A stretch of 64,000 bases of DNA from Chlamydiia bacterium (GTDB lineage: Bacteria; Chlamydiota; Chlamydiia; Chlamydiales; Rhabdochlamydiaceae): positions 1 through 64,000 of the forward strand of contig CAWDOQ010000010.1 in assembly GCA_963804085.1 (NCBI GenBank). Direction: 5' to 3'. Made by a program: the position numbers and the translations under genes. This document shows, piece after piece, positions 1 to 64,000 of the stretch. Each line of letters opens with the position of its first letter. The first letter of the stretch is position 1. The notes below the pieces were generated by a model. That model did not search any database, was not told the origin of the DNA, and worked only from the letters and a program-made list of their open reading frames with translations.

Positions 1-291
1 GTTGTTGGTGAGCGAACAGAAGTAGTCGAGGCGATCGGTGTACGGCATCGACGCCAGATACGAAGCGCCCTCGGCGATTTTCTCGTGGTTGCGGTGCAGG
101 TAGCCGAAAACGGGTTTGAGGCGGACGACCCGCTCACCGTCGAGCGCCACATCCATGCGAAAGACGCCATGCGTCGAGGGATGATGCGGCCCCATGGCGA
201 CTTCAAGCAGCTCACCCTCGCCGTCCGGCTCAATCACCGGCGGCCGGTTCCAGCCCTCAACTCTCTTCGTCCTGGTCTCTGTCACGCTCAT
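1..291 (-). CDS. nuoD: NADH-quinone oxidoreductase subunit D, 5' part (runs off window)
   Basis: Manual translation from ATG at 291 gives ...[26 protein letters not shown]...GYLHRNHEK...YTDRLDY, the NuoD N-terminal motifs; overlaps the nuoC stop. Confidence 0.93.
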
Positions 292-980
292 GCGCCGCTC
301 GTTCCTTGCTCCCTTGCTCCCTCGCTCACTTGCTCTTTGCTTGTGCGCTCTAGTGCCCGCCGCAGCACCTCGTCGTGCGGCGTGGGCTCATACTCGAAAT
401 CGTCCGGCTCCACGTAATCCCTGCGCATGGGGTGATCTTTGAATCCGTCCCACATCAGCAGCCGGCGCAGGTCCGGATGACCGGTGAAAACGATGCCGTA
501 GAGGTCAAATACCTCGCGCTCCTGAAACTCGGCTGAGCGCCAGACGGGCGTGAGTGACGGCAGGTCGACTTGATCGGACCGGTTCACCGTGCGCATCCGG
601 AGCACCAGCGGCCCGTGCTTCTTCCCCACCGAAAAAAGGTGGTAGACCGCTTCAAGATAGCCAGGGTCGACGCGCTTGCGCGTCTCGTCGGCCGTTTCCT
701 CGACTGTTTGCTCGACACCGTCGATCGTTTTCACGACCTGACGCGTTACTTTAACTTTCTCCGCCATCTCTTTGTCCAGCCAGTCGACGCCGGTCAGGTT
801 AGAGAGGAAATCGAAGGCCAGCTCGGGATCGTCGCGAAGAAACGTTGCGACCACAACGGCGGACTCCGGCGCGATCCGCAACGAGTGTTGCGCGGAGGGG
901 CTGGGGTTGGAAACAAACTCCACCCCCGCGCCGGGAACCGCCGCTTCAATTGCCGTCTTGATCTCTTCAACTGTCTTCAA
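288..980 (-). CDS. nuoC: NADH-quinone oxidoreductase subunit C
   Basis: [50 protein letters not shown] motifs; operon position. Confidence 0.93.
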
Positions 981-1062
981 ATCAGCTACCAGCTTTCAGC
1001 TATCAGCTCTCATCAATTCGTCGCCGCTGCAAGAATCTCTCTGTTTCCCGTTCCCTTTTCCT

Positions 1063-1112
1063 TTGTAGCGCCGGCGCCCCGCCGGCTGTCGTGCGGGCGT
1101 CCTCGCCCGCAC
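1063..1112. repeat. REP-like intergenic double palindrome
   Basis: GTAGCGCCGGCGCCCCGCCGGCTGTC followed by GTGCGGGCGTCCTCGCCCGCAC: two short hairpins led by GTAG, between nuoB and nuoC. Confidence 0.55.
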
Positions 1113-1128
1113 TCCCATGTTCCCTGCC

Positions 1129-1744
1129 TTACCGAATCGTGATCGGTACAGGCCAAACTCCCTTGTTCGATGTGGGTTCCAGATCGTGCTCTCCCTGCTC
1201 AGGCACGGGAAACTCGCCCTGCGCTTCGGAGTTGAGATGCCGCGGACGGTCCTCGCCGGTCAAGGGCTGTCCATCGATCTTCTTTTGCAGCGTCATGAAG
1301 GCCTGGATCAGCGCCTCAGGGCGCGGCGGGCAGCCGGGAATGTGCACGTCCACCGGAATGTAGCGGTCGATGCCCTTGAGCACGTTATAACCCTGCTTGA
1401 ACGGACCGCCGGAGATGGCGCACGCGCCCATCGCGATGACATACCGCGGCTCGGCCATCTGGTTGTAAAAGGCGCACCACCTGCGGCGCCATCTTCTTGG
1501 TTACGGTGCCGGAGACGATCATCAGGTCGGCCTGCCTCGGCGATGGGCGGAAGACCTCTGCGCCAAAGCGAGCCAGATCATAGCGAGCCATGGTTGTGGC
1601 GATCATCTCAATGGCGCAGCAGGCCAAACCGAACTGCATCGGCCAGACCGAGCTGCGACGGCCCCAGTTATAGAGCTCTTCGATGGTCGTGACGAAGATG
1701 CCCTGCTTGCCCAGTTCGATCTTCAGTTGCTGGTCAACAGCCAT
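1129..1744 (-). CDS. nuoB: NADH-quinone oxidoreductase subunit B (single frameshift near 1468, probably a sequencing indel)
   Basis: ORF 1385-1744 has GLACCAIEM and [16 protein letters not shown] 1129-1458 has [11 protein letters not shown] and [14 protein letters not shown]; extra base in an A run at the join. Confidence 0.93.
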
Positions 1745-1867
1745 AAGTCGCTCCGCTCCAGTGGTCAGTGATCAGTGGTAATAAACCAGCTCACCGTTTC
1801 GCACAACATTACCATTGCCCGGACGAAAAACTGTTCCCTATTCCCTGATCCCTGTTCCCTGCTTTCA

Positions 1868-2239
1868 TCACTGCCACGTCAGCACGCCCTTCGCCCAGGC
1901 CCAGGCAAGTCCCTCAACCAACAGGAGGACAAACACCAGCATGGCCGCGCAAGCCGCAGCGCCCAAACCTGTAAATGCCACCGCAAACGGAAGCAGGAAG
2001 ACGGCTTCCACATCGAAGATGAGAAAAATGATCCCGTAGAGGTAGTAGGCCGAACGGAACTGCATCCACGCGTCGCCCTTCGACTCCAGGCCGCACTCGT
2101 AAATGGCGTTCTTGACCGCGTTGGGCTTGGCCGGCGAATACACCCGCGCCCACAGCCAGGCCAACCCCAGAGGGGCGAGGCCAAAGCCCAGTGCCGCCAA
2201 GAACAAAACTGCCAATGAAAAATAGGGACTGGAAGCCAT
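1868..2239 (-). CDS. nuoA: NADH-quinone oxidoreductase subunit A
   Basis: Three hydrophobic segments, YECG and FLIFDVEAVFLLP motifs, KGVLTW end. Confidence 0.95.
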   Translation of the reverse strand: MASSPYFSLAVLFLAALGFGLAPLGLAWLWARVYSPAKPNAVKNAIYECGLESKGDAWMQFRSAYYLYGIIFLIFDVEAVFLLPFAVAFTGLGAAACAAMLVFVLLLVEGLAWAWAKGVLTWQ

Positions 2240-2387
2240 CGTGGGAAAGAATTTCCTACTCTTTCAAGCTACCAGTTTGGGGCATGGTTTGGCGAAGAAG
2301 TTAATGACGGTCGGCGCCATTCAGGCTGGATTTTCCACCATTTATCCCATCAGGTGAACCGTTGGCTGTCCGCGGCTCCTAAGCTCG

Positions 2388-5215
2388 CTAGTCGTCGGCG
2401 TCGTCCGCATTCTTCGCACGCACCTTAAGCATCGGTGGCACCGGCGCGCCGCCCATTGCGTCCTTCCACAGGATGATGTTGAGCTTCTCGGCGGGGGCCC
2501 GATCGGCGTGGCTGAAGTCCATCTTCATGCTGGCCCGGGCGCCCACGGCGTTGTTCTGATTGGCGGTGTAGATGAGACCGTTGTCGCGGTTGGAATAGTC
2601 GGCGGTATAAGGTGACTGATCGCCCGGTCCCGTAAACAGCGAGGCGATCATCGAGCAGAAGGCATCGTTGTTATTCATGGGCGGCAGACCGAGCAGCGCC
2701 TCCATGGTGCGAACGACGCTCACCGTGGAGTAGAAGCGGCTGTCAACAAACGGCGCGCCGCTGGGGCCGCGCGGCGAATACTTGCTGACCACCAGCGCGA
2801 TGCTGCGGTGCGCATCGACGTGGTCGGCGCCGCTCTGCGCATCGTCCTCAAGAATAAAGAAGGCCGTGTCGTCCCAATACGGCGAGTTCGAAATCGCCTC
2901 GACGGCGCGGCCCACCGCCAGATCGTTATCGGCGACGGATGACTTCGGCGATGGCCCGCCCGGACGTGTGCCCGCGGTGTGATCGTTGGGCAGGCGCAGC
3001 ATCACAAAATCGGGCATGGAGTCGTGGCCGTGCTCGCGATCGGCGATCCATTGCTTGAGGTGGCGCAGAAATATCTCCACCCTGACTTGGTCGGGGACCA
3101 TGAGATTGAAGTCCGGCGCTTCCGGCGCGAAGTGACCCACCAACTCGGACTTGGTGGCTATGTTGGTCACTATTCGCGAAATGGGCCACGGCCATTTGTT
3201 CAGGCCGCCGCCCCACTCGGCGGGCAGCGCCTCACCCGGGGCAAACGCCTTTTGCGCACAGCTCGGCCCGGCCAGCATCGCTCCCAGCGTGGCGTCGGCA
3301 ACCGCCGGCTGGTCGCAAAACGTCGACGAGATGAACTCGCCAAAGTGATAGTAGGTTTTGCCGTGCGCCGCGAGGTCGCCCCACAGATAGCCGCTGGCGG
3401 GCTCGTTCACGTCAGGGATTTTCTGCAGCAGCGGATAGCCACCGGCCACAATGCCTTCGTAGTCGTAACTCCGCTGTTCCCCGTGATAGTTCTGCTGCCA
3501 TGTCTTCTCCAGGTAATCTGAGCCGATCGCCGCCGTAGACCACACATGTCCGTCGCCGGAGACTTCGCCGGAGTCAAAGAAATTGTCGAGCACGCCGAAC
3601 TGCAGCGCCAATTTGTGCTGGTTGGGTGTAACAGGTTGGCCATACATCGCAAGGCTTGCGTCGCCATTGCCCACCGGCTTGCCGTCCTGCTCGAGGTCGC
3701 CGAGGATCTGGTCGTAGGTGCGGTTCTCCTTGATGACGTAGATGACGTGCCGAATCCGACCCGTGGCGTCGCCTGCAAACGCGATCTGCTCCTGCGCGGC
3801 ATTCATCCGATTCGACTCGAGCACGATCGTGGTCCAGCCGGCAAGATGGCTCGCGATCTCCGATTCGTCGATCGACGCCAGCGAGCCGTAGAGCAACGTT
3901 CCAATATAGGTGCTACCGCCTCTGCGCGCATTCGCTTGCGATTCGACGGTTCGCTGCGGAAAGTTGTTCGGCCCGGCTCCCTTGCCCTTGGCGGTCGCCA
4001 CGTAGAGCTTGCCGCCGGTCGGCGTCGCGACGAATGCCATCGACATCGGCATCCATTCAGTGGGAATGAATCCATCCGGCTCAACCATCCCCGCCTTCGC
4101 GATTTTCGGCGTGAGCTTCCCCGGCTCGATCACCGCGATCGCATCGGTTGCCATATTCGCCACGTAGAGCCTGCTGCCATCCGCGTTGACGGCGAGAGCA
4201 ACGGGCTCGGCGCCGAAGTAACTCTGCCCCGGCAGGCGCGTATCGAAGTAACCTTTGGCGGCGAATTGCCCCGCGCTCACATTCACGGCTGCAACGGCGT
4301 CGCGATTCGCGAGCGCGACATAGAGCGTCCTCTCGCCAGGCGCAAAACCATTGCACACGGATGCGTCCCCGGAGCGATGGGGTCAGGCGGCTTGAGCAAG
4401 GCCAGCTTTCGCGCCACTGCGCCACGCGACAAGTCGAGTTCGGCGATCTCCGATGCGTTCCACAGCGCGACAAACGCGCGCCTGCCGTCCCTCGTCACGG
4501 CCAGCGCAATCGGGTAGGTCGACGGCACGGTGTCGCTCTCGGAGAGGTCGAATCGTTTTTCGATCGCACCCGTCGTGGCGTCGATCAAGACCACATCGTC
4601 GGAAAGATTCTCGGCGACCAGCAACTTTTCGTGGCCGGCCTCGCCAAGGACCGCGATTGCTGCCGGGTACGGCACACTTTCATCGTTATCGGTTCCGTCG
4701 GGCAGACGCGTTTTCCGTCCCGGAGGGAGCGGCGCAGCAGGCAAATGAATCAGGCGCTCGGGCGCGATCTTTCCCTCGGCAAAGCTGTAAACCACGATGC
4801 CACTGCCTACGTCCGCTTTGTCACCGCCCCTCGCGTCGGTCAGCGAGGCCATGCTGGCGTAGATGTGGCTGCCATCGCGGCTGAACGCAAGACCCGAGTA
4901 GAGGGTTTGGTGCGCATGCAGTGCAGTGCGAGCATCGGGGAAATCGGCAAGCGCGCCGGTCGCGGTGTCCAGAACCGAGAACGACTGGTCGTAACGCGAC
5001 TCGAAAGTTCCATACCCCGCATTGACGGTCACCACGTAGCGGCGGTCCGGTGAAACAGCCATTGAAATGGGCAGGCTGTTCGTGCGCTGCGGATGGCCCG
5101 GGACTTCGCCGATCAATCGCTTGCTCGAAGGCAAGTCAATGGTTTGCGCCGAAAGCACGATCGATCCCGCGCAAATGGCGGCGGTAAGAACCGCCAAGTG
5201 ATTTCTGAAATCCAT
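2388..5215 (-). CDS. Secreted YVTN/YncE-type beta-propeller fused to an alkaline-phosphatase-superfamily phosphoesterase domain (frameshift near 4345)
   Basis: Signal-like N-terminus and propeller repeats in ORF 4283-5230, continued in ORF 2388-4358 with HVIYVIKENRTYD, LPNDHTAG and EDDAQSGADHVDAHRS motifs. Confidence 0.82.
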
Positions 5216-5432
5216 GGAGAGAAGCTCCACCTCTATCTAACGGACCCTCGATGAATTTAATGTAAACCGCGATGGCGGCACGCGGCGACAGGCGGATTGT
5301 ATGTGGAGATGATGGGCGAAGGCTCGTGCCCGAGGCCAAATCGGACGGCTGCACAATGGTGTCCCGTCCCTTCTCCGCCGCGAAAGCCCACGGCGGAGAA
5401 AGGTGGGACCAGGGAGAACGGTTCAAAGCCGC

Positions 5433-5823
5433 CTACGGATAGATGCCGCGAATCTGCACAGCCTCAGCCACACGGCCGATTCCGAGCATGTTGGCGGCAA
5501 TGCGCATGGGTACATTCCGCTCCAGATGAATCTTTAGCACGTCGCGGAAGGCCGTCTTCATCACGTGATCGAGGCGCTTGTAGATGTCACGCGCCTCCCA
5601 GAACAGGTGCTGCTCGTCCTGCACCCACTCGAAATAAGAAACGGTGACGCCGCCCGCGTTGCACAGAATGTCCGGGATCACAAAAATGCCCTTGCTCTCA
5701 AGGATTCTGTCTGCCGCGGGTGTGATGGGTCCGTTCGCCGCCTCGGCGATGATGTGCGCACGCACTGCTGCCGGCATTCTCCGCGTGGATGGCGTTTTCA
5801 AGAGCCGCAGGCACCAGGATGTC
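5433..5823 (-). pseudogene. Glu/Leu/Phe/Val dehydrogenase, C-terminal fragment only
   Basis: [12 protein letters not shown]..(frameshift near 5765)..[35 protein letters not shown]; homology stops abruptly at about 5823. Confidence 0.85.
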
Positions 5824-6041
5824 GCCATCCTGGCGGGCCCCATTCTGGCCATCGCGATTGTGGTCGGCTCGTGGTGAATATCGCGCAGGTGCTCACGTCG
5901 CTCCAGGACATGACCGTCTCCACCGTGGCGCGATTGATGGCTACCGGCGGCGCATTGTTTCTGCTCATGCCCTGGATGTGGCGGCATCTTGCCACATTTA
6001 CGCTTTCAACATTAACTGATTTTCACGTGTACATGAAATGA
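5824..6041 (+). pseudogene. fliQ: Flagellar export protein FliQ, 5'-truncated
   Basis: [40 protein letters not shown]-terminus missing; indel near 5866; directly precedes fliR. Confidence 0.75.
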
Positions 6042-6530
6042 TCGAGATTCCTCTCATCGCGATCATCAGCGGCGTCCTCACGATCGGGGTGCGCATGACC
6101 GGGCTTATGCTTTTTGCGCCGTTTTTCGGCAGCATGGTCATCCCTGCCCGGATCAAGGCGGGTCTGGTTCTGGCCCTCACGCTGGCCTTGTATCCCGGCG
6201 TTTGGCGGCCGGAGATTGGACCGCACACTCTTATCGAGTGGCCGATGCTGGTCTTCAATGAGTTTCTGGTTGGCGTGGGGATGGGGATCGCCACCAACGT
6301 GGTATTCGAGGCAATTCAACTCACCGGTTCGGTGCTTGGCATCCAAATGGGATACTCGCTGGTCAACATTCTCGATCCGCAGAGCCAGGTCGACACGCCT
6401 GTAGTGGCGATGTTTTATCAAAGCATCGCCATGCTGCGTTTCTCGGCAATGAATTGCACCTGTGGCTGCTGCGTGCGGTGGGCAACAGTTTTCGCTATGT
6501 TCCACCGGGAACAGCGCACATCAGTAGCCA
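6038..6530 (+). pseudogene. fliR: Flagellar export protein FliR, 3'-truncated
   Basis: RMTGLMLFAPFFGS..IPARIK, GIQMGYSLVNILDP, HLWLLRAVGNSF; frameshift near 6440-6450; broken at about 6530. Confidence 0.85.
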
Positions 6531-6845
6531 CGTGGTCCCTTCGAGCCACACGGCGCCGGCATTTCCGTTCGGATCGGCAACAATGCGAGGCGAAGAAGCG
6601 CTGGCACCCGAAATGGTAACTGCCGTACTCCAACTTCCATTGACCGGCTGGGCACTTGATTTAACAAAGCCATTTTCTACCCAAACAGCGGTGAGATTTC
6701 CATTTGCATCTGTGGCGATGTGGGCATCAGATGCATTTATGTTGGCTGTCGACAGGGTAACAGGGGGAAAAGACCAGCTCATGTCGTTAGACATAAGCGG
6801 AGCACAAGAGATAAGAGTCAGAATGATTGCTAAAAACTTTTTCAT
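6530..6845 (-). CDS. Secreted propeller-repeat protein (third paralog), truncated by the chimeric junction
   Basis: Signal peptide MKKFLAIIL.., repeats such as DANGNLTAVWVENG matching the 6927 and 8660 paralogs. Confidence 0.7.
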
Positions 6846-6926
6846 GATTTTACCTTTTTTTGAAACGATTTCTACGCATACAGAGAGTGCTCTTTTTGAG
6901 CACTCTCTACATCTCTCAAGTTTCCG

Positions 6927-8528
6927 TTAAGGAAAACTCTGAGTAATAGTGATGCTTTGCTGAAAAGTATTGTCAAAAGCTGCAACACCATAAGTCACAG
7001 ATCCATTTTGCACCTGGTTGTGGTCGATGACTTGGGTATCAGTACTGGCTAATTGAGCAAATAGGACTCCGTCCCGATAAACGGCATATCCCCCAACATT
7101 CGGATCAGTACTTAGCGTCCAACTGATCGTATTAAAGAAGTCGGTAAAGGCTCCAAAATTTGTTGAACTTTGTGTCACTGCAACATTGGAAGGAGCTCCT
7201 AACAAGGTACTTGTTCCGGTGGATGCGACAATGCGATTGTTCGTCCCATCATTCGTCACCCAAACAGCGACAGCATTAACACTGCTTCCATTAAGCGATC
7301 TTGCTGCGCTTGGGAAACCATTATCAGAACCTGTTGACAGTGCCTGTGCAGGAGTCCAACCATTGGGGAAAATGGCTCCAAGATAGGATTCTGCAGACCA
7401 AATGGCCGCACCCGTCCCGAGATTATTTGCCATAAAAACCGATAAAGCATTTCCATTGGGATCAAGCGCCATTGTTGATGAAAGACCGTACAAGTCGAGA
7501 CCGATGATCTGAGCAAAATTGCTCCAGCTCCCTCCATTTTGCATCACAGCAGTTTCGATATTAAACCTGGCGCCATCGTTAGAAGGATTCCAGGATGCAA
7601 TCGCATTTCTGTTCCCATCAAAGAGCACACGTAAAGAGAGTGTCGTGGGATTGCGCTCATTAAGGTCAAAAGTAATAATTGTGGGAAGCGCCCAAGTGGA
7701 AGCTCCCGCAGTCAATGTAGAAGAGATTAAAGTGACATTATTAAACTGCGTTCCTGAAGTGGTATATCTAAACCAAACCAGAACAGCATTGCCGTTTGTG
7801 TCGACAGCAACCTGCGGATAATGATGGGTAAAAGCAGCTGCTACAGGAATCACACTGACTGCTGTTTGCCAGCTTCCGCTAACCTGTGCAGTTGCAGAAA
7901 AAATTCCGTGTGACGAGGATGCTGAGATAAATTGATGCCAAACGGCAACAACCGTTCCATTAGCGCCAATCGAGACTTGAGGAGCATCATCTGCACCGTT
8001 TGATGAAAGCACATGAACAGAGCTCCAGCTTCCACCGGCAAGTTTTGTTGCCGATTCGATAAAGCCGCTTCTTGTCCAGATCGCTACAGCATTTCCGGCA
8101 TTATCCACTGAGAGCTGGGGAGTAGCTGCTGTCGTACTAGAGACAGTTGTTGCAGCACTCCAACTTCCACCGGAGGGAAGGGTAGCCGATGTCACGGCAC
8201 CATTTTGCAGCCAGAGAGCTGTGACATTTCCGCTGCCATCTATGCCTAATGAGGGAAGAGAGGATCCGGAACCTGAGATTGAAGTTGCAGCACTCCAGCT
8301 TCCACCAAATGGAAGAGAACTTGCTTTTACGACACCATTTTCTAACCAGACTGATGTCGCATTCCCATTAACATCAATGACAGTCTGTGGATTGGATGCA
8401 TCTACCCCCGAAGAGGAGATGGGAGAAGAGGGAGCAGACCAAGTAATTTGCTGACCCATCACAGGGAAATGAGACAAGCAAACCAGTGCTAAAAACAGAA
8501 CCAGTAGTTTTTTCACGTTCACCACCAT
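6927..8528 (-). CDS. Secreted Ser/Thr/Gly-rich beta-propeller-like protein with FN3-like C-terminal domain
   Basis: Signal peptide; repeated PQxxxDxxGNAxAxW...GGSWS units; C-terminal NFG..FNTISW..GY.VYR.G..DHN. Confidence 0.75.
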   Translation of the reverse strand: MVVNVKKLLVLFLALVCLSHFPVMGQQITWSAPSSPISSSGVDASNPQTVIDVNGNATSVWLENGVVKASSLPFGGSWSAATSISGSGSSLPSLGIDGSGNVTALWLQNGAVTSATLPSGGSWSAATTVSSTTAATPQLSVDNAGNAVAIWTRSGFIESATKLAGGSWSSVHVLSSNGADDAPQVSIGANGTVVAVWHQFISASSSHGIFSATAQVSGSWQTAVSVIPVAAAFTHHYPQVAVDTNGNAVLVWFRYTTSGTQFNNVTLISSTLTAGASTWALPTIITFDLNERNPTTLSLRVLFDGNRNAIASWNPSNDGARFNIETAVMQNGGSWSNFAQIIGLDLYGLSSTMALDPNGNALSVFMANNLGTGAAIWSAESYLGAIFPNGWTPAQALSTGSDNGFPSAARSLNGSSVNAVAVWVTNDGTNNRIVASTGTSTLLGAPSNVAVTQSSTNFGAFTDFFNTISWTLSTDPNVGGYAVYRDGVLFAQLASTDTQVIDHNQVQNGSVTYGVAAFDNTFQQSITITQSFP

Positions 8529-8659
8529 TTACGACCCGAGTTGTTATTTTGTGAGAGCGAACCCCAAACCCGAGTCGCTATGTGAAATGGGGTTAACTCA
8601 AAAATTGAGTATCCATTGAAACAAAATTTTTATTAACGAGCAAATGATTTTTTAAATGC

Positions 8660-10264
8660 TCAAGGAAAACTCTTATTCACCAGAGAGCTCTGAATGAATG
8701 TGCCGTCGAAGGATGCGACTCCATAAGTCACAGGTCCATTTTGAATCTGATTATGGTCGATCACTTGTACAACACTGCTGCTTATTGTTTGAGTATAAAA
8801 AACTCCGTTGCGATAAATTGCGTATCCCACAACATTTGGATCACTACTCGCCGTCCAACTGATAGTGTTGTAAAAGTCTGGAAAGGCACGAAAATTTGCA
8901 GAATTTTGAACAATGGTGACATTGGACGGAGCGCCTAGTATCGTTTTGGATCCGGTCGAAGCAACAAGACGATTGTTTGTTCCATCATAAGACACCCAAA
9001 CAGCAATGGCATTAACAGTATCTCCATTAAGTGATCTTGCCGCAGATGGATAGGCTTGATTAGATCCTGCCGCGATAACTTGCACAACAGTCCAGTAGTT
9101 GGAAAGATGCGAGGCAATATCCGATTCGGCAGACCAGATAGCCGCGCCTGCACCTCCTAAATTTGCCATGAATACAGCAAGTGCATTACCATTGAAATCA
9201 ACCGCAAGGTCTGCTGAAAGAGCGTATAAATCCAAGCCGATGATCTGTCCAAACCCCGACCAATTTCCTCCCGATCGGAGTACAGCAGTTTCCACGTTAA
9301 AAGTGGATCCACCACTCGAAGGATTCCAGAGTGCAATCACATTATTACTTCCATCTACCTGAAGCTCTAAAGTAATCGTTGCAGGGTTGCTGTGCCGAGG
9401 ATTAGAAATAAGTAGAGGTACAGACCAACCAGTTGCACCTGTTTGAAGCGACGCGCTCAGTAGTGTGACGTTTTGATATTCTGTTCCAACTACAGTATAT
9501 CTAAACCAAACTACGGTGCCATTACCCCTGCTATCGATCGTGACTTGGGGATAGTTCTGGATAAAAGAGGTAGTCAGTGGAATCACATTAACGGCGGTGT
9601 TCCAGGTAAGCCCTGTGATCGTTGTGGTCGCAGAAAAGATGGAGTGGGTAGAAGAGCTGCTAATGAGTTCATGCCAGACAGCAATTACGGTTCCATTGGA
9701 ACCGATCGCAATTTGAGGAGAGTCTGACGTATTTGGAGAAAGCAGACCGCTGAGGAGAGTCACCGTTCCCCAACTTCCTCCAAATTGCTTGATCGAGGCT
9801 TCGACGCCTCCACTTCTTGACCAGATCGCGACAGCATTTCCCGCAGCGTCTACGGCAAGCTGTGGAGTAGCAGCTGTGGTGCTCGACACAGTAGTTGCTG
9901 CACTCCAACTTCCTCCAAAGGGATGTGTCGCGGATCTGACGGCACCACTTTGCAGCCAAAGCGCAGTGACATTGCCGCTTCCATCAATACCTAATGAGGG
10001 CAAAGAGGAGCTGGAGCCAGATATCGCGACTGCTGTGCTCCAGCTGCCACCAAAAGGAAGGGAGCCGGCCATGACCACACCGTTTTCTAACCAAATTGCA
10101 GTCCCATTTCCGCTAGCATCGATCACAATTTGTGGACTTGACGCATCGACACCTGCTGAAGAAAAGGGAAGAGAGGGAGCTGACCAACTTATTTGTTGGC
10201 TGCTTGCAGGAAAAGGCGTCAACAAAAAGAGAATGATTAACCCTATTGCGACCAGTGTTTTCGT
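8660..10264 (-). CDS. Secreted beta-propeller-like protein, paralog of 6927-8528
   Basis: Collinear similarity with 6927-8528; the frame extends upstream of 10225 to an ACG at 10264, giving the signal peptide (M)KTLVAIGLIILFLLTPFPA. Confidence 0.75.
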   Translation of the reverse strand, partial: TKTLVAIGLIILFLLTPFPASSQQISWSAPSLPFSSAGVDASSPQIVIDASGNGTAIWLENGVVMAGSLPFGGSWSTAVAISGSSSSLPSLGIDGSGNVTALWLQSGAVRSATHPFGGSWSAATTVSSTTAATPQLAVDAAGNAVAIWSRSGGVEASIKQFGGSWGTVTLLSGLLSPNTSDSPQIAIGSNGTVIAVWHELISSSSTHSIFSATTTITGLTWNTAVNVIPLTTSFIQNYPQVTIDSRGNGTVVWFRYTVVGTEYQNVTLLSASLQTGATGWSVPLLISNPRHSNPATITLELQVDGSNNVIALWNPSSGGSTFNVETAVLRSGGNWSGFGQIIGLDLYALSADLAVDFNGNALAVFMANLGGAGAAIWSAESDIASHLSNYWTVVQVIAAGSNQAYPSAARSLNGDTVNAIAVWVSYDGTNNRLVASTGSKTILGAPSNVTIVQNSANFRAFPDFYNTISWTASSDPNVVGYAIYRNGVFYTQTISSSVVQVIDHNQIQNGPVTYGVASFDGTFIQSSLVNKSFP

Positions 10265-10277
10265 ATCTACCTGCTTG

Positions 10278-11489
10278 TTATTGCACTTGTTCGTCTATTT
10301 CTTCTGAGGTTTTTTGCACTTCAAGTTTAGCAACCGGATAGGTGCGGTTCTTCTCTGAAAGCTGTCGCCAACCTTCGGGAAGATCCTTCATTGCAAGCAG
10401 CTTGTCGCAAGCTTGTAGTGACTCTTCATAATGTCCAACGTAATAGGAAGCGATCGACAACTGAAAGAGCAGACCATACTGCTCGATCCAGTCCATGTTG
10501 AAGAGAGAATCCTTCTGAGCAGGCTTAGGGATAAATGCGCTCGCCTTAAGATACGCGTACGCCTCAGCATATCTTCCTTGCTGATTGAACGTTTCGGCAA
10601 GATAATAGATCGGCTCAACGCGATGAGGGCGAAAATTGTGCGCATCTTTATAACTTTCAATGACGGTGCTGACGGGCATCCCCATGTCGCGCAAAAGTCC
10701 GGCGATTTGAAGTTTAGACCAGAAGGTCTCCTCGTCCCAGCCACCCATCTGAATCCGCTTTTGATACGATTCAAGTGCTTTTCCTTTTTCACCCGCATCT
10801 TTATAGCTTTCGGCAAGATAAAAAGCGTAACGGCTATTGTCCGGCTCTTTTTTAAGACCTGCAGTTAACAGCTTCACGTTTTTTAAGAATTTCTTCGGAT
10901 CGTAGGAGCTTGCACCCCCATCACCTGAGACATAGCGCACCTCATCTAATGTTGCAGAGGTGTATTCTTGATCTGAAGCCAAATACTCATGCGTTACACC
11001 TACAAATTTCCAGGGAAGATCGGCACGAACAATCTGAGGTCTTATATAGGAAAACCCTTTTGTCCCACGCCACATATTGTAAAGATCTTCTGTGAGAGAA
11101 TCCTTTGAAAACTCGCCTACAAGCTCCAATGTATCATCTGCATCCATAAAAAGAAGATAGTCAGCTTTTCCTTTAGCGAGTTTAAAAGCTTGCGTGCGAT
11201 TGAACCCAAAATTTCTCCAAGGACGCTCGTGAAGCTCGCCCGGAATGTCCTTAAGATACTCTTTGATGATCTCCTGCGTGCCGTCCTCAGAACCTGTGTC
11301 CACAATCACCCAATAATCGATGATAGACTTTACAGAATCTAAGCAGCGTTTAATTACACGACTCTCATTTTTGACAATCATATTGAGACAGATCGTCTTT
11401 TTTTTCTCGTTTGCATTCTCCTCTGCGTACGCCGGCAAAAATGCCGTAAACGAAAAGATGACCGATACAAATAAACTCAAGGTTTTCAT
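10278..11489 (-). CDS. GT2-family glycosyltransferase with TPR-like C-terminal region
   Basis: ICLNMIVKNE, IVDTGSEDGT, WRNFGFNR, FMDADD, GVTHE motifs; helical repeats (RYAFYLAESY); N-terminal signal/anchor. Confidence 0.88.
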   Translation of the reverse strand: MKTLSLFVSVIFSFTAFLPAYAEENANEKKKTICLNMIVKNESRVIKRCLDSVKSIIDYWVIVDTGSEDGTQEIIKEYLKDIPGELHERPWRNFGFNRTQAFKLAKGKADYLLFMDADDTLELVGEFSKDSLTEDLYNMWRGTKGFSYIRPQIVRADLPWKFVGVTHEYLASDQEYTSATLDEVRYVSGDGGASSYDPKKFLKNVKLLTAGLKKEPDNSRYAFYLAESYKDAGEKGKALESYQKRIQMGGWDEETFWSKLQIAGLLRDMGMPVSTVIESYKDAHNFRPHRVEPIYYLAETFNQQGRYAEAYAYLKASAFIPKPAQKDSLFNMDWIEQYGLLFQLSIASYYVGHYEESLQACDKLLAMKDLPEGWRQLSEKNRTYPVAKLEVQKTSEEIDEQVQ

Positions 11490-12434
11490 CTACTCTGCTC
11501 CTTCTATCATTTTCCAACCTGCATCAAATCCCATTGTCTTGAGAAGCGGTGGCACAAAACGCCCGATTGCACGCTCTTTATCCTCAATCTCAAAACCCTC
11601 TTGCAAAAGAGAGGCTAGCTGCTGCTCGGATAATCTTCGATTGTCTATATCTAATTTCCGCTTCGTCTTTGCGTAAAATAAAGAGCCATCTCTGCGGTGG
11701 GCATAGCGATTGATGCGCAGCACATGTTTTTCCACAAGCATGCTGGTCTGATTATTGGCAAAGAGACACTCATAAGGCGGCCATACAAATGTGGTACACT
11801 CTTCGGGCTTAAAGATCGTCTTGACGACATCTTTTTGAAGATTGCGTGTCTCATCGTATGAGAGTTCCAGAGCTTCTATCACAAGTGCTTTGGGAATCGG
11901 ATCCGCATAGGAAGAAGCATTAAAACTATCGATTGCAAACGTAATACCTGCATGCTCTTTATGCCTTGTTAAGATCTCACGAAATGTAGTTTTTTCACCG
12001 GGGACAAGAAACTCATTGATGTCGAGAAAAACGAGCCAGGTTGTTTCATGACCCGCCTTTACCTTAATCGCATTCTCATAAGCAGAGACCTGCGTACTCA
12101 GTGCCCACATAAAGGCTTTGTCGTCGCTATAATCGTGCAAAAAATCTGGCCAATTGACCAACGTGACGACTCCTTGTTTAAGGTAAGGAGCGAGCACCCT
12201 TTTGAAATGGTCTGTGCTATTATTATTATAAAGATAAAAGTGGTCAACACCCACTAGTCGATGGTACTCGATCCACTCTTTTAAATACCTCGCCTCATTT
12301 TTAAAAATCGCACAGACCGATAAGTTGTGCTTTTTTAATTTTTGCGAAGAAGCAATTGATTCCTGCGCATGTAACAAGTGAGATAGCAAGAGCAGAAAAA
12401 ATGTTAAATATTTCATCATAAAATCCTTATTCAT
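11490..12434 (-). CDS. GT92 (DUF23)-like glycosyltransferase
   Basis: LSVCAIFKNEARYLKEWIEYHRLVGVDHFYLYNNNS and WLVFLDINEF motifs; signal/anchor. Confidence 0.82.
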   Translation of the reverse strand: MNKDFMMKYLTFFLLLLSHLLHAQESIASSQKLKKHNLSVCAIFKNEARYLKEWIEYHRLVGVDHFYLYNNNSTDHFKRVLAPYLKQGVVTLVNWPDFLHDYSDDKAFMWALSTQVSAYENAIKVKAGHETTWLVFLDINEFLVPGEKTTFREILTRHKEHAGITFAIDSFNASSYADPIPKALVIEALELSYDETRNLQKDVVKTIFKPEECTTFVWPPYECLFANNQTSMLVEKHVLRINRYAHRRDGSLFYAKTKRKLDIDNRRLSEQQLASLLQEGFEIEDKERAIGRFVPPLLKTMGFDAGWKMIEGAE

Positions 12435-12449
12435 TCAGATCCCTAACAA

Positions 12450-15758
<3,309 letters not shown>

Positions 15759-15824
15759 TAATTTTTTGGATGGAGCGCGAATCTATTTACAAAATCCCCC
15801 CTCGTGCCTACACTAAACAGCCTA

Positions 15825-16724
15825 ATGATGAAAAAATTTTTGCCACTTTTGCTTTTGCTGGGAATGCTTGTAGGATGCTCGAAAAAAGAAGCTTCTACTT
15901 CTCCTAATGCCAAGCCGCGTGTACTGGTGAGCATTGCACCCTACGCCTACTTTGTGGGGCGCATTGCTAAAGAGACCGTTTCAATTCAGAATCTTGTGCC
16001 TCTGGGTGCAAATCCCCATATGTTTGAGCCCTCGCCACGCGAGGTGCAGCAGGCATATGGAGGAGCTCTTTGGATACGCATCGGTGAGCCATTCGAAGAA
16101 AAAATCGCAACTGTTTTAAAAGAGCAAAATCCCAAGCTCTCTGTTGTCGAGATCTGGAAAGAGGTAACGCTTCTAACTCTTGATGAAGATGAGGAAGAGC
16201 TATGCCAGCATGGCCATCACCACCACGAAGATGCAAAAGATAGACACATCTGGCTCAGCCTAAGGCTAGCTAAAGCGCAAGCGACCCGCATCGAAGAGGA
16301 GCTGGTGCGCCTGCTTCCTGCACACCGCGCTTTTTATGAAAAAAATCTGCAGCAGTTCTTAGAAGATTTGGATAAGCTCGACGAGGAGTTTAGCGCCCTC
16401 TTTACTCCGCTTCAGGGTAGCGCCATTTTAGTCTCGCACCCTGCCTTTGGTTATTTCTGCCACGACTATAAACTCGTGCAGCTCTCTGTTGAATGCGAAG
16501 GAAAAGACCCGCTCCCTCAGGATGTGAGCCGCATCTTACAAAGAGCAGAAGAGGCGCATGTGCAAAGCGCTCTTGTCCAAACCTCTTACAACAACAAGGG
16601 CACAGAGCTCATCGCAGAAAAATTAGAGATCCCGATCTACTCGATCGACCCCTACTCGGGAGACTATCTCAACAATATGCGCTATCTTGCGCAAACAATC
16701 TTGCATACATGTCCGAAGAAATAA
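15825..16724 (+). CDS. Zn/Mn ABC transporter substrate-binding lipoprotein (ZnuA/TroA family)
   Basis: Lipobox LVGC; GANPHMFEP, His/acidic loop, DRHIWLS, HPAFGYF. Confidence 0.92.
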   Translation: MMKKFLPLLLLLGMLVGCSKKEASTSPNAKPRVLVSIAPYAYFVGRIAKETVSIQNLVPLGANPHMFEPSPREVQQAYGGALWIRIGEPFEEKIATVLKEQNPKLSVVEIWKEVTLLTLDEDEEELCQHGHHHHEDAKDRHIWLSLRLAKAQATRIEEELVRLLPAHRAFYEKNLQQFLEDLDKLDEEFSALFTPLQGSAILVSHPAFGYFCHDYKLVQLSVECEGKDPLPQDVSRILQRAEEAHVQSALVQTSYNNKGTELIAEKLEIPIYSIDPYSGDYLNNMRYLAQTILHTCPKK

Positions 16725-17428
16725 TCGCGATCCAAGACTTAAGCTTTAGCTACGATAAGAAGACGCGCGTCTTAGAAAATATCTCCCTTCGCATTTCGCG
16801 AGGAGAGTTTATCGGGATCTTTGGGCCCAATGGCGGAGGAAAGACCACCTTTTTGCAGCTTTTGATGGGCTTTTTAAAACCCACAAGAGGCAGCATCTCT
16901 CTTTTCGGGACTGAGCCGAAAAAAGCAAGAAAACGTATCGGCTATGTGCCGCAGTATGCGCGCTTTGATAAAGAGTTTCCCTTAACTGTTTTAGAGCTCG
17001 TGCTCATGGGGATGCTTTCCGAGGAGACTTTTTGGGGAAGATTTACTAAAGAGACAAAGAAAAAAGCAGAAGAAGCGCTAGAAAAGGTAGCGCTGCTGCA
17101 TAAAAAAGATGCGGCTTTTGGCACACTTTCCGGCGGTCAAGCCCAAAGAGCGCTAATCGCTCGCGCGCTTGTCTCCCAGCCCGATCTACTTCTGCTCGAT
17201 GAACCAACAGCAAGCGTCGATCCCGACGCCGAGCAGCAGATTTATGAGCTTCTCCTCACTCTGCCAAGTCACATGACCATTTTAATGGTGACGCATAATT
17301 TGCAAGGTATCGTCAGCAAAGCAAAACGGCTGCTCTGCATCAGCCGCGAAGTCACCGTATATGCCCCGCAGGATGTTTGCGGGCATTATGCCCTGGGCCT
17401 CTATCACCCACCCTTGAGACAAAAATGA
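16709..17428 (+). CDS. Zn/Mn ABC transporter ATP-binding protein
   Basis: GPNGGGKTT, LSGGQAQR, LLLLDEP; ATG at 16709 overlaps the SBP end. Confidence 0.93.
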   Translation: MSEEIIAIQDLSFSYDKKTRVLENISLRISRGEFIGIFGPNGGGKTTFLQLLMGFLKPTRGSISLFGTEPKKARKRIGYVPQYARFDKEFPLTVLELVLMGMLSEETFWGRFTKETKKKAEEALEKVALLHKKDAAFGTLSGGQAQRALIARALVSQPDLLLLDEPTASVDPDAEQQIYELLLTLPSHMTILMVTHNLQGIVSKAKRLLCISREVTVYAPQDVCGHYALGLYHPPLRQK

Positions 17429-17471
17429 TTCTTCAATCGAGCCCGAGCCATATGCAACCTTCCCCCTTCTG

Positions 17472-18064
17472 CAATCGCGCCCGCTTCCGCGCCCGCATGC
17501 GCGCCCGATCTTCTCCTCTTCCCCACTCTTTCCATCTCTTTCTTCTTCCTTCTCATAAAAGAAAATTATCAATAACCTATTCCAAATCATGACATTAACC
17601 AAAGCAATTCCATCCATCTATCCCAATTCGCCTTACTTTGATCATGAAAAATTGGATGTATACAAGGTCGCAATACAGTTTATTATTTTGACCAATGAAA
17701 TTATAAAACAGTTGCCAAAGGGAAACGCCCACCTTTGCGATCAGCTTTTAAGAGCGGCTACGTCAATCCCCTTGAATATTGCTGAAGGGGCCGGAGAATA
17801 TTCAAGCAACGAAAAGGGACGATTTTATCGCATGGCAAGACGCTCAGGAACAGAATGTGTTGCTATTATCGATGTTTGTTATCATCTGCAACTCGTTCAA
17901 GACCCGCTCTTTCAAAAAGCAAGAGAATTACTTAACCGAATTGTGGCTATGTTGACAAAGTTAGCGCAAGGGTTAACAACATAAAGAAAGAAAGAAAGAA
18001 AGAAAGAAAGAAGGAAGAAGATGAAGATCGGGCGCGCATGCGGGCGCGGAAGCGGGCGCGATTG
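17472..18064. mobile_element. Inverted-repeat-bounded four-helix-bundle gene cassette
   Basis: Perfect 42-bp inverted repeat 17472-17513 / 18023-18064 enclosing one ORF, between the ABC ATPase and permease; mobility is inferred. Confidence 0.65.
17589..17984 (+). CDS. Four helix bundle protein (23S rRNA IVS-protein family)
   Basis: FDHEKLDVY, DQLLRAATSIPLNIAEGAG, RFYRMARRSGTEC, RIVAMLTKL. Confidence 0.9.
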   Translation: MTLTKAIPSIYPNSPYFDHEKLDVYKVAIQFIILTNEIIKQLPKGNAHLCDQLLRAATSIPLNIAEGAGEYSSNEKGRFYRMARRSGTECVAIIDVCYHLQLVQDPLFQKARELLNRIVAMLTKLAQGLTT

Positions 18065-18095
18065 AAGAAAAAGATTTCGGACGAAACCAACGAAT

Positions 18096-18926
18096 ATGAA
18101 CATTTTTGAAGCCTTTTACACAAATCCCTTTCTGCTGATGGCGCTACTAGCAGGATTTGCCGCGTCCGTTACGGGCGGGATTATGGGCTCGTATGTGGTG
18201 ATTAAAAGGATCGTCTTTATCAGCGGGAGTATCTCCCACTCGGTGCTAGGCGGGATGGGATTCTGTCTCTGGTTAAGACGGGTCTACAATATCGAATGGA
18301 TCACCACTTTTCATGGTGCGCTTTTGGCAGCCCTGCTCTCTGCACTGCTCATCGGCTGGATCCATCTGAAATATCGGGAACGGGAAGACACGGTGATCGC
18401 AGCTCTCTGGTCGACAGGCATGTCGCTTGGCGTCATTTTTATTGCACTGACACCTGGCTACAATGTAGAGCTGATCAACTTTCTCTTTGGCAACATCTTA
18501 TGGGTGAGCTCGAGCGATCTTAAGCAGCTGCTCGGCTTGGACCTTATCGTCCTTGTAGCCACTGCTCTTTTTCACCACCGGTTTGTCGCGATCTCTTTTG
18601 ACGAAAAGCAGGCGCTTTTGCAGGGAGTGCGTACAAATACGCTCTACCTACTTATGCTCTCACTTGTCGCGTTATCTGTGGTGCTGCTCATACAAGTGGT
18701 AGGGGCGATTTTAGTGATTGCAATGCTCGCGATTCCGGCAGCCATTGCAGGCACCTTCACACACCACCTACCGAGAATGATGGCATTGGCGATCCTTTTC
18801 GGATGTCTCTTTACATTGCTCGGGACTTCCGCGTCGTTTATATTCAACTGGCCGCCAGGCGCCACCATCTCGCTATGTGCTGCTCTTTTCTACTGCGCCT
18901 CTTTGGGCTGGCGCAGACGCGCTTAA
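18096..18926 (+). CDS. Zn/Mn ABC transporter permease
   Basis: GSISHSVLGG, FLFGNIL, VVGAILVIAMLAIP; multiple TM segments. Confidence 0.92.
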   Translation: MNIFEAFYTNPFLLMALLAGFAASVTGGIMGSYVVIKRIVFISGSISHSVLGGMGFCLWLRRVYNIEWITTFHGALLAALLSALLIGWIHLKYREREDTVIAALWSTGMSLGVIFIALTPGYNVELINFLFGNILWVSSSDLKQLLGLDLIVLVATALFHHRFVAISFDEKQALLQGVRTNTLYLLMLSLVALSVVLLIQVVGAILVIAMLAIPAAIAGTFTHHLPRMMALAILFGCLFTLLGTSASFIFNWPPGATISLCAALFYCASLGWRRRA

Positions 18927-19042
18927 AGTCCGCAATAGCGGCTTAAAAAAGTGCGCCAACGGCTTGGTTTTTTTGATACATATTCCGCTTCTGCTTTCTT
19001 GCCTTTACGTGATACATATGCTGCTTTTGCTCTCTTTTTCAT
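18923..19042 (-). CDS. Small basic protein, 39 aa
   Basis: Manual translation MKKRAKAAYVSRKGKKAEAEYVSKKPSRWRTFLSRYCGL; AGGGG RBS upstream. Confidence 0.5.
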   Translation of the reverse strand: MKKRAKAAYVSRKGKKAEAEYVSKKPSRWRTFLSRYCGL

Positions 19043-19066
19043 ACAAATCCCCTTTCTGGTTTTATT

Positions 19067-19195
19067 TTAAGTGAAATACCTACGGGAGAAGATGCTAAGA
19101 GCCCTTTGCTCTTTATTCATCCCCTCTTTACTGCGATGCTTACGGTGCGTCTTAAAAGTAATTTTCGATGCTTTTCTTTTATTATAAGCCTTCAT
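19067..19195 (-). CDS. Small basic protein, 42 aa
   Basis: Manual translation MKAYNKRKASKITFKTHRKHRSKEGMNKEQRALSIFSRRYFT; AAGGAG RBS upstream. Confidence 0.55.
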   Translation of the reverse strand: MKAYNKRKASKITFKTHRKHRSKEGMNKEQRALSIFSRRYFT

Positions 19196-19310
19196 AAATC
19201 ACTCCTTAATTACATTTGCTTTTAACTTTATATTAGAAACAACTGCTTTATTAATCAAATGAATTATTTTAATTATAAAAATCGTAAATTAAAGAAACGC
19301 TGAAACGCTC

Positions 19311-19340
19311 TTGACTTAGAATCGCTTACTCCACTATTAT
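19311..19340 (+). promoter_or_regulatory. Sigma70/sigma66-type promoter for rplU-rpmA-obgE
   Basis: TTGACT-N18-TATTAT upstream of an AGGAGG RBS. Confidence 0.5.
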
Positions 19341-19363
19341 CGCCATTTTCTTAGGAGGAATCC

Positions 19364-19675
19364 ATGTACGCAATCATCGAATCAGGCGGCAAGCAGTTCC
19401 GCGTCGAGAAAGGAGACGTCATTGATGTCGAGCTACTCTCTCCCGCAGACAGCGGTAAGGTCGAATTTAAAAACGTTCTTTTTCTTCACAATGGAAAAGC
19501 AGCCAAGATTGGCTCTCCCCATGTCCCGAAATCGACCGTAGTGGGCGAGTTTGTCCAAGAGATGAAAGGCCCTAAAGTCATCGCGTTTAAATACAAGAGA
19601 CGCAAACAGATCCGCCGCAAGGTGGGACACCGTCAGCGCTACTCTCGCGTTAAAATCACAGATATCGTAGGTTAA
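19364..19675 (+). CDS. rplU: 50S ribosomal protein L21
   Basis: MYAIIESGGKQFRV..GHRQ. Confidence 0.97.
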   Translation: MYAIIESGGKQFRVEKGDVIDVELLSPADSGKVEFKNVLFLHNGKAAKIGSPHVPKSTVVGEFVQEMKGPKVIAFKYKRRKQIRRKVGHRQRYSRVKITDIVG

Positions 19676-19684
19676 CGAGGACAT

Positions 19685-19936
19685 ATGGCACATAAGAAAG
19701 GACAAGGATCGACTCGTAACGGTCGCGACTCTAATGCACAGCGCCTTGGCGTAAAAGCTACCGGCGGCGAGTTTGTAAGAGCGGGCAGTATTATCGTACG
19801 CCAAAGAGGTACAAAGTGGTACCCTGCGAAAAATGTGGGCGTCGGAAAAGACTACACCCTATTTGCCCTAATCGATGGCATCGTTACCTACCGCAAAGGC
19901 GCTAAGACCTTTGTGTCGGTACAGCCAGCAGCTTAA
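19685..19936 (+). CDS. rpmA: 50S ribosomal protein L27
   Basis: [21 protein letters not shown]. Confidence 0.98.
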
Positions 19937-19948
19937 ATATAATCTCCC

Positions 19949-20968
19949 ATGTTCGTCGACACAGTTACAGTCACACTTTCGGCGGGCAAGGGAGGAAATG
20001 GTGTCGTCGCATGGCGACGCGAAAAGTTCATTCCTAAAGGCGGCCCCTCCGGCGGAAACGGCGGCAAGGGCGGCTCGATCATCCTCCAGACAGAAGCGCA
20101 GATCACCTCCCTAGAAGGCTTCCGCAATAGACGCATCATTAAAGCAGAGAACGGCAACCCCGGCGGAGGCGCGTTAAAACAAGGTAGAGGCGGCCGCGAT
20201 CTCATACTAAAAATCCCCTGTGGAACACTCGTCAAAAACGCCAAGACAAAAGAGGTTCTTTTCGATTTTACGGAGGACAAACAAGAGTGGCTCATCTGCA
20301 AGGGAGGACGTGGAGGTAGAGGCAACGCTTCGTTTAGATCGCCTACTCATCAAGCCCCCAACATCTGTACAGAAGGGACACCCGGCCAAAACATTGAGAT
20401 CGAACTCGAGCTCAAGCTGATTGCTGACATCGGCCTAGTTGGCTATCCCAACGCAGGCAAATCCACTCTTCTCTCGAAAGTTACCCATCTGCCCGTAAAA
20501 ATTGGCGCTTACCCCTTTACCACACTCTCTCCCAATTTAAGCTACATCCAGTGCCAAGACCGCTCCCGCGTCCTAGTCGCCGACATCCCCGGTATCATCG
20601 AGTATGCCCACGAAAATAAAGGCCTTGGCCTTGCTTTCCTGCGCCATATCGAGCGGACATCCGCTTTAGTCTATGTGATTGATATCTCCGGCTTTGAAGA
20701 GCGCGACCCTTTCTGCGACTTTGAAGTCCTGCAAAGCGAGCTTCGCTCCTACCAACCAGGGATGTTAGAAAAGCCCTTCCTAGTCGCCCTAAACAAGATC
20801 GACATGGAAGGCGCCCAAGAACAGATCGAGCGCTTCCGCGCCCGCTACCCGTTCGACCCCGAAACCCTCTTTGAAATCTCTGCCATGAATGAAGAGGGGC
20901 TAGAGCCTCTCGTCGAAAGAATGAAGCAACTTAAACTAACGCATACTCCTGCTTTAGCCAGCGTATAA
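19949..20968 (+). CDS. obgE: GTPase ObgE
   Basis: Gly-rich Obg domain, GYPNAGKST, YPFTT, DIPG, NKID. Confidence 0.97.
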   Translation: MFVDTVTVTLSAGKGGNGVVAWRREKFIPKGGPSGGNGGKGGSIILQTEAQITSLEGFRNRRIIKAENGNPGGGALKQGRGGRDLILKIPCGTLVKNAKTKEVLFDFTEDKQEWLICKGGRGGRGNASFRSPTHQAPNICTEGTPGQNIEIELELKLIADIGLVGYPNAGKSTLLSKVTHLPVKIGAYPFTTLSPNLSYIQCQDRSRVLVADIPGIIEYAHENKGLGLAFLRHIERTSALVYVIDISGFEERDPFCDFEVLQSELRSYQPGMLEKPFLVALNKIDMEGAQEQIERFRARYPFDPETLFEISAMNEEGLEPLVERMKQLKLTHTPALASV

Positions 20969-21397
20969 CGTCATCGTTAGAGCGTCAAAAATTCGAGCTT
21001 CCAAACACAAATAAGTTGTAGTCAAATCAGTAAAAATTCTGAGAAGTCCACGATGTGACTGAACAATCCACTATCCACGACACTTTCGTTCACACCATAA
21101 AAATGACAAATGTCAATCTTATGCTATAAAAAGCTCGTTCAAATTTTATAGCATAAAGACGACATTTGTCGATTTGCTGATAGCTTTTTGTGGCATTAAA
21201 ATCAGCAGCAAACATGCAAATATCGATTTATACTGATTTATAGCGTTGTATAGCCATGTATAGCTATACGCGATGACTTGTTCCCCCAAAATTTACTTTT
21301 AAAATCTCTGCCATGAATGAAGAGGGGCTAGAGCCCCTCGTCGAAAAGATGAAACAACTTAAGCTTTTGCAAGCTCCTGCTCTAGCCAGCGTATAAC
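20874..21397 (+). repeat. Imperfect 96-bp direct repeat of the obgE 3' end (20874-20969 / 21302-21397)
   Basis: First 34 nt identical, remainder diverged; copies encode ISAMNEEGLEPLVERMKQLKLTHTPALASV* and ISAMNEEGLEPLVEKMKQLKLLQAPALASV*. Confidence 0.92.
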
Positions 21398-21616
21398 TTG
21401 ATCGATGGAAGGACGCATTCCTGGCTGTTGCTGCGTCATGCTTATAAGCAGTTCACGCTCAAATGAGCCTGCATCTTTGTTCAATGCCGCTTTGTCTTCG
21501 TATAACATCTGACAAAAAGTCACACCGAGAGAATAGATATCCAGGGAGAGCTTTTCTTTCTTCGTACCCCCCAAAAAAAAATTGATAAGTGCTTGACCGA
21601 AATAGGGTCGCGCCAT
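21359..21616 (-). pseudogene. Ser/Thr protein kinase C-lobe remnant
   Basis: DIYSLGVTFCQM and MTQQQPGMRPSIDQV resemble kinase subdomains IX and XI; no N-lobe or catalytic loop seen. Confidence 0.55.
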
Positions 21617-21674
21617 AGGATGCGAATAAAAGAATTCATTTTAAAGAAGGGCTCAAGTTAGCCCAAAACAACTG

Positions 21675-23578
21675 GTGGTATCCATTAGAAACTTACAATC
21701 AAAGCTACTTTCTGCAGTAGGAATTCTGGCGCTCACAATGATGACGCCGGATGCAGAAGCTGTTACGAATATTCCAAATGGTAATACCGTGACAGCCCCC
21801 CGCAGGCTAATGATACAATAAACTTTCAGGCACCCGCTCCCGGCGGTACCTTTGTCATTGAGCCAGGTACCACATTTATTGGCGCTATAACAAACGCAGC
21901 CGCAGGCATAGGAACACTGGTGCTTAACAATGCTAGCCAATTAAATGGTGCTGTTGCGACCGGCGTGAGCCCATTATTAAATGTGAATCTCAGTGGTAAT
22001 GCCACTATCATCGGTGCCACTTCAGCACAAAATTTCAATCTTGGTCAGAATACCCTGACTAACCAGGGCGCTTTGAACCTTCCCTCAGGTATAGTTCTAA
22101 ACACCAAAGTCATTTCCGATGCACTCTTTGGTAACATCGCCGCTTCAGGAGCTGACTCGATTGCCGGAGCTTCTGTTCAAGTTAATGTGGACGCAAGTGG
22201 GGTAATAGCCTTAACGCCTGGCCAGCCTATATTTATTATTAGCGCAGCGGGGACTACATCTGGACTACCCGTCATTGTGACTAGCAACAACGTTCTGTAC
22301 AGCTTCAGCGGGAACAACTTGAATGGTAACATTACCATCACACCCACCCTAAATCCTGTTGTACCTATACCTCCTGTCGGAGCTGGAGTCGTGTTTACGG
22401 AACTTCTTGCAATTGCCGCTGCAAACCCCAACAGTGATATCGCTGCCGTTGTAGCCGCTCTTTCTGCTTTGCCCTCCGGAACAGACATAGCGAACGCGAT
22501 TTTAGAGTTTAACCCTTTCGCAGAGGGAGGACTGACACGCATGAGCTTCGAGTCTGCTAAGCAGTTTCAGCAGATTTGGGCGTTGCATATGACTAACGGT
22601 CGTTGCGTTTACGCACAAGAGTGTGACACGTGCGATACAGTAGACGAAAACGGAAAGCCCATAAGCCAGGCAAAACAAAATGAATGCAAAACGAAAAAAA
22701 ACTCCGGCTGCGACAGCTCGATCAATTGCGATTCTGTTAGCAATCGTTGGGAAGTCTGGGCAGATGGTTTTGGATTGTGGGGTCACCAAGGTAAGCATGA
22801 TTTGTTCCATGGCTATAATGCGAAACTTTATGGAGGAATGGTAGCCGCTCAGGGACCTATCTTCAGAGAATTAAGCGCGGGCTTCGGCGGTGGATATGCG
22901 AACACCACGATAAATCGAGCTCATGGCAACAGATCAAGAATCAACATGTACGATGCGACAGCCTACTTATCTTATAACCCAACGCGCTGGTATCTGGATA
23001 CTGCGTTCTCGTTCGATTACAATCGCTACCACGATAACAGACAGATTAAATTCACAGGCATCGACCGTACTGCAACGGGTCGTTATAATGGCCAGCAGTA
23101 CACAGGCCTGGTTGCCGGGGGCTATCGCTTCTACAAATGGTGTTCCATTTTCACGCCGCTTGCTTCTGTGCAATACTCATACTTGCATGTAGGTAAATAC
23201 CATGAGCGTGGCGCGGGAGATCTTAATTTGCATGTGAAGAGACAGAACTACAGTTTCTTAGAATCAAGCCTGGGATTGAAAGCTGCACGTCCGGTACAGA
23301 CTAGACACGGTGTGGTCGTTCCTGAAGTACACGGCTTATGGCTCTACGACTACTTTAATGATGCGATGAACGTCAAAGCTACCTTTTCCGGCGTAGCTGA
23401 GCAAACCGGTACGTTTAAAACAAAAGGGCCTGGTTTGGCCAGAAATAGAGGAGATGTGGGCGCAGGCATCACATTCATCTCTTGTATCGATCTAGCAGTT
23501 GAAGCTGTCTACAACTATGAATTCAGCCACAGATGGCATGCACACGAAGGTTTAATCAAAATTTCTCAGCAATTCTAG
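21675..23578 (+). CDS. Autotransporter outer-membrane protein (frameshift in the C run near 21795-21801)
   Basis: Signal-like N-terminus upstream of ORF 21920; Asn/Gly/Thr-rich passenger; beta-barrel (WADGFG.., TPLASVQYS, terminal F). Confidence 0.82.
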
Positions 23579-23583
23579 TCCAC

Positions 23584-23620
23584 TTGAACGGGGTTTCCCT
23601 GGGGAAACCCCCGTTCAAAA
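23584..23620 (+). terminator. Hairpin, probable intrinsic terminator after the autotransporter
   Basis: TTGAACGGGGTTTCCC / GGGAAACCCCCGTTCAA inverted repeat; no clear U-tract. Confidence 0.6.
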
Positions 23621-23684
23621 TGACGCCTCTGTACACTTCTAGTAATAATTGTCCAAATATCTAGATTCGTAATAGGGTGAGCCT

Positions 23685-24864
23685 ATGGGCAAATCCCGGA
23701 TTATCATCTTCATTTCGATATTGCTCATCTCGATCGGGCAATCGGTAGATATCTATGTGCCTTCGATGCCCTCCATGGTCGCTGCTTTGGGAACCAGTGA
23801 GGGATTGATACAGAGCTCGCTTGCAGCCGCACTCATCGGTTTTGGCTTGGCGGTCTTTGTCTGGGGACCCCTCTCAGATCATTTTGGACGCAAGGGGCCG
23901 ATCTTAATCGGCATCGGCATCTTTGTGTTAGGGAGTCTGGTGTGTCTTTCTGCGCAAAACATTTTCATGCTCATGCTAGGTCGTACGATTCAAGGATGCG
24001 GGATTGGGTGTGCTGGCACCACTCCCTCTTTATCGAAGGATGTGTTCGAAGGGGAAAAACTGATCAAGGCTTACTCCTATATCTCCATCGCGATGGCGGT
24101 GGTGCCAGTTGTTGCGCCGGTGCTCGGCGGTTACTTGCAAGTCTGGATCGGCTGGCGCGCCAATTTCGCGTTCTTGGCACTTTATGCTCTAGCGGTTTTG
24201 GTCTTCATTTATCGCAATCTGCCAGAGACAAACCTGCATCCAAAACAGGAAGAGCTGACCTTTTCTACGACTGTTTTTCGTTATGCAAGCCTATTGAAGA
24301 GCCGAGTGACTTGGATCCATCTATTCATTTTGATCGCAGTCACAGCTGGAGAGTTCACCTACTGCATCGCGCTTCCGTTTATCTCACAGAACATGCTGGG
24401 GTTTACGCCCGTTGGTAATGGATGGCTTATTGTGATAACGGCAGCGGGTCTGGCTATCGGAGGTCTCTTATCTTCCAAATGCAGTAGGTGGGGCTGGGAA
24501 AAACTTTTGCGTTTGGGATTATCGCTTGCAACAGCCGGTGCACTCTTCATGCTCCTATTTGCTCTCTTCAGGGTGCGCGGGATTGCCCCTGTCGTAGGCC
24601 CAATGATGCTCTACATGCTCGGGGCAGGGATGATATACCCCAACGTGATCGCAGCTCTAATGAGCGCCTATCCAAAGAAATCAGGCACAATGTCTAGTCT
24701 TATTGAGCGGCTTTCAAATGCTCGGCTCCGGCATCGTCATTTTATTTGTCAGCAACTCTTACAATAAAAATCCGATGCTCCTCGCGATTGTCTTAACTGT
24801 ACTGAGCGTGCTGGGGTTACTCGCCCATTTGTCTCTTCGGAGCTCTTCACAGAGAAAATATTGA
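23685..24864 (+). CDS. Bcr/CflA-family MFS efflux transporter (frameshift near 24703; true end ..LSLRSSSQRKY*)
   Basis: DIYVPSMP, GPLSDHFGRK, APVLGG..GWRANF; the final TM helices continue in another frame to TGA at 24864. Confidence 0.85.
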
Positions 24865-24904
24865 GCTTTTCTATTTTTTTGTATAAGATTTTCGCAGATA
24901 CAAA

Positions 24905-25699
24905 ATGCGAAAAGATTTTAGCGATTATATCATCTTTGCTGATGAAAGCGGCGATCACGGGATCACTTCCATCAATCCCGAAAATCCTATCTTTGTGCTC
25001 GTATTTTGCATTTTTAGAAAGTCTGATTATGTTTCGATTGTCAAACCGGCTGTCGCAAAGTTAAAAATCGATTTCTGGGGACACGATCTTGTTGTATTGC
25101 ATAACCACGAAATTCGCAAATCAACCGGCGAATTCGTTTTCCTCTTTGATGAAGAAACACGCAGCGTCTTTTTCCATGTTCTTACCGAAATGCTCAGAAG
25201 TATTCCATTTTCTATTGCCGCTACCGCTGTCGACAAACGCTATCTTAGTAATAATCCGAACTCAAGCAATCCCTACACGCTAGCTCTTGGGTCTTGCCTA
25301 GAGCAAACCCTTAATTTTTTGGAAAACAAACAGGAGTCAGAGCGACTTACTCATATTATCGTTGAAAGTCGAGGTAAGCCCGAAGATCGAGATCTTGGAT
25401 TAGCATTTGATCAAATTGCAGCTTCTACGTTACCGAAGCGTTACCCTTTAGGCCTCCGATTTGCTAACAAACAAACCAATAGCAGCGGTCTTCAAATTGC
25501 TGACCTGGTAGCTCACCCCATTGCAAGGCACATTCTAAAAAGAAATCAGCCTAATAAGGCTTTTGATACCGTAAAAGAAAAGTTGTTAGGATTTCCAGAG
25601 CATGAAGGGAGTGGCCTAAAATGCTATCCCCCAGAAAGCGAAAAGCCTCGGCAGACACCGAGGCAAGACGCCGATCGGGAACTCCCGATCCATTTCTAA
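24905..25699 (+). CDS. DUF3800-family (RNase H-like fold) protein
   Basis: IIFADESGDH, VVLHNHEIRK, IVESRG..ED, GLQIADLVAHPI motifs. Confidence 0.85.
   Translation: MRKDFSDYIIFADESGDHGITSINPENPIFVLVFCIFRKSDYVSIVKPAVAKLKIDFWGHDLVVLHNHEIRKSTGEFVFLFDEETRSVFFHVLTEMLRSIPFSIAATAVDKRYLSNNPNSSNPYTLALGSCLEQTLNFLENKQESERLTHIIVESRGKPEDRDLGLAFDQIAASTLPKRYPLGLRFANKQTNSSGLQIADLVAHPIARHILKRNQPNKAFDTVKEKLLGFPEHEGSGLKCYPPESEKPRQTPRQDADRELPIHF
25634..25696 (+). ncRNA. Candidate DUF3800-associated structured RNA
   Basis: Hairpins GCCTCGG-CAGACA-CCGAGGC (25645-25664) and GATCGGG..CCCGATC (25673-25690) at the gene 3' end. Confidence 0.5.
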
Positions 25700-25829
25700 G
25701 TTGGATTTTATTAAACTGCATATAAAAGATCAAGTAGCTAGCACCTTCTCTGTAAATCCTCTCCTGTAAGAGACTTAGTTCCATTGAGCGTGCTGTGGTC
25801 ACTCGCCCATTTCTCTCTGCGAAGCAGCT

Positions 25830-26540
25830 CTATTTCTTTTTTGATAGAGAGGGGATGGCCTTGTTAATTCCGGTCTTTGTATCATCGAAAAATGCAGGGC
25901 CGACAAGTACTGTCACCTTTTTGACAGTAAGCCGAGAGCTTGCCTGTTGTTTATAGAGATACGCCTGTGTTTGATAAGCATCAACTGCCCCACTAACGAC
26001 ATTACCCCCTACTTCCCCTGTCGGAGAATCATAACCTGCGTCTTTCAGGTCGCTGGCATGGGTATAGCTTGAGACCCCAAGTCTCAATGCCTCTCTCATT
26101 CCTACCATACCCACTAATCTCATTATCTCAGGTTTGAAATTGTTTCGATTTCCAAGGCCTATTATCAATAATTTTTCAGCAGGAATGGTACCAGTCGGTG
26201 GCGTTATCAGAAGGGTTTCAAGCAATTTCCCTCCAAACTTATTGGTTTTACGCAGGTCAGTAATTAATCCATCCAGCGCTTCATCAACATGAAGCAAACC
26301 GTTGAGATCTTTTGGCAAAGCTGGGGGTGAAGTCGTAATGTCTCCTTCTTTATATTCAAACGCACATATGATTTGTAACGGGGTCGCCTGAGAGGCCGGA
26401 CTCTGCACCAAAATTTCGATGTCAACGCCCCCTACCTTACCTAAATCTTCTTTTGTCCCTAGAGCGGCGTTAGCAGCAATCCCTTTTATAGGAATCCATA
26501 GTGTAATCCCAATTATGATGAAGCATTTAATGAAGTGCAT
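25830..26540 (-). CDS. Peptidase M17 N-terminal-domain-like secreted protein
   Basis: LDGLITDLRK..FGGKLLETLLITPP.GTIPAEKLLIIGLG; signal peptide; no catalytic domain. Confidence 0.65.
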   Translation of the reverse strand: MHFIKCFIIIGITLWIPIKGIAANAALGTKEDLGKVGGVDIEILVQSPASQATPLQIICAFEYKEGDITTSPPALPKDLNGLLHVDEALDGLITDLRKTNKFGGKLLETLLITPPTGTIPAEKLLIIGLGNRNNFKPEIMRLVGMVGMREALRLGVSSYTHASDLKDAGYDSPTGEVGGNVVSGAVDAYQTQAYLYKQQASSRLTVKKVTVLVGPAFFDDTKTGINKAIPSLSKKK

Positions 26541-26658
26541 TCTACCTCTCTTAAATAATCCCAGACATACCACGGTATTATTATGTCCGCAATAGAGTAA
26601 ATTTTGACATGTTCAGACTACTATGTTACATCTTGGTAATACAAAATAGGCTTGAAAG

Positions 26659-28485
26659 ATGGCAGAGAAAGAAAGCTTACTCCTATTCAATGGTAAAATC
26701 ACAACGCTTCATCCAAAACAGCCCGAAGTATCTGCGCTATTAATTTCCAACGGCCTTGTCGCTGCCATTGGCAGCGATGAGGAAATCAAAGCCTTTTCAG
26801 ACAAAAATACAACCGAAATCGACTTAAGAAAAAAACGAGTTATTCCAGGCCTTAATGATTCCCACATCCACGTCATTAGAGGTGGACTCAGCTACAACAT
26901 GGAACTTAGATGGGATGGAGTACCCTCCTTAGCCTATGCCTTAGAGATGCTGAAGGAGCAAGTTAGACGCACCCCACCTCCACAATGGGTAAGAGTCATC
27001 GGCGGTTGGTCAGAATTTCAATTCGCCGAAAAAAGAATGCCGACACTACAAGAGATCAATGCAATAGCAGGAGATACTCCTGTGTTCATTTTACATCTCT
27101 ACGATCGCGCACTGCTTAATGCCGCAGCTTTGCGTGCTGTAGGTTATGATAAAAACAGTCCGGATCCAGTTGGTGGACGCATCGAAAGAGATAAAAATGG
27201 AAATCCGACAGGGATTCTCATTGCAGAGCCAAATGCCTCGATTTTGTACTCAGCACTAGCGAAAGGTCCTAAATTATTTCCCGAAGATCAAATGAACTCC
27301 ACTCGACATTTTATGAGGGAACTCAATCGGTTCGGCCTGACAAGCTGCATCGATGCTGGCGGGGGATTCCAAAACTATCCGGAAGATTATCAAATCATCG
27401 AAAAATTGCATAAAAATGATCAGCTCACAGTGCGCATTGCCTATAATTTGTTTACTCAAAGGCCAGGTAATGAACTCGAAGACTTTCAGAGATGGTCAAA
27501 AATGGTTACCCCTTATTCTGGAAACAGCATGTACCGTAATAATGGGGCTGGAGAGATGCTCGTTTTTTCAGCAGCCGACTTTGAGGATTTTCTGTATGAA
27601 CGTCCAGATATGCCCGAAAAAATAGAAGGCGATCTAAAAAAAGCGATCCGGTTTTTAGTAGAAAACCGTTGGCCCTTTCGCTTGCATGCTACCTATGATG
27701 AAACAATAAATCGCGCGCTAAATGTATTCGAAGAAGTTAATCAAGAGATCCCATTTAAGGATCTTTGTTGGTTCTTTGATCATGCGGAAACCATTTCAAA
27801 TGCTAATCTCGAACGTATCCAAGCCCTTAATGGAGGCATTGCAGTACAGCACAGAATGGCTTATCAAGGGGAATATTTTATCAACCGATACGGCAAGCAG
27901 ATGGCCAAAAGGAGTCCTCCTATCCGCAAAATGTTAGAACTCGGGTTACCGGTCGGGGCAGGCACAGATGCGACTCGAGTTGCAAGCTATAATCCTTGGG
28001 TCTCCTTATATTGGATGGTGAGCGGAAAAACTGTTGGAGGGACAAAACTCTTTGGACCTGAAAACACACTTGAAAGATTAGAAGCGCTTCGTCTTTATAC
28101 CTTAGGAAGCGCTAAGCTATCTCGCGAAGATAATGTCAAAGGAAGTCTTGCAAAAGGAATGTATGCTGATTTAGCTGTCCTCTCAGACGACTACTTCACT
28201 GTACCCGAAGAATCAATCCGAGACATCACCTCGCTTCTCACTATCCTTGGAGGTAAAGTCGTTTATGGGGCAAAAGAGTTCAAGGGATTAGATTCTCAAA
28301 AGGCTTTGCCGGTAAGCCCTGATTGGTCTCCTGTTAAAAAATACAACGGATACTTTCCTCACGCTAATAGTCACGATTGCTGTCATCACAAAAAATCCTC
28401 TCTAGACGCTCTTCTAGGGGTTGATAAAAAGGAAGAAGTTCCCCTAAATCCATGGTCGTTTGGATGTGATTGTTTTGCATGGTAG
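26659..28485 (+). CDS. Metal-dependent amidohydrolase (amidohydrolase 3 / YtcJ-like)
   Basis: PGLNDSHIH, FRLHATY, FDHAET, GAGTDATRV. Confidence 0.88.
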   Translation: MAEKESLLLFNGKITTLHPKQPEVSALLISNGLVAAIGSDEEIKAFSDKNTTEIDLRKKRVIPGLNDSHIHVIRGGLSYNMELRWDGVPSLAYALEMLKEQVRRTPPPQWVRVIGGWSEFQFAEKRMPTLQEINAIAGDTPVFILHLYDRALLNAAALRAVGYDKNSPDPVGGRIERDKNGNPTGILIAEPNASILYSALAKGPKLFPEDQMNSTRHFMRELNRFGLTSCIDAGGGFQNYPEDYQIIEKLHKNDQLTVRIAYNLFTQRPGNELEDFQRWSKMVTPYSGNSMYRNNGAGEMLVFSAADFEDFLYERPDMPEKIEGDLKKAIRFLVENRWPFRLHATYDETINRALNVFEEVNQEIPFKDLCWFFDHAETISNANLERIQALNGGIAVQHRMAYQGEYFINRYGKQMAKRSPPIRKMLELGLPVGAGTDATRVASYNPWVSLYWMVSGKTVGGTKLFGPENTLERLEALRLYTLGSAKLSREDNVKGSLAKGMYADLAVLSDDYFTVPEESIRDITSLLTILGGKVVYGAKEFKGLDSQKALPVSPDWSPVKKYNGYFPHANSHDCCHHKKSSLDALLGVDKKEEVPLNPWSFGCDCFAW

Positions 28486-29864
28486 TACTCGTACTGGCCA
28501 TAACAGCCCTTTGTGCGACTAAAATAGCCAATGCTGAAGCGACTCCAAAACGTCCACCAATATTGCCTAATCGATGGGAAGAAGACTGGTCGGTCTTAGC
28601 TAATCCGGAAGTGCCGCGAGAATGGCTTGATTGTCTGAAATATATTCCTCTATCAGCAAAAAACCCAAAAACATATCTTTCACTCGGGGCTAATTTTCGA
28701 AGTCGTTATGAGTATATTAATGCGATTAATTTTGGAGTTCCGCCTGATCAGGATCCGCAATCCTATGTCATTATGCGAATGGAAGCTCATGCTGAGCTGC
28801 GCATTGCAAATCATGTTCATCTATTTGTTCAACTGCAAAATGACATAGCACCTGGAAAAACGATTGTCTTCCCTGTTGATAAAGACAAGCTAGACTTAGA
28901 ACAAGCGTTTATTCTTGTTATTCAACCCCTTGCTTCGGGGGTATTTAGATTTCGAGGTGGGCGACAACAAATGAACTTCGATTTGCAACGCTTTGTCTCA
29001 AATCGCGATGGACCTAACGTTCGCCTATCTTTCGATGCGCTTTGGGCGGATTATACGATAAACGATTGGAAATTTATTTCTTTTTATAGCCAACCTGTAG
29101 TCACGCGGAACAAACATTGTTTCGATGATTACAGCAACGACAACTTTACTTTTAGCATAGTTCGAGCCGAGAAAAAATTTGCGGATTTTCTTAGCATTTC
29201 CTCTTATCTAGGACATTTTAAACAAAATAAGGCCTCTTATGCCACTGTTTCGGGAAATGAAAGGAGGAACCTTCTTGATATCCGTTTTGTCGGAAACGGA
29301 GCTTGTTATGATTGGGATCTAGAAGCAATGGGACAAATAGGCCACATTGCAAATAAGAATATTCGAGCTTGGGCCTTAGGTTCAATGATGGGATATACAT
29401 TTAAAACCACTTGGTTGCAACCTCGCATAGGATTGCAATTTGATATGGCTACCGGTAATCAAAACAAAAACAGCCATTCTTTTCGTACTTTTAATCCCCT
29501 TTTCCCAAACGGTTTCTTTTTCAACCTAGCTAATTACACGGCTTATGCGAATTTAATTCATATTAAACCGTCTCTTAAAATCACTCCAAGACCTTCTTGG
29601 AGTGCCATGTTTGCGGTTGCTGCGCAATTGCGTGAAACAACCGCGGATGCTGTTTATGTTGAGCCACACTCACCCATTCCAAATACCGCTGGAATGCGAG
29701 GTCACTATACAGGAACTTATTATCAAACTGATGCCAATTGGCAAATAACGCCGAACTATGCCAGTGTTCTTCAGGTAGTCTATTTTAACGTTGCAAAAGC
29801 AATTCGCAGAGCCGGGGGACATAACTCGGTTTATGTTGGCATAGAATTAAAAATCGGTTGGTAA
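28479..29864 (+). CDS. Alginate-export-family outer-membrane beta-barrel
   Basis: RWEEDWS.L, LKYIPL, GRQQM.FDLQRFVSNRDGPNVR, TFNPLFP; terminal W. Confidence 0.78.
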   Translation: MVVLVLAITALCATKIANAEATPKRPPILPNRWEEDWSVLANPEVPREWLDCLKYIPLSAKNPKTYLSLGANFRSRYEYINAINFGVPPDQDPQSYVIMRMEAHAELRIANHVHLFVQLQNDIAPGKTIVFPVDKDKLDLEQAFILVIQPLASGVFRFRGGRQQMNFDLQRFVSNRDGPNVRLSFDALWADYTINDWKFISFYSQPVVTRNKHCFDDYSNDNFTFSIVRAEKKFADFLSISSYLGHFKQNKASYATVSGNERRNLLDIRFVGNGACYDWDLEAMGQIGHIANKNIRAWALGSMMGYTFKTTWLQPRIGLQFDMATGNQNKNSHSFRTFNPLFPNGFFFNLANYTAYANLIHIKPSLKITPRPSWSAMFAVAAQLRETTADAVYVEPHSPIPNTAGMRGHYTGTYYQTDANWQITPNYASVLQVVYFNVAKAIRRAGGHNSVYVGIELKIGW

Positions 29865-29912
29865 AAAACAGTACAAACAATACGATGCGGTAAAGAATTG
29901 AACAGGGGTTTT

Positions 29913-30611
29913 ATGGCTATCTTCAAATCTGACGGCAAAAACGAGATTCATGATGGAATCTCCCATGCACCAGGCGGAGGCAAGGCTTTGCTTGACCCCA
30001 CGGATGTAGTCATCTTATTACTGGATCACCAGGCAGGCTTGTTTCAAACGGTAAAAGATATCAGCGTAGATCAATTGCGAGCTAATGCGACTATGCTTGC
30101 AAAACTCGCGACTCTCATGAAATTGCCGGTCATAACCACTGCCTCGGAGCCCAACGGACCCAATGGTCCGCTCATGCCAGAAATTCATGCGGCAGCACCT
30201 CATGCAATTTTTGTTCCGCGTAAGGGAGAAGTCAATGCATGGGATAATGAACTTTTCGTCCAGACAGTACGCAAAACCGGTAAAAAGACCTTGATTATGG
30301 CCGGCGTCTGGACAAGCGTTTGCGTCATGTTTCCGGCGCTTGATGCCAAAGCAGCAGGCTTCAAAGTGTATGCCGTTATCGATGCATCCGGCGACCCGAG
30401 CGAAATGGTATCCCGAGTGACGCCGATCCGTTTTGCACAAGCCGGGATTATCCCCACCACGACCAATGCGGTCCTATGCGAAGTGCATCGCACTTGGAAC
30501 CAACCCCAAGCCGCTGATATAGCTAAATTGTATACCATGGTGGCACCAAACTATGCTGCGCTGATCGAGAGTTATCAGAAAGCACAAGAAGTTGTGCGGT
30601 CAAAGTCGTAG
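29913..30611 (+). CDS. Isochorismatase-family cysteine hydrolase (YcaC-like)
   Basis: LLLDHQAGL, GPNGPLMPE, GEVNAWD, AGVWTSVC. Confidence 0.88.
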   Translation: MAIFKSDGKNEIHDGISHAPGGGKALLDPTDVVILLLDHQAGLFQTVKDISVDQLRANATMLAKLATLMKLPVITTASEPNGPNGPLMPEIHAAAPHAIFVPRKGEVNAWDNELFVQTVRKTGKKTLIMAGVWTSVCVMFPALDAKAAGFKVYAVIDASGDPSEMVSRVTPIRFAQAGIIPTTTNAVLCEVHRTWNQPQAADIAKLYTMVAPNYAALIESYQKAQEVVRSKS

Positions 30612-30686
30612 GATTATACTTCCCTTTTGAAAGTTCAAGTGCTATAGAACCATTATTGTGGTCTCAAACTAACAATTAGAGGACGT

Positions 30687-31106
30687 ATGAAGAAGAAAAA
30701 CTTAAGTCGTTTGGCAACATTAGGGTTAATGGGTGGACTGGCAGCAGTCTCTATCCCATCTGTTGCAGAAGAATCAAAAGCTGAAATTATACAAACATCT
30801 AGATGCTCTGAGCCTTCCACAAGCAAAAAAGATGAGCTTTTTAAATCTTTAAATAAAAAAAGCCAGGCAATGTACAACGCCATGGATTGCGGAAGCAAAA
30901 ACATGGCTATGATGTTAGCCATGGCAGGTCCTAGTGAAAAAAACATGTGCGCAGGACTAAATTCTTGCTCAGGCAAAGATCATAAGTGTGCTGGAATGGG
31001 TTCTTGCAAAGGCACCGGTTCTGGTTACTTCAAAGACAAAAATGAAGCGATACAAGTTACGCAGCGCCATATGTCGATGAAACGCAGCGATATGATGAAT
31101 AAATAA
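30687..31106 (+). CDS. Secreted Cys-rich MNIO RiPP precursor (bufferin BufA2-like)
   Basis: Signal peptide; repeated KNMCAGLNSCSG / DHKCAGMGSCKGTG; directly upstream of DUF692. Confidence 0.72.
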   Translation: MKKKNLSRLATLGLMGGLAAVSIPSVAEESKAEIIQTSRCSEPSTSKKDELFKSLNKKSQAMYNAMDCGSKNMAMMLAMAGPSEKNMCAGLNSCSGKDHKCAGMGSCKGTGSGYFKDKNEAIQVTQRHMSMKRSDMMNK

Positions 31107-31121
31107 TTGCTGGTACAGTTT

Positions 31122-31169
31122 AAACTGTCCTGTTACTTTCTCAAAAAACAGGACAGTTTTTCTTTTTTT
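31122..31169 (+). terminator. Hairpin plus T-tract between precursor and maturase
   Basis: AAACTGTCCTGTT / AACAGGACAGTTT followed by a T-rich run. Confidence 0.65.
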
Positions 31170-31171
31170 CT

Positions 31172-32005
31172 ATGAGACATTCTAATATTCCAAACCTAGG
31201 TATCGGCGTCGGATTGCGAACAGATCATTACCAGGAGATTTTCACGACCTGGCCGGATATCGATTGGTTCGAGATCATCAGCGAAAACTTCATGGTTGAG
31301 GGAGGAGCGCCTCTTGCAATCTTAGACAAGATTTTAGAAAGATATACTGTCGTGCAGCATGGCGTATCTCTTGCTATCGGCAGTCCCGATCCTCTCGACT
31401 ATGAATATCTGAAAAAGCTAAAAGCGTTAGCAAGAAAAACAAAAACGCCTTGGATCTCAGATCATCTCTGTTGGGGAAGGCTCGCTAATGCCCACTACCA
31501 CGATCTACTCCCCTTGCCCTACACAAAAGAGGTGATCGATTACATAAGCGAGCGCGCACGCATCGTCCAAGACTACTTAGAGGTCCCTTTTGCTTTAGAA
31601 AATCTCTCTTCTTATGTCGCATACAAAGCAGATCAGATGCCCGAATGGGAGTTTTATGCAGCGATCGTAGAACGTGCAGATATATCTATGATGCTAGACG
31701 TCAACAATATCTACGTCTCGAGTCGCAACCATGGGTTTCAACCCAAAGACTATTACAGCAACCTACCTCTAGAAAGAGTCATCCAAATTCATCTAGCAGG
31801 CCATAGTGATTATGGGACCCACTTGTTGGACACTCACGATAATTTTGTCTGTGATGCGGTATGGGAGATCTACGCGGAAGTTTATCCCCAAACAAGAGGC
31901 GTGTCGACGCTTCTGGAGTGGGATGAGCATTTTATCAGTTTTGAGCAGACTTGGAAGGAAGCACTTAAAGCCAAGCAGTTCCAAAAAAACCTGGCGGTAA
32001 CGTAA
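31172..32005 (+). CDS. DUF692-family multinuclear non-heme iron oxidase (MNIO)
   Basis: GVGLR..HY, WFEIISENF, HGVSLAIG, SDHLCW, DLLPLPY, LENLSSY, LDVNNIYV, IHLAGH, DTH, LLEWD. Confidence 0.93.
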   Translation: MRHSNIPNLGIGVGLRTDHYQEIFTTWPDIDWFEIISENFMVEGGAPLAILDKILERYTVVQHGVSLAIGSPDPLDYEYLKKLKALARKTKTPWISDHLCWGRLANAHYHDLLPLPYTKEVIDYISERARIVQDYLEVPFALENLSSYVAYKADQMPEWEFYAAIVERADISMMLDVNNIYVSSRNHGFQPKDYYSNLPLERVIQIHLAGHSDYGTHLLDTHDNFVCDAVWEIYAEVYPQTRGVSTLLEWDEHFISFEQTWKEALKAKQFQKNLAVT

Positions 32006-32880
32006 TGTACGATGCTGCTGTTCCACCAGATTTATTAAAGCTACAACAATGGTTTGCAGATTTTATCGTTTTTCCATTGGAAAAGCCTGACAATCCGAGT
32101 GCGCTATCAAAAGACAAAAAATTACGGAAAAAGGCTCACGGCTACATCACTCCCAATCAAGCACTCAATTCGGAACAAAGAATAGAAATCTATCAGCAGC
32201 AATACTGGTGGCGGCTGCTAAGTATTTTGCAAAAGACATATCCCGCTGTTACAAGGCTCTTTGGTCATGCTGTTTTTAACCAAACCATCGCGGCCCCCTA
32301 TCTATTAAAGCACCCCTCTAAAACCTGGGATTTAAACTCTCTCGGTAAAGAGCTGCCCCGCTGGCTATCGGGCAACTACCGAGAGAGTGATAAAGCCTTA
32401 ATTGTATCTATGGCCGAGATCGATTTGGCCTTCGAAGAGAGTTTTGTTGCAGCAACTGTACCATCGCTTGAAGAGAGTGTCGCGCCCGTTGATATTTCTA
32501 AATTGCTGGCGCAAAAGATCAGCTTTCAGCCCCACGTGAAGACTTTTAAGCTCCCTTTTCATCTTTTCAACTTGCGCCAAGCGCTACTCAAAGAGAGCAT
32601 AGAATATTGGGAGTCTCACCCTCTTCCAAAGCTTGATCAGGAAAGAACCTACTATTTTATCCTCTATAGAAACGAGCACAATAAAATCGTTTGGGAAGAG
32701 ATAGAACAAGGAGCCTCTGTATTAATCAACTTCATAGAAGAAGGACTATCTCTAGAGCAGGCGTGCGTCAAGATAGAAAAGCTCGGCGGAGTTGTTGAAA
32801 AAGAGGCAGAAAGACACCTAGCTCTTTGGCTTCAACATTGGGTAAAAGAGAGATTATTAACAAAGTGGGAGAACCGATGA
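32005..32880 (+). CDS. DUF2063-family MNIO partner protein
   Basis: LQQWFA..I, RIEIYQQQYWWRL..L...YP, YLLKHPS..WDLNSLG; coupled to DUF692. Confidence 0.82.
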   Translation: MYDAAVPPDLLKLQQWFADFIVFPLEKPDNPSALSKDKKLRKKAHGYITPNQALNSEQRIEIYQQQYWWRLLSILQKTYPAVTRLFGHAVFNQTIAAPYLLKHPSKTWDLNSLGKELPRWLSGNYRESDKALIVSMAEIDLAFEESFVAATVPSLEESVAPVDISKLLAQKISFQPHVKTFKLPFHLFNLRQALLKESIEYWESHPLPKLDQERTYYFILYRNEHNKIVWEEIEQGASVLINFIEEGLSLEQACVKIEKLGGVVEKEAERHLALWLQHWVKERLLTKWENR

Positions 32881-33377
32881 GTAAAAACAAATTGGCAACG
32901 CCAAGTGACTTGAGCGACAAGGGTCGTCAAAAAATAGCAGAGAGCATCAACCCATTGGCAGCTGATGCTTTTGCGCTATATGTAAAAACTAAAAATTTCC
33001 ACTGGCACTTGTCGGGCAGCCACTTCCGAGACTACCATCTTTTATTCGATGAGCAGGCAGAGCAGATCTTTGCGATGATCGATGTCTTAGCAGAACGTGT
33101 GCGCAAACTGGGAAAAACAACGATACTTTCTATTGGCCACATCAGCCGTTTGAAAACCGTTAAAGATGAGGATGATGCTTTTTTAGAACCTGAAAAAATG
33201 CTCCAACGCCTCTTGAAGGACAATCAGGATTTTACTGCACACATGCGCCTGGCTCACAAAGTCTGCGAAGAGGCCAACGATCTGGCAACCACCAGCATCC
33301 TAGAGGTCTTTATTGACGAAACAGAAAGAAGAACCTGGTTTTTATTTCAAACACTCGCAGGACACTCAAAGAGATAA
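32877..33377 (+). CDS. dps: DNA-protecting ferritin Dps
   Basis: LYVKTKNFHWH.SG.HFRDYHLLFDEQ, DVLAERVR, ETERRTWFL. Confidence 0.93.
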   Translation: MSKNKLATPSDLSDKGRQKIAESINPLAADAFALYVKTKNFHWHLSGSHFRDYHLLFDEQAEQIFAMIDVLAERVRKLGKTTILSIGHISRLKTVKDEDDAFLEPEKMLQRLLKDNQDFTAHMRLAHKVCEEANDLATTSILEVFIDETERRTWFLFQTLAGHSKR

Positions 33378-33386
33378 AAGGGAAAT

Positions 33387-35120
33387 ATGAGCAAGAATGT
33401 AGCAGATGTTCTCTGGAAAATGCTAGAAGATGCGGGCGTTAAGCGCTGCTATGGGATCGTAGGCGATGCTTTAAATCCTGTCATCGACGCGCTGCACCGA
33501 AACGGCAAGATCGAATTTATCCATGTTCGTCATGAAGAGTATGGCGCTTTTGCAGCTATTGCCGATGCCTATTTAACTAACCAGCTTGTGGCTGTTTGTG
33601 GAACGGCAGGACCTGGTGTCGCACATCTCATCAATGGCTTGTTGGACGCACGCAAAGAGGGCGCTCCTGTTATTGCCATCTGTGGGGATGTCGAGACTAG
33701 CCTTATAGACACAAGTGCCCTTGAAGAACTGAATCCCTACAAATTTTTTGATGTGGCTTCCCTTTACACGGGTCGCGTGGTCTGCCCTGAACAAACCAGG
33801 TCTATTGTACAGACTGCTATCCGCACATCTATTCTAGAGAAGGGACCTACTGTCGTATCGCTTCCGGGAAATATTGCTGCTGCTGCAGCTCCCTCTGGAT
33901 CATATGAGATAAAGCTGCCCAAAAATCCGATAGTAATACCTTCCAATGAAGACATGGATCTAGTAGCTAAAGTAATCAATGATGCAAAAACAGTGGCTAT
34001 TTTTGGCGGTGAAGGCTGCCGTGAGAGCCATGAACAAGTCATCGCAATAGCAGAAAAGCTAAAAGCTCCGGTCGGATACTCATTCCGAGGTAAGCAGTGG
34101 CTTGAGCACGATAATCCCTACGCCGTTGGCATGACGGGGCTTCTAGGTTATGGCGGTGCATATGATGCGATCAACGAGGCCGAAGTTTTACTCCTCTTAG
34201 GTACAGATTTTCCTTTTTCAGAATTTTTACCCAAAGAGAACGTTAAAAAAATTCAAATCGATAAGAACCCTAAACATATCGGAAGGCGTACTAACGTCGA
34301 TATTGGCCTTGTTGGAGATGTCCAAGCAACTCTTTCTCATTTGATTGAGAAAATTCAGCGTAAAGAAAGCACTCAGTTTCTTGACAACCATCTTCGCGAA
34401 ACCGAAACGTTTAACAAACGCATTGGGCATTATGTCACCAAAGGGCCTCAAATAAAACCCATACGCCCCGAGTTTTTAATCGCAACACTCAATGAACTTG
34501 CTGCAGATGATGCTATGTTCTTTGCAGATACTGGAACCGCCTGTATTTGGACTGCTAGGTACATAAAAGGCAGCAAAAATCGTCGGATTTTTGGCTCCTT
34601 TTCCTGGGCCTCGATGGCCAATGCAGCGCCCAATGCATTTGGTGCCCAAATGGCTTTTCCCGGAAGGCAAACCATTGCGATATGCGGCGACGGGGGCTTT
34701 ACAATGCTAGGTCTTGGCGACCTGCTGACTCAAGTACAACGCAAGCTGCCTGTTGTGCACATCATCCTCAATAATAGTTCTTTAGAATTTGTTCATATTG
34801 AGATGCAGGAGTATGGGATAGACCCCTATGGTGTGGATTTCCAGACGCCAAATTTTGCAAAAGTTGCAGAAGCGATGGGTGCCACGGGGATCCGTCTTGA
34901 AAATCCAGCCGATGTTAAGTCGGGTTTGGAAAAAGCCCTAGCTAATAAACAAGGGCCGGTAGTAGTGGATGCAGTAGTTGATCCGCGTGCTCTTGCCATC
35001 CCCTCGCATATTCCTCTGCATACCGCCGAGGGATTCACACTGAGTTTTATGAAGCAAACCCTACACGGAAAGATGGATGATGTCATTGAAACCATCAAAG
35101 ACAATGTTAGGTTGCTTTGA
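33387..35120 (+). CDS. ThDP-dependent pyruvate oxidase/dehydrogenase (PoxB-like)
   Basis: YGIVGDALN, HVRHEE, GDGGF..LNN ThDP motif. Confidence 0.88.
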   Translation: MSKNVADVLWKMLEDAGVKRCYGIVGDALNPVIDALHRNGKIEFIHVRHEEYGAFAAIADAYLTNQLVAVCGTAGPGVAHLINGLLDARKEGAPVIAICGDVETSLIDTSALEELNPYKFFDVASLYTGRVVCPEQTRSIVQTAIRTSILEKGPTVVSLPGNIAAAAAPSGSYEIKLPKNPIVIPSNEDMDLVAKVINDAKTVAIFGGEGCRESHEQVIAIAEKLKAPVGYSFRGKQWLEHDNPYAVGMTGLLGYGGAYDAINEAEVLLLLGTDFPFSEFLPKENVKKIQIDKNPKHIGRRTNVDIGLVGDVQATLSHLIEKIQRKESTQFLDNHLRETETFNKRIGHYVTKGPQIKPIRPEFLIATLNELAADDAMFFADTGTACIWTARYIKGSKNRRIFGSFSWASMANAAPNAFGAQMAFPGRQTIAICGDGGFTMLGLGDLLTQVQRKLPVVHIILNNSSLEFVHIEMQEYGIDPYGVDFQTPNFAKVAEAMGATGIRLENPADVKSGLEKALANKQGPVVVDAVVDPRALAIPSHIPLHTAEGFTLSFMKQTLHGKMDDVIETIKDNVRLL

Positions 35121-35133
35121 AAAGGAGAAAAAG

Positions 35134-35601
35134 ATGCCTAAGATTTTAAGCCCCGGAGCCAAAGCCCCCGACTTTTCCTTGAATGTCACGCCAGATCAAA
35201 CAGTGTCCCTGAGCGATTTTCAAGGCAAACCATTGATTATCATCTTTTACCCTGCAGATTGGAGTCCCGTCTGTAGCGATGAAATGGTGGTCTTTAACGA
35301 ACTCTTGCCGGAATTTCGCAAACATCAAGCAGAGTTAGTTGGAATTTCTGTTGATGGTCACTGGTGTCATACAGCTTTTTCTCAACATAATCGCTTCCAC
35401 TTCCCTCTGCTTGCTGACTTTGAACCAAAGGGTGGTGTCGCCAAAAAATATGGGGCTTATAGAGAGCGCGAAGGCGTTTGTGAGCGCGCAATTTTTTTGG
35501 TGGATAAGGGTGGCACGATTGCTTGGAGCTATTTATCTCCTGTAGGCGAAAACCCAGGTGCAGATGGTGTGTTGGAAGCATTAGAACGTCTGTCCAAATA
35601 G
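35134..35601 (+). CDS. AhpC/TSA-family peroxiredoxin
   Basis: APDFSL, FYPADWSPVC, FPLLADFEPKG. Confidence 0.85.
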   Translation: MPKILSPGAKAPDFSLNVTPDQTVSLSDFQGKPLIIIFYPADWSPVCSDEMVVFNELLPEFRKHQAELVGISVDGHWCHTAFSQHNRFHFPLLADFEPKGGVAKKYGAYREREGVCERAIFLVDKGGTIAWSYLSPVGENPGADGVLEALERLSK

Positions 35602-35634
35602 TTTGGCGCAAAAAGGAAAATCGCAAGAGGTCTA

Positions 35635-36159
35635 ATGGCTACATTAAAAGTTCCTGTTTCTTTAAGTGATCATATTCAAGGGGTGGACAAACCCTCCATT
35701 GTGCTTGTGGAATATGGCGATTTTCAATGTCCCTATTGTGGCATGGCTTATCCCGTAGTGAAAATGCTTCAAAAGCATTATGAGAAACAGCTCGCTTTTG
35801 TCTTTCGCAATTTTCCTTTGAGTCAAATCCATCCTCTTGCGGAACCCGCTGCAGAAGCTGCTGAATTTGCGGCCGTTCAGGACAGCTTTTGGCAGATGCA
35901 CGACCTGCTCTTTGAGAATCAAGCCCAGCTCAGCCTCCCCTTTTTACTTGAGCTGGGCAAAAAAGCAGGACTTCCACCTGAGGCTCTTGAACCTGCTATC
36001 AGCAATAAAAAGTACGAGCAGAAAATTAAAGAGGATTTTCTCGGCGGCGTCCGCAGTGGCGTTAATGGAACCCCCACATTTTTTATTAATAACCAGCGCT
36101 ATGATGGACGGGTGCGTTTCGAAGAGCTTGTCTCAAGTATCGATGCGCTCTTATCCTAG
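35635..36159 (+). CDS. DsbA-like thioredoxin-fold protein
   Basis: EYGDFQCPYC, FRNFPL, GVNGTPTFFIN. Confidence 0.9.
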   Translation: MATLKVPVSLSDHIQGVDKPSIVLVEYGDFQCPYCGMAYPVVKMLQKHYEKQLAFVFRNFPLSQIHPLAEPAAEAAEFAAVQDSFWQMHDLLFENQAQLSLPFLLELGKKAGLPPEALEPAISNKKYEQKIKEDFLGGVRSGVNGTPTFFINNQRYDGRVRFEELVSSIDALLS

Positions 36160-36782
36160 AAGGAGTAGCCTAAGCCGCCGCCAAAGGAAAAACCACTGAC
36201 CTGGACCCTTCCGCTCTCAGTTCCTGCCAGATGGCTATGGAAAGAGAGCTTCTTGTAGGCGTACTCTCCAAAGAGATCCACGGTGCAATGCTCTCCCAGG
36301 AGAAATAGAAAACCTGTATTGGTAAACAGACCACATCCATTTGCGTGCATTCTTCTGGGAACATAGGAGGAGTGGTTATGGACACGGACAAAAAAGTAGC
36401 GTGGCCCAAAGGTGAAGTAGTATGCGATATGCTTTGTTACTGGAAAAACGGGCCGCAGGCCTAAGCTTAACGGGAACGCCCAGATGCTTGTTCTCTCATG
36501 CGAATTGAGCGAATGGCCTGATTTTTGCCAATACTCTACGCTGCCGTAAACGTGTAAGAACTTATAGATGGGGATAGATCCAGAGAGTTGCAAATCCAAT
36601 CCACCTTGATCGTAAACACGCCGCATCTCGTGACTTGTAAAAAAGAAATATCCCGCCTTTGCCTCTAATAACGCGTGCTGCTTAATTGCACTGCAAGTCT
36701 CGGGTTCTGGCTGATCGCAAAAGAGATTTGGCATCAGACTACCGAGCGCACAAACGAGGGTCACCGCCATGTTTTTTTTCAT
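36156..36782 (-). CDS. Small outer-membrane beta-barrel protein
   Basis: Signal peptide; alternating aromatic strands; terminal GLGYSF. Confidence 0.7.
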   Translation of the reverse strand: MKKNMAVTLVCALGSLMPNLFCDQPEPETCSAIKQHALLEAKAGYFFFTSHEMRRVYDQGGLDLQLSGSIPIYKFLHVYGSVEYWQKSGHSLNSHERTSIWAFPLSLGLRPVFPVTKHIAYYFTFGPRYFFVRVHNHSSYVPRRMHANGCGLFTNTGFLFLLGEHCTVDLFGEYAYKKLSFHSHLAGTESGRVQVSGFSFGGGLGYSF

Positions 36783-36783
36783 A

Positions 36784-38265
36784 TTATTTTCCTACGCTCA
36801 CTGTAGCTGGAGAGCTCGTGAATTGACCATTTACGGCAACGAGTGCATATGTTTGGCTCTGACTTGACTGATTATGGTCTTCATAAGATGAGGCATTACC
36901 ATCCAATATCGCGATCAAGACACCATTGCAGTGGAGATTATAACCGGTAACCGCGCTACTCGGCTCCCAAGAAAGAGTATTGTATAATTCGCTAACAACA
37001 CCAAAATTATTGATCTTTTGTTTTCCTTGTAAGCCAGTGGGAGTAGAGACCGGTAATGATGTAGTAAATGGTTGCGTAGCCGTTCCAGTATTGCCTAAGG
37101 AGTCTGTGATTGTAACTTGAACATAAAAGGTGCCCACTGATGTATAGGTATGGGAAGCTGGATTCCCCGCGCCTGTTCCTCCATCGCCAAAATTCCAGAC
37201 GTATGTGTAAGGACCTGTGCCCCCTGTGGGAGTCGCATCAAAAGAAACAGGCTCACTCACATTTCCAGATGAAGGCGAAAAGGAGACTGGAAGAGAAGAG
37301 ATCGCCACTCCGAAGGGAAAAGATTGAACACTAATATCAGTACTGATTACGTCTCCTTCGACCAATGAAACATTGTTACCGCCCTCATTAACTACATAAG
37401 CAGATACCCCATCGGGTGTAAACGCGATTCCAAGAGGGTGACTAAAGCCTGTAATTGTAGAATCGAATGTCAATGTTTGCGCATTGATCTTAGAGAGACT
37501 ATCACTGTTGTTATTAGTTACATAAGCAAACTGTCCATCTGGGGTAACTGCTACTCCTAATGGACTAACTCCGACACCGATTGTAGTGACCTGTTTTGTA
37601 CTTGTATTGATCGCTGAGACAGAGTCACCAGTTTGATTAGTCACAAAGACATACTGCCCGTTGGGTGTAACCGCTACTGCACTGGGAGCTGCACCGACAG
37701 TGATAACGTCTGTCACCATGAGAGACTGCGTATCGATCACATAGACTGTACTGCCGAGATTATTCGCTACATAGGCAAATTTCCCATCGGGGGTAATTGC
37801 AATCCCTGCAAGATCAGTCCCAGTTCCGACATTGATCGAGGTTGTTATCTCAAATGTATTTGTGTTAATCACATAGACTTGGTTAGAGCTCTGGCTAGTC
37901 ACATAGACAAACTCTCCATTAGGGGTAATCGCCACTCCATAAGGATCTGGAATGCCAGTGAGCGTTGTTACCTGCATAACTGAATTGATTCGAGCAACTG
38001 CATTGGCTCCCAACAATGCGACATAAGCATACGCTCCATCTGGCGTGACTGCAATCCCATAAGGTGAAGAACCTACGGTGACATTCACAACCGTTTCTGT
38101 GATTGTATCAATTATGGAGACAGTTCCCGAGTTTGCGTTAGTCACATAAGCTGTATTTGCAAAGGCTTGCCCACCGGGAAGGATAAGAAGCGCGCCAAAG
38201 AATGCGCCGGCAACTGCTAACCGTAACTTTTTCCAGAATCTATCAAAAGTCATAGAGTTTTCCAT
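36784..38265 (-). CDS. YVTN beta-propeller + PKD + FN3-like C-terminal domain surface protein
   Basis: P.G.AVTPDG..AYV repeats; PKD motif YVWNFGDG; C-terminus resembles that of the 6927 and 8660 proteins. Confidence 0.85.
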   Translation of the reverse strand: MENSMTFDRFWKKLRLAVAGAFFGALLILPGGQAFANTAYVTNANSGTVSIIDTITETVVNVTVGSSPYGIAVTPDGAYAYVALLGANAVARINSVMQVTTLTGIPDPYGVAITPNGEFVYVTSQSSNQVYVINTNTFEITTSINVGTGTDLAGIAITPDGKFAYVANNLGSTVYVIDTQSLMVTDVITVGAAPSAVAVTPNGQYVFVTNQTGDSVSAINTSTKQVTTIGVGVSPLGVAVTPDGQFAYVTNNNSDSLSKINAQTLTFDSTITGFSHPLGIAFTPDGVSAYVVNEGGNNVSLVEGDVISTDISVQSFPFGVAISSLPVSFSPSSGNVSEPVSFDATPTGGTGPYTYVWNFGDGGTGAGNPASHTYTSVGTFYVQVTITDSLGNTGTATQPFTTSLPVSTPTGLQGKQKINNFGVVSELYNTLSWEPSSAVTGYNLHCNGVLIAILDGNASSYEDHNQSSQSQTYALVAVNGQFTSSPATVSVGK

Positions 38266-38397
38266 TTTATATAGTACAAGCTACCCAAAACTCCCAAATC
38301 TCGAGCAACTTGTCAGGTTTTCTCATAATGCCATATTTCCGCACAAGCCCCTATCGAAGAATCTTTTTTGTAAAGCATTGTGCGCACCCACGCACAC

Positions 38398-39399
38398 TTA
38401 AAAATCAAAGCGCAGATCGACTGTGAGGCCTTGTAAGACCAGGTCGGAGTTCTGTGTGCCGGATGCATCGGAAAAGACTTGAAATTGATTGAGCCAGTCT
38501 TCGATCTCATAGCCGACTTTCAAGGCAAAATGAGAGCGTTTTTTATCAAAATTGAAATCCCAGCCAAGACCGAGCAATGCTTGGACCATAAATGATCCAA
38601 AGTTGCGATCTTTCATTGGGATAGTGTCTCTGGTCGAAAGGTTATCGGTATACACATCTCCAAGCGTCCAATGCCCCCACATGTAGGCCGTTGCGAAATT
38701 GCCGACTATGCTAAAAGCATGTCTACCTGCGTTTGCTAGAATCCACTTGCCGCTCACTCCACCTTTGGGCCCTCCTCCTCGGAAGTTGTTGTGCACATTC
38801 TCCGAAGCAAGCAGTAGATTGCCCAGCCCATCAAAATTCGGTTTTGTCCACTTAAGATGAATCGCCTGATTGATCCATCCCCCCTTTGCGCCAATGTATG
38901 GGCGCAGGGAGAGAAATTTACTGACAAAAAAACTTCTGCCTAAATCCCAATCAAACATGTTGTAAAGAAGGTGGAGACGGATTTTTCCGGTTTGAAAAGG
39001 TTCTAATAGAGAAAGCCTAGCAGCAAGAAACCCTGAGGTGATGGCACCGCTGGCATCATCAGTGATATCTGTTTTGAACCAGGTGTAATAGAATCGCGTG
39101 TCCCACTGGTCGTGGTGCATGTTGTAACCGAGGCCTACCCGAAAACCGGGATCCCAACCAAAAGAGAGGGTTTTGAAAGTGTCTCGTTCAGAATTTTGAT
39201 TCGTAGATAGCGTAAATGCCCAGTCAACCGTTTCGCTCGCATGCCAATAGAGAGCGTCTGCAAAAACGGCGATTGTTTTATCTTGCGCCTCTGGACGGTC
39301 GGAGAGATTTGCAAGTCCACTATCCCCCTTGTTGGCATAGAGCTTTGCCCCTACCATCACAAGAAGAAGAACTACTGCTCTTAGTAAAATACTCATCAT
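38398..39399 (-). CDS. MOMP-like (Lpg1974-family) porin
   Basis: WDPGFRVGLGY, NMFDWDLGR, LRPYIGAKGGWINQ, terminal RFDF. Confidence 0.82.
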   Translation of the reverse strand: MMSILLRAVVLLLVMVGAKLYANKGDSGLANLSDRPEAQDKTIAVFADALYWHASETVDWAFTLSTNQNSERDTFKTLSFGWDPGFRVGLGYNMHHDQWDTRFYYTWFKTDITDDASGAITSGFLAARLSLLEPFQTGKIRLHLLYNMFDWDLGRSFFVSKFLSLRPYIGAKGGWINQAIHLKWTKPNFDGLGNLLLASENVHNNFRGGGPKGGVSGKWILANAGRHAFSIVGNFATAYMWGHWTLGDVYTDNLSTRDTIPMKDRNFGSFMVQALLGLGWDFNFDKKRSHFALKVGYEIEDWLNQFQVFSDASGTQNSDLVLQGLTVDLRFDF

Positions 39400-39409
39400 T
39401 TTGAGACCA

Positions 39410-40489
39410 TTAAAAATCGAATCGACAATTGAAAGTCACTCCTTGGAGAGTTAAGTCTCCATGCAATCGTATCAGCTGGGATGTGGAAAGCCTGAGTTGA
39501 TTTATCCAAAGCTGCATTTCGTAACCGAGCCTTGTGGAAAAATGGGATCTCTCCCTATTAAAATCGACATCCCATCCCAAGCCCATAAATCCTCTTAACA
39601 TAAGTGCACCGAGTGTCGAGTTTCGCGTGTGCACAGATACTCTTTTTCCGGTTGTGTCGTTGTAAACATCCTTGCAAATCCAAGTTCCCCAGAGCGTTGC
39701 TGCGGAAAAATCTCCAAAAAAACTAGGGAAGTGTTTGCCAAAATTGCGGAGTTTCCACTTAGTGTTGACGCCGCCAACAGGCCCTACGCCCCAAAAATTA
39801 TTCTTCGCATGCTCTTTGCCAGAACTCGTTGTAGGAGCACTAGCAATAATTAAGTTGTTATAGCGCAGATGAATCGATTGATTGATCCATCCCCCCTTTA
39901 GGCCGATAAAAGGACGCAAAAGCAGCCCTTTGCTCACCCAGTAACTGCGGCCTAGCTCCCAATCAAACATGTTGAAAAGAAGAGCCCAGCGGATACGTGC
40001 GCGTTCGGCACTATTGTTAGACAAGGTCCCTGCAAAAAATTCAGGCCTAATTTGGGAAGTCACCAATACGGAACTCCCCACTGTAATAAACTCTGGAAAT
40101 ACGCGCTTGCTTTGATGCGCCTCCGTACGAAACCAGGTCCAGTAAAGCTGAGTGTCCCACTTGTCATATTCTAGATTGCGCCCGGCACCTAATCGAAAAC
40201 CAAAATCCCAATTAAAATCGAGATCCTGCGGCGCAAAAGAACCGGTATTGTTGAGGTTTATGTCAATGATGTCTGCCCAATCGGCCGAAGTTTGTTCAGA
40301 AGCAAACCAAGCAAAAGCGTCTGCAAAAAGATCCCAACTACCGGAGGTAGCTTTAGCGCGAGGTGAGATGTTGGGCAGGCCGCGCGTCTCCCCTTTTTTC
40401 GTCTGATCTAAACTTGTCGCTTGCGCTGCATTCATATGCGTTTGAAGCAGGAGCAGCACAGCTAAAGTAAAGGTTAGAAACTTTTTCAT
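39410..40489 (-). CDS. MOMP-like (Lpg1974-family) porin
   Basis: Same motifs as neighbours; terminal RFDF. Confidence 0.82.
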   Translation of the reverse strand: MKKFLTFTLAVLLLLQTHMNAAQATSLDQTKKGETRGLPNISPRAKATSGSWDLFADAFAWFASEQTSADWADIIDINLNNTGSFAPQDLDFNWDFGFRLGAGRNLEYDKWDTQLYWTWFRTEAHQSKRVFPEFITVGSSVLVTSQIRPEFFAGTLSNNSAERARIRWALLFNMFDWELGRSYWVSKGLLLRPFIGLKGGWINQSIHLRYNNLIIASAPTTSSGKEHAKNNFWGVGPVGGVNTKWKLRNFGKHFPSFFGDFSAATLWGTWICKDVYNDTTGKRVSVHTRNSTLGALMLRGFMGLGWDVDFNRERSHFSTRLGYEMQLWINQLRLSTSQLIRLHGDLTLQGVTFNCRFDF

Positions 40490-40511
40490 TTTCTAAGCAA
40501 CCGTCTCAAAG

Positions 40512-41555
40512 TTAAAAATCAAAGCGAAACTCAAGGGTTCCTCCCTGCAATGTGAGTGCATTATCCAGTCTTCCTGCGTCGAATGAGTAGAATTGGAGTT
40601 GATCTAACCAAAATTGCATCTCATATCCCGCTCTCGTAGAAAAATGATAGCGATCGCGGCTAAAATTCACATCCCATCCCAATCCAAGAAATGTCCGCAC
40701 CGTGAAAGCTGCGCTATTGATATGAGAGAGCTTCACGACCACTTCTTGCTGAATGTCATTTTTATAAACGTCCGCAAGCTTCCAGTGGCCCCACATGATC
40801 GCTCCGGAAAGATCTCCAAACAAATTGAACGAGTGGTCCCCTCGAACAGCCAAATCCCACTTTGTGTTGAGACCAAAGCTAGGACCAATACCCCAGAAAT
40901 TATTCTTCAGGTTTTCTCTTGCAGTATTAAAAAACTCAGCGCCCGATCGGTTCGGATTGTGCCATTTTGTATGAATCGATTGATGGATCCATCCCCCCTT
41001 AACACCTAGGAATGGGCGAAGAGAGAGAGCTTTACTTACCCGAAAATTTCTGCCCAGTTCCGCGTCAAACATATTGAAGCGGATTGTCCAGTGGATGTTT
41101 GCCTTCTGATACGCGATACCGGAGATTCCGGCACCAGTCGAATTATCGACATAAAAATTACCCTGAAACGCAGAAAAAACTGTGCCAGGAGTGCTGGAAA
41201 CCCGGTCGTGCCCCCGTGTGCGAAACCAGGTGTAATAGAATTGTGTGTCCCACCCATCATGCTTCATGCCATAAGCAAAACCGACACGAAAACCAGGATT
41301 CCAATCAAAGCGGACGTCGCGCACATCACAATGCTCGGTGCTGCCGCTTACGGTTATCACCTCCGCCCAATTTTCAGAGCCGCTCTCTTGAGCAGTCCAG
41401 ACGAGCAGATCACCAAAAAAACCATAGATGTTGGATGCAGCCAAAGGTCGTGCGGATGGATTACTAAAGCCTTCGCTAGTTTGCGTTTTCTGATCCGCAT
41501 GCAAGAGCAAACAAACCATCATTAAAGCCACACCTAAAAAGAATCGCAGCAACAA
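40512..41555 (-). CDS. MOMP-like (Lpg1974-family) porin
   Basis: Same motifs as neighbours; terminal RFDF. Confidence 0.82.
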   Translation of the reverse strand: MLLRFFLGVALMMVCLLLHADQKTQTSEGFSNPSARPLAASNIYGFFGDLLVWTAQESGSENWAEVITVSGSTEHCDVRDVRFDWNPGFRVGFAYGMKHDGWDTQFYYTWFRTRGHDRVSSTPGTVFSAFQGNFYVDNSTGAGISGIAYQKANIHWTIRFNMFDAELGRNFRVSKALSLRPFLGVKGGWIHQSIHTKWHNPNRSGAEFFNTARENLKNNFWGIGPSFGLNTKWDLAVRGDHSFNLFGDLSGAIMWGHWKLADVYKNDIQQEVVVKLSHINSAAFTVRTFLGLGWDVNFSRDRYHFSTRAGYEMQFWLDQLQFYSFDAGRLDNALTLQGGTLEFRFDF

Positions 41556-41708
41556 AAGCTATCTCCCGATTTTAGATGAGGCATGTTCAAATAATTTCTC
41601 GATATTGTCAATCTTTTTAAGAAAGCCCTCACAAAATGCTTGTGGGCAAAAGAGTCTAGCAAGCATAACTGACGCGCACAAATCCAATATTGACATAAGG
41701 AAAAGCTG

Positions 41709-42203
41709 ATGAGCGCGCTATCGAGCAACGACCAAATACTCAAACTGCAAGCAGAATATCCAAAAACTGAACACTTCTATGAGAACGGACTTTCCGTTGC
41801 TTCCCCAAGTCATATCAACATCGACAGCTTTTTTGGCTCTTCCAGCGTGCTATTTCTTCGCGCAAATACAGACATTCATTGTGAAGCGCCCGTGTGCATT
41901 GCCGCTCCCTTAGTCACCCTGGTTGCAAAAAAAGCGATCCATTTGGGAGAAAAAGGCAGAGGCACTCATGCGCAACCCGGACGGCTTTTTGCTTCTAAGC
42001 AATTCTGTTTAGTCTCTCCCCATATCATCCTTGGTGATTTTATCTTTTTAGGGCTACCGAAAGCAGCTTCCATCGCATGCAAAAAACTGACGCTGATCCG
42101 GAGCAAGGAAGAAACCAAATCGCAAGCAAAAGAAGAGGCTTTTGAAGTAGTAAAAAGCTGGGTGATGGATGATGCTACAGAGATAGAAGTGGTCAAACAG
42201 TAA
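41709..42203 (+). CDS. Hypothetical protein
   Basis: 164-aa ORF filling the gap upstream of the ABC-F gene. Confidence 0.55.
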   Translation: MSALSSNDQILKLQAEYPKTEHFYENGLSVASPSHINIDSFFGSSSVLFLRANTDIHCEAPVCIAAPLVTLVAKKAIHLGEKGRGTHAQPGRLFASKQFCLVSPHIILGDFIFLGLPKAASIACKKLTLIRSKEETKSQAKEEAFEVVKSWVMDDATEIEVVKQ

Positions 42204-42227
42204 ACACATGCGTTAAGCTCGCTTCTT

Positions 42228-44027
42228 ATGTCTACATCTTTACTACTCAGCTGCCAGTCTCTTTCCAAATCGTTTGGCTCGCGCCCGCTTTTCGAGGATC
42301 TGTCGCTCAGCATTTTTTCTGAGGATCGTCTCGGACTGATCGGCCCCAATGGCGCTGGAAAATCCACTCTTTTGAAAATTCTAGCCGGCATTGAAAAAGC
42401 GGATACTGGCATTCTCTCCGCAAAGCGCGGGCTTAAGATCGGCTATGTGGCACAGTCTTGCGAGTTTCCAGATGTAGACCCCAAAACCGTTCTCATAGAA
42501 GCATTGAAGGATGACACCGAAAAAGCGGACTATGAAAAAGAGCACCTGGCTGAGATCTGGTTGAGTAAGCTGGGCTTCCAAGGCACCGAACCCTCTGCGG
42601 CCCGTCTTTCGGGCGGCTGGAAGAAAAGACTGAGCTTTGCCGAGCAGCTGATCAGATCCCCGGATCTCTTGCTTCTTGACGAACCCACAAACCATCTCGA
42701 TCTAGAAGGCATTCTCTGGTTAGAGAAGTTTCTACTCCGCGAAGTTACCGGCTATCTTCTGGTGAGCCACGATCGCTATTTTCTTCAAAATGTCACAAAC
42801 CGGATCATCGAGATCAATCCCGTTTATCCGGATGGACTACTGGCAATCGATGGCTCCTACAACCACTTTTTGGAGAAAAAAGAGGGATTCCTTTTAGGCC
42901 AGATCGAACAGGAGCGCTCGCTTGCTTCTAAAGCGCGTAAAGAGACCGAGTGGCTCAGACGCTCACCCAAAGCGCGTACCTCCAAGTCCAAATCCCGAGT
43001 AGAAGATGCGCATGAACTTTTAGAAGACCTCTCCGAAGTTCGAGGAAGGAATGTGCAAAAAAGAGCCGGCATCGATTTTGCAGCAAGCGAGCGAGAAACA
43101 AGAAAACTTCTCGTCGCAAAAAACCTTTCAAAAGAGATAAATGGCCGCACCCTCTTTAGCCATCTCGACTTCACCCTCTCTCCCGGAACACGCATCGGTC
43201 TCATGGGACCTAACGGATCCGGCAAAACCACACTTTTGCGCCTGATTTCAGGCGACATCTCTCCTGACGTTGGGACGATTAAGCGGGCCGATCCTCTGGC
43301 GATCGTCTATTTTGATCAGCATCGTGTACAGCTTCCGAACAACATCTCATTGCGTAAAGCGCTCTGCCCCCATGGCGATTATGTTCTTTTCCGCGGACAG
43401 TCGATTCACATCAACGGCTGGTGCAAGCGCTTTCTCTTTGCTCCCGAAATGCTCGAAATGCCCATCGGAATACTCTCCGGAGGAGAAAAAGCGCGGATTG
43501 CAATTGCCCATCTGATGCTCCAGCCGGCTGACCTACTTCTTCTGGATGAGCCTACAAACGATCTCGATATTCCGACTCTCGACACCCTCGAAGAGAGCCT
43601 TATGGATTTTCCGGGAGCAGTTGTCCTGATCACGCACGATCGCTGTATGCTCGATCGCACCTGCAATGCCCTGCTAGTTTTAGGAGATCCAGAAAATGTT
43701 CAGCTCTATCCCGACTACACCCAGTGGCAAGCCTCTCTCAAAGCAAGCAAGACTTCCGAAAAAGCCGAGTCCAAAGAGAAGAAAAAAGAGAGCACCCCTT
43801 CCAAGGGCAAATTGACCTATAAAGAGAAGCAAGAATATGACCAGATCGAAGCTAAAATCTCTCAGCTGGAAGAAGAGGTCAAACAGCTCAACCATCTACT
43901 AGCATCGGCAGAAATTGCAAAAGATCCACACCGCCTATCGGAAGTCTGCACAACCGTCAGCCTCGCCGAAGCCAAGATCGAACAGCTCTACCTGCGCTGG
44001 GACGAGCTTAACAAAAAGCTCTCTTGA
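42228..44027 (+). CDS. uup: ABC-F ATPase, Uup-like
   Basis: Two ABC cassettes (GPNGAGKST/LSGGW; GPNGSGKTT/LSGGE), WLRRSPKAR linker, C-terminal coiled coil. Confidence 0.85.
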   Translation: MSTSLLLSCQSLSKSFGSRPLFEDLSLSIFSEDRLGLIGPNGAGKSTLLKILAGIEKADTGILSAKRGLKIGYVAQSCEFPDVDPKTVLIEALKDDTEKADYEKEHLAEIWLSKLGFQGTEPSAARLSGGWKKRLSFAEQLIRSPDLLLLDEPTNHLDLEGILWLEKFLLREVTGYLLVSHDRYFLQNVTNRIIEINPVYPDGLLAIDGSYNHFLEKKEGFLLGQIEQERSLASKARKETEWLRRSPKARTSKSKSRVEDAHELLEDLSEVRGRNVQKRAGIDFAASERETRKLLVAKNLSKEINGRTLFSHLDFTLSPGTRIGLMGPNGSGKTTLLRLISGDISPDVGTIKRADPLAIVYFDQHRVQLPNNISLRKALCPHGDYVLFRGQSIHINGWCKRFLFAPEMLEMPIGILSGGEKARIAIAHLMLQPADLLLLDEPTNDLDIPTLDTLEESLMDFPGAVVLITHDRCMLDRTCNALLVLGDPENVQLYPDYTQWQASLKASKTSEKAESKEKKKESTPSKGKLTYKEKQEYDQIEAKISQLEEEVKQLNHLLASAEIAKDPHRLSEVCTTVSLAEAKIEQLYLRWDELNKKLS

Positions 44028-44702
44028 CTAGCGATGCCGGCCACCGCCACCATGGCCTGCGCCGCCATGACCTCCACCGCCTCCACCACGACCACCCCGA
44101 TTTCCGCCGTGCTCTTGACTTCCGCCCCCTTGGCGCCAGCTTCTTCCTGAGTGCTCGGACCAGTTTCTATTATCGCGGTACCGCCAGTTTGAATTGCCAC
44201 TGTGGGCATTCCAATGGTTTTGCCAGCGATTGTTCCAATCATGATTCCAGCAGCCCCTCCAATGCCTGTTCCAGCCATTGTATCTCACTCTTGAATAGCC
44301 ATATCCATTCCAATAGAGGCCATTGTAGCCGCACCAATATCCCCCTGCGAAGATGAAGCCCAGTGAAAATAGAGGAAAGAAGATCGAAGGGCATGCCGTA
44401 TCGCATCCATTCGACGTCACTTGTTGCGTGTTATTGATGATCACCACATTAGGATTGGGATGGTCCGCATCTTGAGGATAGTAGTTAGGATGATAGGTAT
44501 AGGTCTGTTCATGCAAATTCCCATCTGAATCTGTCACGATAGCATCGACCGACTGCGGCTGCGAATAGGCCTGCGGGCCTGGAATGGGAACCACTTGCTG
44601 CGCCGGCACATAGTCATCAGCCATCAAGCGTGTAGAAAGAGCGACACTTGCAAGAGTGAGTACCGTTGTCGCCTTATGCCAAAGACTAACTGCCTGCCCC
44701 AT
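44028..44702 (-). CDS. Exported hypothetical protein with Trp/Asn/Gly-rich low-complexity tail
   Basis: AGGAGG RBS before ATG 44702; hydrophobic leader; WNRHWRGCWNHDWNNRW..GGGRHR. Confidence 0.65.
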   Translation of the reverse strand: MGQAVSLWHKATTVLTLASVALSTRLMADDYVPAQQVVPIPGPQAYSQPQSVDAIVTDSDGNLHEQTYTYHPNYYPQDADHPNPNVVIINNTQQVTSNGCDTACPSIFFPLFSLGFIFAGGYWCGYNGLYWNGYGYSRVRYNGWNRHWRGCWNHDWNNRWQNHWNAHSGNSNWRYRDNRNWSEHSGRSWRQGGGSQEHGGNRGGRGGGGGGHGGAGHGGGGRHR

Positions 44703-44744
44703 ACATCTCCTCCTGCGTTTACCCTTAGATAGCAAAACAAAGGA

Positions 44745-45134
44745 TTAGATAGAAATTGTTTTGAGCCACTCCCTCATGAGCTTTTTGATCTGTGTTTGAT
44801 ATGGAATGCCTGACAACTGCGCTTTCTGCTTGAAAGCCTTAAGAAGAGCTGGCTCAATTTTCAGGCTAATCAACTGACTTTTTTCTTGGGTCTTCGAAAA
44901 GATCATTCGATAATTTTCTAGAAATTCAAGGATTTGACCTGGTGTCATTTTCTTGCATCGCTTCAGATACTCTTTTTGAGCATCTTTCGCTTTGCATGTA
45001 GCCGGTGGCTCGGGAATTTCGATCTTTTCGGACGTAAGCGTAAGCTTACCTTTTTTGTATGCGATGACATCTTCAAGGCCTGCTTTTAAGTCTTCAAAGA
45101 GTCTGCTTGCGCCTTTATCTTTTTTTGATCGCAT
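44745..45134 (-). CDS. Antitoxin-like hybrid protein (HigA-like N-terminus, CopG/BrnA-like C-terminus)
   Basis: SRLFEDLKAGLEDVIAYKKG then QLISLKIEPALLKAFK.KA...GIPYQTQIKKLMREW. Confidence 0.55.
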   Translation of the reverse strand: MRSKKDKGASRLFEDLKAGLEDVIAYKKGKLTLTSEKIEIPEPPATCKAKDAQKEYLKRCKKMTPGQILEFLENYRMIFSKTQEKSQLISLKIEPALLKAFKQKAQLSGIPYQTQIKKLMREWLKTISI

Positions 45135-46190
45135 CGGTAAACTCTTTCTCTTTGACAGCAGACAACTCTGCTTCAATTTGCTCGACAGATGGAAGATTGC
45201 TCTTAAGATCTTTAGGTAGCGACTCGATAACTTTCGTCTTGTAAGTGGCAACTCCTATCGACCTCTTGCTTTCAGATAAGGCATATTCTATGACAAGACG
45301 TTTGCCTGTACGGCATAAAATCATGCCGATAGCTGGCTCATCATCAGGATGTTTTAACGCGGCATTAACAGCTGCGAGGTAAAATGCCATCTTGCCCGCA
45401 TATTCCGGTTTGAACGCAGTATTTTTTAACTCTACAACAACAAACCTTCGCAATTTGTAATGATAAAACAGCAAGTCTATTAGAAATTCTTCACCGTCAA
45501 CCTCAATCTTGTATTGACGTCCAATAAATGCAAAGCCCATGCCCAGCTCTGTTAAGAACTTTTGCATATGTGCGACTAGACCATCTTCGATCATTCGCTC
45601 ATCAGCATCCTCTCTGACAGGCAAGAACTCAAAATGGTAGGGATCTTTGAGTATAGCGTTGGCCAAATCAGATTGTGCCTTCGGCATTGTTGCCTTGAAA
45701 TTAGTGATAGCCTTTCCCTGACGACTATATAAATCCGAATCTATCCAGGTCTCCAACACATCGCGCGACCAGCCATTTTCAATTGTTTTATGGGCATACC
45801 AAAGGCGTTGTTTAGCATCTTTAATCCGATCCATGAGTATCACATTATGTCCCCAGGGAATTTGCGCAACAACCTGTTGCGTAATTGCAAAATCTGGATA
45901 AGCTTCCGCAAACTGTTTCATATAGAGTAAGTTACGAGACGACAACCCCGTCATTCTTGGAAAAGCAGCCTTTAAGTCTTTGGACATACGATCTATTACC
46001 TTAGATCCCCACCCTTCTTCTTTTGCTTCCGGACAATTGTTTTTCCAATGTCCCAATAAAGCTCCAGAAGCTTCTCGTTAACACTAAGTGATGCTTTTAC
46101 TTGGGCCGTACGAATGCGTTCTTTAAGCGCATCAAGGGTCTTGGCATAACTGGAGGGAATAAGACTATTGAGCTTTTTCTTTTTAGACAT
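45115..46190 (-). CDS. YhcG/DUF1016 PD-(D/E)XK nuclease-domain protein (frameshift near 46020)
   Basis: ORF 45996-46190 (LKERIRTAQ..LYWDIGK) plus ORF 45115-46056 (WGSKVID, KDPY.FEFL, ELG.GFAFIGRQ, IDLLFYH, VVELK). Confidence 0.88.
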
Positions 46191-46284
46191 GACCGTTTTT
46201 GCAAAAAATGACGAAATCTAGAGTATAGAGATCAACTAATTTTTTCTAGAAATTCTTGGCGATCACTTGAAGAGAGAAGAGTTT

Positions 46285-46405
46285 CTAGGTTTGAGATTTG
46301 GCAGTATTCACAGATGACACCAATATCGCTGTCAGTTCTCTTTGCTCTCCACACAGCGATTCTAACATGTTCTGTGCAACGATGTTTGATTCGATAAGAA
46401 GTTCA
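46285..46405 (-). pseudogene. C-terminal remnant of a four helix bundle gene
   Basis: ELLIESNIVAQNMLESLCGEQRELTAILVSSVNTAK resembles the last helices of the family; preceded directly by CAAAAGT-CAGAATG-CAAAATG heptads. Confidence 0.55.
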
Positions 46406-46441
46406 CTTTTGCATTTTGCATTCTGACTTTTGCCTGTCCCC

Positions 46442-47210
46442 CTGGAACCCCTCTCGCAGCGCCCTTCGGTTGCGCTGTCTTCCGGGGCAGTCATGTCGGC
46501 CGGTTTCGCGGCAGCGAAACATCGGCCTCAACTCGATTCCAGACAAATGCCAAACTTTTGGCTTTCTTAACTGGAACCCCTCTCGCAGCGCCCTTCGGTT
46601 GCGCTGTCTGCCGGGGGCGGCAGTCTCGGCCGGTTTCGCGGCAGCGAAACATCGACCTCAACTCGATTTCAGACGGAAGCCAAACTTTTGGCTTTCTTAA
46701 CGGGAACCCCTCTCGCAGCGCCCTTCGGTTGCGCTGTCTGCCGGGGCGGCAGTCTCGGCCGGTTTCGCGGCAGCGAAACATCGACCTCAACTCGATTCCA
46801 GACGGAAGCCAAACTTTTGGCTTTCTTAACTGGAACCCCTCTCGCAGCGCCCTTCGGTTGCGCTGTCTGCCGGGGCGGCAGTCTCGGCCGGTTTCGCGGC
46901 AGCGAAACATCGACCTCAACTCGATTCCAGACGGAAGCCAAACTTTTGGCTTTCTTAACTGGAACCCCTCTCGCAGCGCCCTTCGGTTGCGCTGTCTGCC
47001 GGGGCGGCAGTCTCGGCCGGTTTCGCGGCAGCGAAACATCGACCTCAACTCGATTCCAGACGGAAGCCAAACTTTTGGCTTTCTTAACTGGAACCCCTCT
47101 CGCAGCCGCCCTTCGGTTGCGCTGTCTGCCGGGGCGGCAGCTCGGCCGGTTTCGCGGCAGCGAAACATCGACCTCAACTCGATTCCAGACGGAAGCCAAA
47201 CTTTTGGCTT
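46442..47210. repeat. Six tandem copies of a 129-130-bp multi-hairpin unit
   Basis: Units start at 46442, 46571, 46701, 46830, 46959 and 47088; near-identical, with the tRNA-distal copy most diverged. Confidence 0.97.
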
Positions 47211-47213
47211 CCT

Positions 47214-47253
47214 TTCTGGCCAAAAAAAAACCCACCAAAGGTGGGTTTTTTTT

Positions 47254-47262
<9 letters not shown>
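47214..47262 (-). terminator. Bidirectional intrinsic terminator downstream of tRNA-Phe
   Basis: A9-CCCACC-AAA-GGTGGG-T9 with the stem extended by TTCTGGCC/GGCCAGAA. Confidence 0.85.
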
Positions 47263-47326
<64 letters not shown>

Positions 47327-47380
47327 AAAGAAGTAGCTCTCCAAGATAGGAATCTGGCAAATTTTCTGCAAGGAAAGAAG

Positions 47381-47932
47381 TTAGCACCTATTTGTGCAAC
47401 ATGGTGATTTTCTGAGCAGATAGACACTACTGGTTACAGCCAAGGCGCCGCCAATGCCGCCTAGCCAGGCTTCTAACGCGCTTTTGAAAATAATTTTGCA
47501 AACCACTCCTCCGAATAATCCACCGGCAAGAAGGCTGGTTGTGTAGCAGGCGCATGTTCGAAACTTCTGAACGGCCCAGTTTCCCACTCGTTGATGCAGG
47601 GGTGTAAGGGTGTGCTCCAATGTAATGATATGCTTATCGCTCTCTTGTCTTGAATTTTGCACCTGGACAAGCATCCTTTGTAGTTCTTCGGGCTGTTGTT
47701 GAAGACGTGCAAGAATTTTAGTCGTTTCTTCATGGGTGGCATCAGCGTTTTGTAAATTTTCTTTATGCTTCTCCCATAGAGATTTTTCTTTAGGAATGGC
47801 TGCCAAAGCAGGATCTACGATTGCGTCAAGCTTATCATGTTTCGCTAAAGCCCCATCGAGAGCTGCAATGCTCATCTCAAGAGCGGAAGCAGGGCCTGTT
47901 AAAGGGCGATCAACTGTATTATAAAATGACAC
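47381..47932 (-). CDS. Coiled-coil protein with bilobed hydrophobic C-terminus (Inc-like)
   Basis: Heptad-rich middle; two adjacent hydrophobic segments near the C-terminus. Confidence 0.6.
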   Translation of the reverse strand: MSFYNTVDRPLTGPASALEMSIAALDGALAKHDKLDAIVDPALAAIPKEKSLWEKHKENLQNADATHEETTKILARLQQQPEELQRMLVQVQNSRQESDKHIITLEHTLTPLHQRVGNWAVQKFRTCACYTTSLLAGGLFGGVVCKIIFKSALEAWLGGIGGALAVTSSVYLLRKSPCCTNRC

Positions 47933-48491
47933 ACTGACTCCATATCTGATTATTTTGCTTTAAATCGTGTAAACGTTTTTTATCACCATCTAAGAGCGTT
48001 TTTTCATTTTTAATTCTTGGCAGAAGAATTTCGCTCTCACGCTGACACAGAGAAACCACCCTATTACTCTCTGCGATATCCTGTTCGCATTGGATCCGCT
48101 TTTGCACTGTCTCCTGGATAAGCCTTTCTCGTTCCTCGTTGGCTCCGACAATCTCTGTAAGATTCTGCTGTTGTTTAACATTTTTAGCTTTTAACTGATC
48201 TAGTTTCGCTCGTGCTGTCTCGAGTATCCATTTCTGTTTTTCGATCTCCTTACCTTCATCCCACTCGTTAAATTCCTGCAAAGCAAAGGCACGCACAACA
48301 AAAACATGGGCGCGTTCGCTAAGCATTTTCTGTTGCTTGGCACGCAGATCGTCTAGCGGCAGCTTTGCAAGCGCCTCCACCAAGTCTATTGGTGAAGACT
48401 CTTCTGCATATGCGTTTAACTTGTCTAAGCAAGCAGAGCAACCGGGTTGATTAGAGGAGCAGGAGAGATCAATGCTATTACTTAAACTCAT
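47919..48491 (-). CDS. Coiled-coil protein ending in CaaX box (CVIL)
   Basis: ATG 48491 (MSLSNSIDL); long coiled coil; C-terminus QIWSQCVIL*. Confidence 0.65.
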   Translation of the reverse strand: MSLSNSIDLSCSSNQPGCSACLDKLNAYAEESSPIDLVEALAKLPLDDLRAKQQKMLSERAHVFVVRAFALQEFNEWDEGKEIEKQKWILETARAKLDQLKAKNVKQQQNLTEIVGANEERERLIQETVQKRIQCEQDIAESNRVVSLCQRESEILLPRIKNEKTLLDGDKKRLHDLKQNNQIWSQCVIL

Positions 48492-48504
48492 AATTCGACA
48501 TCGT

Positions 48505-49160
48505 TTACTGTTTAGAAGAGGAAAACCAACGACGGGCAACTGCAACCGCTCCCAGCAGAAGTACCGCTGCACAAATGATCTTCTTATTTTTCGAAATGCT
48601 GTTTTTCTGTTTTTGAATATCCAGATCAACCGCCTTCCTGCCTTCCTCCAGAGTTGCAAGCTCTTGTTTACGATTATCATAGAGGCCTTGCACATCGAGT
48701 TGCTCTTTTTCTTCTGAGTCGCTTGGGCTTCTGTCTCTTTGAACGCAACAGCTTCATTATCCAAACGACTTTGCTGCTGTGACGCCACGCGTAAGGCTTT
48801 TTGTAGCGCAGCTGCGACATCATCGGTCTTCTGTATTTCCACCCTTGTCTCATCGGGAATCTCTTTAGCTTTTTTCTCTAAATGCTCCTTGCGTAGCTTA
48901 TCCGTCCGTTCAAGATAGCTCGCATGTAGAGCAGAGAAAGAAAAATGATCAAGTTCCTGAAATTTTAAAACCGCGTGGACATAATTAGTAGGTAGAGCAC
49001 GGACAAATGTCGAATAATGACTTGTGCCCACCTTAGAGGTGATACGCATATTCAATGCCTGTATAGACAATTTGCGTGTTTGCACATTCTGAAGCGCTTC
49101 AACGGTGAAAAGATCGACACCTTTTCCTGCACCATTTCTTAATTTTGAAAGAAAACTCAT
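48505..49160 (-). CDS. Coiled-coil tail-anchored protein (frameshift near 48708)
   Basis: GAGG RBS, ATG 49160; the coiled coil continues into ORF 48505-48693 ending KKIICAAVLLLGAVAVARRWFSSSKQ. Confidence 0.6.
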
Positions 49161-49232
49161 TGACCACCTCGGATTAGACTTATCAAAAATGCAAGTATGA
49201 TAAAGCGAAAATCAAATCCAAGCAAGCGCAAG

Positions 49233-51179
49233 TTAGCGCACTTGGGGCTGCAGGTGGATCATGTCCTTGAGGATATGGACGGCTTCGGCCATTTGGAGGT
49301 CTTCTAGGCCGAAGTTGGTGGGGGTGCCTTTGGCTACTTCTGAGGGCTGGATGGTTTGGAGGAAAATTTTAAAGTTCTTGTCGTGCTCGAGGCGATACGC
49401 TGTATTGGTCCGGAGCTGGGGGAGCATTTTGATCCATTGAGACTGTTTCTTTTGCAGGTTAGGCAGGTAGTTTTTCTGGAACCAGACGCGGCTCTTTTGA
49501 TCGACGTCAGAGAGGGGGTCAACATAGGCGGAGGGAAGCTGGTCATTCTTGAGGGGATATTCTAGGTAGCGTTCGCCAATGTTATAGACCGAATACTCTG
49601 TTGGGACGACGATGTCCGCTTTGACTCCTTCTATCTGTGTGGATCTACCGGAAACGGTGTAGTACTTGCCGACTGTCACCTTAAAAAAGGCTGCTGCCTC
49701 TTTATCTGTGACTGTCTGGTACTGGATCGTTCCCTTGCCGTATGTGCGCTCGTCGCCCACCACGAGAGCTGAGCCGTAGTCTTGGAGCGCTTGCGCCACG
49801 ATCTCTGCAGCGGAGGCGGATGCTTTTGAAGTGAGGATAAGCATCGGGCCATCGTAGAAGATGCGGCCGTCGATCGTGCGCAGGTACTGCATCTCTCCCT
49901 CTGCGTATTTGGAGATGACGATTACACCGCTTGTGATAAACAGGCCTGCCACTTTTACCGCTTGATTCAGGAACCCTCCCGAGTTTTCTCGGAGGTCAAG
50001 CACAAGTCCTAAGATCTTGCCTTTGCTCTTGAGCTGCAAAAGCGCCTCGCGCATGTCTCTTTCGCAGCTGGAGTGGTCGCTGCTCTCATAGAACGAGGGC
50101 AGGACAAGTTTTGCAATCAATCCATCGCCTAAAGGTTCTGCGGTGTAGTGAAGCCGGTCATCTTCCATCACGATCTTCTCGCGCTTGAGCTGGATCCGGA
50201 CATGCTGCTCTTTTTGCCCCTCTCCCTGGCGCTTGACGCCGAGTTCAAGATCGCGCCCGCCCTTACCCTTCATGCGGCTCAGCACCTCTTCGTAGGGGGA
50301 ATCGACGACCGATTTGCCATCGATCTCGACTAGGAGGTCTCCCTTTTGAATCTTACCCGACTTTTCCGCAGGTCCGCCCTTGATGAGGTCGACGATCACG
50401 ACACCTTCTATATCCTCTTTGAGCACCACGCCCACCCCTTCAAACTCCTTTTCCAAGCTGGTGCGCATCTCAAAAGCCTCTTCAGGGCTAAAGAAAGCGG
50501 TGTGCGCATCTAAGCTTTTAGCCATCGCTTTTAGAATATGCATCGAAAAGTAGTGCTCTTTCTTGTCTCCCTTGCCAAAATAGGTCTCTTCGAGCCTGCG
50601 CAGGCGCTTTTCTAAAAAAGCAAAGACGCGGCTTCTCTCATCAGGGCCCCACTTATCTCTTGCCTTACTCTCTCTTTCGGCGGCCATAAAGCGGATAAGC
50701 TTTTTCTTGATCCTCTCGCGCAATTGCGCAGGGCTTGTCGCATACTGAAGATAGGTCTCCCCTACCGAAGTTACCGGCTCTTCAAAATTCAGGGTAAGCT
50801 CCCGTTCGACCTCTTCGCGCAGCTCACGGGCGCGCTTGATCGCCCTCTCTATCACCCCATTTAAAGCCTCATAATCGGAGAAATCGCCTGCTTTATAACG
50901 TTGGACTGCTAGTTCTAGATCCTTATCGGTGCCCTCTAAAAAGGGTTTGAGATCCCCGGCCAGAAGGTAGATCTTCTCCGGATCGCTCTGTTCAATAAAT
51001 ACCTTAAACGAGCGTTTGACCAGGAGAGGGTTAAACTCCTTGAATTCGACATGGTAGTTCAGCATCTGCTGCATGCTGTTAGGAATATCTGTGCGTTTGA
51101 GCTTTTCTGCCTGTGCAAAAAGCAGGGATCCGGAGGAGAGGAGTAGAAAAAGCAGGTATCTAAAAGGCATCACTGTCAT
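49233..51179 (-). CDS. tsp: Tail-specific protease (S41A, PDZ)
   Basis: LDAHT, PDZ GVGV, LDLRENSGG, SASAAEIVAQALQDY, TYGKGTIQ. Confidence 0.93.
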   Translation of the reverse strand: MTVMPFRYLLFLLLSSGSLLFAQAEKLKRTDIPNSMQQMLNYHVEFKEFNPLLVKRSFKVFIEQSDPEKIYLLAGDLKPFLEGTDKDLELAVQRYKAGDFSDYEALNGVIERAIKRARELREEVERELTLNFEEPVTSVGETYLQYATSPAQLRERIKKKLIRFMAAERESKARDKWGPDERSRVFAFLEKRLRRLEETYFGKGDKKEHYFSMHILKAMAKSLDAHTAFFSPEEAFEMRTSLEKEFEGVGVVLKEDIEGVVIVDLIKGGPAEKSGKIQKGDLLVEIDGKSVVDSPYEEVLSRMKGKGGRDLELGVKRQGEGQKEQHVRIQLKREKIVMEDDRLHYTAEPLGDGLIAKLVLPSFYESSDHSSCERDMREALLQLKSKGKILGLVLDLRENSGGFLNQAVKVAGLFITSGVIVISKYAEGEMQYLRTIDGRIFYDGPMLILTSKASASAAEIVAQALQDYGSALVVGDERTYGKGTIQYQTVTDKEAAAFFKVTVGKYYTVSGRSTQIEGVKADIVVPTEYSVYNIGERYLEYPLKNDQLPSAYVDPLSDVDQKSRVWFQKNYLPNLQKKQSQWIKMLPQLRTNTAYRLEHDKNFKIFLQTIQPSEVAKGTPTNFGLEDLQMAEAVHILKDMIHLQPQVR

Positions 51180-51378
51180 AATCCCGGGTATCGCGTATGG
51201 CTCAATCGCGTGTGGCTTAATATTTATTTACAGGAACCAATTTTATTTTTAATATCTATTTTTTCACATTTTTGAGCGAGAGGTTGAGGATTGCTTTTGC
51301 AAATAATTCAGTATCAGGATACATTTCTTCATATTTTCGATACACATACTAGAGACTAAACGAGGAGAAGAGGCTAAG

Positions 51379-51750
51379 ATGCCCACCATTAACCAGCTAG
51401 TACGCCAAGGCCGCCAGGACAAAAAACGACGTAATAAGTCGCCTGCGCTGCAACAATGCCCCCAAAAACGCGGGGTATGTCTTCAAGTAAAGACAAAAAC
51501 ACCTAAAAAACCTAACTCAGCTTTGAGAAAGGTAGCGTGGGTGCGCCTCTCTAATGGACAAGAGGTAATCGCCTACATCGGCGGAGAAGGCCACAACCTA
51601 CAAGAGCACAGTATCGTGCTAGTCAGGGGCGGAAGGGTAAAAGACCTTCCTGGCGTCCGTTACCACATCGTACGCGGCGCATTAGATTGCGCTGCCGTAA
51701 AAGACCGTAAGAAAAGTAGATCCAAGTATGGGGCGAAACGTCCCAAATAG
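51379..51750 (+). CDS. rpsL: 30S ribosomal protein S12
   Basis: [29 protein letters not shown]. Confidence 0.99.
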
Positions 51751-51790
51751 CCTAAACAAGGTAACTTAAACCAAGACAAGAGGAATAGCA

Positions 51791-52264
51791 ATGTCACGTA
51801 GACGTCGCGCTGTTAAGCGACAAATCGATCCAGATCCTGTATTCGGCAATTACGTCATCTCTAAATTTATCAACAAGATCATGCGCGGTGGTAAAAAATC
51901 CATAGCGCGCAAAATCGTCTACAACGCAATAGAGAAGTTTGCAAAGCGCGTGAAAGCAGAAGATGCCATTGTCGCTTTTGAGCAAGCACTCGAAAATGCA
52001 AAACCCGCCCTTGAAGTAAAGTCCCGCCGTATCGGTGGTGCCACTTATCAAGTGCCTATCGAGATCCCTCCAGATCGCAGAGCTTCTATGGCGATGAAAT
52101 GGATCATCACGCACTCGCAAGAAAAAGCAGGACGTTCTATGGAAGATGGCCTTGCAGCCGAATTAACCGACTGCTACCAGAACCAAGGAACGACAATTAA
52201 GAAAAAAGACGACACTCACCGCATGGCAGAGGCGAACCGCGCATTTGCCCATTACAAATGGTAA
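51791..52264 (+). CDS. rpsG: 30S ribosomal protein S7
   Basis: RRIGGATYQVP, HRMAEANRAFAHY. Confidence 0.99.
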   Translation: MSRRRRAVKRQIDPDPVFGNYVISKFINKIMRGGKKSIARKIVYNAIEKFAKRVKAEDAIVAFEQALENAKPALEVKSRRIGGATYQVPIEIPPDRRASMAMKWIITHSQEKAGRSMEDGLAAELTDCYQNQGTTIKKKDDTHRMAEANRAFAHYKW

Positions 52265-52276
52265 TCACTTAAAATT

Positions 52277-54367
<2,091 letters not shown>

Positions 54368-54387
54368 ACAAAATTTAGGAAATTATC

Positions 54388-54705
54388 ATGGCAAAGCAAG
54401 CGAAAAAGAAGATCAGGATAAGGCTGAAAGGCTACGACCAGCGCGTGCTCGACCGCTCGACCGCTGACATCGTTGAGACAGCAAAACGCACAGGCGCGCG
54501 TATCGCAGGCCCGATCCCACTTCCCACAAAGCGCGAGATCTACACCGTCCTCCGCTCCCCTCACGTGGACAGAAAGTCGCGCGAGCAGTTTGAGATCCGC
54601 ACGCACATCCGCATGCTCGACATCCTCAACCCCACGCCAGACACGATCGACAAGCTCAAGGTTCTGCCTGTCGCTGCCGGCGTCGACATCAAAATCAAAG
54701 CTTAA
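54388..54705 (+). CDS. rpsJ: 30S ribosomal protein S10
   Basis: [31 protein letters not shown]. Confidence 0.99.
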
Positions 54706-54716
54706 TTAATAAATGA

Positions 54717-54822
54717 AAGTGCGGTGACTTGTCACCGATTTTCTCAACCGAGACTTGTATCGGTGTTCTTTAAAAGCAGTGACAAGTCGCTGTTGTGAAA
54801 GCTGCGACGAGTTGAAGCACTC
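54717..54822. repeat. Degenerate REP-doublet-like palindrome after rpsJ
   Basis: AGTGCGGTGACTTGTCACCG ... GCAGTGACAAGTCGCTG ... GCACT. Confidence 0.55.
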
Positions 54823-54934
54823 GCAAATTAAGATCCACCGCCATTATAAAGTAAAAAATTTACTCGCATTGTTCTATTTGGTGCTTCCATGCTACACTCC
54901 TTGGACTTTCATCTAAATTTTAAGGAGAAAAACG

Positions 54935-55822
54935 ATGGGCGCTCAAATAAATGTTAACAGCAAGGCATATTGCACCAACTACGTAACAACAGCACAATAT
55001 GACGCAGGAATGTACCTAGGCGCAAATGCGAATGCCCCTGCAGTGGCACAGGCACAGCAAAACGGCGCCATTAACGCGATCTTCCGCCCCATCATCATCA
55101 ACTACACTGCTCCTCGATATAACTTCGACTTCAGCAGCCATATTGCACCCGCAGCTCCTGAAAGAGCCAAAACCAAAGAAGAGCGTGACCAAGAAACCGC
55201 AGACTGGGCAAAAGTAGTCGGTTCTGTCATTGCAGTTGTAGGCGCTTTTGCTTTCGCACTCATCTATAAGAACTATGCAGACCAAAGCGAAACGCTCGTT
55301 ACTACCCAAGAGGTGAATAGACAAGTTGCCGGCTGGGATAAGCATGCAGATCCTGTCCATCGCGACATCTACCAGCTGACTCAACGTCAACTCCAAATCG
55401 ATGAGCTCAACGCTTCTCGTATCAACAAATATACCCTCGCTGTGATCGGCGTCCTAGCGGGCGGTCTATTGATGGCGATCGGCGGATTTGCTGTCGCAAC
55501 AACTCTTATCACAGCAGGAGAGATCGTTCTTCTCGCCTCTGCCATCCTCGCCGCTTTCACACTCGGCTGGCATTGGAATGACGACGCAACCATTCGCAAA
55601 CACTATGAAGCGATCGCAGGACGTGTAGGTCCAGGCGCTCATCTCGGCCTTGCAGACAAGATTCTCACGGCTCTCCCAACCCTTGATGACAACATGAACT
55701 CTCTTGCATCCTACGACAGACCTCCGCAATACGTCCCTCTCTTTCCAGAGCTCTATCAGGCAGACGCTCCCCCACCTCCTGCTTATGCAGTCCAGCCCTC
55801 AGCGCCTGAGCTAAACGCATAA
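54935..55822 (+). CDS. Inc-like membrane protein with Pro-rich tail
   Basis: AAGGAG RBS; one TM plus a bilobed hydrophobic stretch of about 48 aa; tail with PPQY, PPAY and PSAP. Confidence 0.7.
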   Translation: MGAQINVNSKAYCTNYVTTAQYDAGMYLGANANAPAVAQAQQNGAINAIFRPIIINYTAPRYNFDFSSHIAPAAPERAKTKEERDQETADWAKVVGSVIAVVGAFAFALIYKNYADQSETLVTTQEVNRQVAGWDKHADPVHRDIYQLTQRQLQIDELNASRINKYTLAVIGVLAGGLLMAIGGFAVATTLITAGEIVLLASAILAAFTLGWHWNDDATIRKHYEAIAGRVGPGAHLGLADKILTALPTLDDNMNSLASYDRPPQYVPLFPELYQADAPPPPAYAVQPSAPELNA

Positions 55823-56095
55823 AGACAGTTGGCCCGCAAAAGAGCAATGGACTGAAAACGGACAAGAAATGGACCAAAACGGACGATAACGGACGCGGGC
55901 AAAAGAAAGAAATTGTCCGTTGGGGCGTTGTCCTTTTTCGTCCATTTTTTGTCCATTCCTCTTCGTTGTCCATTTCCGTCCATTAAGCCCCGTCCTTTTC
56001 TCTTGCAACCTGTTATTACTCTCGGCATTCCAAAAAAGAGAGGATCGGGCGCGCACGCGGGCGCGGAAGCGGGCGCGTGGAAGAGAAATGGAGAG

Positions 56096-56455
56096 TTAGG
56101 AGCCGCCGGCGCCTTTGATGTTGGGGTAGTTGGGGTCTTCTTGGTAGATTAGGTCGTAGGCGGGCTGTCTTTCTGTAGAGACTCTTTTGCCGACAACTTT
56201 GCCTCCTGAGATCAAGATGAAGTAGTGGTTCTCCTGAAGAGTATCACCCGCTACGTTCACCTTTTCGATGTACTCATACTCGTCAATGCCGCCGCCTTTA
56301 GAACGAATTCTGTAGGGATCTCCCCCTCTGGAGGTGACTTCGACTACAGAGGTCCCGAGTGAGATATCGTTAAACCTCTCTCTCGTCATCATCGATTGCC
56401 GATGGAAACAGCCGGCAAGCACAATGAGAACAAGAGCGAGAAGAGCCGTTTTCAT
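56096..56455 (-). CDS. Small lipoprotein
   Basis: Lipobox LAGC; coupled to the upstream ORF. Confidence 0.7.
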   Translation of the reverse strand: MKTALLALVLIVLAGCFHRQSMMTRERFNDISLGTSVVEVTSRGGDPYRIRSKGGGIDEYEYIEKVNVAGDTLQENHYFILISGGKVVGKRVSTERQPAYDLIYQEDPNYPNIKGAGGS

Positions 56456-56940
56456 TCCTTCTCCTCTTGCTCTTCTTTATTGGTTATCTCGGGTGGTGTG
56501 GTCTTTTGCCAGATCTTGCCGCGGATTAGAGTGCGGAACTGATCTTGTGTCGCATACTCAGCGCGCATGAGGTAGGAGCCATCTGCCTGTTTTTCGTAGA
56601 ACTCAAAGCCTTCAAACCCTAAGTCTGGGACTCGGAACTCCCAAGCGATCAGCTTATCGTTGATGATCCCTTTACCGACCACCTTGCCGATTGCCTGGTT
56701 TTCGAGTTCGATCGAAAAGTGGCTGGGACCGAGATCAAAGATGAGAAACTGGTTGTGCATCACATCGGATAGCCCTTTGACCTGGATCTCCTGTATGCAT
56801 TCGATCTTGCCGAGTGGATCGCGCGTGCTGACATTCCAGCGGGTCATAAAGCCGAGCTCTTCCTCGACCATGTTCAGTTGAATTTTGCCCTCGCCTAGCC
56901 AGGAGGTGGGAGAGAGAAGAAAAGGGTGAGTTGTCGCCAT
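56452..56940 (-). CDS. Hypothetical protein
   Basis: 162-aa ORF coupled to the rodA stop. Confidence 0.7.
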   Translation of the reverse strand: MATTHPFLLSPTSWLGEGKIQLNMVEEELGFMTRWNVSTRDPLGKIECIQEIQVKGLSDVMHNQFLIFDLGPSHFSIELENQAIGKVVGKGIINDKLIAWEFRVPDLGFEGFEFYEKQADGSYLMRAEYATQDQFRTLIRGKIWQKTTPPEITNKEEQEEKE

Positions 56941-58067
56941 TAGAACATAAACCTTCTGCTATAGATACTTTGCAAAATGCCTAAAGCCATCATTGTCGAC
57001 AAGACAGAAGATCCGCCATAGGTCACTAAAATCAAAGGCACACCCGTGATAGGCAAAAATCCGCACATCATCCCGATGTTGACGATCACGTGCATGGCCA
57101 AGTAGACGGTAATCCCCGCCGAGAGCAGCCGTCCAAAGCTGTCCTTAGCTACTGCTGTTACCTGAAAGCTAAAATAGATTAAACCAGAAAAAAGCAGCAG
57201 GAGTAAAAAGACGCCGACCAGACCAAACTCCTCTGCAAAAGAGGCGAAGACCGAATCTGTCGAAGCAGCAGGAAGAAAATTATGCCCCGTAAATTCGCTT
57301 TTGCGCCAACCGCTTCCTGTCACGCCGCCGAGTGCGATAGCGGTCTCGGCTGCCTTCTGGTGGTAAGTATCGGGATTAAGCCGCTCATACTGGTACTCTT
57401 TGATCACCTTTGTTACGTAGGGCCGGAGCTCCTCATGCGATAAGATTCCTAAAAACATGAGCGAGACGAAGACCAGCCCGGCAATTCCTAGAACCGACAT
57501 GATCCCCACCACGCGTTTTTTAATGCCGCCAAAGTAGAACATGACGAGCGCGATCGGGTAGAGCACAAGCGAAGTTCCGAGATCGGGCTGCTTTAAGATG
57601 AGCAGAAAAGGGATCATAACAATTGCTATCCCCTGCCATGTGGAGCGGTTCTGTCTAATCTCAGTTGCTCTACTCTCTAAATACCAGCTGAGCGCGATCA
57701 CCACGATAAGCTTAGCGTATTCGGAGGGTTGGAAGGCCATTCCCAAAACGGGGAGGCGGTACCAGCGGTGCACATTTTGAATCGCAGGGACAAAAAAGAG
57801 GCCGATTAGCATGAAGAGCATCGCGATGTAGAGAAACCAGGTACAGGCGCGCAGCTTGTGGTAGTCAAAACCCGCAAAAAAAAAGTAGACTGCCCAGCCA
57901 AGAGCAAACCATTTGATCTGGCTCTTTGTAAAGGCGGTAAAAAAACTCTCCTCGCCCCCCTCGCCTACTGTTGTGGCAGAAATAACGAGCAAGCTGATGC
58001 TCATAAGCCCCAATAGGATAGGAATCAGGCGAAAATCTAAACGTTTAAGGTAGCGATGGTCCCACAT
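56940..58067 (-). CDS. rodA: SEDS protein RodA
   Basis: FQPSEYAK, LKQPDLGT, AIALGG..GSG, TDSVFA..AEEFG, LPITGVPLILVTYGGSS. Confidence 0.9.
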   Translation of the reverse strand: MWDHRYLKRLDFRLIPILLGLMSISLLVISATTVGEGGEESFFTAFTKSQIKWFALGWAVYFFFAGFDYHKLRACTWFLYIAMLFMLIGLFFVPAIQNVHRWYRLPVLGMAFQPSEYAKLIVVIALSWYLESRATEIRQNRSTWQGIAIVMIPFLLILKQPDLGTSLVLYPIALVMFYFGGIKKRVVGIMSVLGIAGLVFVSLMFLGILSHEELRPYVTKVIKEYQYERLNPDTYHQKAAETAIALGGVTGSGWRKSEFTGHNFLPAASTDSVFASFAEEFGLVGVFLLLLLFSGLIYFSFQVTAVAKDSFGRLLSAGITVYLAMHVIVNIGMMCGFLPITGVPLILVTYGGSSVLSTMMALGILQSIYSRRFMF

Positions 58068-58126
58068 AATGCAATGGATGATAATTTAATCTGTTTAGTG
58101 TATATTTTGTACCCTGAGGGTTTTTC

Positions 58127-58873
58127 ATGCCAAACTCCAAGAATATTTACTACCTACATTTTGACACACTCGATTCCACAAACACGTGGGCGAAAAATAA
58201 TATCCACACGCTCGACCCTAACCATCTAACCTGTATTACAGCTCTTGAACAGACAGCAGGTAGAGGTAGATTTCAGAGACGCTGGCTCTCTCCACGAGGG
58301 CAGAACATCTATGCCACCCTGTTTTTTACATTGCAACGCATGAGCAAAGTTGTGATCAACCTAAGCCAGGTGCTCTCTCTCTCTTGCGCCCACGTGCTCA
58401 AGAGCAAGGGGTTTTCTCCTCAGATCAAATGGCCAAACGACCTCCTGCTCTCTGGGAAAAAAGTGGCGGGAATCTTGTGTGAAAGCGTTGCGATGGAAAA
58501 TGATCAGCTCGGCATCATCCTTGGTATTGGTATCAACGTGAATATGACGCAAGAACTACTCAATACACTCGATCAGCCAGCCACATCACTCGCGCAACTC
58601 TCCGGCCACACTTGGGCCTTAGAGCAGATCTTAGAGCCGCTTTTGCAGCAGTTTTTGCAAGATTTAGAGCGCCTGACAAAAGAGGGATTTACCCCTTTCA
58701 TAGCAAGCTATGAGGAGCTGCTTGCTTTTCGTGGCCAGAAAATCACCTGCTCCGATGGATTTCAGACACACAAGGGGATCTGCCATTCGATCAACAAAGA
58801 GGGCAGACTCAATCTTCTCTTGGATAGCGGCAAGATCACGACCCTATCGGCGGGCGAGGTAAAGGTTCAATGA
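58127..58873 (+). CDS. birA: Biotin-protein ligase (no N-terminal HTH)
   Basis: DSTN, QTAGRGRFQRRW.SP, IKWPND, KKVAGILCE, GIGINVN. Confidence 0.95.
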   Translation: MPNSKNIYYLHFDTLDSTNTWAKNNIHTLDPNHLTCITALEQTAGRGRFQRRWLSPRGQNIYATLFFTLQRMSKVVINLSQVLSLSCAHVLKSKGFSPQIKWPNDLLLSGKKVAGILCESVAMENDQLGIILGIGINVNMTQELLNTLDQPATSLAQLSGHTWALEQILEPLLQQFLQDLERLTKEGFTPFIASYEELLAFRGQKITCSDGFQTHKGICHSINKEGRLNLLLDSGKITTLSAGEVKVQ

Positions 58874-59031
58874 GGCCCGCAAAGACGAATGGACGGAAAC
58901 GGACAAGTAATGGACGCGGGCCCAGAAGAAACGCGAAAGTCAAATCGCAAAATGCAAAACGAAAGAAGATCTCTTCCATTTTGCATTCTGCATTCTGCGT
59001 TTTGACTTTATTCTGGGGCGTTGTTCATTTC

Positions 59032-60039
59032 TCATCTTTCGGAAACGTGCGCCTCCATCCCGATATGCACTCTTGAAACGGTGCATGTATAAACTGCCTC
59101 CTTGCATCCCAACCAAAGTGACTTTGGAGGGGTCTGATAAGAGAGGTCGATCTGAACGGCCGGTGCTTTTGCTTTATCCACCAGATATTGCCATCTTTGA
59201 TCGGGAAGAAGAGTAACCCTCTCTTTCACCTTACCTGCTAGTGACAAAACCAGCTCCATGGGAAGGCTTTTGTCATTTGAGCAACTGACCTGACATGCAG
59301 CACTATGCATCTGCTTTGCACTTGTCGTGAAAACGGGCTTGCCGCCCTCATCAAATCTTAAGGAGTAGTCTTTAGATAGGTCGCGGATTTCGATTCTCTG
59401 CAAAATCTTTGCCGTCACCTTGGGCGTGATGAAACCCTCTTGCAGAAGTTCATAATCGATAACAGAATTAGGCTTCATGAGAGAAAAGGTCTTTTCCCAT
59501 CCGTCTCCTCGCATCTTAAGCTCTACGTGAGCATCCGGAAGTGCATTTTTAAAATGGATGTATTTTTTTGTTTTGTATGCGCCTTCTGCATTCTGCGAAG
59601 TCAAGATGTGTTTCTCAACAAGGGGGTGGCCCGTGCGCATGGGTGCGTCAGAAAGAAGACCTACTCGAGACATGCGAGCGGCCGAGCGGAAGATCTCGTT
59701 GATGCATTGCGAATACCCATTTAAAAAATCGGATCTGCGCATCTCGATCGTCTCGCTTTCTAAATACCTTTCAACGTTATCTGCAATAGAGACAAACTTA
59801 TCTTGCAGCGGATGCTTTACCGTGACAAAAAAACTAACGACGTAATCCCAGATGCGACTTACCGCTTCGATGAGAAGTGCAAAAATGCTCTCGGGACGAG
59901 CCTCTAGAGCGAGTCTTCCCTCTTGGTTTAAGACAAACCACTTCTTGTCTTTGCTGTTTTTAGAAACAATGTGATCGAATTCAGGCAGAAGAGACTCATA
60001 AACCCGATATGCGGGATCTAAAGGCTGTACAGGCTGCAT
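59032..60039 (-). CDS. Hypothetical protein, paralog of 60051-61430
   Basis: Shared N-terminal block KWF......L.L..RPES...L..E...R.W....S.F. Confidence 0.65.
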   Translation of the reverse strand: MQPVQPLDPAYRVYESLLPEFDHIVSKNSKDKKWFVLNQEGRLALEARPESIFALLIEAVSRIWDYVVSFFVTVKHPLQDKFVSIADNVERYLESETIEMRRSDFLNGYSQCINEIFRSAARMSRVGLLSDAPMRTGHPLVEKHILTSQNAEGAYKTKKYIHFKNALPDAHVELKMRGDGWEKTFSLMKPNSVIDYELLQEGFITPKVTAKILQRIEIRDLSKDYSLRFDEGGKPVFTTSAKQMHSAACQVSCSNDKSLPMELVLSLAGKVKERVTLLPDQRWQYLVDKAKAPAVQIDLSYQTPPKSLWLGCKEAVYTCTVSRVHIGMEAHVSER

Positions 60040-60050
60040 GCTATTATCTT

Positions 60051-61430
60051 TTACGGATACTCTTGTGTACGAACCCAGCACTCTATTGGCTTGTCCAACG
60101 GTGCAGTCTGGTAATTCTGTTTAGCTCCCGGAGCTACAAAAAACCTCTGCGTCTGCGTTGTTTTTTCCCCCTCTTGGAAAACAATTGTAAACTCGAGGTT
60201 ATTCTTCCTTGCGTTTTCTATAACAAAGCGCGCCTCCTTCTGCTGGGGGTCTAAGGGAAGAGTTTGTACAATAGGTAGCTTACCTCTTTCCGGAAATGAG
60301 ATCATATAGGTGAGCGGCTGAATTGTGTTAAGTGCAAGAGAGCGTTCTACAAGCCTTCGTGGTTCGGAACTGATTTTCAAATCTCCCTCAGCATCTACTT
60401 GGCATACATACTTACCGCGGCTGTAGCCCCGAATCAGCTTTTCCGGTGCTGGTTGTGCTAAGGTAGCGAACTCATAATCTTTTATCGGTCCAATTCCTGG
60501 AGAGAATTGACGAGATTCGCCGGGAGACATCCACGCACATGGAACTGACCGACTATCCGGACTCTCTCCTGCCGCAGCCAGTTTTACTCCGACCTCTCTA
60601 TCGCCTTTGTTCGTAAAATTTAAAACCGGATACTTTGGCGCCGGATCTGCTGAAGGAATTATTGTCACGCGCCCTAAGCGATCAATGTCTACCTGGTGGT
60701 TCCGATCAAGTGTAGGAATGAATCCCTTATTTTTAATAGTGGCACTCACCGTAGTCTCATCGTCGTATCTTCCAAAATAGCCCGCCGTATTCAATTCGGT
60801 TCTCCTGCTTTCATTCTGCCTCAGAAATACGTCTTCAAAAAGACTCCTCATATTCTCCCATCCGTTGGCAAACTGGAAAGAAACGCGCGCGGAAGGATTT
60901 GCATAGTGACGATTTATTATTTGTACATCTGATACCGGGTGGTATCTACCATCTTCGTAGCGTGCAGTCACAAGACACGAAGTGGCAGTGGGAGCGAGTG
61001 TATCATCTCCCTTTTTTCCCGTTTGGATCTCTTGGACAATACGGGCAGCAGCAAGAGAAATCTTTCCGACTGCACCCATCTTTTCTGTAGCGCGGTAGAG
61101 TTCATTTAGTGGGGCGCTATACTTTAAAAGAAAACGATCGCGCTCGTTATAATCAGGTTCTTGAGCTAGGTAATCATTAACATCGCGCGTTAAAATGACA
61201 ATGCGGCGCTCGAGTAACGAAGGTGTGTCGTCGAACAAGCTAGTTAGCCACTGCCAAAATCTAGCGGCGATCTCGCAAATGAGGTCGATGCAGCTTTCGG
61301 GACGGTTGCACAGCACCAACTTATCTGCACTCACGTCAAACCATTTTCCATCATTCGGTCTCTTCTGAACGACATTGTCCAGTTCGGCCGAAAGAGCCAC
61401 ACGTCTGTCAGTTATCGCGATACCCGCCAT
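60051..61430 (-). CDS. Hypothetical protein
   Basis: 459-aa ORF with GAGG RBS; paralogous N-terminus. Confidence 0.7.
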   Translation of the reverse strand: MAGIAITDRRVALSAELDNVVQKRPNDGKWFDVSADKLVLCNRPESCIDLICEIAARFWQWLTSLFDDTPSLLERRIVILTRDVNDYLAQEPDYNERDRFLLKYSAPLNELYRATEKMGAVGKISLAAARIVQEIQTGKKGDDTLAPTATSCLVTARYEDGRYHPVSDVQIINRHYANPSARVSFQFANGWENMRSLFEDVFLRQNESRRTELNTAGYFGRYDDETTVSATIKNKGFIPTLDRNHQVDIDRLGRVTIIPSADPAPKYPVLNFTNKGDREVGVKLAAAGESPDSRSVPCAWMSPGESRQFSPGIGPIKDYEFATLAQPAPEKLIRGYSRGKYVCQVDAEGDLKISSEPRRLVERSLALNTIQPLTYMISFPERGKLPIVQTLPLDPQQKEARFVIENARKNNLEFTIVFQEGEKTTQTQRFFVAPGAKQNYQTAPLDKPIECWVRTQEYP

Positions 61431-61512
61431 AGTTACCTCTCATCAATGTTGAGCAACTATTTTAGTCTAAATTGGGCAATTTCTCTATTAAAATAAGTTT
61501 TAACGGTAGAAA

Positions 61513-62166
61513 TTATTTAAACTTCGATTTCTTTACTTTTTCCACGTTTTTAGGGGGCGTAGAACTATCTTTAAAGCGCACCATCTGCATGTAGCCGATC
61601 ACTCCGAGCGCTTCATTGAGATAGGTTATTCCCTGGCCTGCGTACTGGTGGACCACAAGAGAGGGGAGAACTAAGCCGGATGCGGGACGAGGCTGCATGG
61701 CGGGACTCGCCTTTTTGAAAATAGTGTAGGCGCGAATGCCTTTAGCGATCAGAGCACCGGAAAGAAAGTCGACACCGTATCTACCGAAAATGCGGCCGAC
61801 CAGCTTCCCTCTTTTATAGTCGCCAAGCGCTGCATAGTCTCCTGTCAGCTCTTGCATGTCGGGGACAAAGACGATCAAGATCTCTTTGGCAGAGTGCTCT
61901 TTTAAGTTGTGATAGACGGCTAGAAGTTCGTGTGAAAGCACTTGCGGATGGAAGAATAGCTCCCATAGCCCCACACAGAGCCCCTTTGCAGAAGAGATGA
62001 GCGAAGGGACGAGATAACAGAGCTCTTCGAAAGCCCCCTCTACTACCCCAACCACTATCCCAGCTTCTAAAAGCCCTGCACTATATTCGACTCTTTTTTC
62101 TAGATCGTCTTCCGGCTGAATATAGCAATGGGCGTAGGGCACAAAAAGGGAAGCAGCGTAAGGCAC
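61513..62166 (-). CDS. Hypothetical protein, possibly a truncated polymorphic-toxin-like scaffold
   Basis: 217-aa ORF; helical Gly-rich segment RGKLVGRIFGRYGVDFLSG; family call is tentative. Confidence 0.45.
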   Translation of the reverse strand: MPYAASLFVPYAHCYIQPEDDLEKRVEYSAGLLEAGIVVGVVEGAFEELCYLVPSLISSAKGLCVGLWELFFHPQVLSHELLAVYHNLKEHSAKEILIVFVPDMQELTGDYAALGDYKRGKLVGRIFGRYGVDFLSGALIAKGIRAYTIFKKASPAMQPRPASGLVLPSLVVHQYAGQGITYLNEALGVIGYMQMVRFKDSSTPPKNVEKVKKSKFK

Positions 62167-62275
62167 GCTACGAGAAGATAGAGGCGAGAAACGGCGAGAA
62201 ATTTTCTCATTTTAGAGGGCTTTTTCTCCAATTTTGTAGAAAGGATAAAAAATTGCGAATAAACGATAAAGCTAA

Positions 62276-62997
62276 AACTTGGGGGTGACCGAAATTTCTG
62301 GATGGACCTTAATGAGTTTTTATTAAACGCAAAGGCGCGAAAGACGCAAAATCCGCAAAGCAAAAATATCTGCCGATATTTTTGACTTTATGGAAGGGGT
62401 GCAAAAGTATGATAAGCCGCAGGATTTTAACCACGAAGTGGTAACTAGCTGCGAAGCAGCGACATATGCTAGCCGTGGCGTGACCGAAGGGAACCCACGG
62501 TGTCTGTACTCCTTTCCAAAAACAAGAGCCACGCAAGTGGCGACACCATCGTTTTTGTGTCGCCACTTGCGTGGCTTTCTGTGGAGAGGGGACTGATACC
62601 GTGGGTTCCCTTCGGTCACGCCACGGCTAGCATCTGTAGCCACTTGCGTGGCAATTTACCACTCCGTGGTTCTTTTAAGCCTGATACAGCATCGAGGACG
62701 AGTGTTCTCTACTGCTTTGCATTCCTTCATAAAGTCAAAAATATCGGCAGATATTTTTGCTTTGCGGATTTTGCGTCTTTCGCGCCTTTGCGTTTAATAA
62801 AAACTCTTTGAAGAACTCCTGCGTTAACGCAGGAGATTCTCCCCATGCAAGGGGCTCCTGCTTCGCGTCGCATTATCTATATAGCTCGGCTATCTCGCCC
62901 CTGAAGGGGCAAGATTGCGCTCGAGCAACATGTTCAAATTTCGTCATAATATAGATGATCAGAACTTGGGGGTGACCGAAATTTCTGGATGGACCTT
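62276..62997. mobile_element. Non-coding nested-palindrome insert flanked by a 35-bp direct repeat of the nifU 3' end
   Basis: AACTTGGGGGTGACCGAAATTTCTGGATGGACCTT at 62276-62310 and 62963-62997; about 83-bp inverted arms at 62314-62397 / 62724-62806. Confidence 0.75.
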
Positions 62998-63675
62998 GGC
63001 GCGCAAGGTGTCCTGGATTGCGCCTAAAGTGGCGCCGGTGGCCGAATGGCAAGAGGTGCAGGCGCCTTCATATGCGATGATTAGTTCCTTGCCTGCGATG
63101 AGATCGACTATCTGCACACCGCCCGCGTCGAGTTCGATGTAGGGACGGATATCGCGGGCGATCACCTCTTCCACCACTGCAATCTGCTGAGGCGAGGAGA
63201 GCTCCTTCCAACCCGGATACTCTCGGGCCTCTTCCGTTGATTCGGGAGGAAGCGGTGGTGCAACGTAAGTCGGGGCAAGCGGTATATCTAAACACTGCTT
63301 TGCAGCTTCGTGGATACACGCCAACACTAGAGTTAAGTAAAAACCGCTACCCTCCGCCTGCACCTCTTTTTCGAGAAGATCGAGGGTGAGCCGGCTCGCC
63401 TGGTCATAGTTTTTGCGCAAAAGAAGAGAGCAGGCAATCTCCACGGCTCCGATCAGCACCGGCGGGCCGAAGACCTGAAACTTAGCATCTGCGATCACCC
63501 CATCGCTCTCGTCAATTATTAGGTATAAATAGAGGACGTACCCCTTTTCGCGCGCCTCTTCGCTACCAATTGCAAGACGCATCCCTTTTGCTTTAGCATC
63601 GGCTTTAGAAAAAGAGCCGACACTCTTGGGGTTTTCGATAGCTTGGAGCAGCTTCCTATTCATCATTTTAGGCAT
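62959..63675 (-). CDS. nifU: NifU-family Fe-S scaffold
   Basis: IscU-like N-domain (ADAKFQVFG); C-terminal IRPYIELDAGGV..YEGACTSC. Confidence 0.88.
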   Translation of the reverse strand: MPKMMNRKLLQAIENPKSVGSFSKADAKAKGMRLAIGSEEAREKGYVLYLYLIIDESDGVIADAKFQVFGPPVLIGAVEIACSLLLRKNYDQASRLTLDLLEKEVQAEGSGFYLTLVLACIHEAAKQCLDIPLAPTYVAPPLPPESTEEAREYPGWKELSSPQQIAVVEEVIARDIRPYIELDAGGVQIVDLIAGKELIIAYEGACTSCHSATGATLGAIQDTLRAKVHPEISVTPKF

Positions 63676-64000
63676 GCTCCAAAAAGAGGCTTTAAGCTGT
63701 TTGCGACTCTGCCGATCGTCTCAATGGCAGATAGAATCTCCTCTTCGGTCGTCTCGTAGGAAAGCGCAAAGCTTACCGCCGAGTGCGCAAGAAGTGGATC
63801 GACACCCAGATGCATTAAAAGAGGAGCTACGCCTTCGATGGTCGCAAAGACACCTTGTCTTTCTAAATGAAAGAGAAGAGTCTCTGCCGAAATCCCCGGA
63901 AACGCGATGAGAGCGACGTTGGGCAGCCTCTCTACTTTGGAAAAGAGCGGCTGGGCATCCGGAAATACTTCCGCCACCCCCTTCTCCAACATATCTCTTA
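63663..64000 (-). CDS. Cysteine desulfurase (NifS/IscS-like), C-terminal part
   Basis: RLPNVALIAFPGISAETLLFHL..GV, HSAVSFALSYETTEEEI; adjacent to nifU. Confidence 0.8.
   Translation of the reverse strand, partial: RDMLEKGVAEVFPDAQPLFSKVERLPNVALIAFPGISAETLLFHLERQGVFATIEGVAPLLMHLGVDPLLAHSAVSFALSYETTEEEILSAIETIGRVANSLKPLFGACLK

Follow-up and report, generated by a model that had tools for sequence, protein, structure and literature searches.

How does a gene come to be followed, several hundred nucleotides past its stop codon, by a second copy of its own last codons? Three genes in the window, the whole stretch of 64,000 nucleotides analysed here, raise this question. The window belongs to a 2.13-Mb metagenome-assembled genome of a chlamydia-like soil bacterium (24 contigs, 4.97% contamination), and all loci were read from the assembled contigs. 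The genes are obg, an MFS transporter gene and a nifU-like gene, and the features of their loci are given in Table 1.

The three repeats had been reported in a preliminary description of this DNA. They are real, lie at the positions given there and are far beyond chance. The obg repeat comprises 112 nt at 86% identity with a spacing of 428 (107 nt at 86.9% in a BLAST comparison with the whole genome, E 4e-31). The MFS repeat comprises 52 nt at 81% with a spacing of 982, and its core is found by BLAST as 41 nt at 87.8% (E 6e-7). The nifU repeat is 35 nt long and perfect (62963-62997 and 62276-62310, spacing 687, E 6e-11), and both of its copies continue with Phe and a stop codon, in different spellings. 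At obg and at the MFS gene, the duplicated segment also includes the 3'-terminal part of the convergent neighbour, which is encoded on the opposite strand. The neighbour of obg is possibly a remnant of the C-terminal part of a protein kinase, as a weak domain match suggests. The ORFs of the obg cargo have no Pfam match. The MFS gene, previously taken to be intact, is split into two overlapping ORFs. X1, a roughly 96%-identical strain from another soil metagenome that was assembled independently, is without one base at 24698.

Table 1. Position and basis of assignment of the features of the three loci in the window
Feature	Position	Strand	Basis or remark
obg (GTPase ObgE), host gene of case 1	19949..20968	+	Pfam GTP1_OBG 2e-56, MMR_HSR1
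obg gene-attached repeat: last 32 codons, stop and ~13 nt	20870..20981	+	sequence alignment
Cargo of case 1: 316 nt, GC 0.35, single-copy in genome	20982..21297	.	imperfect 32-nt inverted repeat at 21100-21175
obg-end orphan	21298..21409	+	encodes ...EKMKQLKLLQAPALASV and stop; gene encodes ...ERMKQLKLTHTPALASV and stop
Convergent ORF, stop within obg orphan	21359..21616	-	subthreshold Pkinase match (E 0.14)
MFS transporter gene (frameshift near 24698), host of case 2	23685..24864	+	Pfam MFS_1 3.5e-43; ORFs 23685-24767, 24703-24864
MFS gene-attached repeat	24792..24843	+	alignment
DUF3800 gene, cargo of case 2	24905..25699	+	Pfam DUF3800 2.2e-14
MFS-end orphan, abuts stop of convergent gene	25774..25825	+	alignment
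Convergent neighbour with Peptidase_M17_N domain	25830..26573	-	domain match
nifU-end orphan: 35 nt exact, then TTT TAG	62272..62310	-	alignment
Cargo of case 3, part 2: 499-nt palindromic (foldback) element, genome-wide family	62311..62809	.	sequence comparison
Cargo of case 3, part 1: dispersed repeat, copies on C2, C7, C16, C17, C22	62807..62937	.	BLAST of genome
nifU gene-attached repeat: 35 nt exact, then TTC TGA	62959..62997	-	alignment
nifU-like gene, host of case 3	62959..63675	-	Pfam NifU, NifU_N

The layout recurs well beyond the window, as the preliminary description had supposed. A genome-wide search resulted in 18 curated loci with the order host-gene end, cargo and orphan copy of the last codons. 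The flanking repeats are 32-227 nt long (all thus >30 bp) and 79-100% identical, and the cargo measures 0.12-10.5 kb, the smallest insert being 121 nt. The host genes include obg, nifU, glmS, gatB, def and those for PEPCK, an E2 acyltransferase, TamB and an NtrC-like regulator. In the automatic screen, which covered 51 low-copy local direct-repeat pairs in the 2.13 Mb, 14 pairs were of the 3' type and one was of the 5' type, and the latter is a tandem paralogue pair. The pairs at an SDR gene (C12:29829) and an epimerase gene (C23:53968) were removed because the repeat lies entirely past the stop codon. Two other matches of the automatic screen, C13:24621 and C22:21377, are probable paralogues or ambiguous, and were excluded from the curated set. 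The cargo consists of DUF3800, AAA ATPase, Tag glycosylase, small-molecule methyltransferase and peptide-modification genes as well as repeat elements, the last being a minority, and in 13 of the 14 loci compared its GC content is below that of the adjacent DNA. The earlier statement that the copies are most alike close to the gene is borne out by obg, nifU, E2 and TamB, but not by NtrC, GatB, GlmS and FAD monooxygenase.

We lean towards reading these loci as scars of insertion with long target duplication, in which DNA of a diverged relative entered by gene-end homology and brought no restriction-modification cargo. This kind of event is already known and is not new. For restriction-modification genes of several bacteria, inserts that lack a mobility gene and are bounded by target duplications of >30 bp and of varying length are on record; their mechanism is presented as unsolved and DNA breakage by the restriction enzyme is suggested as its cause (PMC2853133). 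Of the three routes offered in the preliminary description, homology-anchored uptake from relatives fits the data best.

The events could have taken the following course. DNA from a diverged relative would bring the same conserved gene end together with lineage-specific downstream DNA, either an accessory gene or repeat elements. It would enter through host homologous recombination inside the common gene end, as a circularised fragment by a single crossover or by a one-sided homologous anchor combined with a microhomology join. The gene would thereby retain a complete 3' end, followed by the cargo and by the stranded second gene end, which is the order seen at the loci, and the orphan would then decay through indels and frameshifts of the kind that it displays. 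The direct repeats may later recombine again and remove the insert, which is consistent with one locus. The 3' bias would be a survival filter, because an insert past the stop codon, with the gene end duplicated, spares both the gene and its tightly packed convergent neighbour, whereas a 5' insert severs the promoter.

The repeats could also have arisen in place, through a short tandem duplication or a microhomology template switch over the gene end, followed by decay of one copy and by gain or loss of cargo between the two; such a repeat would involve no foreign DNA. The differences between the copies make this origin unlikely. When the loci are pooled, 130 differences are distributed over the three codon positions as 30/23/77 (chi-square p 2e-9), and 70 of them are synonymous and 60 non-synonymous (pN/pS 0.25). 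In-place duplication with a neutrally evolving orphan was simulated in six settings of 2000 runs each. The simulated synonymous changes averaged 46-54, and the probability of reaching 70 or more was <=0.0035 in all six settings. The coding signature noticed earlier between the copies has thus withstood a test, and both copies appear to have evolved partly as coding sequence. In the youngest pairs, which are 95-97% identical, there is on the other hand no synonymous excess, as duplication in place would have it: the synonymous and non-synonymous changes number 1/3 in GlmS, 2/4 in DUF6314, 4/4 in Def and 5/9 in FAD monooxygenase. Furthermore, the glmS orphan no longer has residues (G, D) that three relatives conserve, and therefore looks like a decaying sequence rather than a working allele. 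The stop codons of gene and orphan differ at the same position in seven loci, and the orphan stop has turned into a sense codon in one or two. This tally is only suggestive, with a hand-estimated p of ~0.01-0.14 that varies with the counting of changes in the live gene.

The glmS locus on contig C15 supplies further arguments on both sides of this alternative. Here, a form lacking gene B, consisting of the glmS end, a hairpin spacer and the end of a DUF2807 gene, stands in tandem with a form that contains gene B, as if two alleles lay next to each other. The copies differ by 3-4% and are joined at an imperfect microhomology of 8-9 nt, which is visible at this locus alone and is typical of tandem duplications. 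Tandem duplications triggered by transformation are a documented precedent, although those described are ~100-900 kb in size (PMC3784515). However, the spacer in the B-less copy bears no relation to the sequences on either side of gene B. A simple tandem duplication would also require the cargo to be repeated past the orphan, and genome comparison finds no such repetition. Nor would a symmetric process be expected to give the 14 to 1 preference for 3' ends.

The obg locus is the one place where an empty site with a single-copy repeat was seen. A 1674-nt contig of X1, which differs by 3.8% over obg, omits exactly 428 nt, from 20945 to 21374. Comparison with X1 shows that the orphan does not just preserve the former end of the gene. 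Its first 76 nt contain 11 positions unlike the gene copy, as counted from the alignment, which speaks against duplication in place given the 3.8% that separate the two genomes over obg. A point against the favoured reading is that the crossover falls in a short block of 8 identical nucleotides, one mismatch and another 15, and not in the perfect block of 34 nt, the likelier choice of RecA. So far as alignment can tell, either a reciprocal crossover or a later deletion could have produced the hybrid pattern, and X1 may have lost the insert secondarily instead of preserving the ancestral site. Should the X1 arrangement be ancestral, a reciprocal single crossover would explain the obg data better than an anchor on one side.

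The circular permutation of the obg insert and the empty site of the sister strain also fit a cycle of excision and reintegration. It is conceivable, if rather doubtful, that the repeats are the working part of the loci: host recombination would release the cassette as a circle, and after transfer to a co-infecting relative one crossover would insert it at that relative's own copy of the conserved gene end. Such a cycle would amount to integrase-free, RecA-driven movement of cassettes among environmental chlamydiae with housekeeping gene ends as landing pads, a proposal to be taken as speculative.

The comparison of empty sites suggested in the preliminary description was otherwise less productive. 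The MFS insert is common to X1, and the relatives provide no empty sites, because all of them belong to other genera (obg DNA <=70% identical) and the kinase-like neighbour is not found beside obg in the loci of nine relatives. Only short conserved pieces were recovered from two further runs, X3 and X4. A metagenome scan with a NifU C-terminal peptide pattern gave no matches, and one with Obg gave 80 loci, none of which exceeds 76% identity. Neither the other-genus relatives nor the two scans yielded a donor genome, and the foreign origin of the inserts is therefore presumed.

Integrase-driven islands would likewise be expected to favour 3' ends, to carry recoded replacement ends and to give rise to reciprocal hybrids. 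They reside at the 3' ends of genes and tRNAs and, like their integrase-less cis-mobilisable derivatives, have an insert-borne replacement 3' end and flanking direct repeats. The loci could accordingly be remnants of site-specific integration, in which the replacement end came from attP and the integrase has been lost or acts in trans, but the probability of this is small. It is true that tRNA/integrase cases are described as able to mimic long target duplication (PMC2853133), and that the genome encodes, at C16:85895, a third tyrosine recombinase of 361 aa. Nevertheless, none of the 18 inserts, which reach 10.5 kb, contains or adjoins a recombinase. All three genome-wide matches to PF00589 lie away from the inserts, and no recombinase or transposase Pfam domain was detected in the scanned cargo ORFs, a scan that covered mainly ORFs of at least 100 aa. 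In contrast to integrase islands, the loci have 18 different targets, repeats of variable length and inserts down to 121 nt, and a comparison of k-mers among the 18 repeats gives no common core in excess of a random gene-end control. No tRNA is involved: Rfam and tRNA scans detected no family and no tRNA within the inserts, and the single tRNA of the window, at 47253, is unrelated to them. The inserts were thus correctly described as integrase-less, while the absence of a common core and the variable repeats speak against the trans-acting recombinase proposed along with that description, and nothing points to the RNA-templated process. Neither a restriction enzyme nor a recognisable DNA-methyltransferase family was found among the scanned cargo ORFs. 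Homologues of ComEC and DprA are present, but constitute weak evidence for uptake because the same families match most control genomes.

There is a very slight chance that the loci are an assembly artefact, in which the post-gene DNA of two co-existing strains was joined in series. The 24 contigs and the level of contamination would allow for it, the 3-4% between the C15 copies is near the strain-level divergence of X1, and the near-identical pieces from another run, X2, are all short, none of them spanning a junction. However, contigs of the independently assembled X1 tile the whole MFS-DUF3800-orphan layout including both junctions, and G219, a single-contig relative from another genus, has three similar loci within the 1.2 Mb of its 2.07 Mb that were screened. 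Identities down to 79% and the indels in the orphans are unlike strain mis-joins, a preference of 14 to 1 for 3' ends is not expected of them, and an assembler would presumably not join at a microhomology of 8-9 nt.

Target-site duplication by a transposon or MITE does not fit the loci, because the length of the repeats is variable, most cargo is not repeated DNA and nine of the 12 copies of the palindromic element (82-nt arms, 99% complementary) have no flanking repeat above control; with long repeats at only three copies, the element itself is not the maker of the duplication. The same applies to the DUF3800 cassette. This gene is patchy, being present in 20 of 301 genomes of the order with different neighbours elsewhere. 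In the DUF3800 loci of 11 relatives it is never beside an MFS gene and has a nearby direct repeat in only two; the duplication is therefore not inherent to the cassette.

Gene acquisition by obligate intracellular chlamydiae is poorly understood, and these loci offer a dated and countable record of acquisitions for which no integrase is required. If insertion by gene-end homology is the correct reading, long target duplication would be independent of restriction enzymes, contrary to the suggestion of earlier surveys, and accessory DNA would gain entry at the 3' ends of conserved genes. Each orphan copy would then preserve the recipient allele as it was when the event took place.

Several known systems resemble these loci in part. 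The minimal mobile elements of Neisseria are swapped by a double crossover in both flanking genes, which is not known to leave a duplicated gene end, whereas duplication of the gene end is the hallmark here. They are described as cassettes without an integrase that lie between conserved genes and are exchanged through transformation followed by homologous recombination (PMC3787668, PMC1797815). The Rhs, CDI and type VI secretion arrays are reported to undergo homology-facilitated illegitimate recombination that displaces 'orphan' 3' ends (PMC5361080). In these arrays, homology in the conserved upstream part of a gene anchors the incoming module, the far end is joined illegitimately and the resident 3' region is kept downstream as an orphan, a course that the present loci may have followed. 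Unlike in that account, the hosts here are housekeeping genes (those of Obg, NifU, GlmS, GatB and Def), there is neither a polymorphic toxin nor an immunity gene, and the orphans are merely 32-227 nt long. The papers that a literature search on chlamydia and target duplication turned up do not, judged by their titles and abstracts, treat this topic. The closest parallel is the long target duplication of PMC2853133. Shared with the cases described there are direct repeats of >30 bp that are single-copy in the empty-site genome, as seen here for obg, inserts without transposase or integrase, a repeat length that depends on the case, and the overlap of some repeats with gene 3' ends. Those cases come mostly from naturally competent bacteria, and they were sought and found around restriction-modification genes, families that the scanned cargo ORFs here do not contain. 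Further points of difference from that description are the 18 loci in one genome, the measured 3' bias and the coding signature between the copies.

The preliminary description had claimed that the ends of obg, an MFS gene and nifU are repeated downstream, and alignment and genome BLAST showed all three repeats to be real. Each locus consists of the live gene's own end (the gene copy), intervening DNA (the cargo) and a second end (the orphan). At obg, whose stop codon ends at 20968, the duplication takes in the final 32 codons, the stop codon and ~13 nt beyond it, and the orphan is 86-87% identical to the gene copy (E = 4e-31 by BLAST against the whole genome). The MFS copies are 81-88% identical. 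The last 35 nt of nifU are repeated exactly, and both copies continue with Phe and a stop but in different codons (gene TTC TGA, orphan TTT TAG). Pfam confirmed the Obg, MFS_1, DUF3800 and NifU domains. The host genes had all been called intact, which holds except for MFS. This gene is frameshifted in the source genome near 24698, where the near-identical strain in the soil metagenome run X1 has one base fewer, with three extra bases after 24841. At obg the cargo, 316 nt long, is AT-rich (GC 0.35), unique in the genome and contains a small inverted repeat; the nifU cargo comprises two dispersed repeats, one of them a palindromic 'foldback' element. Two short convergent ORFs facing obg look like remnants of a larger gene, with a weak similarity to protein kinases (E = 0.14). 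The first of them has its stop within the obg orphan; thus obg and the convergent gene once overlapped tail to tail.

Coordinates of the repeats, cargo and related elements (window positions unless a contig or genome is named)
Feature	Position	Remarks
obg gene copy / orphan	20870-20981 / 21298-21409	
ORFs facing obg	21359-21940	minus strand
MFS gene copy / orphan	24792-24843 / 25774-25825	cargo DUF3800
nifU gene copy / orphan	62963-62997 / 62276-62310	minus strand
Foldback element	62311-62809	499 nt; nifU cargo; 82-nt arms, 99% complementary
Further foldback copies (examples)	C2:171974-172445; C19:197884-198689	
Second dispersed repeat	62807-62937	~130 nt; copies 80-97% identical on C2, C7, C16, C17, C22
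Extra DUF3800 copies	C19:274402-275169; C6:899-1582; C15:98410-98493	one with internal stop, one short remnant
Lanthipeptide-type cluster	C19:75600-82600	7-kb cargo behind MORN-repeat gene
NHase_alpha-like cassette	C12:21.9-24.6 kb	smaller; cargo, likewise adjoining MORN gene
G219 3'-type loci (L034-L093)	36056/36892; 415518/418227; 1121758/1124235 of the 1.2 Mb	gene end, cargo, orphan end

The arrangement recurs throughout the source genome (2.13 Mb in 24 contigs, the window being contig C10). The genome was searched against itself by BLAST for low-copy direct repeats (length 30-300 nt, identity of 78% or more, spacing 100-3000 nt); a first pass gave 53 pairs, and an automatic screen that counted multiplicity slightly differently gave 51. 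In the automatic screen, 14 of the 51 pairs were of the 3' type, with one copy over a gene's stop and the other downstream; the mirror layout at the 5' end occurred once, in tandem paralogues. Curation by hand alignment removed two pairs lying entirely past the stop and two ambiguous pairs, and added three loci missed automatically: MFS (frameshifted), PEPCK and a TP_methylase gene, the last two missed because the repeat ends just before the stop codon. A wider search added three loci with copies 5.1, 7.1 and 10.5 kb apart. The curated set comprises 18 loci, and the gene-end repeats of the window are thus accompanied by others genome-wide. The host genes are mostly housekeeping genes (obg, nifU, glmS, gatB, def, PEPCK, E2 acyltransferase, TamB, an NtrC-like regulator, a SWIB/topoisomerase gene and others).

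The class is not confined to one assembly. When G219, a single-contig relative of another genus, was screened in the same way over 1.2 of its 2.07 Mb, 22 pairs were obtained, three of the 3' type and one of the 5' type. The three 3'-type loci are built alike (repeats of 39-127 nt, 85-90% identity, cargo of 0.8-2.7 kb); at two of them both copies retain the stop, and the orphan of the third lacks it.

The cargo, from 121 nt to ~10.5 kb across the 18 loci, is diverse. The scanned ORFs encode DUF3800, an AAA_14/DUF4143 ATPase, Tag glycosylase with DUF308, TipAS, small-molecule methyltransferases, a DUF6036 nucleotidyltransferase, autotransporters and a LanM-type peptide-modification cluster; four loci hold repeat elements only. 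The cluster on C19 contains DUF4135 and LANC_like, NHase_alpha-like precursor genes and FAD enzymes. DUF3800 is patchy: 20 of the order's 301 genomes have it, its neighbourhoods there are unrelated, and flanking repeats are mostly absent.

No dedicated recombinase was found. Pfam gave no match to recombinase or transposase families among the scanned cargo ORFs, and the three PF00589 matches in the source genome are neither at nor adjoining the 18 loci. The 18 repeats have no common k-mer core beyond that of random gene ends of equal lengths. The foldback family has ~12 further paired copies of 86-818 nt with ~80-nt terminal arms in common; no coding capacity was seen in it, and within the interval of the nifU element no Rfam match reached the gathering score. 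Long repeats flank three of 12 palindromic copies (at nifU, PEPCK and a FlgN-like gene) and the other nine are at control level, so the element is not the maker of the duplication. Members of the second dispersed repeat family often lie directly behind genes.

The two copies were claimed to have evolved as coding sequence, and the codon comparison bears this out in part of their divergence. Across the 18 loci the aligned codons hold 130 differences, with 30, 23 and 77 at the first, second and third positions; synonymous changes number 70 and non-synonymous ones 60 (pN/pS 0.25). Simulations in which the repeat was duplicated in place, the orphan drifted neutrally and the gene copy evolved with omega 0.1-0.3 and kappa 2.5-4 gave a mean of 46-54 synonymous differences of 130, and none of the six settings gave a probability above 0.0035 for 70 or more. 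Part of the divergence therefore accrued while both copies were coding-constrained, the pattern expected of two alleles that come from separate lineages. Stop codons differ at the same position at seven loci (nifU, E2, TamB, gatB, a 145-aa gene, DUF6314 and a MORN gene), and in one or two the orphan stop has become a sense codon; by a rough calculation the stop differences are only suggestive. Evidence against a purely allelic origin comes from the youngest pairs (95-97% identity), which lack the synonymous excess, from the glmS orphan, which has lost two residues that three relatives conserve, and from frameshifting indels in several orphans. Decay after the event is thus visible too.

Only two public runs, both soil metagenomes, contain 14% of the words sampled from window 19500-26800, and their Logan contigs were aligned to the window. 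The comparison revealed an empty obg site in X1: a 1674-nt contig, whose strain differs over obg by 3.8% (54 of 1410 letters), matches 19536-20945 and then 21374 onward, with exactly 428 nt absent. A protein on a 1674-nt contig, 99% identical to Obg here, ends ...ERMKQLKLTHTPALASV, the tail of the live gene, unlike the orphan tail, ...EKMKQLKLLQAPALASV. Compared with the empty site, the insert therefore begins ~23 nt ahead of the obg stop; as it ends with 76 nt of diverged obg fragment, it is circularly permuted. Such an insert does not fit one-sided anchored insertion into an ancestor resembling X1. It can arise in two ways, either by a single reciprocal crossover of a circular molecule or, in the reverse reaction, by X1 losing the insert through recombination between the repeats. 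The MFS-DUF3800-orphan layout is common to X1, where four contigs of an independent assembly tile 23742-25831. The match of a 6516-nt X1 contig ends at 25831; the DNA past the MFS orphan either differs between the two strains or has an identity below 85%.

The C15 locus contains, in order, the glmS end, an 81-nt hairpin spacer, a convergent DUF2807-gene end, a second glmS end, gene B (513 aa) and the live DUF2807-gene end. The halves meet at an imperfect 8-9-nt microhomology, and the repeats are 96-97% identical. Since the spacer bears no relation to the DNA flanking gene B, B-less and B-containing forms stand side by side, a tandem that simple duplication followed by deletion would not yield.

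On balance we lean towards regarding the 18 loci as scars of DNA from diverged relatives that entered through homology at conserved gene ends, and as members of the class 'insertion with long target duplication'. Entry might occur by circle integration or by an anchored illegitimate join. ComEC and DprA homologues are present in the source genome and lend weak support to DNA entry; no donor genome was found among relatives of other genera or in two metagenome scans. ORF calls cover ~89% of the genome, and the 3' bias may reflect a survival filter in so tightly packed a genome. At four loci (obg, MFS, glmS/DUF2807 and E2) the duplication takes in the ends of two convergent genes, so that only an insertion duplicating this segment leaves both genes whole.

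PMC2853133 describes insertions with long target duplication at restriction-modification genes, chiefly of naturally competent bacteria, and presents them without mobility genes or an established mechanism. Unlike those published cases, the scanned cargo here has no match to restriction-modification families, so the process, on this reading, does not require restriction enzymes. The displaced orphan end is also reminiscent of the model put forward in PMC5361080 for type VI and Rhs arrays, in which an anchor is combined with an illegitimate join.

What the first reader, a model, noticed from the sequence alone, without database searches (positions are those of the whole stretch)
46442..47262. 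Six-copy structured repeat array behind tRNA-Phe carrying antisense to the tRNA 3' end
Seen: each 129-bp unit, read in the tRNA direction, folds as a multibranch. The closing stem CTGGAATC/GGTTCCAG encloses GGTCG..GTTTCGC-TGCC-GCGAAAC..CGGCC, CTGCCG..CGGCAG and CAGCGC..GCGCTG, and a linker hairpin AAGCCAAA..TTTGGCTT separates units. The distal copy changes a G-U pair to G-C. Each unit contains CTGGAATCGA, the exact complement of the tRNA's TCGATTCCAG. The proximal copy plus TGGCCAGAA is a split antisense copy of the last 19 nt of the tRNA. There are no unique spacers, so it is not CRISPR. Inference: a tRNA-targeted, tandemly amplifying element, or a read-through RNA able to pair with and regulate pre-tRNA; a YhcG nuclease and antitoxin relics lie just downstream.
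Basis: partly seen in the sequence, partly recalled or inferred. Interest (0 to 1): 0.75.

Follow-up and report, generated by a model that had tools for sequence, protein, structure and literature searches.

The report
Structured repeat module behind tRNA genes
Behind the phenylalanine tRNA gene sit six tandem copies of a folded, non-coding module that is tailored to the tRNA's own end; it belongs to a widespread family found behind tRNA, tmRNA and 5S rRNA genes, and its purpose is still unknown.

Summary
46442-47214 holds six 129-bp units (TRF 97% matches) behind tRNA-Phe(GAA).

It is not a one-off. The same module lies behind tRNA-Tyr, tRNA-Met, two tRNA-Leu genes and a displaced tmRNA 3' end in this genome. 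It also occurs in other Chlamydiota, Verrucomicrobia, Burkholderiales, Gammaproteobacteria and Patescibacteria, and behind 5S rRNA genes. The flanks always match the local gene.

A canonical unit reads: complement of the acceptor 3' strand, a conserved 9-bp hairpin, complement of the T-arm 3' half, a variable core, then a direct copy of the gene's last 14-19 nt.

The fold covaries: 35 of 40 pairs show double changes. It favours the tRNA-sense strand: G-U 58 against A-C 17.

The closest known things are the unexplained tRNA-linked repeats (TLRs) of E. coli. Homology to them was not detectable by model.

Best reading: a TLR-type read-through RNA module, amplified locally by recombination. A purely selfish DNA repeat is nearly as likely. 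Earlier agents of this scan noted analogous modules with other hairpins in other genomes.

The parts
47254..47326 (-). tRNA-Phe(GAA) gene. Its last 19 nt (T-loop 3' part, T-stem 3' strand, acceptor 3' strand, discriminator; no CCA encoded) are the sequence that the module copies.
   Evidence: ARAGORN (47253-47327); Rfam tRNA 73.2 bits.
47222..47253 (.). Two-way terminator-like hairpin A9-CCCACC-AAA-GGTGGG-T9. Together with the tRNA acceptor 3' strand and its inverted copy it forms a 23-bp perfect palindrome arm.
   Evidence: Sequence. Sub-threshold alignments of terminator-bearing Rfam families to it. Not listed by the simple scan.
47214..47222 (-). Complement of the tRNA's acceptor 3' strand plus discriminator (TGGCCAGAA on the tRNA strand). 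Present only in the proximal unit.
47189..47213 (-). Conserved 9-bp hairpin with a 4-nt loop (AG-N-AAGCCAA-NAGT-TTGGCTT-N'-CGT), proximal copy. One copy heads each unit.
   Evidence: Outer pairs covary: column 3/29 shows CG 16, GC 7, AU 4, GU 2.
47088..47213 (-). Unit 6 (proximal): hairpin, then closing stem CTGGAATC/GGTTCCAG around hairpins P2, P3 and P4.
   Evidence: R1 140.6 bits; alignment.
46959..47084 (-). Unit 5
   Evidence: R1 151.7 bits; fold.
46830..46955 (-). Unit 4 (same R1 score as unit 5)
   Evidence: R1 151.7 bits.
46701..46826 (-). Unit 3
   Evidence: R1 150.6 bits.
46571..46697 (-). Unit 2 (antisense 10-mer mutated to CTGAAATCGA; one extra C in P3)
   Evidence: R1 143 bits; alignment.
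46442..46567 (-). Unit 1 (distal, most diverged, 91% to unit 2): U-G to C-G change in P2, degraded P3 and hairpin.
46402..46440 (-). Flanking repeat motif (GTCAGAATGCAAAATGCA...) that also lies just beyond the module at other tRNA/tmRNA loci. Whether it belongs to the module is open.
   Evidence: 15 hits in the genome.

Best explanation
The array is a locally amplified member of a widespread family of tRNA-linked-repeat (TLR)-type modules. These sit just after the end, and usually after the first terminator, of stable-RNA genes: tRNA, tmRNA and 5S rRNA.

A canonical unit is a foldback built on the gene's own last ~19 nt. In order, it holds the Watson-Crick complement of the acceptor 3' strand, a conserved 9-bp hairpin, the complement of the T-stem 3' strand plus part of the T-loop, one to three variable hairpins, and a direct copy of the gene's 3' end, often with a second terminator.

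Shown:
- this architecture;
- its tailoring to each gene;
- a conserved, covarying fold that favours the tRNA-sense strand;
- gain and loss at the DNA level, with the insert flanked by long direct repeats.

Inferred:
- The units are transcribed by read-through of the tRNA terminator.
- Their terminal helix imitates the end of the tRNA, so the tRNA end-maturation enzymes (RNase P at the 5' side; RNase Z, RNase E or exonucleases at the 3' side) would cut out stable unit-length RNAs. Six could arise per read-through transcript here.
- The array grows and shrinks by unequal recombination between units.
- Matching of the flanks is kept up by gene conversion from the neighbouring gene end and by palindrome-templated correction.

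What the released RNA does is not known. In this window the internal units have lost the acceptor segments and the terminator and keep only the T-arm part of the foldback.
For: Array, fold and antisense segments.

Same module at 6 loci of the own genome. All 12 R1 matches lie behind a tRNA or a tmRNA 3' end.

In relatives, 9 of 11 fetched loci have a tRNA or tmRNA directly upstream on the same strand. The 2 others lie 3.7-4.4 kb downstream of such a locus.

Of the 122 loci returned by a pattern scan of species genomes, 50 have the hairpin less than 400 nt downstream of a tRNA or tmRNA on the same strand (48 if two duplicate loci are counted once), in several phyla. Seven of 20 checked gammaproteobacterial loci have a 5S rRNA gene 100-200 nt upstream.

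Tailoring statistics.

The 5' arm is the complement of the 3' strand, not a copy of the 5' strand. The tmRNA G3-U70 pair becomes A-U. T-loop positions are complemented: GT gives AC, CT gives AG.

Covariation on 36 aligned units: 93.3% of cells paired, 35 of 40 pairs with changes on both sides, 0 of 500 shuffles as high, covariation 0.377 against at most 0.055 for slid controls.

Strand: G-U 58 against A-C 17. The sense strand folds better in 21 of 23 units, by 3.05 kcal/mol on average.

No sigma-70-like promoter on either strand in 46200-47500.

Cupriavidus tRNA-Ser, among the 30 loci examined: 6 filled, 2 decayed, and at least 2 empty sites that keep the same terminator. In L164 the insert is flanked by a perfect direct repeat of about 57 nt, made of the tRNA 3' end plus the terminator.

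A relative has one unit at tRNA-Phe where the window has six.

E. coli TLRs are co-transcribed and processed, and the 3' repeat is proposed to direct RNase E cleavage (PMC8144298, passages read).
Against: No expression data. No run holds more than 0.11 of the sampled words, and only contigs could be laid.

A strong terminator lies between the tRNA and the units, so read-through may be rare.

The internal units of this array lack the acceptor copy, so they cannot form the full tRNA-end mimic.

The helix extends into T-loop positions and removes G-U identity pairs. That looks more like DNA-level inverted duplication than a selected tRNA mimic.

The module has decayed in some lineages (L160, L161, L166) and is patchy: 6 of 120 other genomes of the order and 7 of 24 in the family by pattern. 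That fits a dispensable element.

The covariation alignment was fitted to the model's structure. G-U bias is also expected for a folded single DNA strand. The units are related, so the tests overstate.

The cross-phylum set was found by searching for the hairpin sequence itself, so its apparent invariance is partly ascertainment. Variant hairpins exist.
Confidence: 0.45

Rival explanations
1. A selfish or neutral DNA repeat: a small non-autonomous element that lodges at the ends of stable-RNA genes and spreads within and between genomes. Possible routes are Campbell-type recombination of a small circular or tandem form carrying a copy of the gene end, or folded single-stranded DNA handled by a recombinase or HUH enzyme acting in trans. 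The hairpin would be a protein binding site, and any transcript would be a by-product.
For: - The same 18-nt hairpin, and cores that R1 aligns together, occur in several phyla but patchily.
- Several loci per genome.
- The same core type is attached to tRNA-Phe here and to tmRNA in relatives, with only the outer stem changed.
- Different core types sit at the same tRNA in different genomes.
- Filled, empty and decayed sites occur, with direct repeats of about 57 nt.
- Tandem amplification.
- Recombinant junctions occur, such as a tRNA-Tyr 3' half fused to the core through CGCCCC.
- The arms are exact complements, as in DNA palindromes.
Against: - No gene travels with it.
- The own genome has only 3 tyrosine recombinases (one inside the tmRNA island), 1 Y1 transposase and 1 IS110 transposase, none adjacent, and no reverse transcriptase found at 91% completeness.
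- The one unit tested (Cupriavidus tRNA-Ser unit) has no match on 72,556 plasmids or 50,697 phage records.
- How the flanks would be re-tailored at a new gene is not explained by any known transposition chemistry.
- Conserved purine-rich junctions and GNRA-type loops (GAGA, GAAA) are more typical of RNA.
Confidence: 0.35
2. One reading: a cis-acting antisense trailer. In read-through transcripts the two complementary segments pair with the 3' 19 nt of the upstream tRNA. This unfolds the acceptor and T stems and blocks or redirects maturation of that pre-tRNA.
For: 19 of 19 nt are complementary in the proximal unit, and 10 of 10 in 5 of 6 units. The complement is directly continuous with the terminator palindrome, so the pairing would extend the terminator helix. 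The arrangement of gene end, complement and gene-end copy resembles attenuator-type alternative pairings.
Against: - In canonical units the complement has its own partner, the downstream direct copy, inside the unit.
- The complement is often degenerate while the direct copy stays exact (for example L012).
- This idea needs neither the conserved hairpin nor the covarying core.
- A tRNA folds before the trailer is made.
Confidence: 0.1
3. Scars of integrative elements: leftover attL/attR repeats and attP arms of genomic islands that integrated at tRNA or tmRNA 3' ends and were later deleted.
For: Direct repeats of the tRNA 3' end are what integrases leave. This genome has a ~10.3-kb island with an integrase in its tmRNA gene and further tmRNA-end copies. 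YhcG and antitoxin-like relics lie downstream of the array.
Against: - At the tmRNA, the island's repeat and the module are separate things. The module stayed with the displaced original 3' end.
- The module also follows 5S rRNA genes; I do not know 5S to be an integrase target (from recall).
- The inverted copy split by a conserved hairpin, and the covarying core shared across phyla and across different tRNAs, are not expected of att scars.
- There is no second copy of the tRNA-Phe 19-mer (up to 3 mismatches) in the window.
Confidence: 0.05

Closest known systems
tRNA-linked repeats (TLRs) of Escherichia coli: the RtT/rttR units behind tyrT-tyrV and the rrA/rrB/rrF units behind 5S rRNA
   Same: - Position directly behind a tRNA or 5S gene, in the same orientation.
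- Each unit ends in a copy of the last 18-19 bp of that gene (PMC8144298 passages).
- Tandem iteration behind tyrV (seen).
- Placement between two terminators in rrnB.
- The E. coli tyrT units also begin with the complement of the T-arm 3' half (GGGGAAGGAT against ATCCTTCCCC) followed by GAGAAG, as in several units here.
- Short local similarities: L078 against rrB, 22 nt, z 6.5, 0 of 300 shuffles; L023 against the tyrT unit, z 5.6; a window unit against the rttR unit, z 2.9, 8 of 300.
- Function unknown in both.
   Different: - The E. coli units have no AAGCCAA/TTGGCTT hairpin and no complement of the acceptor strand.
- The Rfam scans listed no match to the units, so not its RtT family either if it is in the library (recalled) (E up to 10 on the window stretch, up to 0.1 on nine other loci).
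- My model R1 does not match the E. coli loci at E up to 1.
- A core-only profile does not match them either.
- blastn of a gammaproteobacterial unit finds nothing in 5,426 E. coli genomes.
- Homology is therefore not established.
Direct repeats (attL/attR) of islands and prophages integrated in tRNA and tmRNA genes
   Same: A downstream direct copy of the gene's 3' end; tandem accretion at such sites.
   Different: The unit is about 100-130 bp with no integrase. It holds an additional inverted copy split by a hairpin, also occurs at 5S rRNA genes, and is separate from the att repeat of the real tmRNA island in this genome.
REP/BIME (REPIN) palindromic repeats with their RAYT transposases (named from recall)
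   Same: Short non-coding hairpin repeats at the 3' ends of transcription units, in clusters, varying between strains.
   Different: REPs are not tailored to the neighbouring gene. The single Y1 transposase gene of this genome (C17:57827-58168) is not next to any unit, and no hairpin copy lies on that contig.
tRNA top-half mimics: the tRNA-like domain of tmRNA, viral tRNA-like structures, and the retroviral primer binding site (18 nt complementary to a tRNA 3' end) (named from recall)
   Same: A helix made from the acceptor and T-stem sequences of a particular tRNA, and 18-19 nt of complementarity to a tRNA 3' end.
   Different: There is no T-loop, because the helix runs through it. G-U identity pairs are replaced by Watson-Crick pairs. 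The complement lacks CCA, so it copies the gene, not the mature tRNA. No reverse transcriptase was found.

Membership tests
E. coli-type tRNA-linked repeats (TLR) | Lies immediately downstream of a tRNA or rRNA gene in the same operon and orientation | tested here: met
   all 12 own-genome units lie behind a tRNA or a tmRNA 3' end; 9 of 11 loci in relatives.
E. coli-type tRNA-linked repeats (TLR) | 18-19 bp at the 3' end of each repeat identical to the 3' end of the upstream gene | tested here: inconclusive
   Units of the window array end in only TTCCAGTT (8 nt of sense copy). The full 19 nt is present only as the split complement. Canonical family members do meet the feature: own tRNA-Met 17 nt, L012 16 nt, L062 19 nt with CCA.
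E. coli-type tRNA-linked repeats (TLR) | Sequence or structure homology to RtT (Rfam family, accession recalled as RF00391) or to the rrB units | tested here: not met
   No Rfam match to the units. R1 gives no hit on L155 or L156. nhmmer with the core profile gives no hit. Only short local similarities were found.
CRISPR array | Short direct repeats separated by unique spacers of similar length | tested here: not met
   Units abut head to tail with no unique sequence between them.
att repeats of tRNA-integrating islands | Direct repeat of the tRNA 3' end bounding a segment that carries, or once carried, an integrase | tested here: not met
   There is no second copy of the tRNA-Phe 19-mer in the window and no integrase match on this contig. 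The module is distinct from the tmRNA island's repeat.
Structured RNA gene or element (general) | Conserved secondary structure with compensatory changes, and strand asymmetry of wobble pairs | tested here: met
   Caveats: the alignment was fitted to the model and the sequences are related.
Structured RNA gene or element (general) | Evidence of a transcript | not testable with these tools
   No run holds the stretch, and only contigs were available.
Type III toxin-antitoxin RNA repeats (ToxI-like; named from recall) | Short tandem RNA repeats directly upstream of a ToxN-type endoribonuclease gene | tested here: not met
   Units are 129 nt. The downstream ORFs are YhcG (a PD-(D/E)XK nuclease, split) and a CopG/BrnA-like ORF. 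Other loci with the module have unrelated neighbours.

The most novel reading that the evidence does not exclude
The module is a new kind of horizontally spreading element, or a new widespread class of non-coding RNA. It uses the 3' end of any stable-RNA gene (tRNA, tmRNA, 5S rRNA) as a landing pad. There it rebuilds both an inverted and a direct copy of that gene's last ~19 nt by templated DNA repair or copying. If so, it would be the general mechanism behind the tRNA-linked repeats that have stood unexplained in E. coli since 1978, and behind the analogous hairpin modules this scan has met in archaea and other bacteria.
Probability: 0.3. Interest if true: 0.85.

Novelty: new variant of a known kind. 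Interest (0 to 1): 0.6.

Why it matters
TLRs have been known in E. coli since 1978 without an accepted function or origin (PMC8144298, passages read). Two full-text searches for 'tRNA-linked repeats' and rttR/RtT found only 2 and 8 papers, and none that I read describes a family outside enterobacteria.

Here the same kind of module has a recognisable hairpin and a covarying fold. It is found behind tRNA, tmRNA and 5S rRNA genes in at least five named groups of bacteria. Filled, empty and decayed sites occur within a single genus.

This turns an old curiosity into a tractable comparative and experimental problem. Cultivable carriers exist (Cupriavidus, Herbaspirillum, Alteromonas-type bacteria). 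The module's borders are defined to the base. There are two clear readings to test: a processed read-through RNA, or a selfish DNA repeat.

It also matters for annotation. These modules create pseudo-att repeats and tRNA-end copies that can be mistaken for island borders.

Tried and rejected
1. Rfam, all 4227 families. E up to 10 on 46000-47600 and E up to 0.1 on nine other loci gave no family for the units. Only sub-threshold hits on the terminator and a sub-threshold sX4 hit over tRNA-Ser appeared.

2. Reads.
- No run holds more than 0.11 of the sampled words.
- Laying four soil and wetland contig sets showed related sequence.
- One 6,662-nt contig passes from 46488 to 47141, that is with one unit, and another joins 46441 to 46959.
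- Contigs collapse tandem repeats, so this says nothing firm about copy number or expression.

3. blastn of units against E. coli genomes, plasmids and phages: no match.

4. Homology to E. coli TLRs by covariance model and by profile HMM: no hit.

5. RNAalifold on a plain MAFFT alignment of 23 diverse units recovered only the conserved hairpin. The full fold needed a model-guided alignment.

6. Reverse-transcription origin, with the mature tRNA as primer or template. Rejected because the complement lacks CCA and no RVT_1 match was found in the genome, which is 91% complete.

7. Aminoacylatable tRNA mimic. Rejected because the 5' arm is a plain complement that removes the tmRNA G3-U70 pair and the T-loop is paired away.

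8. RAYT or IS110 as driver. One gene of each is in the genome, but neither is near a unit.

9. The simple promoter and terminator scan found no promoter. It missed the obvious terminator at 47231-47253, so its negatives are weak.

10. Automatic finding of unit ends by self-complementarity overshot or undershot for many units. Ends were then set by eye from printed rulers.

The units were then addressed by coordinates only.
Full report
**What is in the window**

tRNA-Phe(GAA) lies on the minus strand at 47254-47326. On the tRNA strand it is followed by four things:
- a two-way terminator-like hairpin, A9-CCCACC-TTT-GGTGGG-T9 when read on that strand;
- TGGCCAGAA, the exact complement of the tRNA's acceptor 3' strand plus discriminator;
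- a 25-nt hairpin segment;
- CTGGAATCGA, the exact complement of the preceding 10 nt of the tRNA (T-loop 3' part and T-stem 3' strand).

From there a 129-bp unit repeats six times, 46442-47214 (TRF: 97% matches, score 1435).

Each unit has two parts. The first is the hairpin, AG-N-AAGCCAA-NAGT-TTGGCTT-N'-CGT. The second is a multibranch closed by CTGGAATC/GGTTCCAG and holding three hairpins (fold, alignment).

Details to correct in the finding:
- The exact 10-mer is in 5 of 6 units.
- The distal unit turns a U-G pair into C-G.

Five of the six units differ from each other, so the array is not a simple assembly collapse. The exact copy number could not be checked.

**It is a family, and the flanks follow the gene**

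The answer is a clear yes.

In the same genome the hairpin and a related core follow five other genes:
- tRNA-Tyr, with units carrying GTGTGACTCGA, the complement of TCGAGTCACAC in the T-arm of tRNA-Tyr;
- tRNA-Met;
- tRNA-Leu(TAG);
- tRNA-Leu(TAA);
- a displaced copy of the tmRNA 3' end.

A covariance model built from seven units (R1) finds 12 units at these 6 loci in the genome and nowhere else at E up to 0.01.

The single-unit loci show the full design. The tRNA-Met unit is an example. After the terminator come:
- the complement of the acceptor 3' strand;
- the hairpin;
- the complement of the T-arm 3' half;
- two small hairpins;
- an exact 17-nt direct copy of the tRNA's 3' end.

The tRNA-Leu(TAG) unit is minimal. 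It has the complement, the hairpin, TAGGAC-GAGA-GTCCTA and the acceptor copy.

Over 44 distinct proximal units from many genomes, two measures show the tailoring:
- The left flank has 6 or more nt of exact complement to its own acceptor end in 24 of 44, against 2.6% with other tRNA types.
- The right flank has 5 or more nt to its own T-arm in 28 of 44, against 9.8%.

The 5' arm is a complement of the 3' strand, not a copy of the tRNA's 5' strand:
- In tmRNA-linked units the G3-U70 pair is replaced by A-U.
- Variable T-loop positions are complemented.
- The complement does not include CCA, so the copied template is the gene, not the mature tRNA.

**Distribution**

Within 40 relatives, 8 genomes hold the hairpin pattern: 7 of 24 in the same family, plus one hit in another family of the order that lies with no tRNA nearby and looks like chance.

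R1 finds the module in 6 of 120 other genomes sampled from the order. The filters were strict, so this is a floor.

Of 11 loci fetched from those relatives, 9 have a tRNA or tmRNA directly upstream on the same strand. The 2 orphans lie 3.7-4.4 kb downstream of such a locus, as expected if an island was inserted in between.

- In 50 of them the hairpin lies less than 400 nt downstream of a tRNA or tmRNA on the same strand; two of these repeat loci already fetched from G014, so 48 are distinct.
- These include records labelled Chlamydiales, Parachlamydiales, Rhabdochlamydiaceae and Simkaniaceae. This is the basis for placing the window in Chlamydiota.
- They also include records labelled Verrucomicrobia, Cupriavidus, Herbaspirillum, Betaproteobacteria, Gammaproteobacteria, Moranbacteria, Kerfeldbacteria and Elusimicrobia, with the same architecture.
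- In 7 of 20 further gammaproteobacterial loci that I checked, a 5S rRNA gene lies 100-200 nt upstream on the same strand. In 3 of these 7 (L038, L064, L071) the unit ends in a copy of the 5S 3' end followed by a second terminator.

Caveat: this set was found by searching for the hairpin sequence, so the hairpin's invariance is partly ascertainment. Variant hairpins with compensated stems exist.

**The fold is conserved and favours the tRNA strand**

A plain MAFFT alignment gave only the hairpin. The model-guided alignment of 36 units (34 distinct) gave these results:
- 93.3% of 1136 cells form standard pairs.
- 35 of 40 pairs have changes on both sides.
- No shuffle out of 500 reached the observed values.
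- The covariation score was 0.377, against at most 0.055 when partners are slid by 1-3 columns.

Wobble pairs are asymmetric. There are 58 G-U cells against 17 A-C cells; outside the window's own units the count is 43 against 13.

The tRNA-sense strand folds better in 21 of 23 units, by 3.05 kcal/mol on average.

These figures lean towards the model's structure and count related sequences. They also cannot tell an RNA from a folded single DNA strand.

No sigma-70-like promoter is seen on either strand around the array. That scan also missed the obvious terminator, so it is weak.

**DNA-level behaviour**

At one tRNA-Ser gene I examined 30 loci from Cupriavidus species:
- Six are filled sites: L157, L158, L162, L163, L164 and L166. 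L166 has a partly decayed hairpin.
- Two are decayed or truncated: L160 and L161.
- At least two are empty sites that keep the same terminator: L159 and L165.
- Most of the remaining 20 have unrelated DNA after the tRNA.

In L164 the foreign part (complement, hairpin, core) is flanked by a perfect direct repeat of about 57 nt, made of the tRNA 3' end plus the terminator. This is what integration or excision by recombination within that repeat would leave.

Arrays occur in three forms:
- with the gene-end copy and terminator in every unit (131 bp x 4 behind a tRNA-Leu);
- with a shortened junction (88-bp and 87-bp units);
- as here, with neither the acceptor copy nor the terminator.

A relative has a single unit of the window's type behind its tRNA-Phe, already with a shortened direct copy. 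So the sixfold amplification is local and recent; TRF reports 97% matches across the array.

The window's core is close to the cores behind tmRNA in two other genomes. Only the outer bases of the closing stem differ. Different core types sit behind the same tRNA in different genomes. Cores therefore move between stable-RNA genes, or the flanks are rebuilt.

In this genome a ~10.3-kb island with a tyrosine integrase split the tmRNA gene. The module stayed with the displaced original 3' end. This shows that the module is not itself the island's att repeat.

**What it most likely is**

I commit to a TLR-type module. In this reading it is a structured trailer, transcribed by read-through, whose terminal helix is built from the gene's own end. 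The enzymes that trim the tRNA would then also release the unit. The array would be a local amplification by unequal recombination.

Shown:
- the architecture;
- the tailoring to each gene;
- covariation of the fold;
- the strand bias;
- gain and loss at the DNA level.

Inferred:
- transcription of the units;
- their processing;
- any function.

The E. coli precedent supports the inference. TLRs behind tyrT and behind 5S rRNA are co-transcribed and processed, and their 3' repeat is thought to guide RNase E. This rests on passages of PMC8144298. A preprint only restates that the mode of action of rttR is unknown (passages read).

Almost as likely is that the module is a selfish or neutral DNA repeat and that any RNA is a by-product. 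In its favour are patchiness, decay, exact palindromic arms, long direct repeats and recurrence across phyla. Against it are the lack of any linked enzyme and the lack of a known chemistry that would tailor the flanks. My suggestion of gene conversion plus palindrome-templated correction is inference only.

It does not explain the internal partner, the hairpin or the core.

**Relation to what is known**

By position, orientation, the copy of the gene's end, tandem iteration and placement between two terminators, this is the same kind of thing as the E. coli TLRs.

The E. coli tyrT units even start with the complement of the T-arm 3' half followed by GAGAAG, as several units here do.

Homology is not established:
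- There is no Rfam hit.
- R1 gives no hit.
- The core profile gives no hit.
- blastn gives no hit.
- Only short local similarities were found: best z 6.5 and 5.6 among 27 comparisons.

The E. coli units also lack the hairpin and the acceptor complement.

Earlier agents of this scan noted analogous modules that copy tRNA ends, with other hairpins, in archaea, Patescibacteria and Acidobacteria-type genomes. They also pointed to TLRs. None shares sequence with this one.

I rate it a new variant of a known but unexplained kind.

**Limits**

- There are no expression data and no read-level copy number.
- The cross-phylum set was seeded by the hairpin.
- The covariation alignment was fitted to a model.
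- Supplements of the papers were not consulted.
- The 1978 and 1999 TLR papers were not seen, only cited through PMC8144298.

Noticed in passing
window 46402-46440 and 58975; also G000 C8:4736/4798, C23:6976, 7776/7843, 8134/8196, 55898, C16:88734, 93969, C12:18251: A second repeat family (GTCAGAATGCAAAATGCAGAAGTGAAG-like) has 15 hits with up to 2 mismatches in the genome. The hits often form inverted pairs and lie directly beside tRNA or tmRNA 3'-end copies or beyond the module. The same motif follows a tmRNA-linked unit in another chlamydial MAG (L056). It could be part of the module's far border or the end of an integrating element.
   Followed up: partly
G000 C16:77817-88547: The tmRNA gene is followed about 10.3 kb downstream by an exact 21-nt copy of its 3' end. 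A tyrosine integrase gene lies in between (C16:85895-86383). This is a classical island in the tmRNA gene. Further tmRNA-end-like copies lie at C16:93969, C23:55898 and C12:18251.
   Followed up: partly
window 44745-46190: The YhcG-type PD-(D/E)XK nuclease is split over two overlapping minus-strand ORFs, probably by a frameshift: 45115-46056 holds YhcG_C plus most of DUF1016_N, and 45996-46190 holds the start of DUF1016_N. The ORF at 44745-45251 has a CopG/BrnA antitoxin-like C-terminus. These are possibly relics of an island at tRNA-Phe.
   Followed up: partly
L038, L064, L068, L071, L085, L111, L141 (Gammaproteobacteria): The same hairpin heads units that follow 5S rRNA genes at the ends of rRNA operons. 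They sit between a first and a second terminator, and in L038, L064 and L071 the unit ends in a copy of the 5S 3' end. L085 has three such units in tandem. This parallels the E. coli rrA/rrB/rrF units.
   Followed up: partly
L189:500-860 (G013 C3): A 3' half of tRNA-Tyr is fused directly to hairpin P3 of a core through the shared letters CGCCCC. It is followed by units whose linker hairpin has a fully compensated different stem (GTGCCA/TGGCAC). This is evidence of recombination among these repeats and of selection on the hairpin's shape.
   Followed up: no
G000 C17:57827-58168 and C17:105649-106089: The genome has one Y1 (HUH) transposase gene, about 280 bp from tRNA-Ala(GGC) at C17:58448-58522, and one IS110-family transposase gene. 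Neither is near a unit.
   Followed up: no
L035 (record labelled Cryobacterium), behind tRNA-Thr: Here the hairpin sequence, flanked by A and T runs, sits 6 nt after the tRNA like a terminator. It is followed by tandem repeats, each ending in a related hairpin. Possibly a distant or convergent form.
   Followed up: no
G000 C10:201448-201542: ARAGORN calls overlapping tRNA-Arg genes on both strands. The plus-strand call (tcg, 79 nt) looks like an artefact of the minus-strand tRNA-Arg(acg).
   Followed up: no
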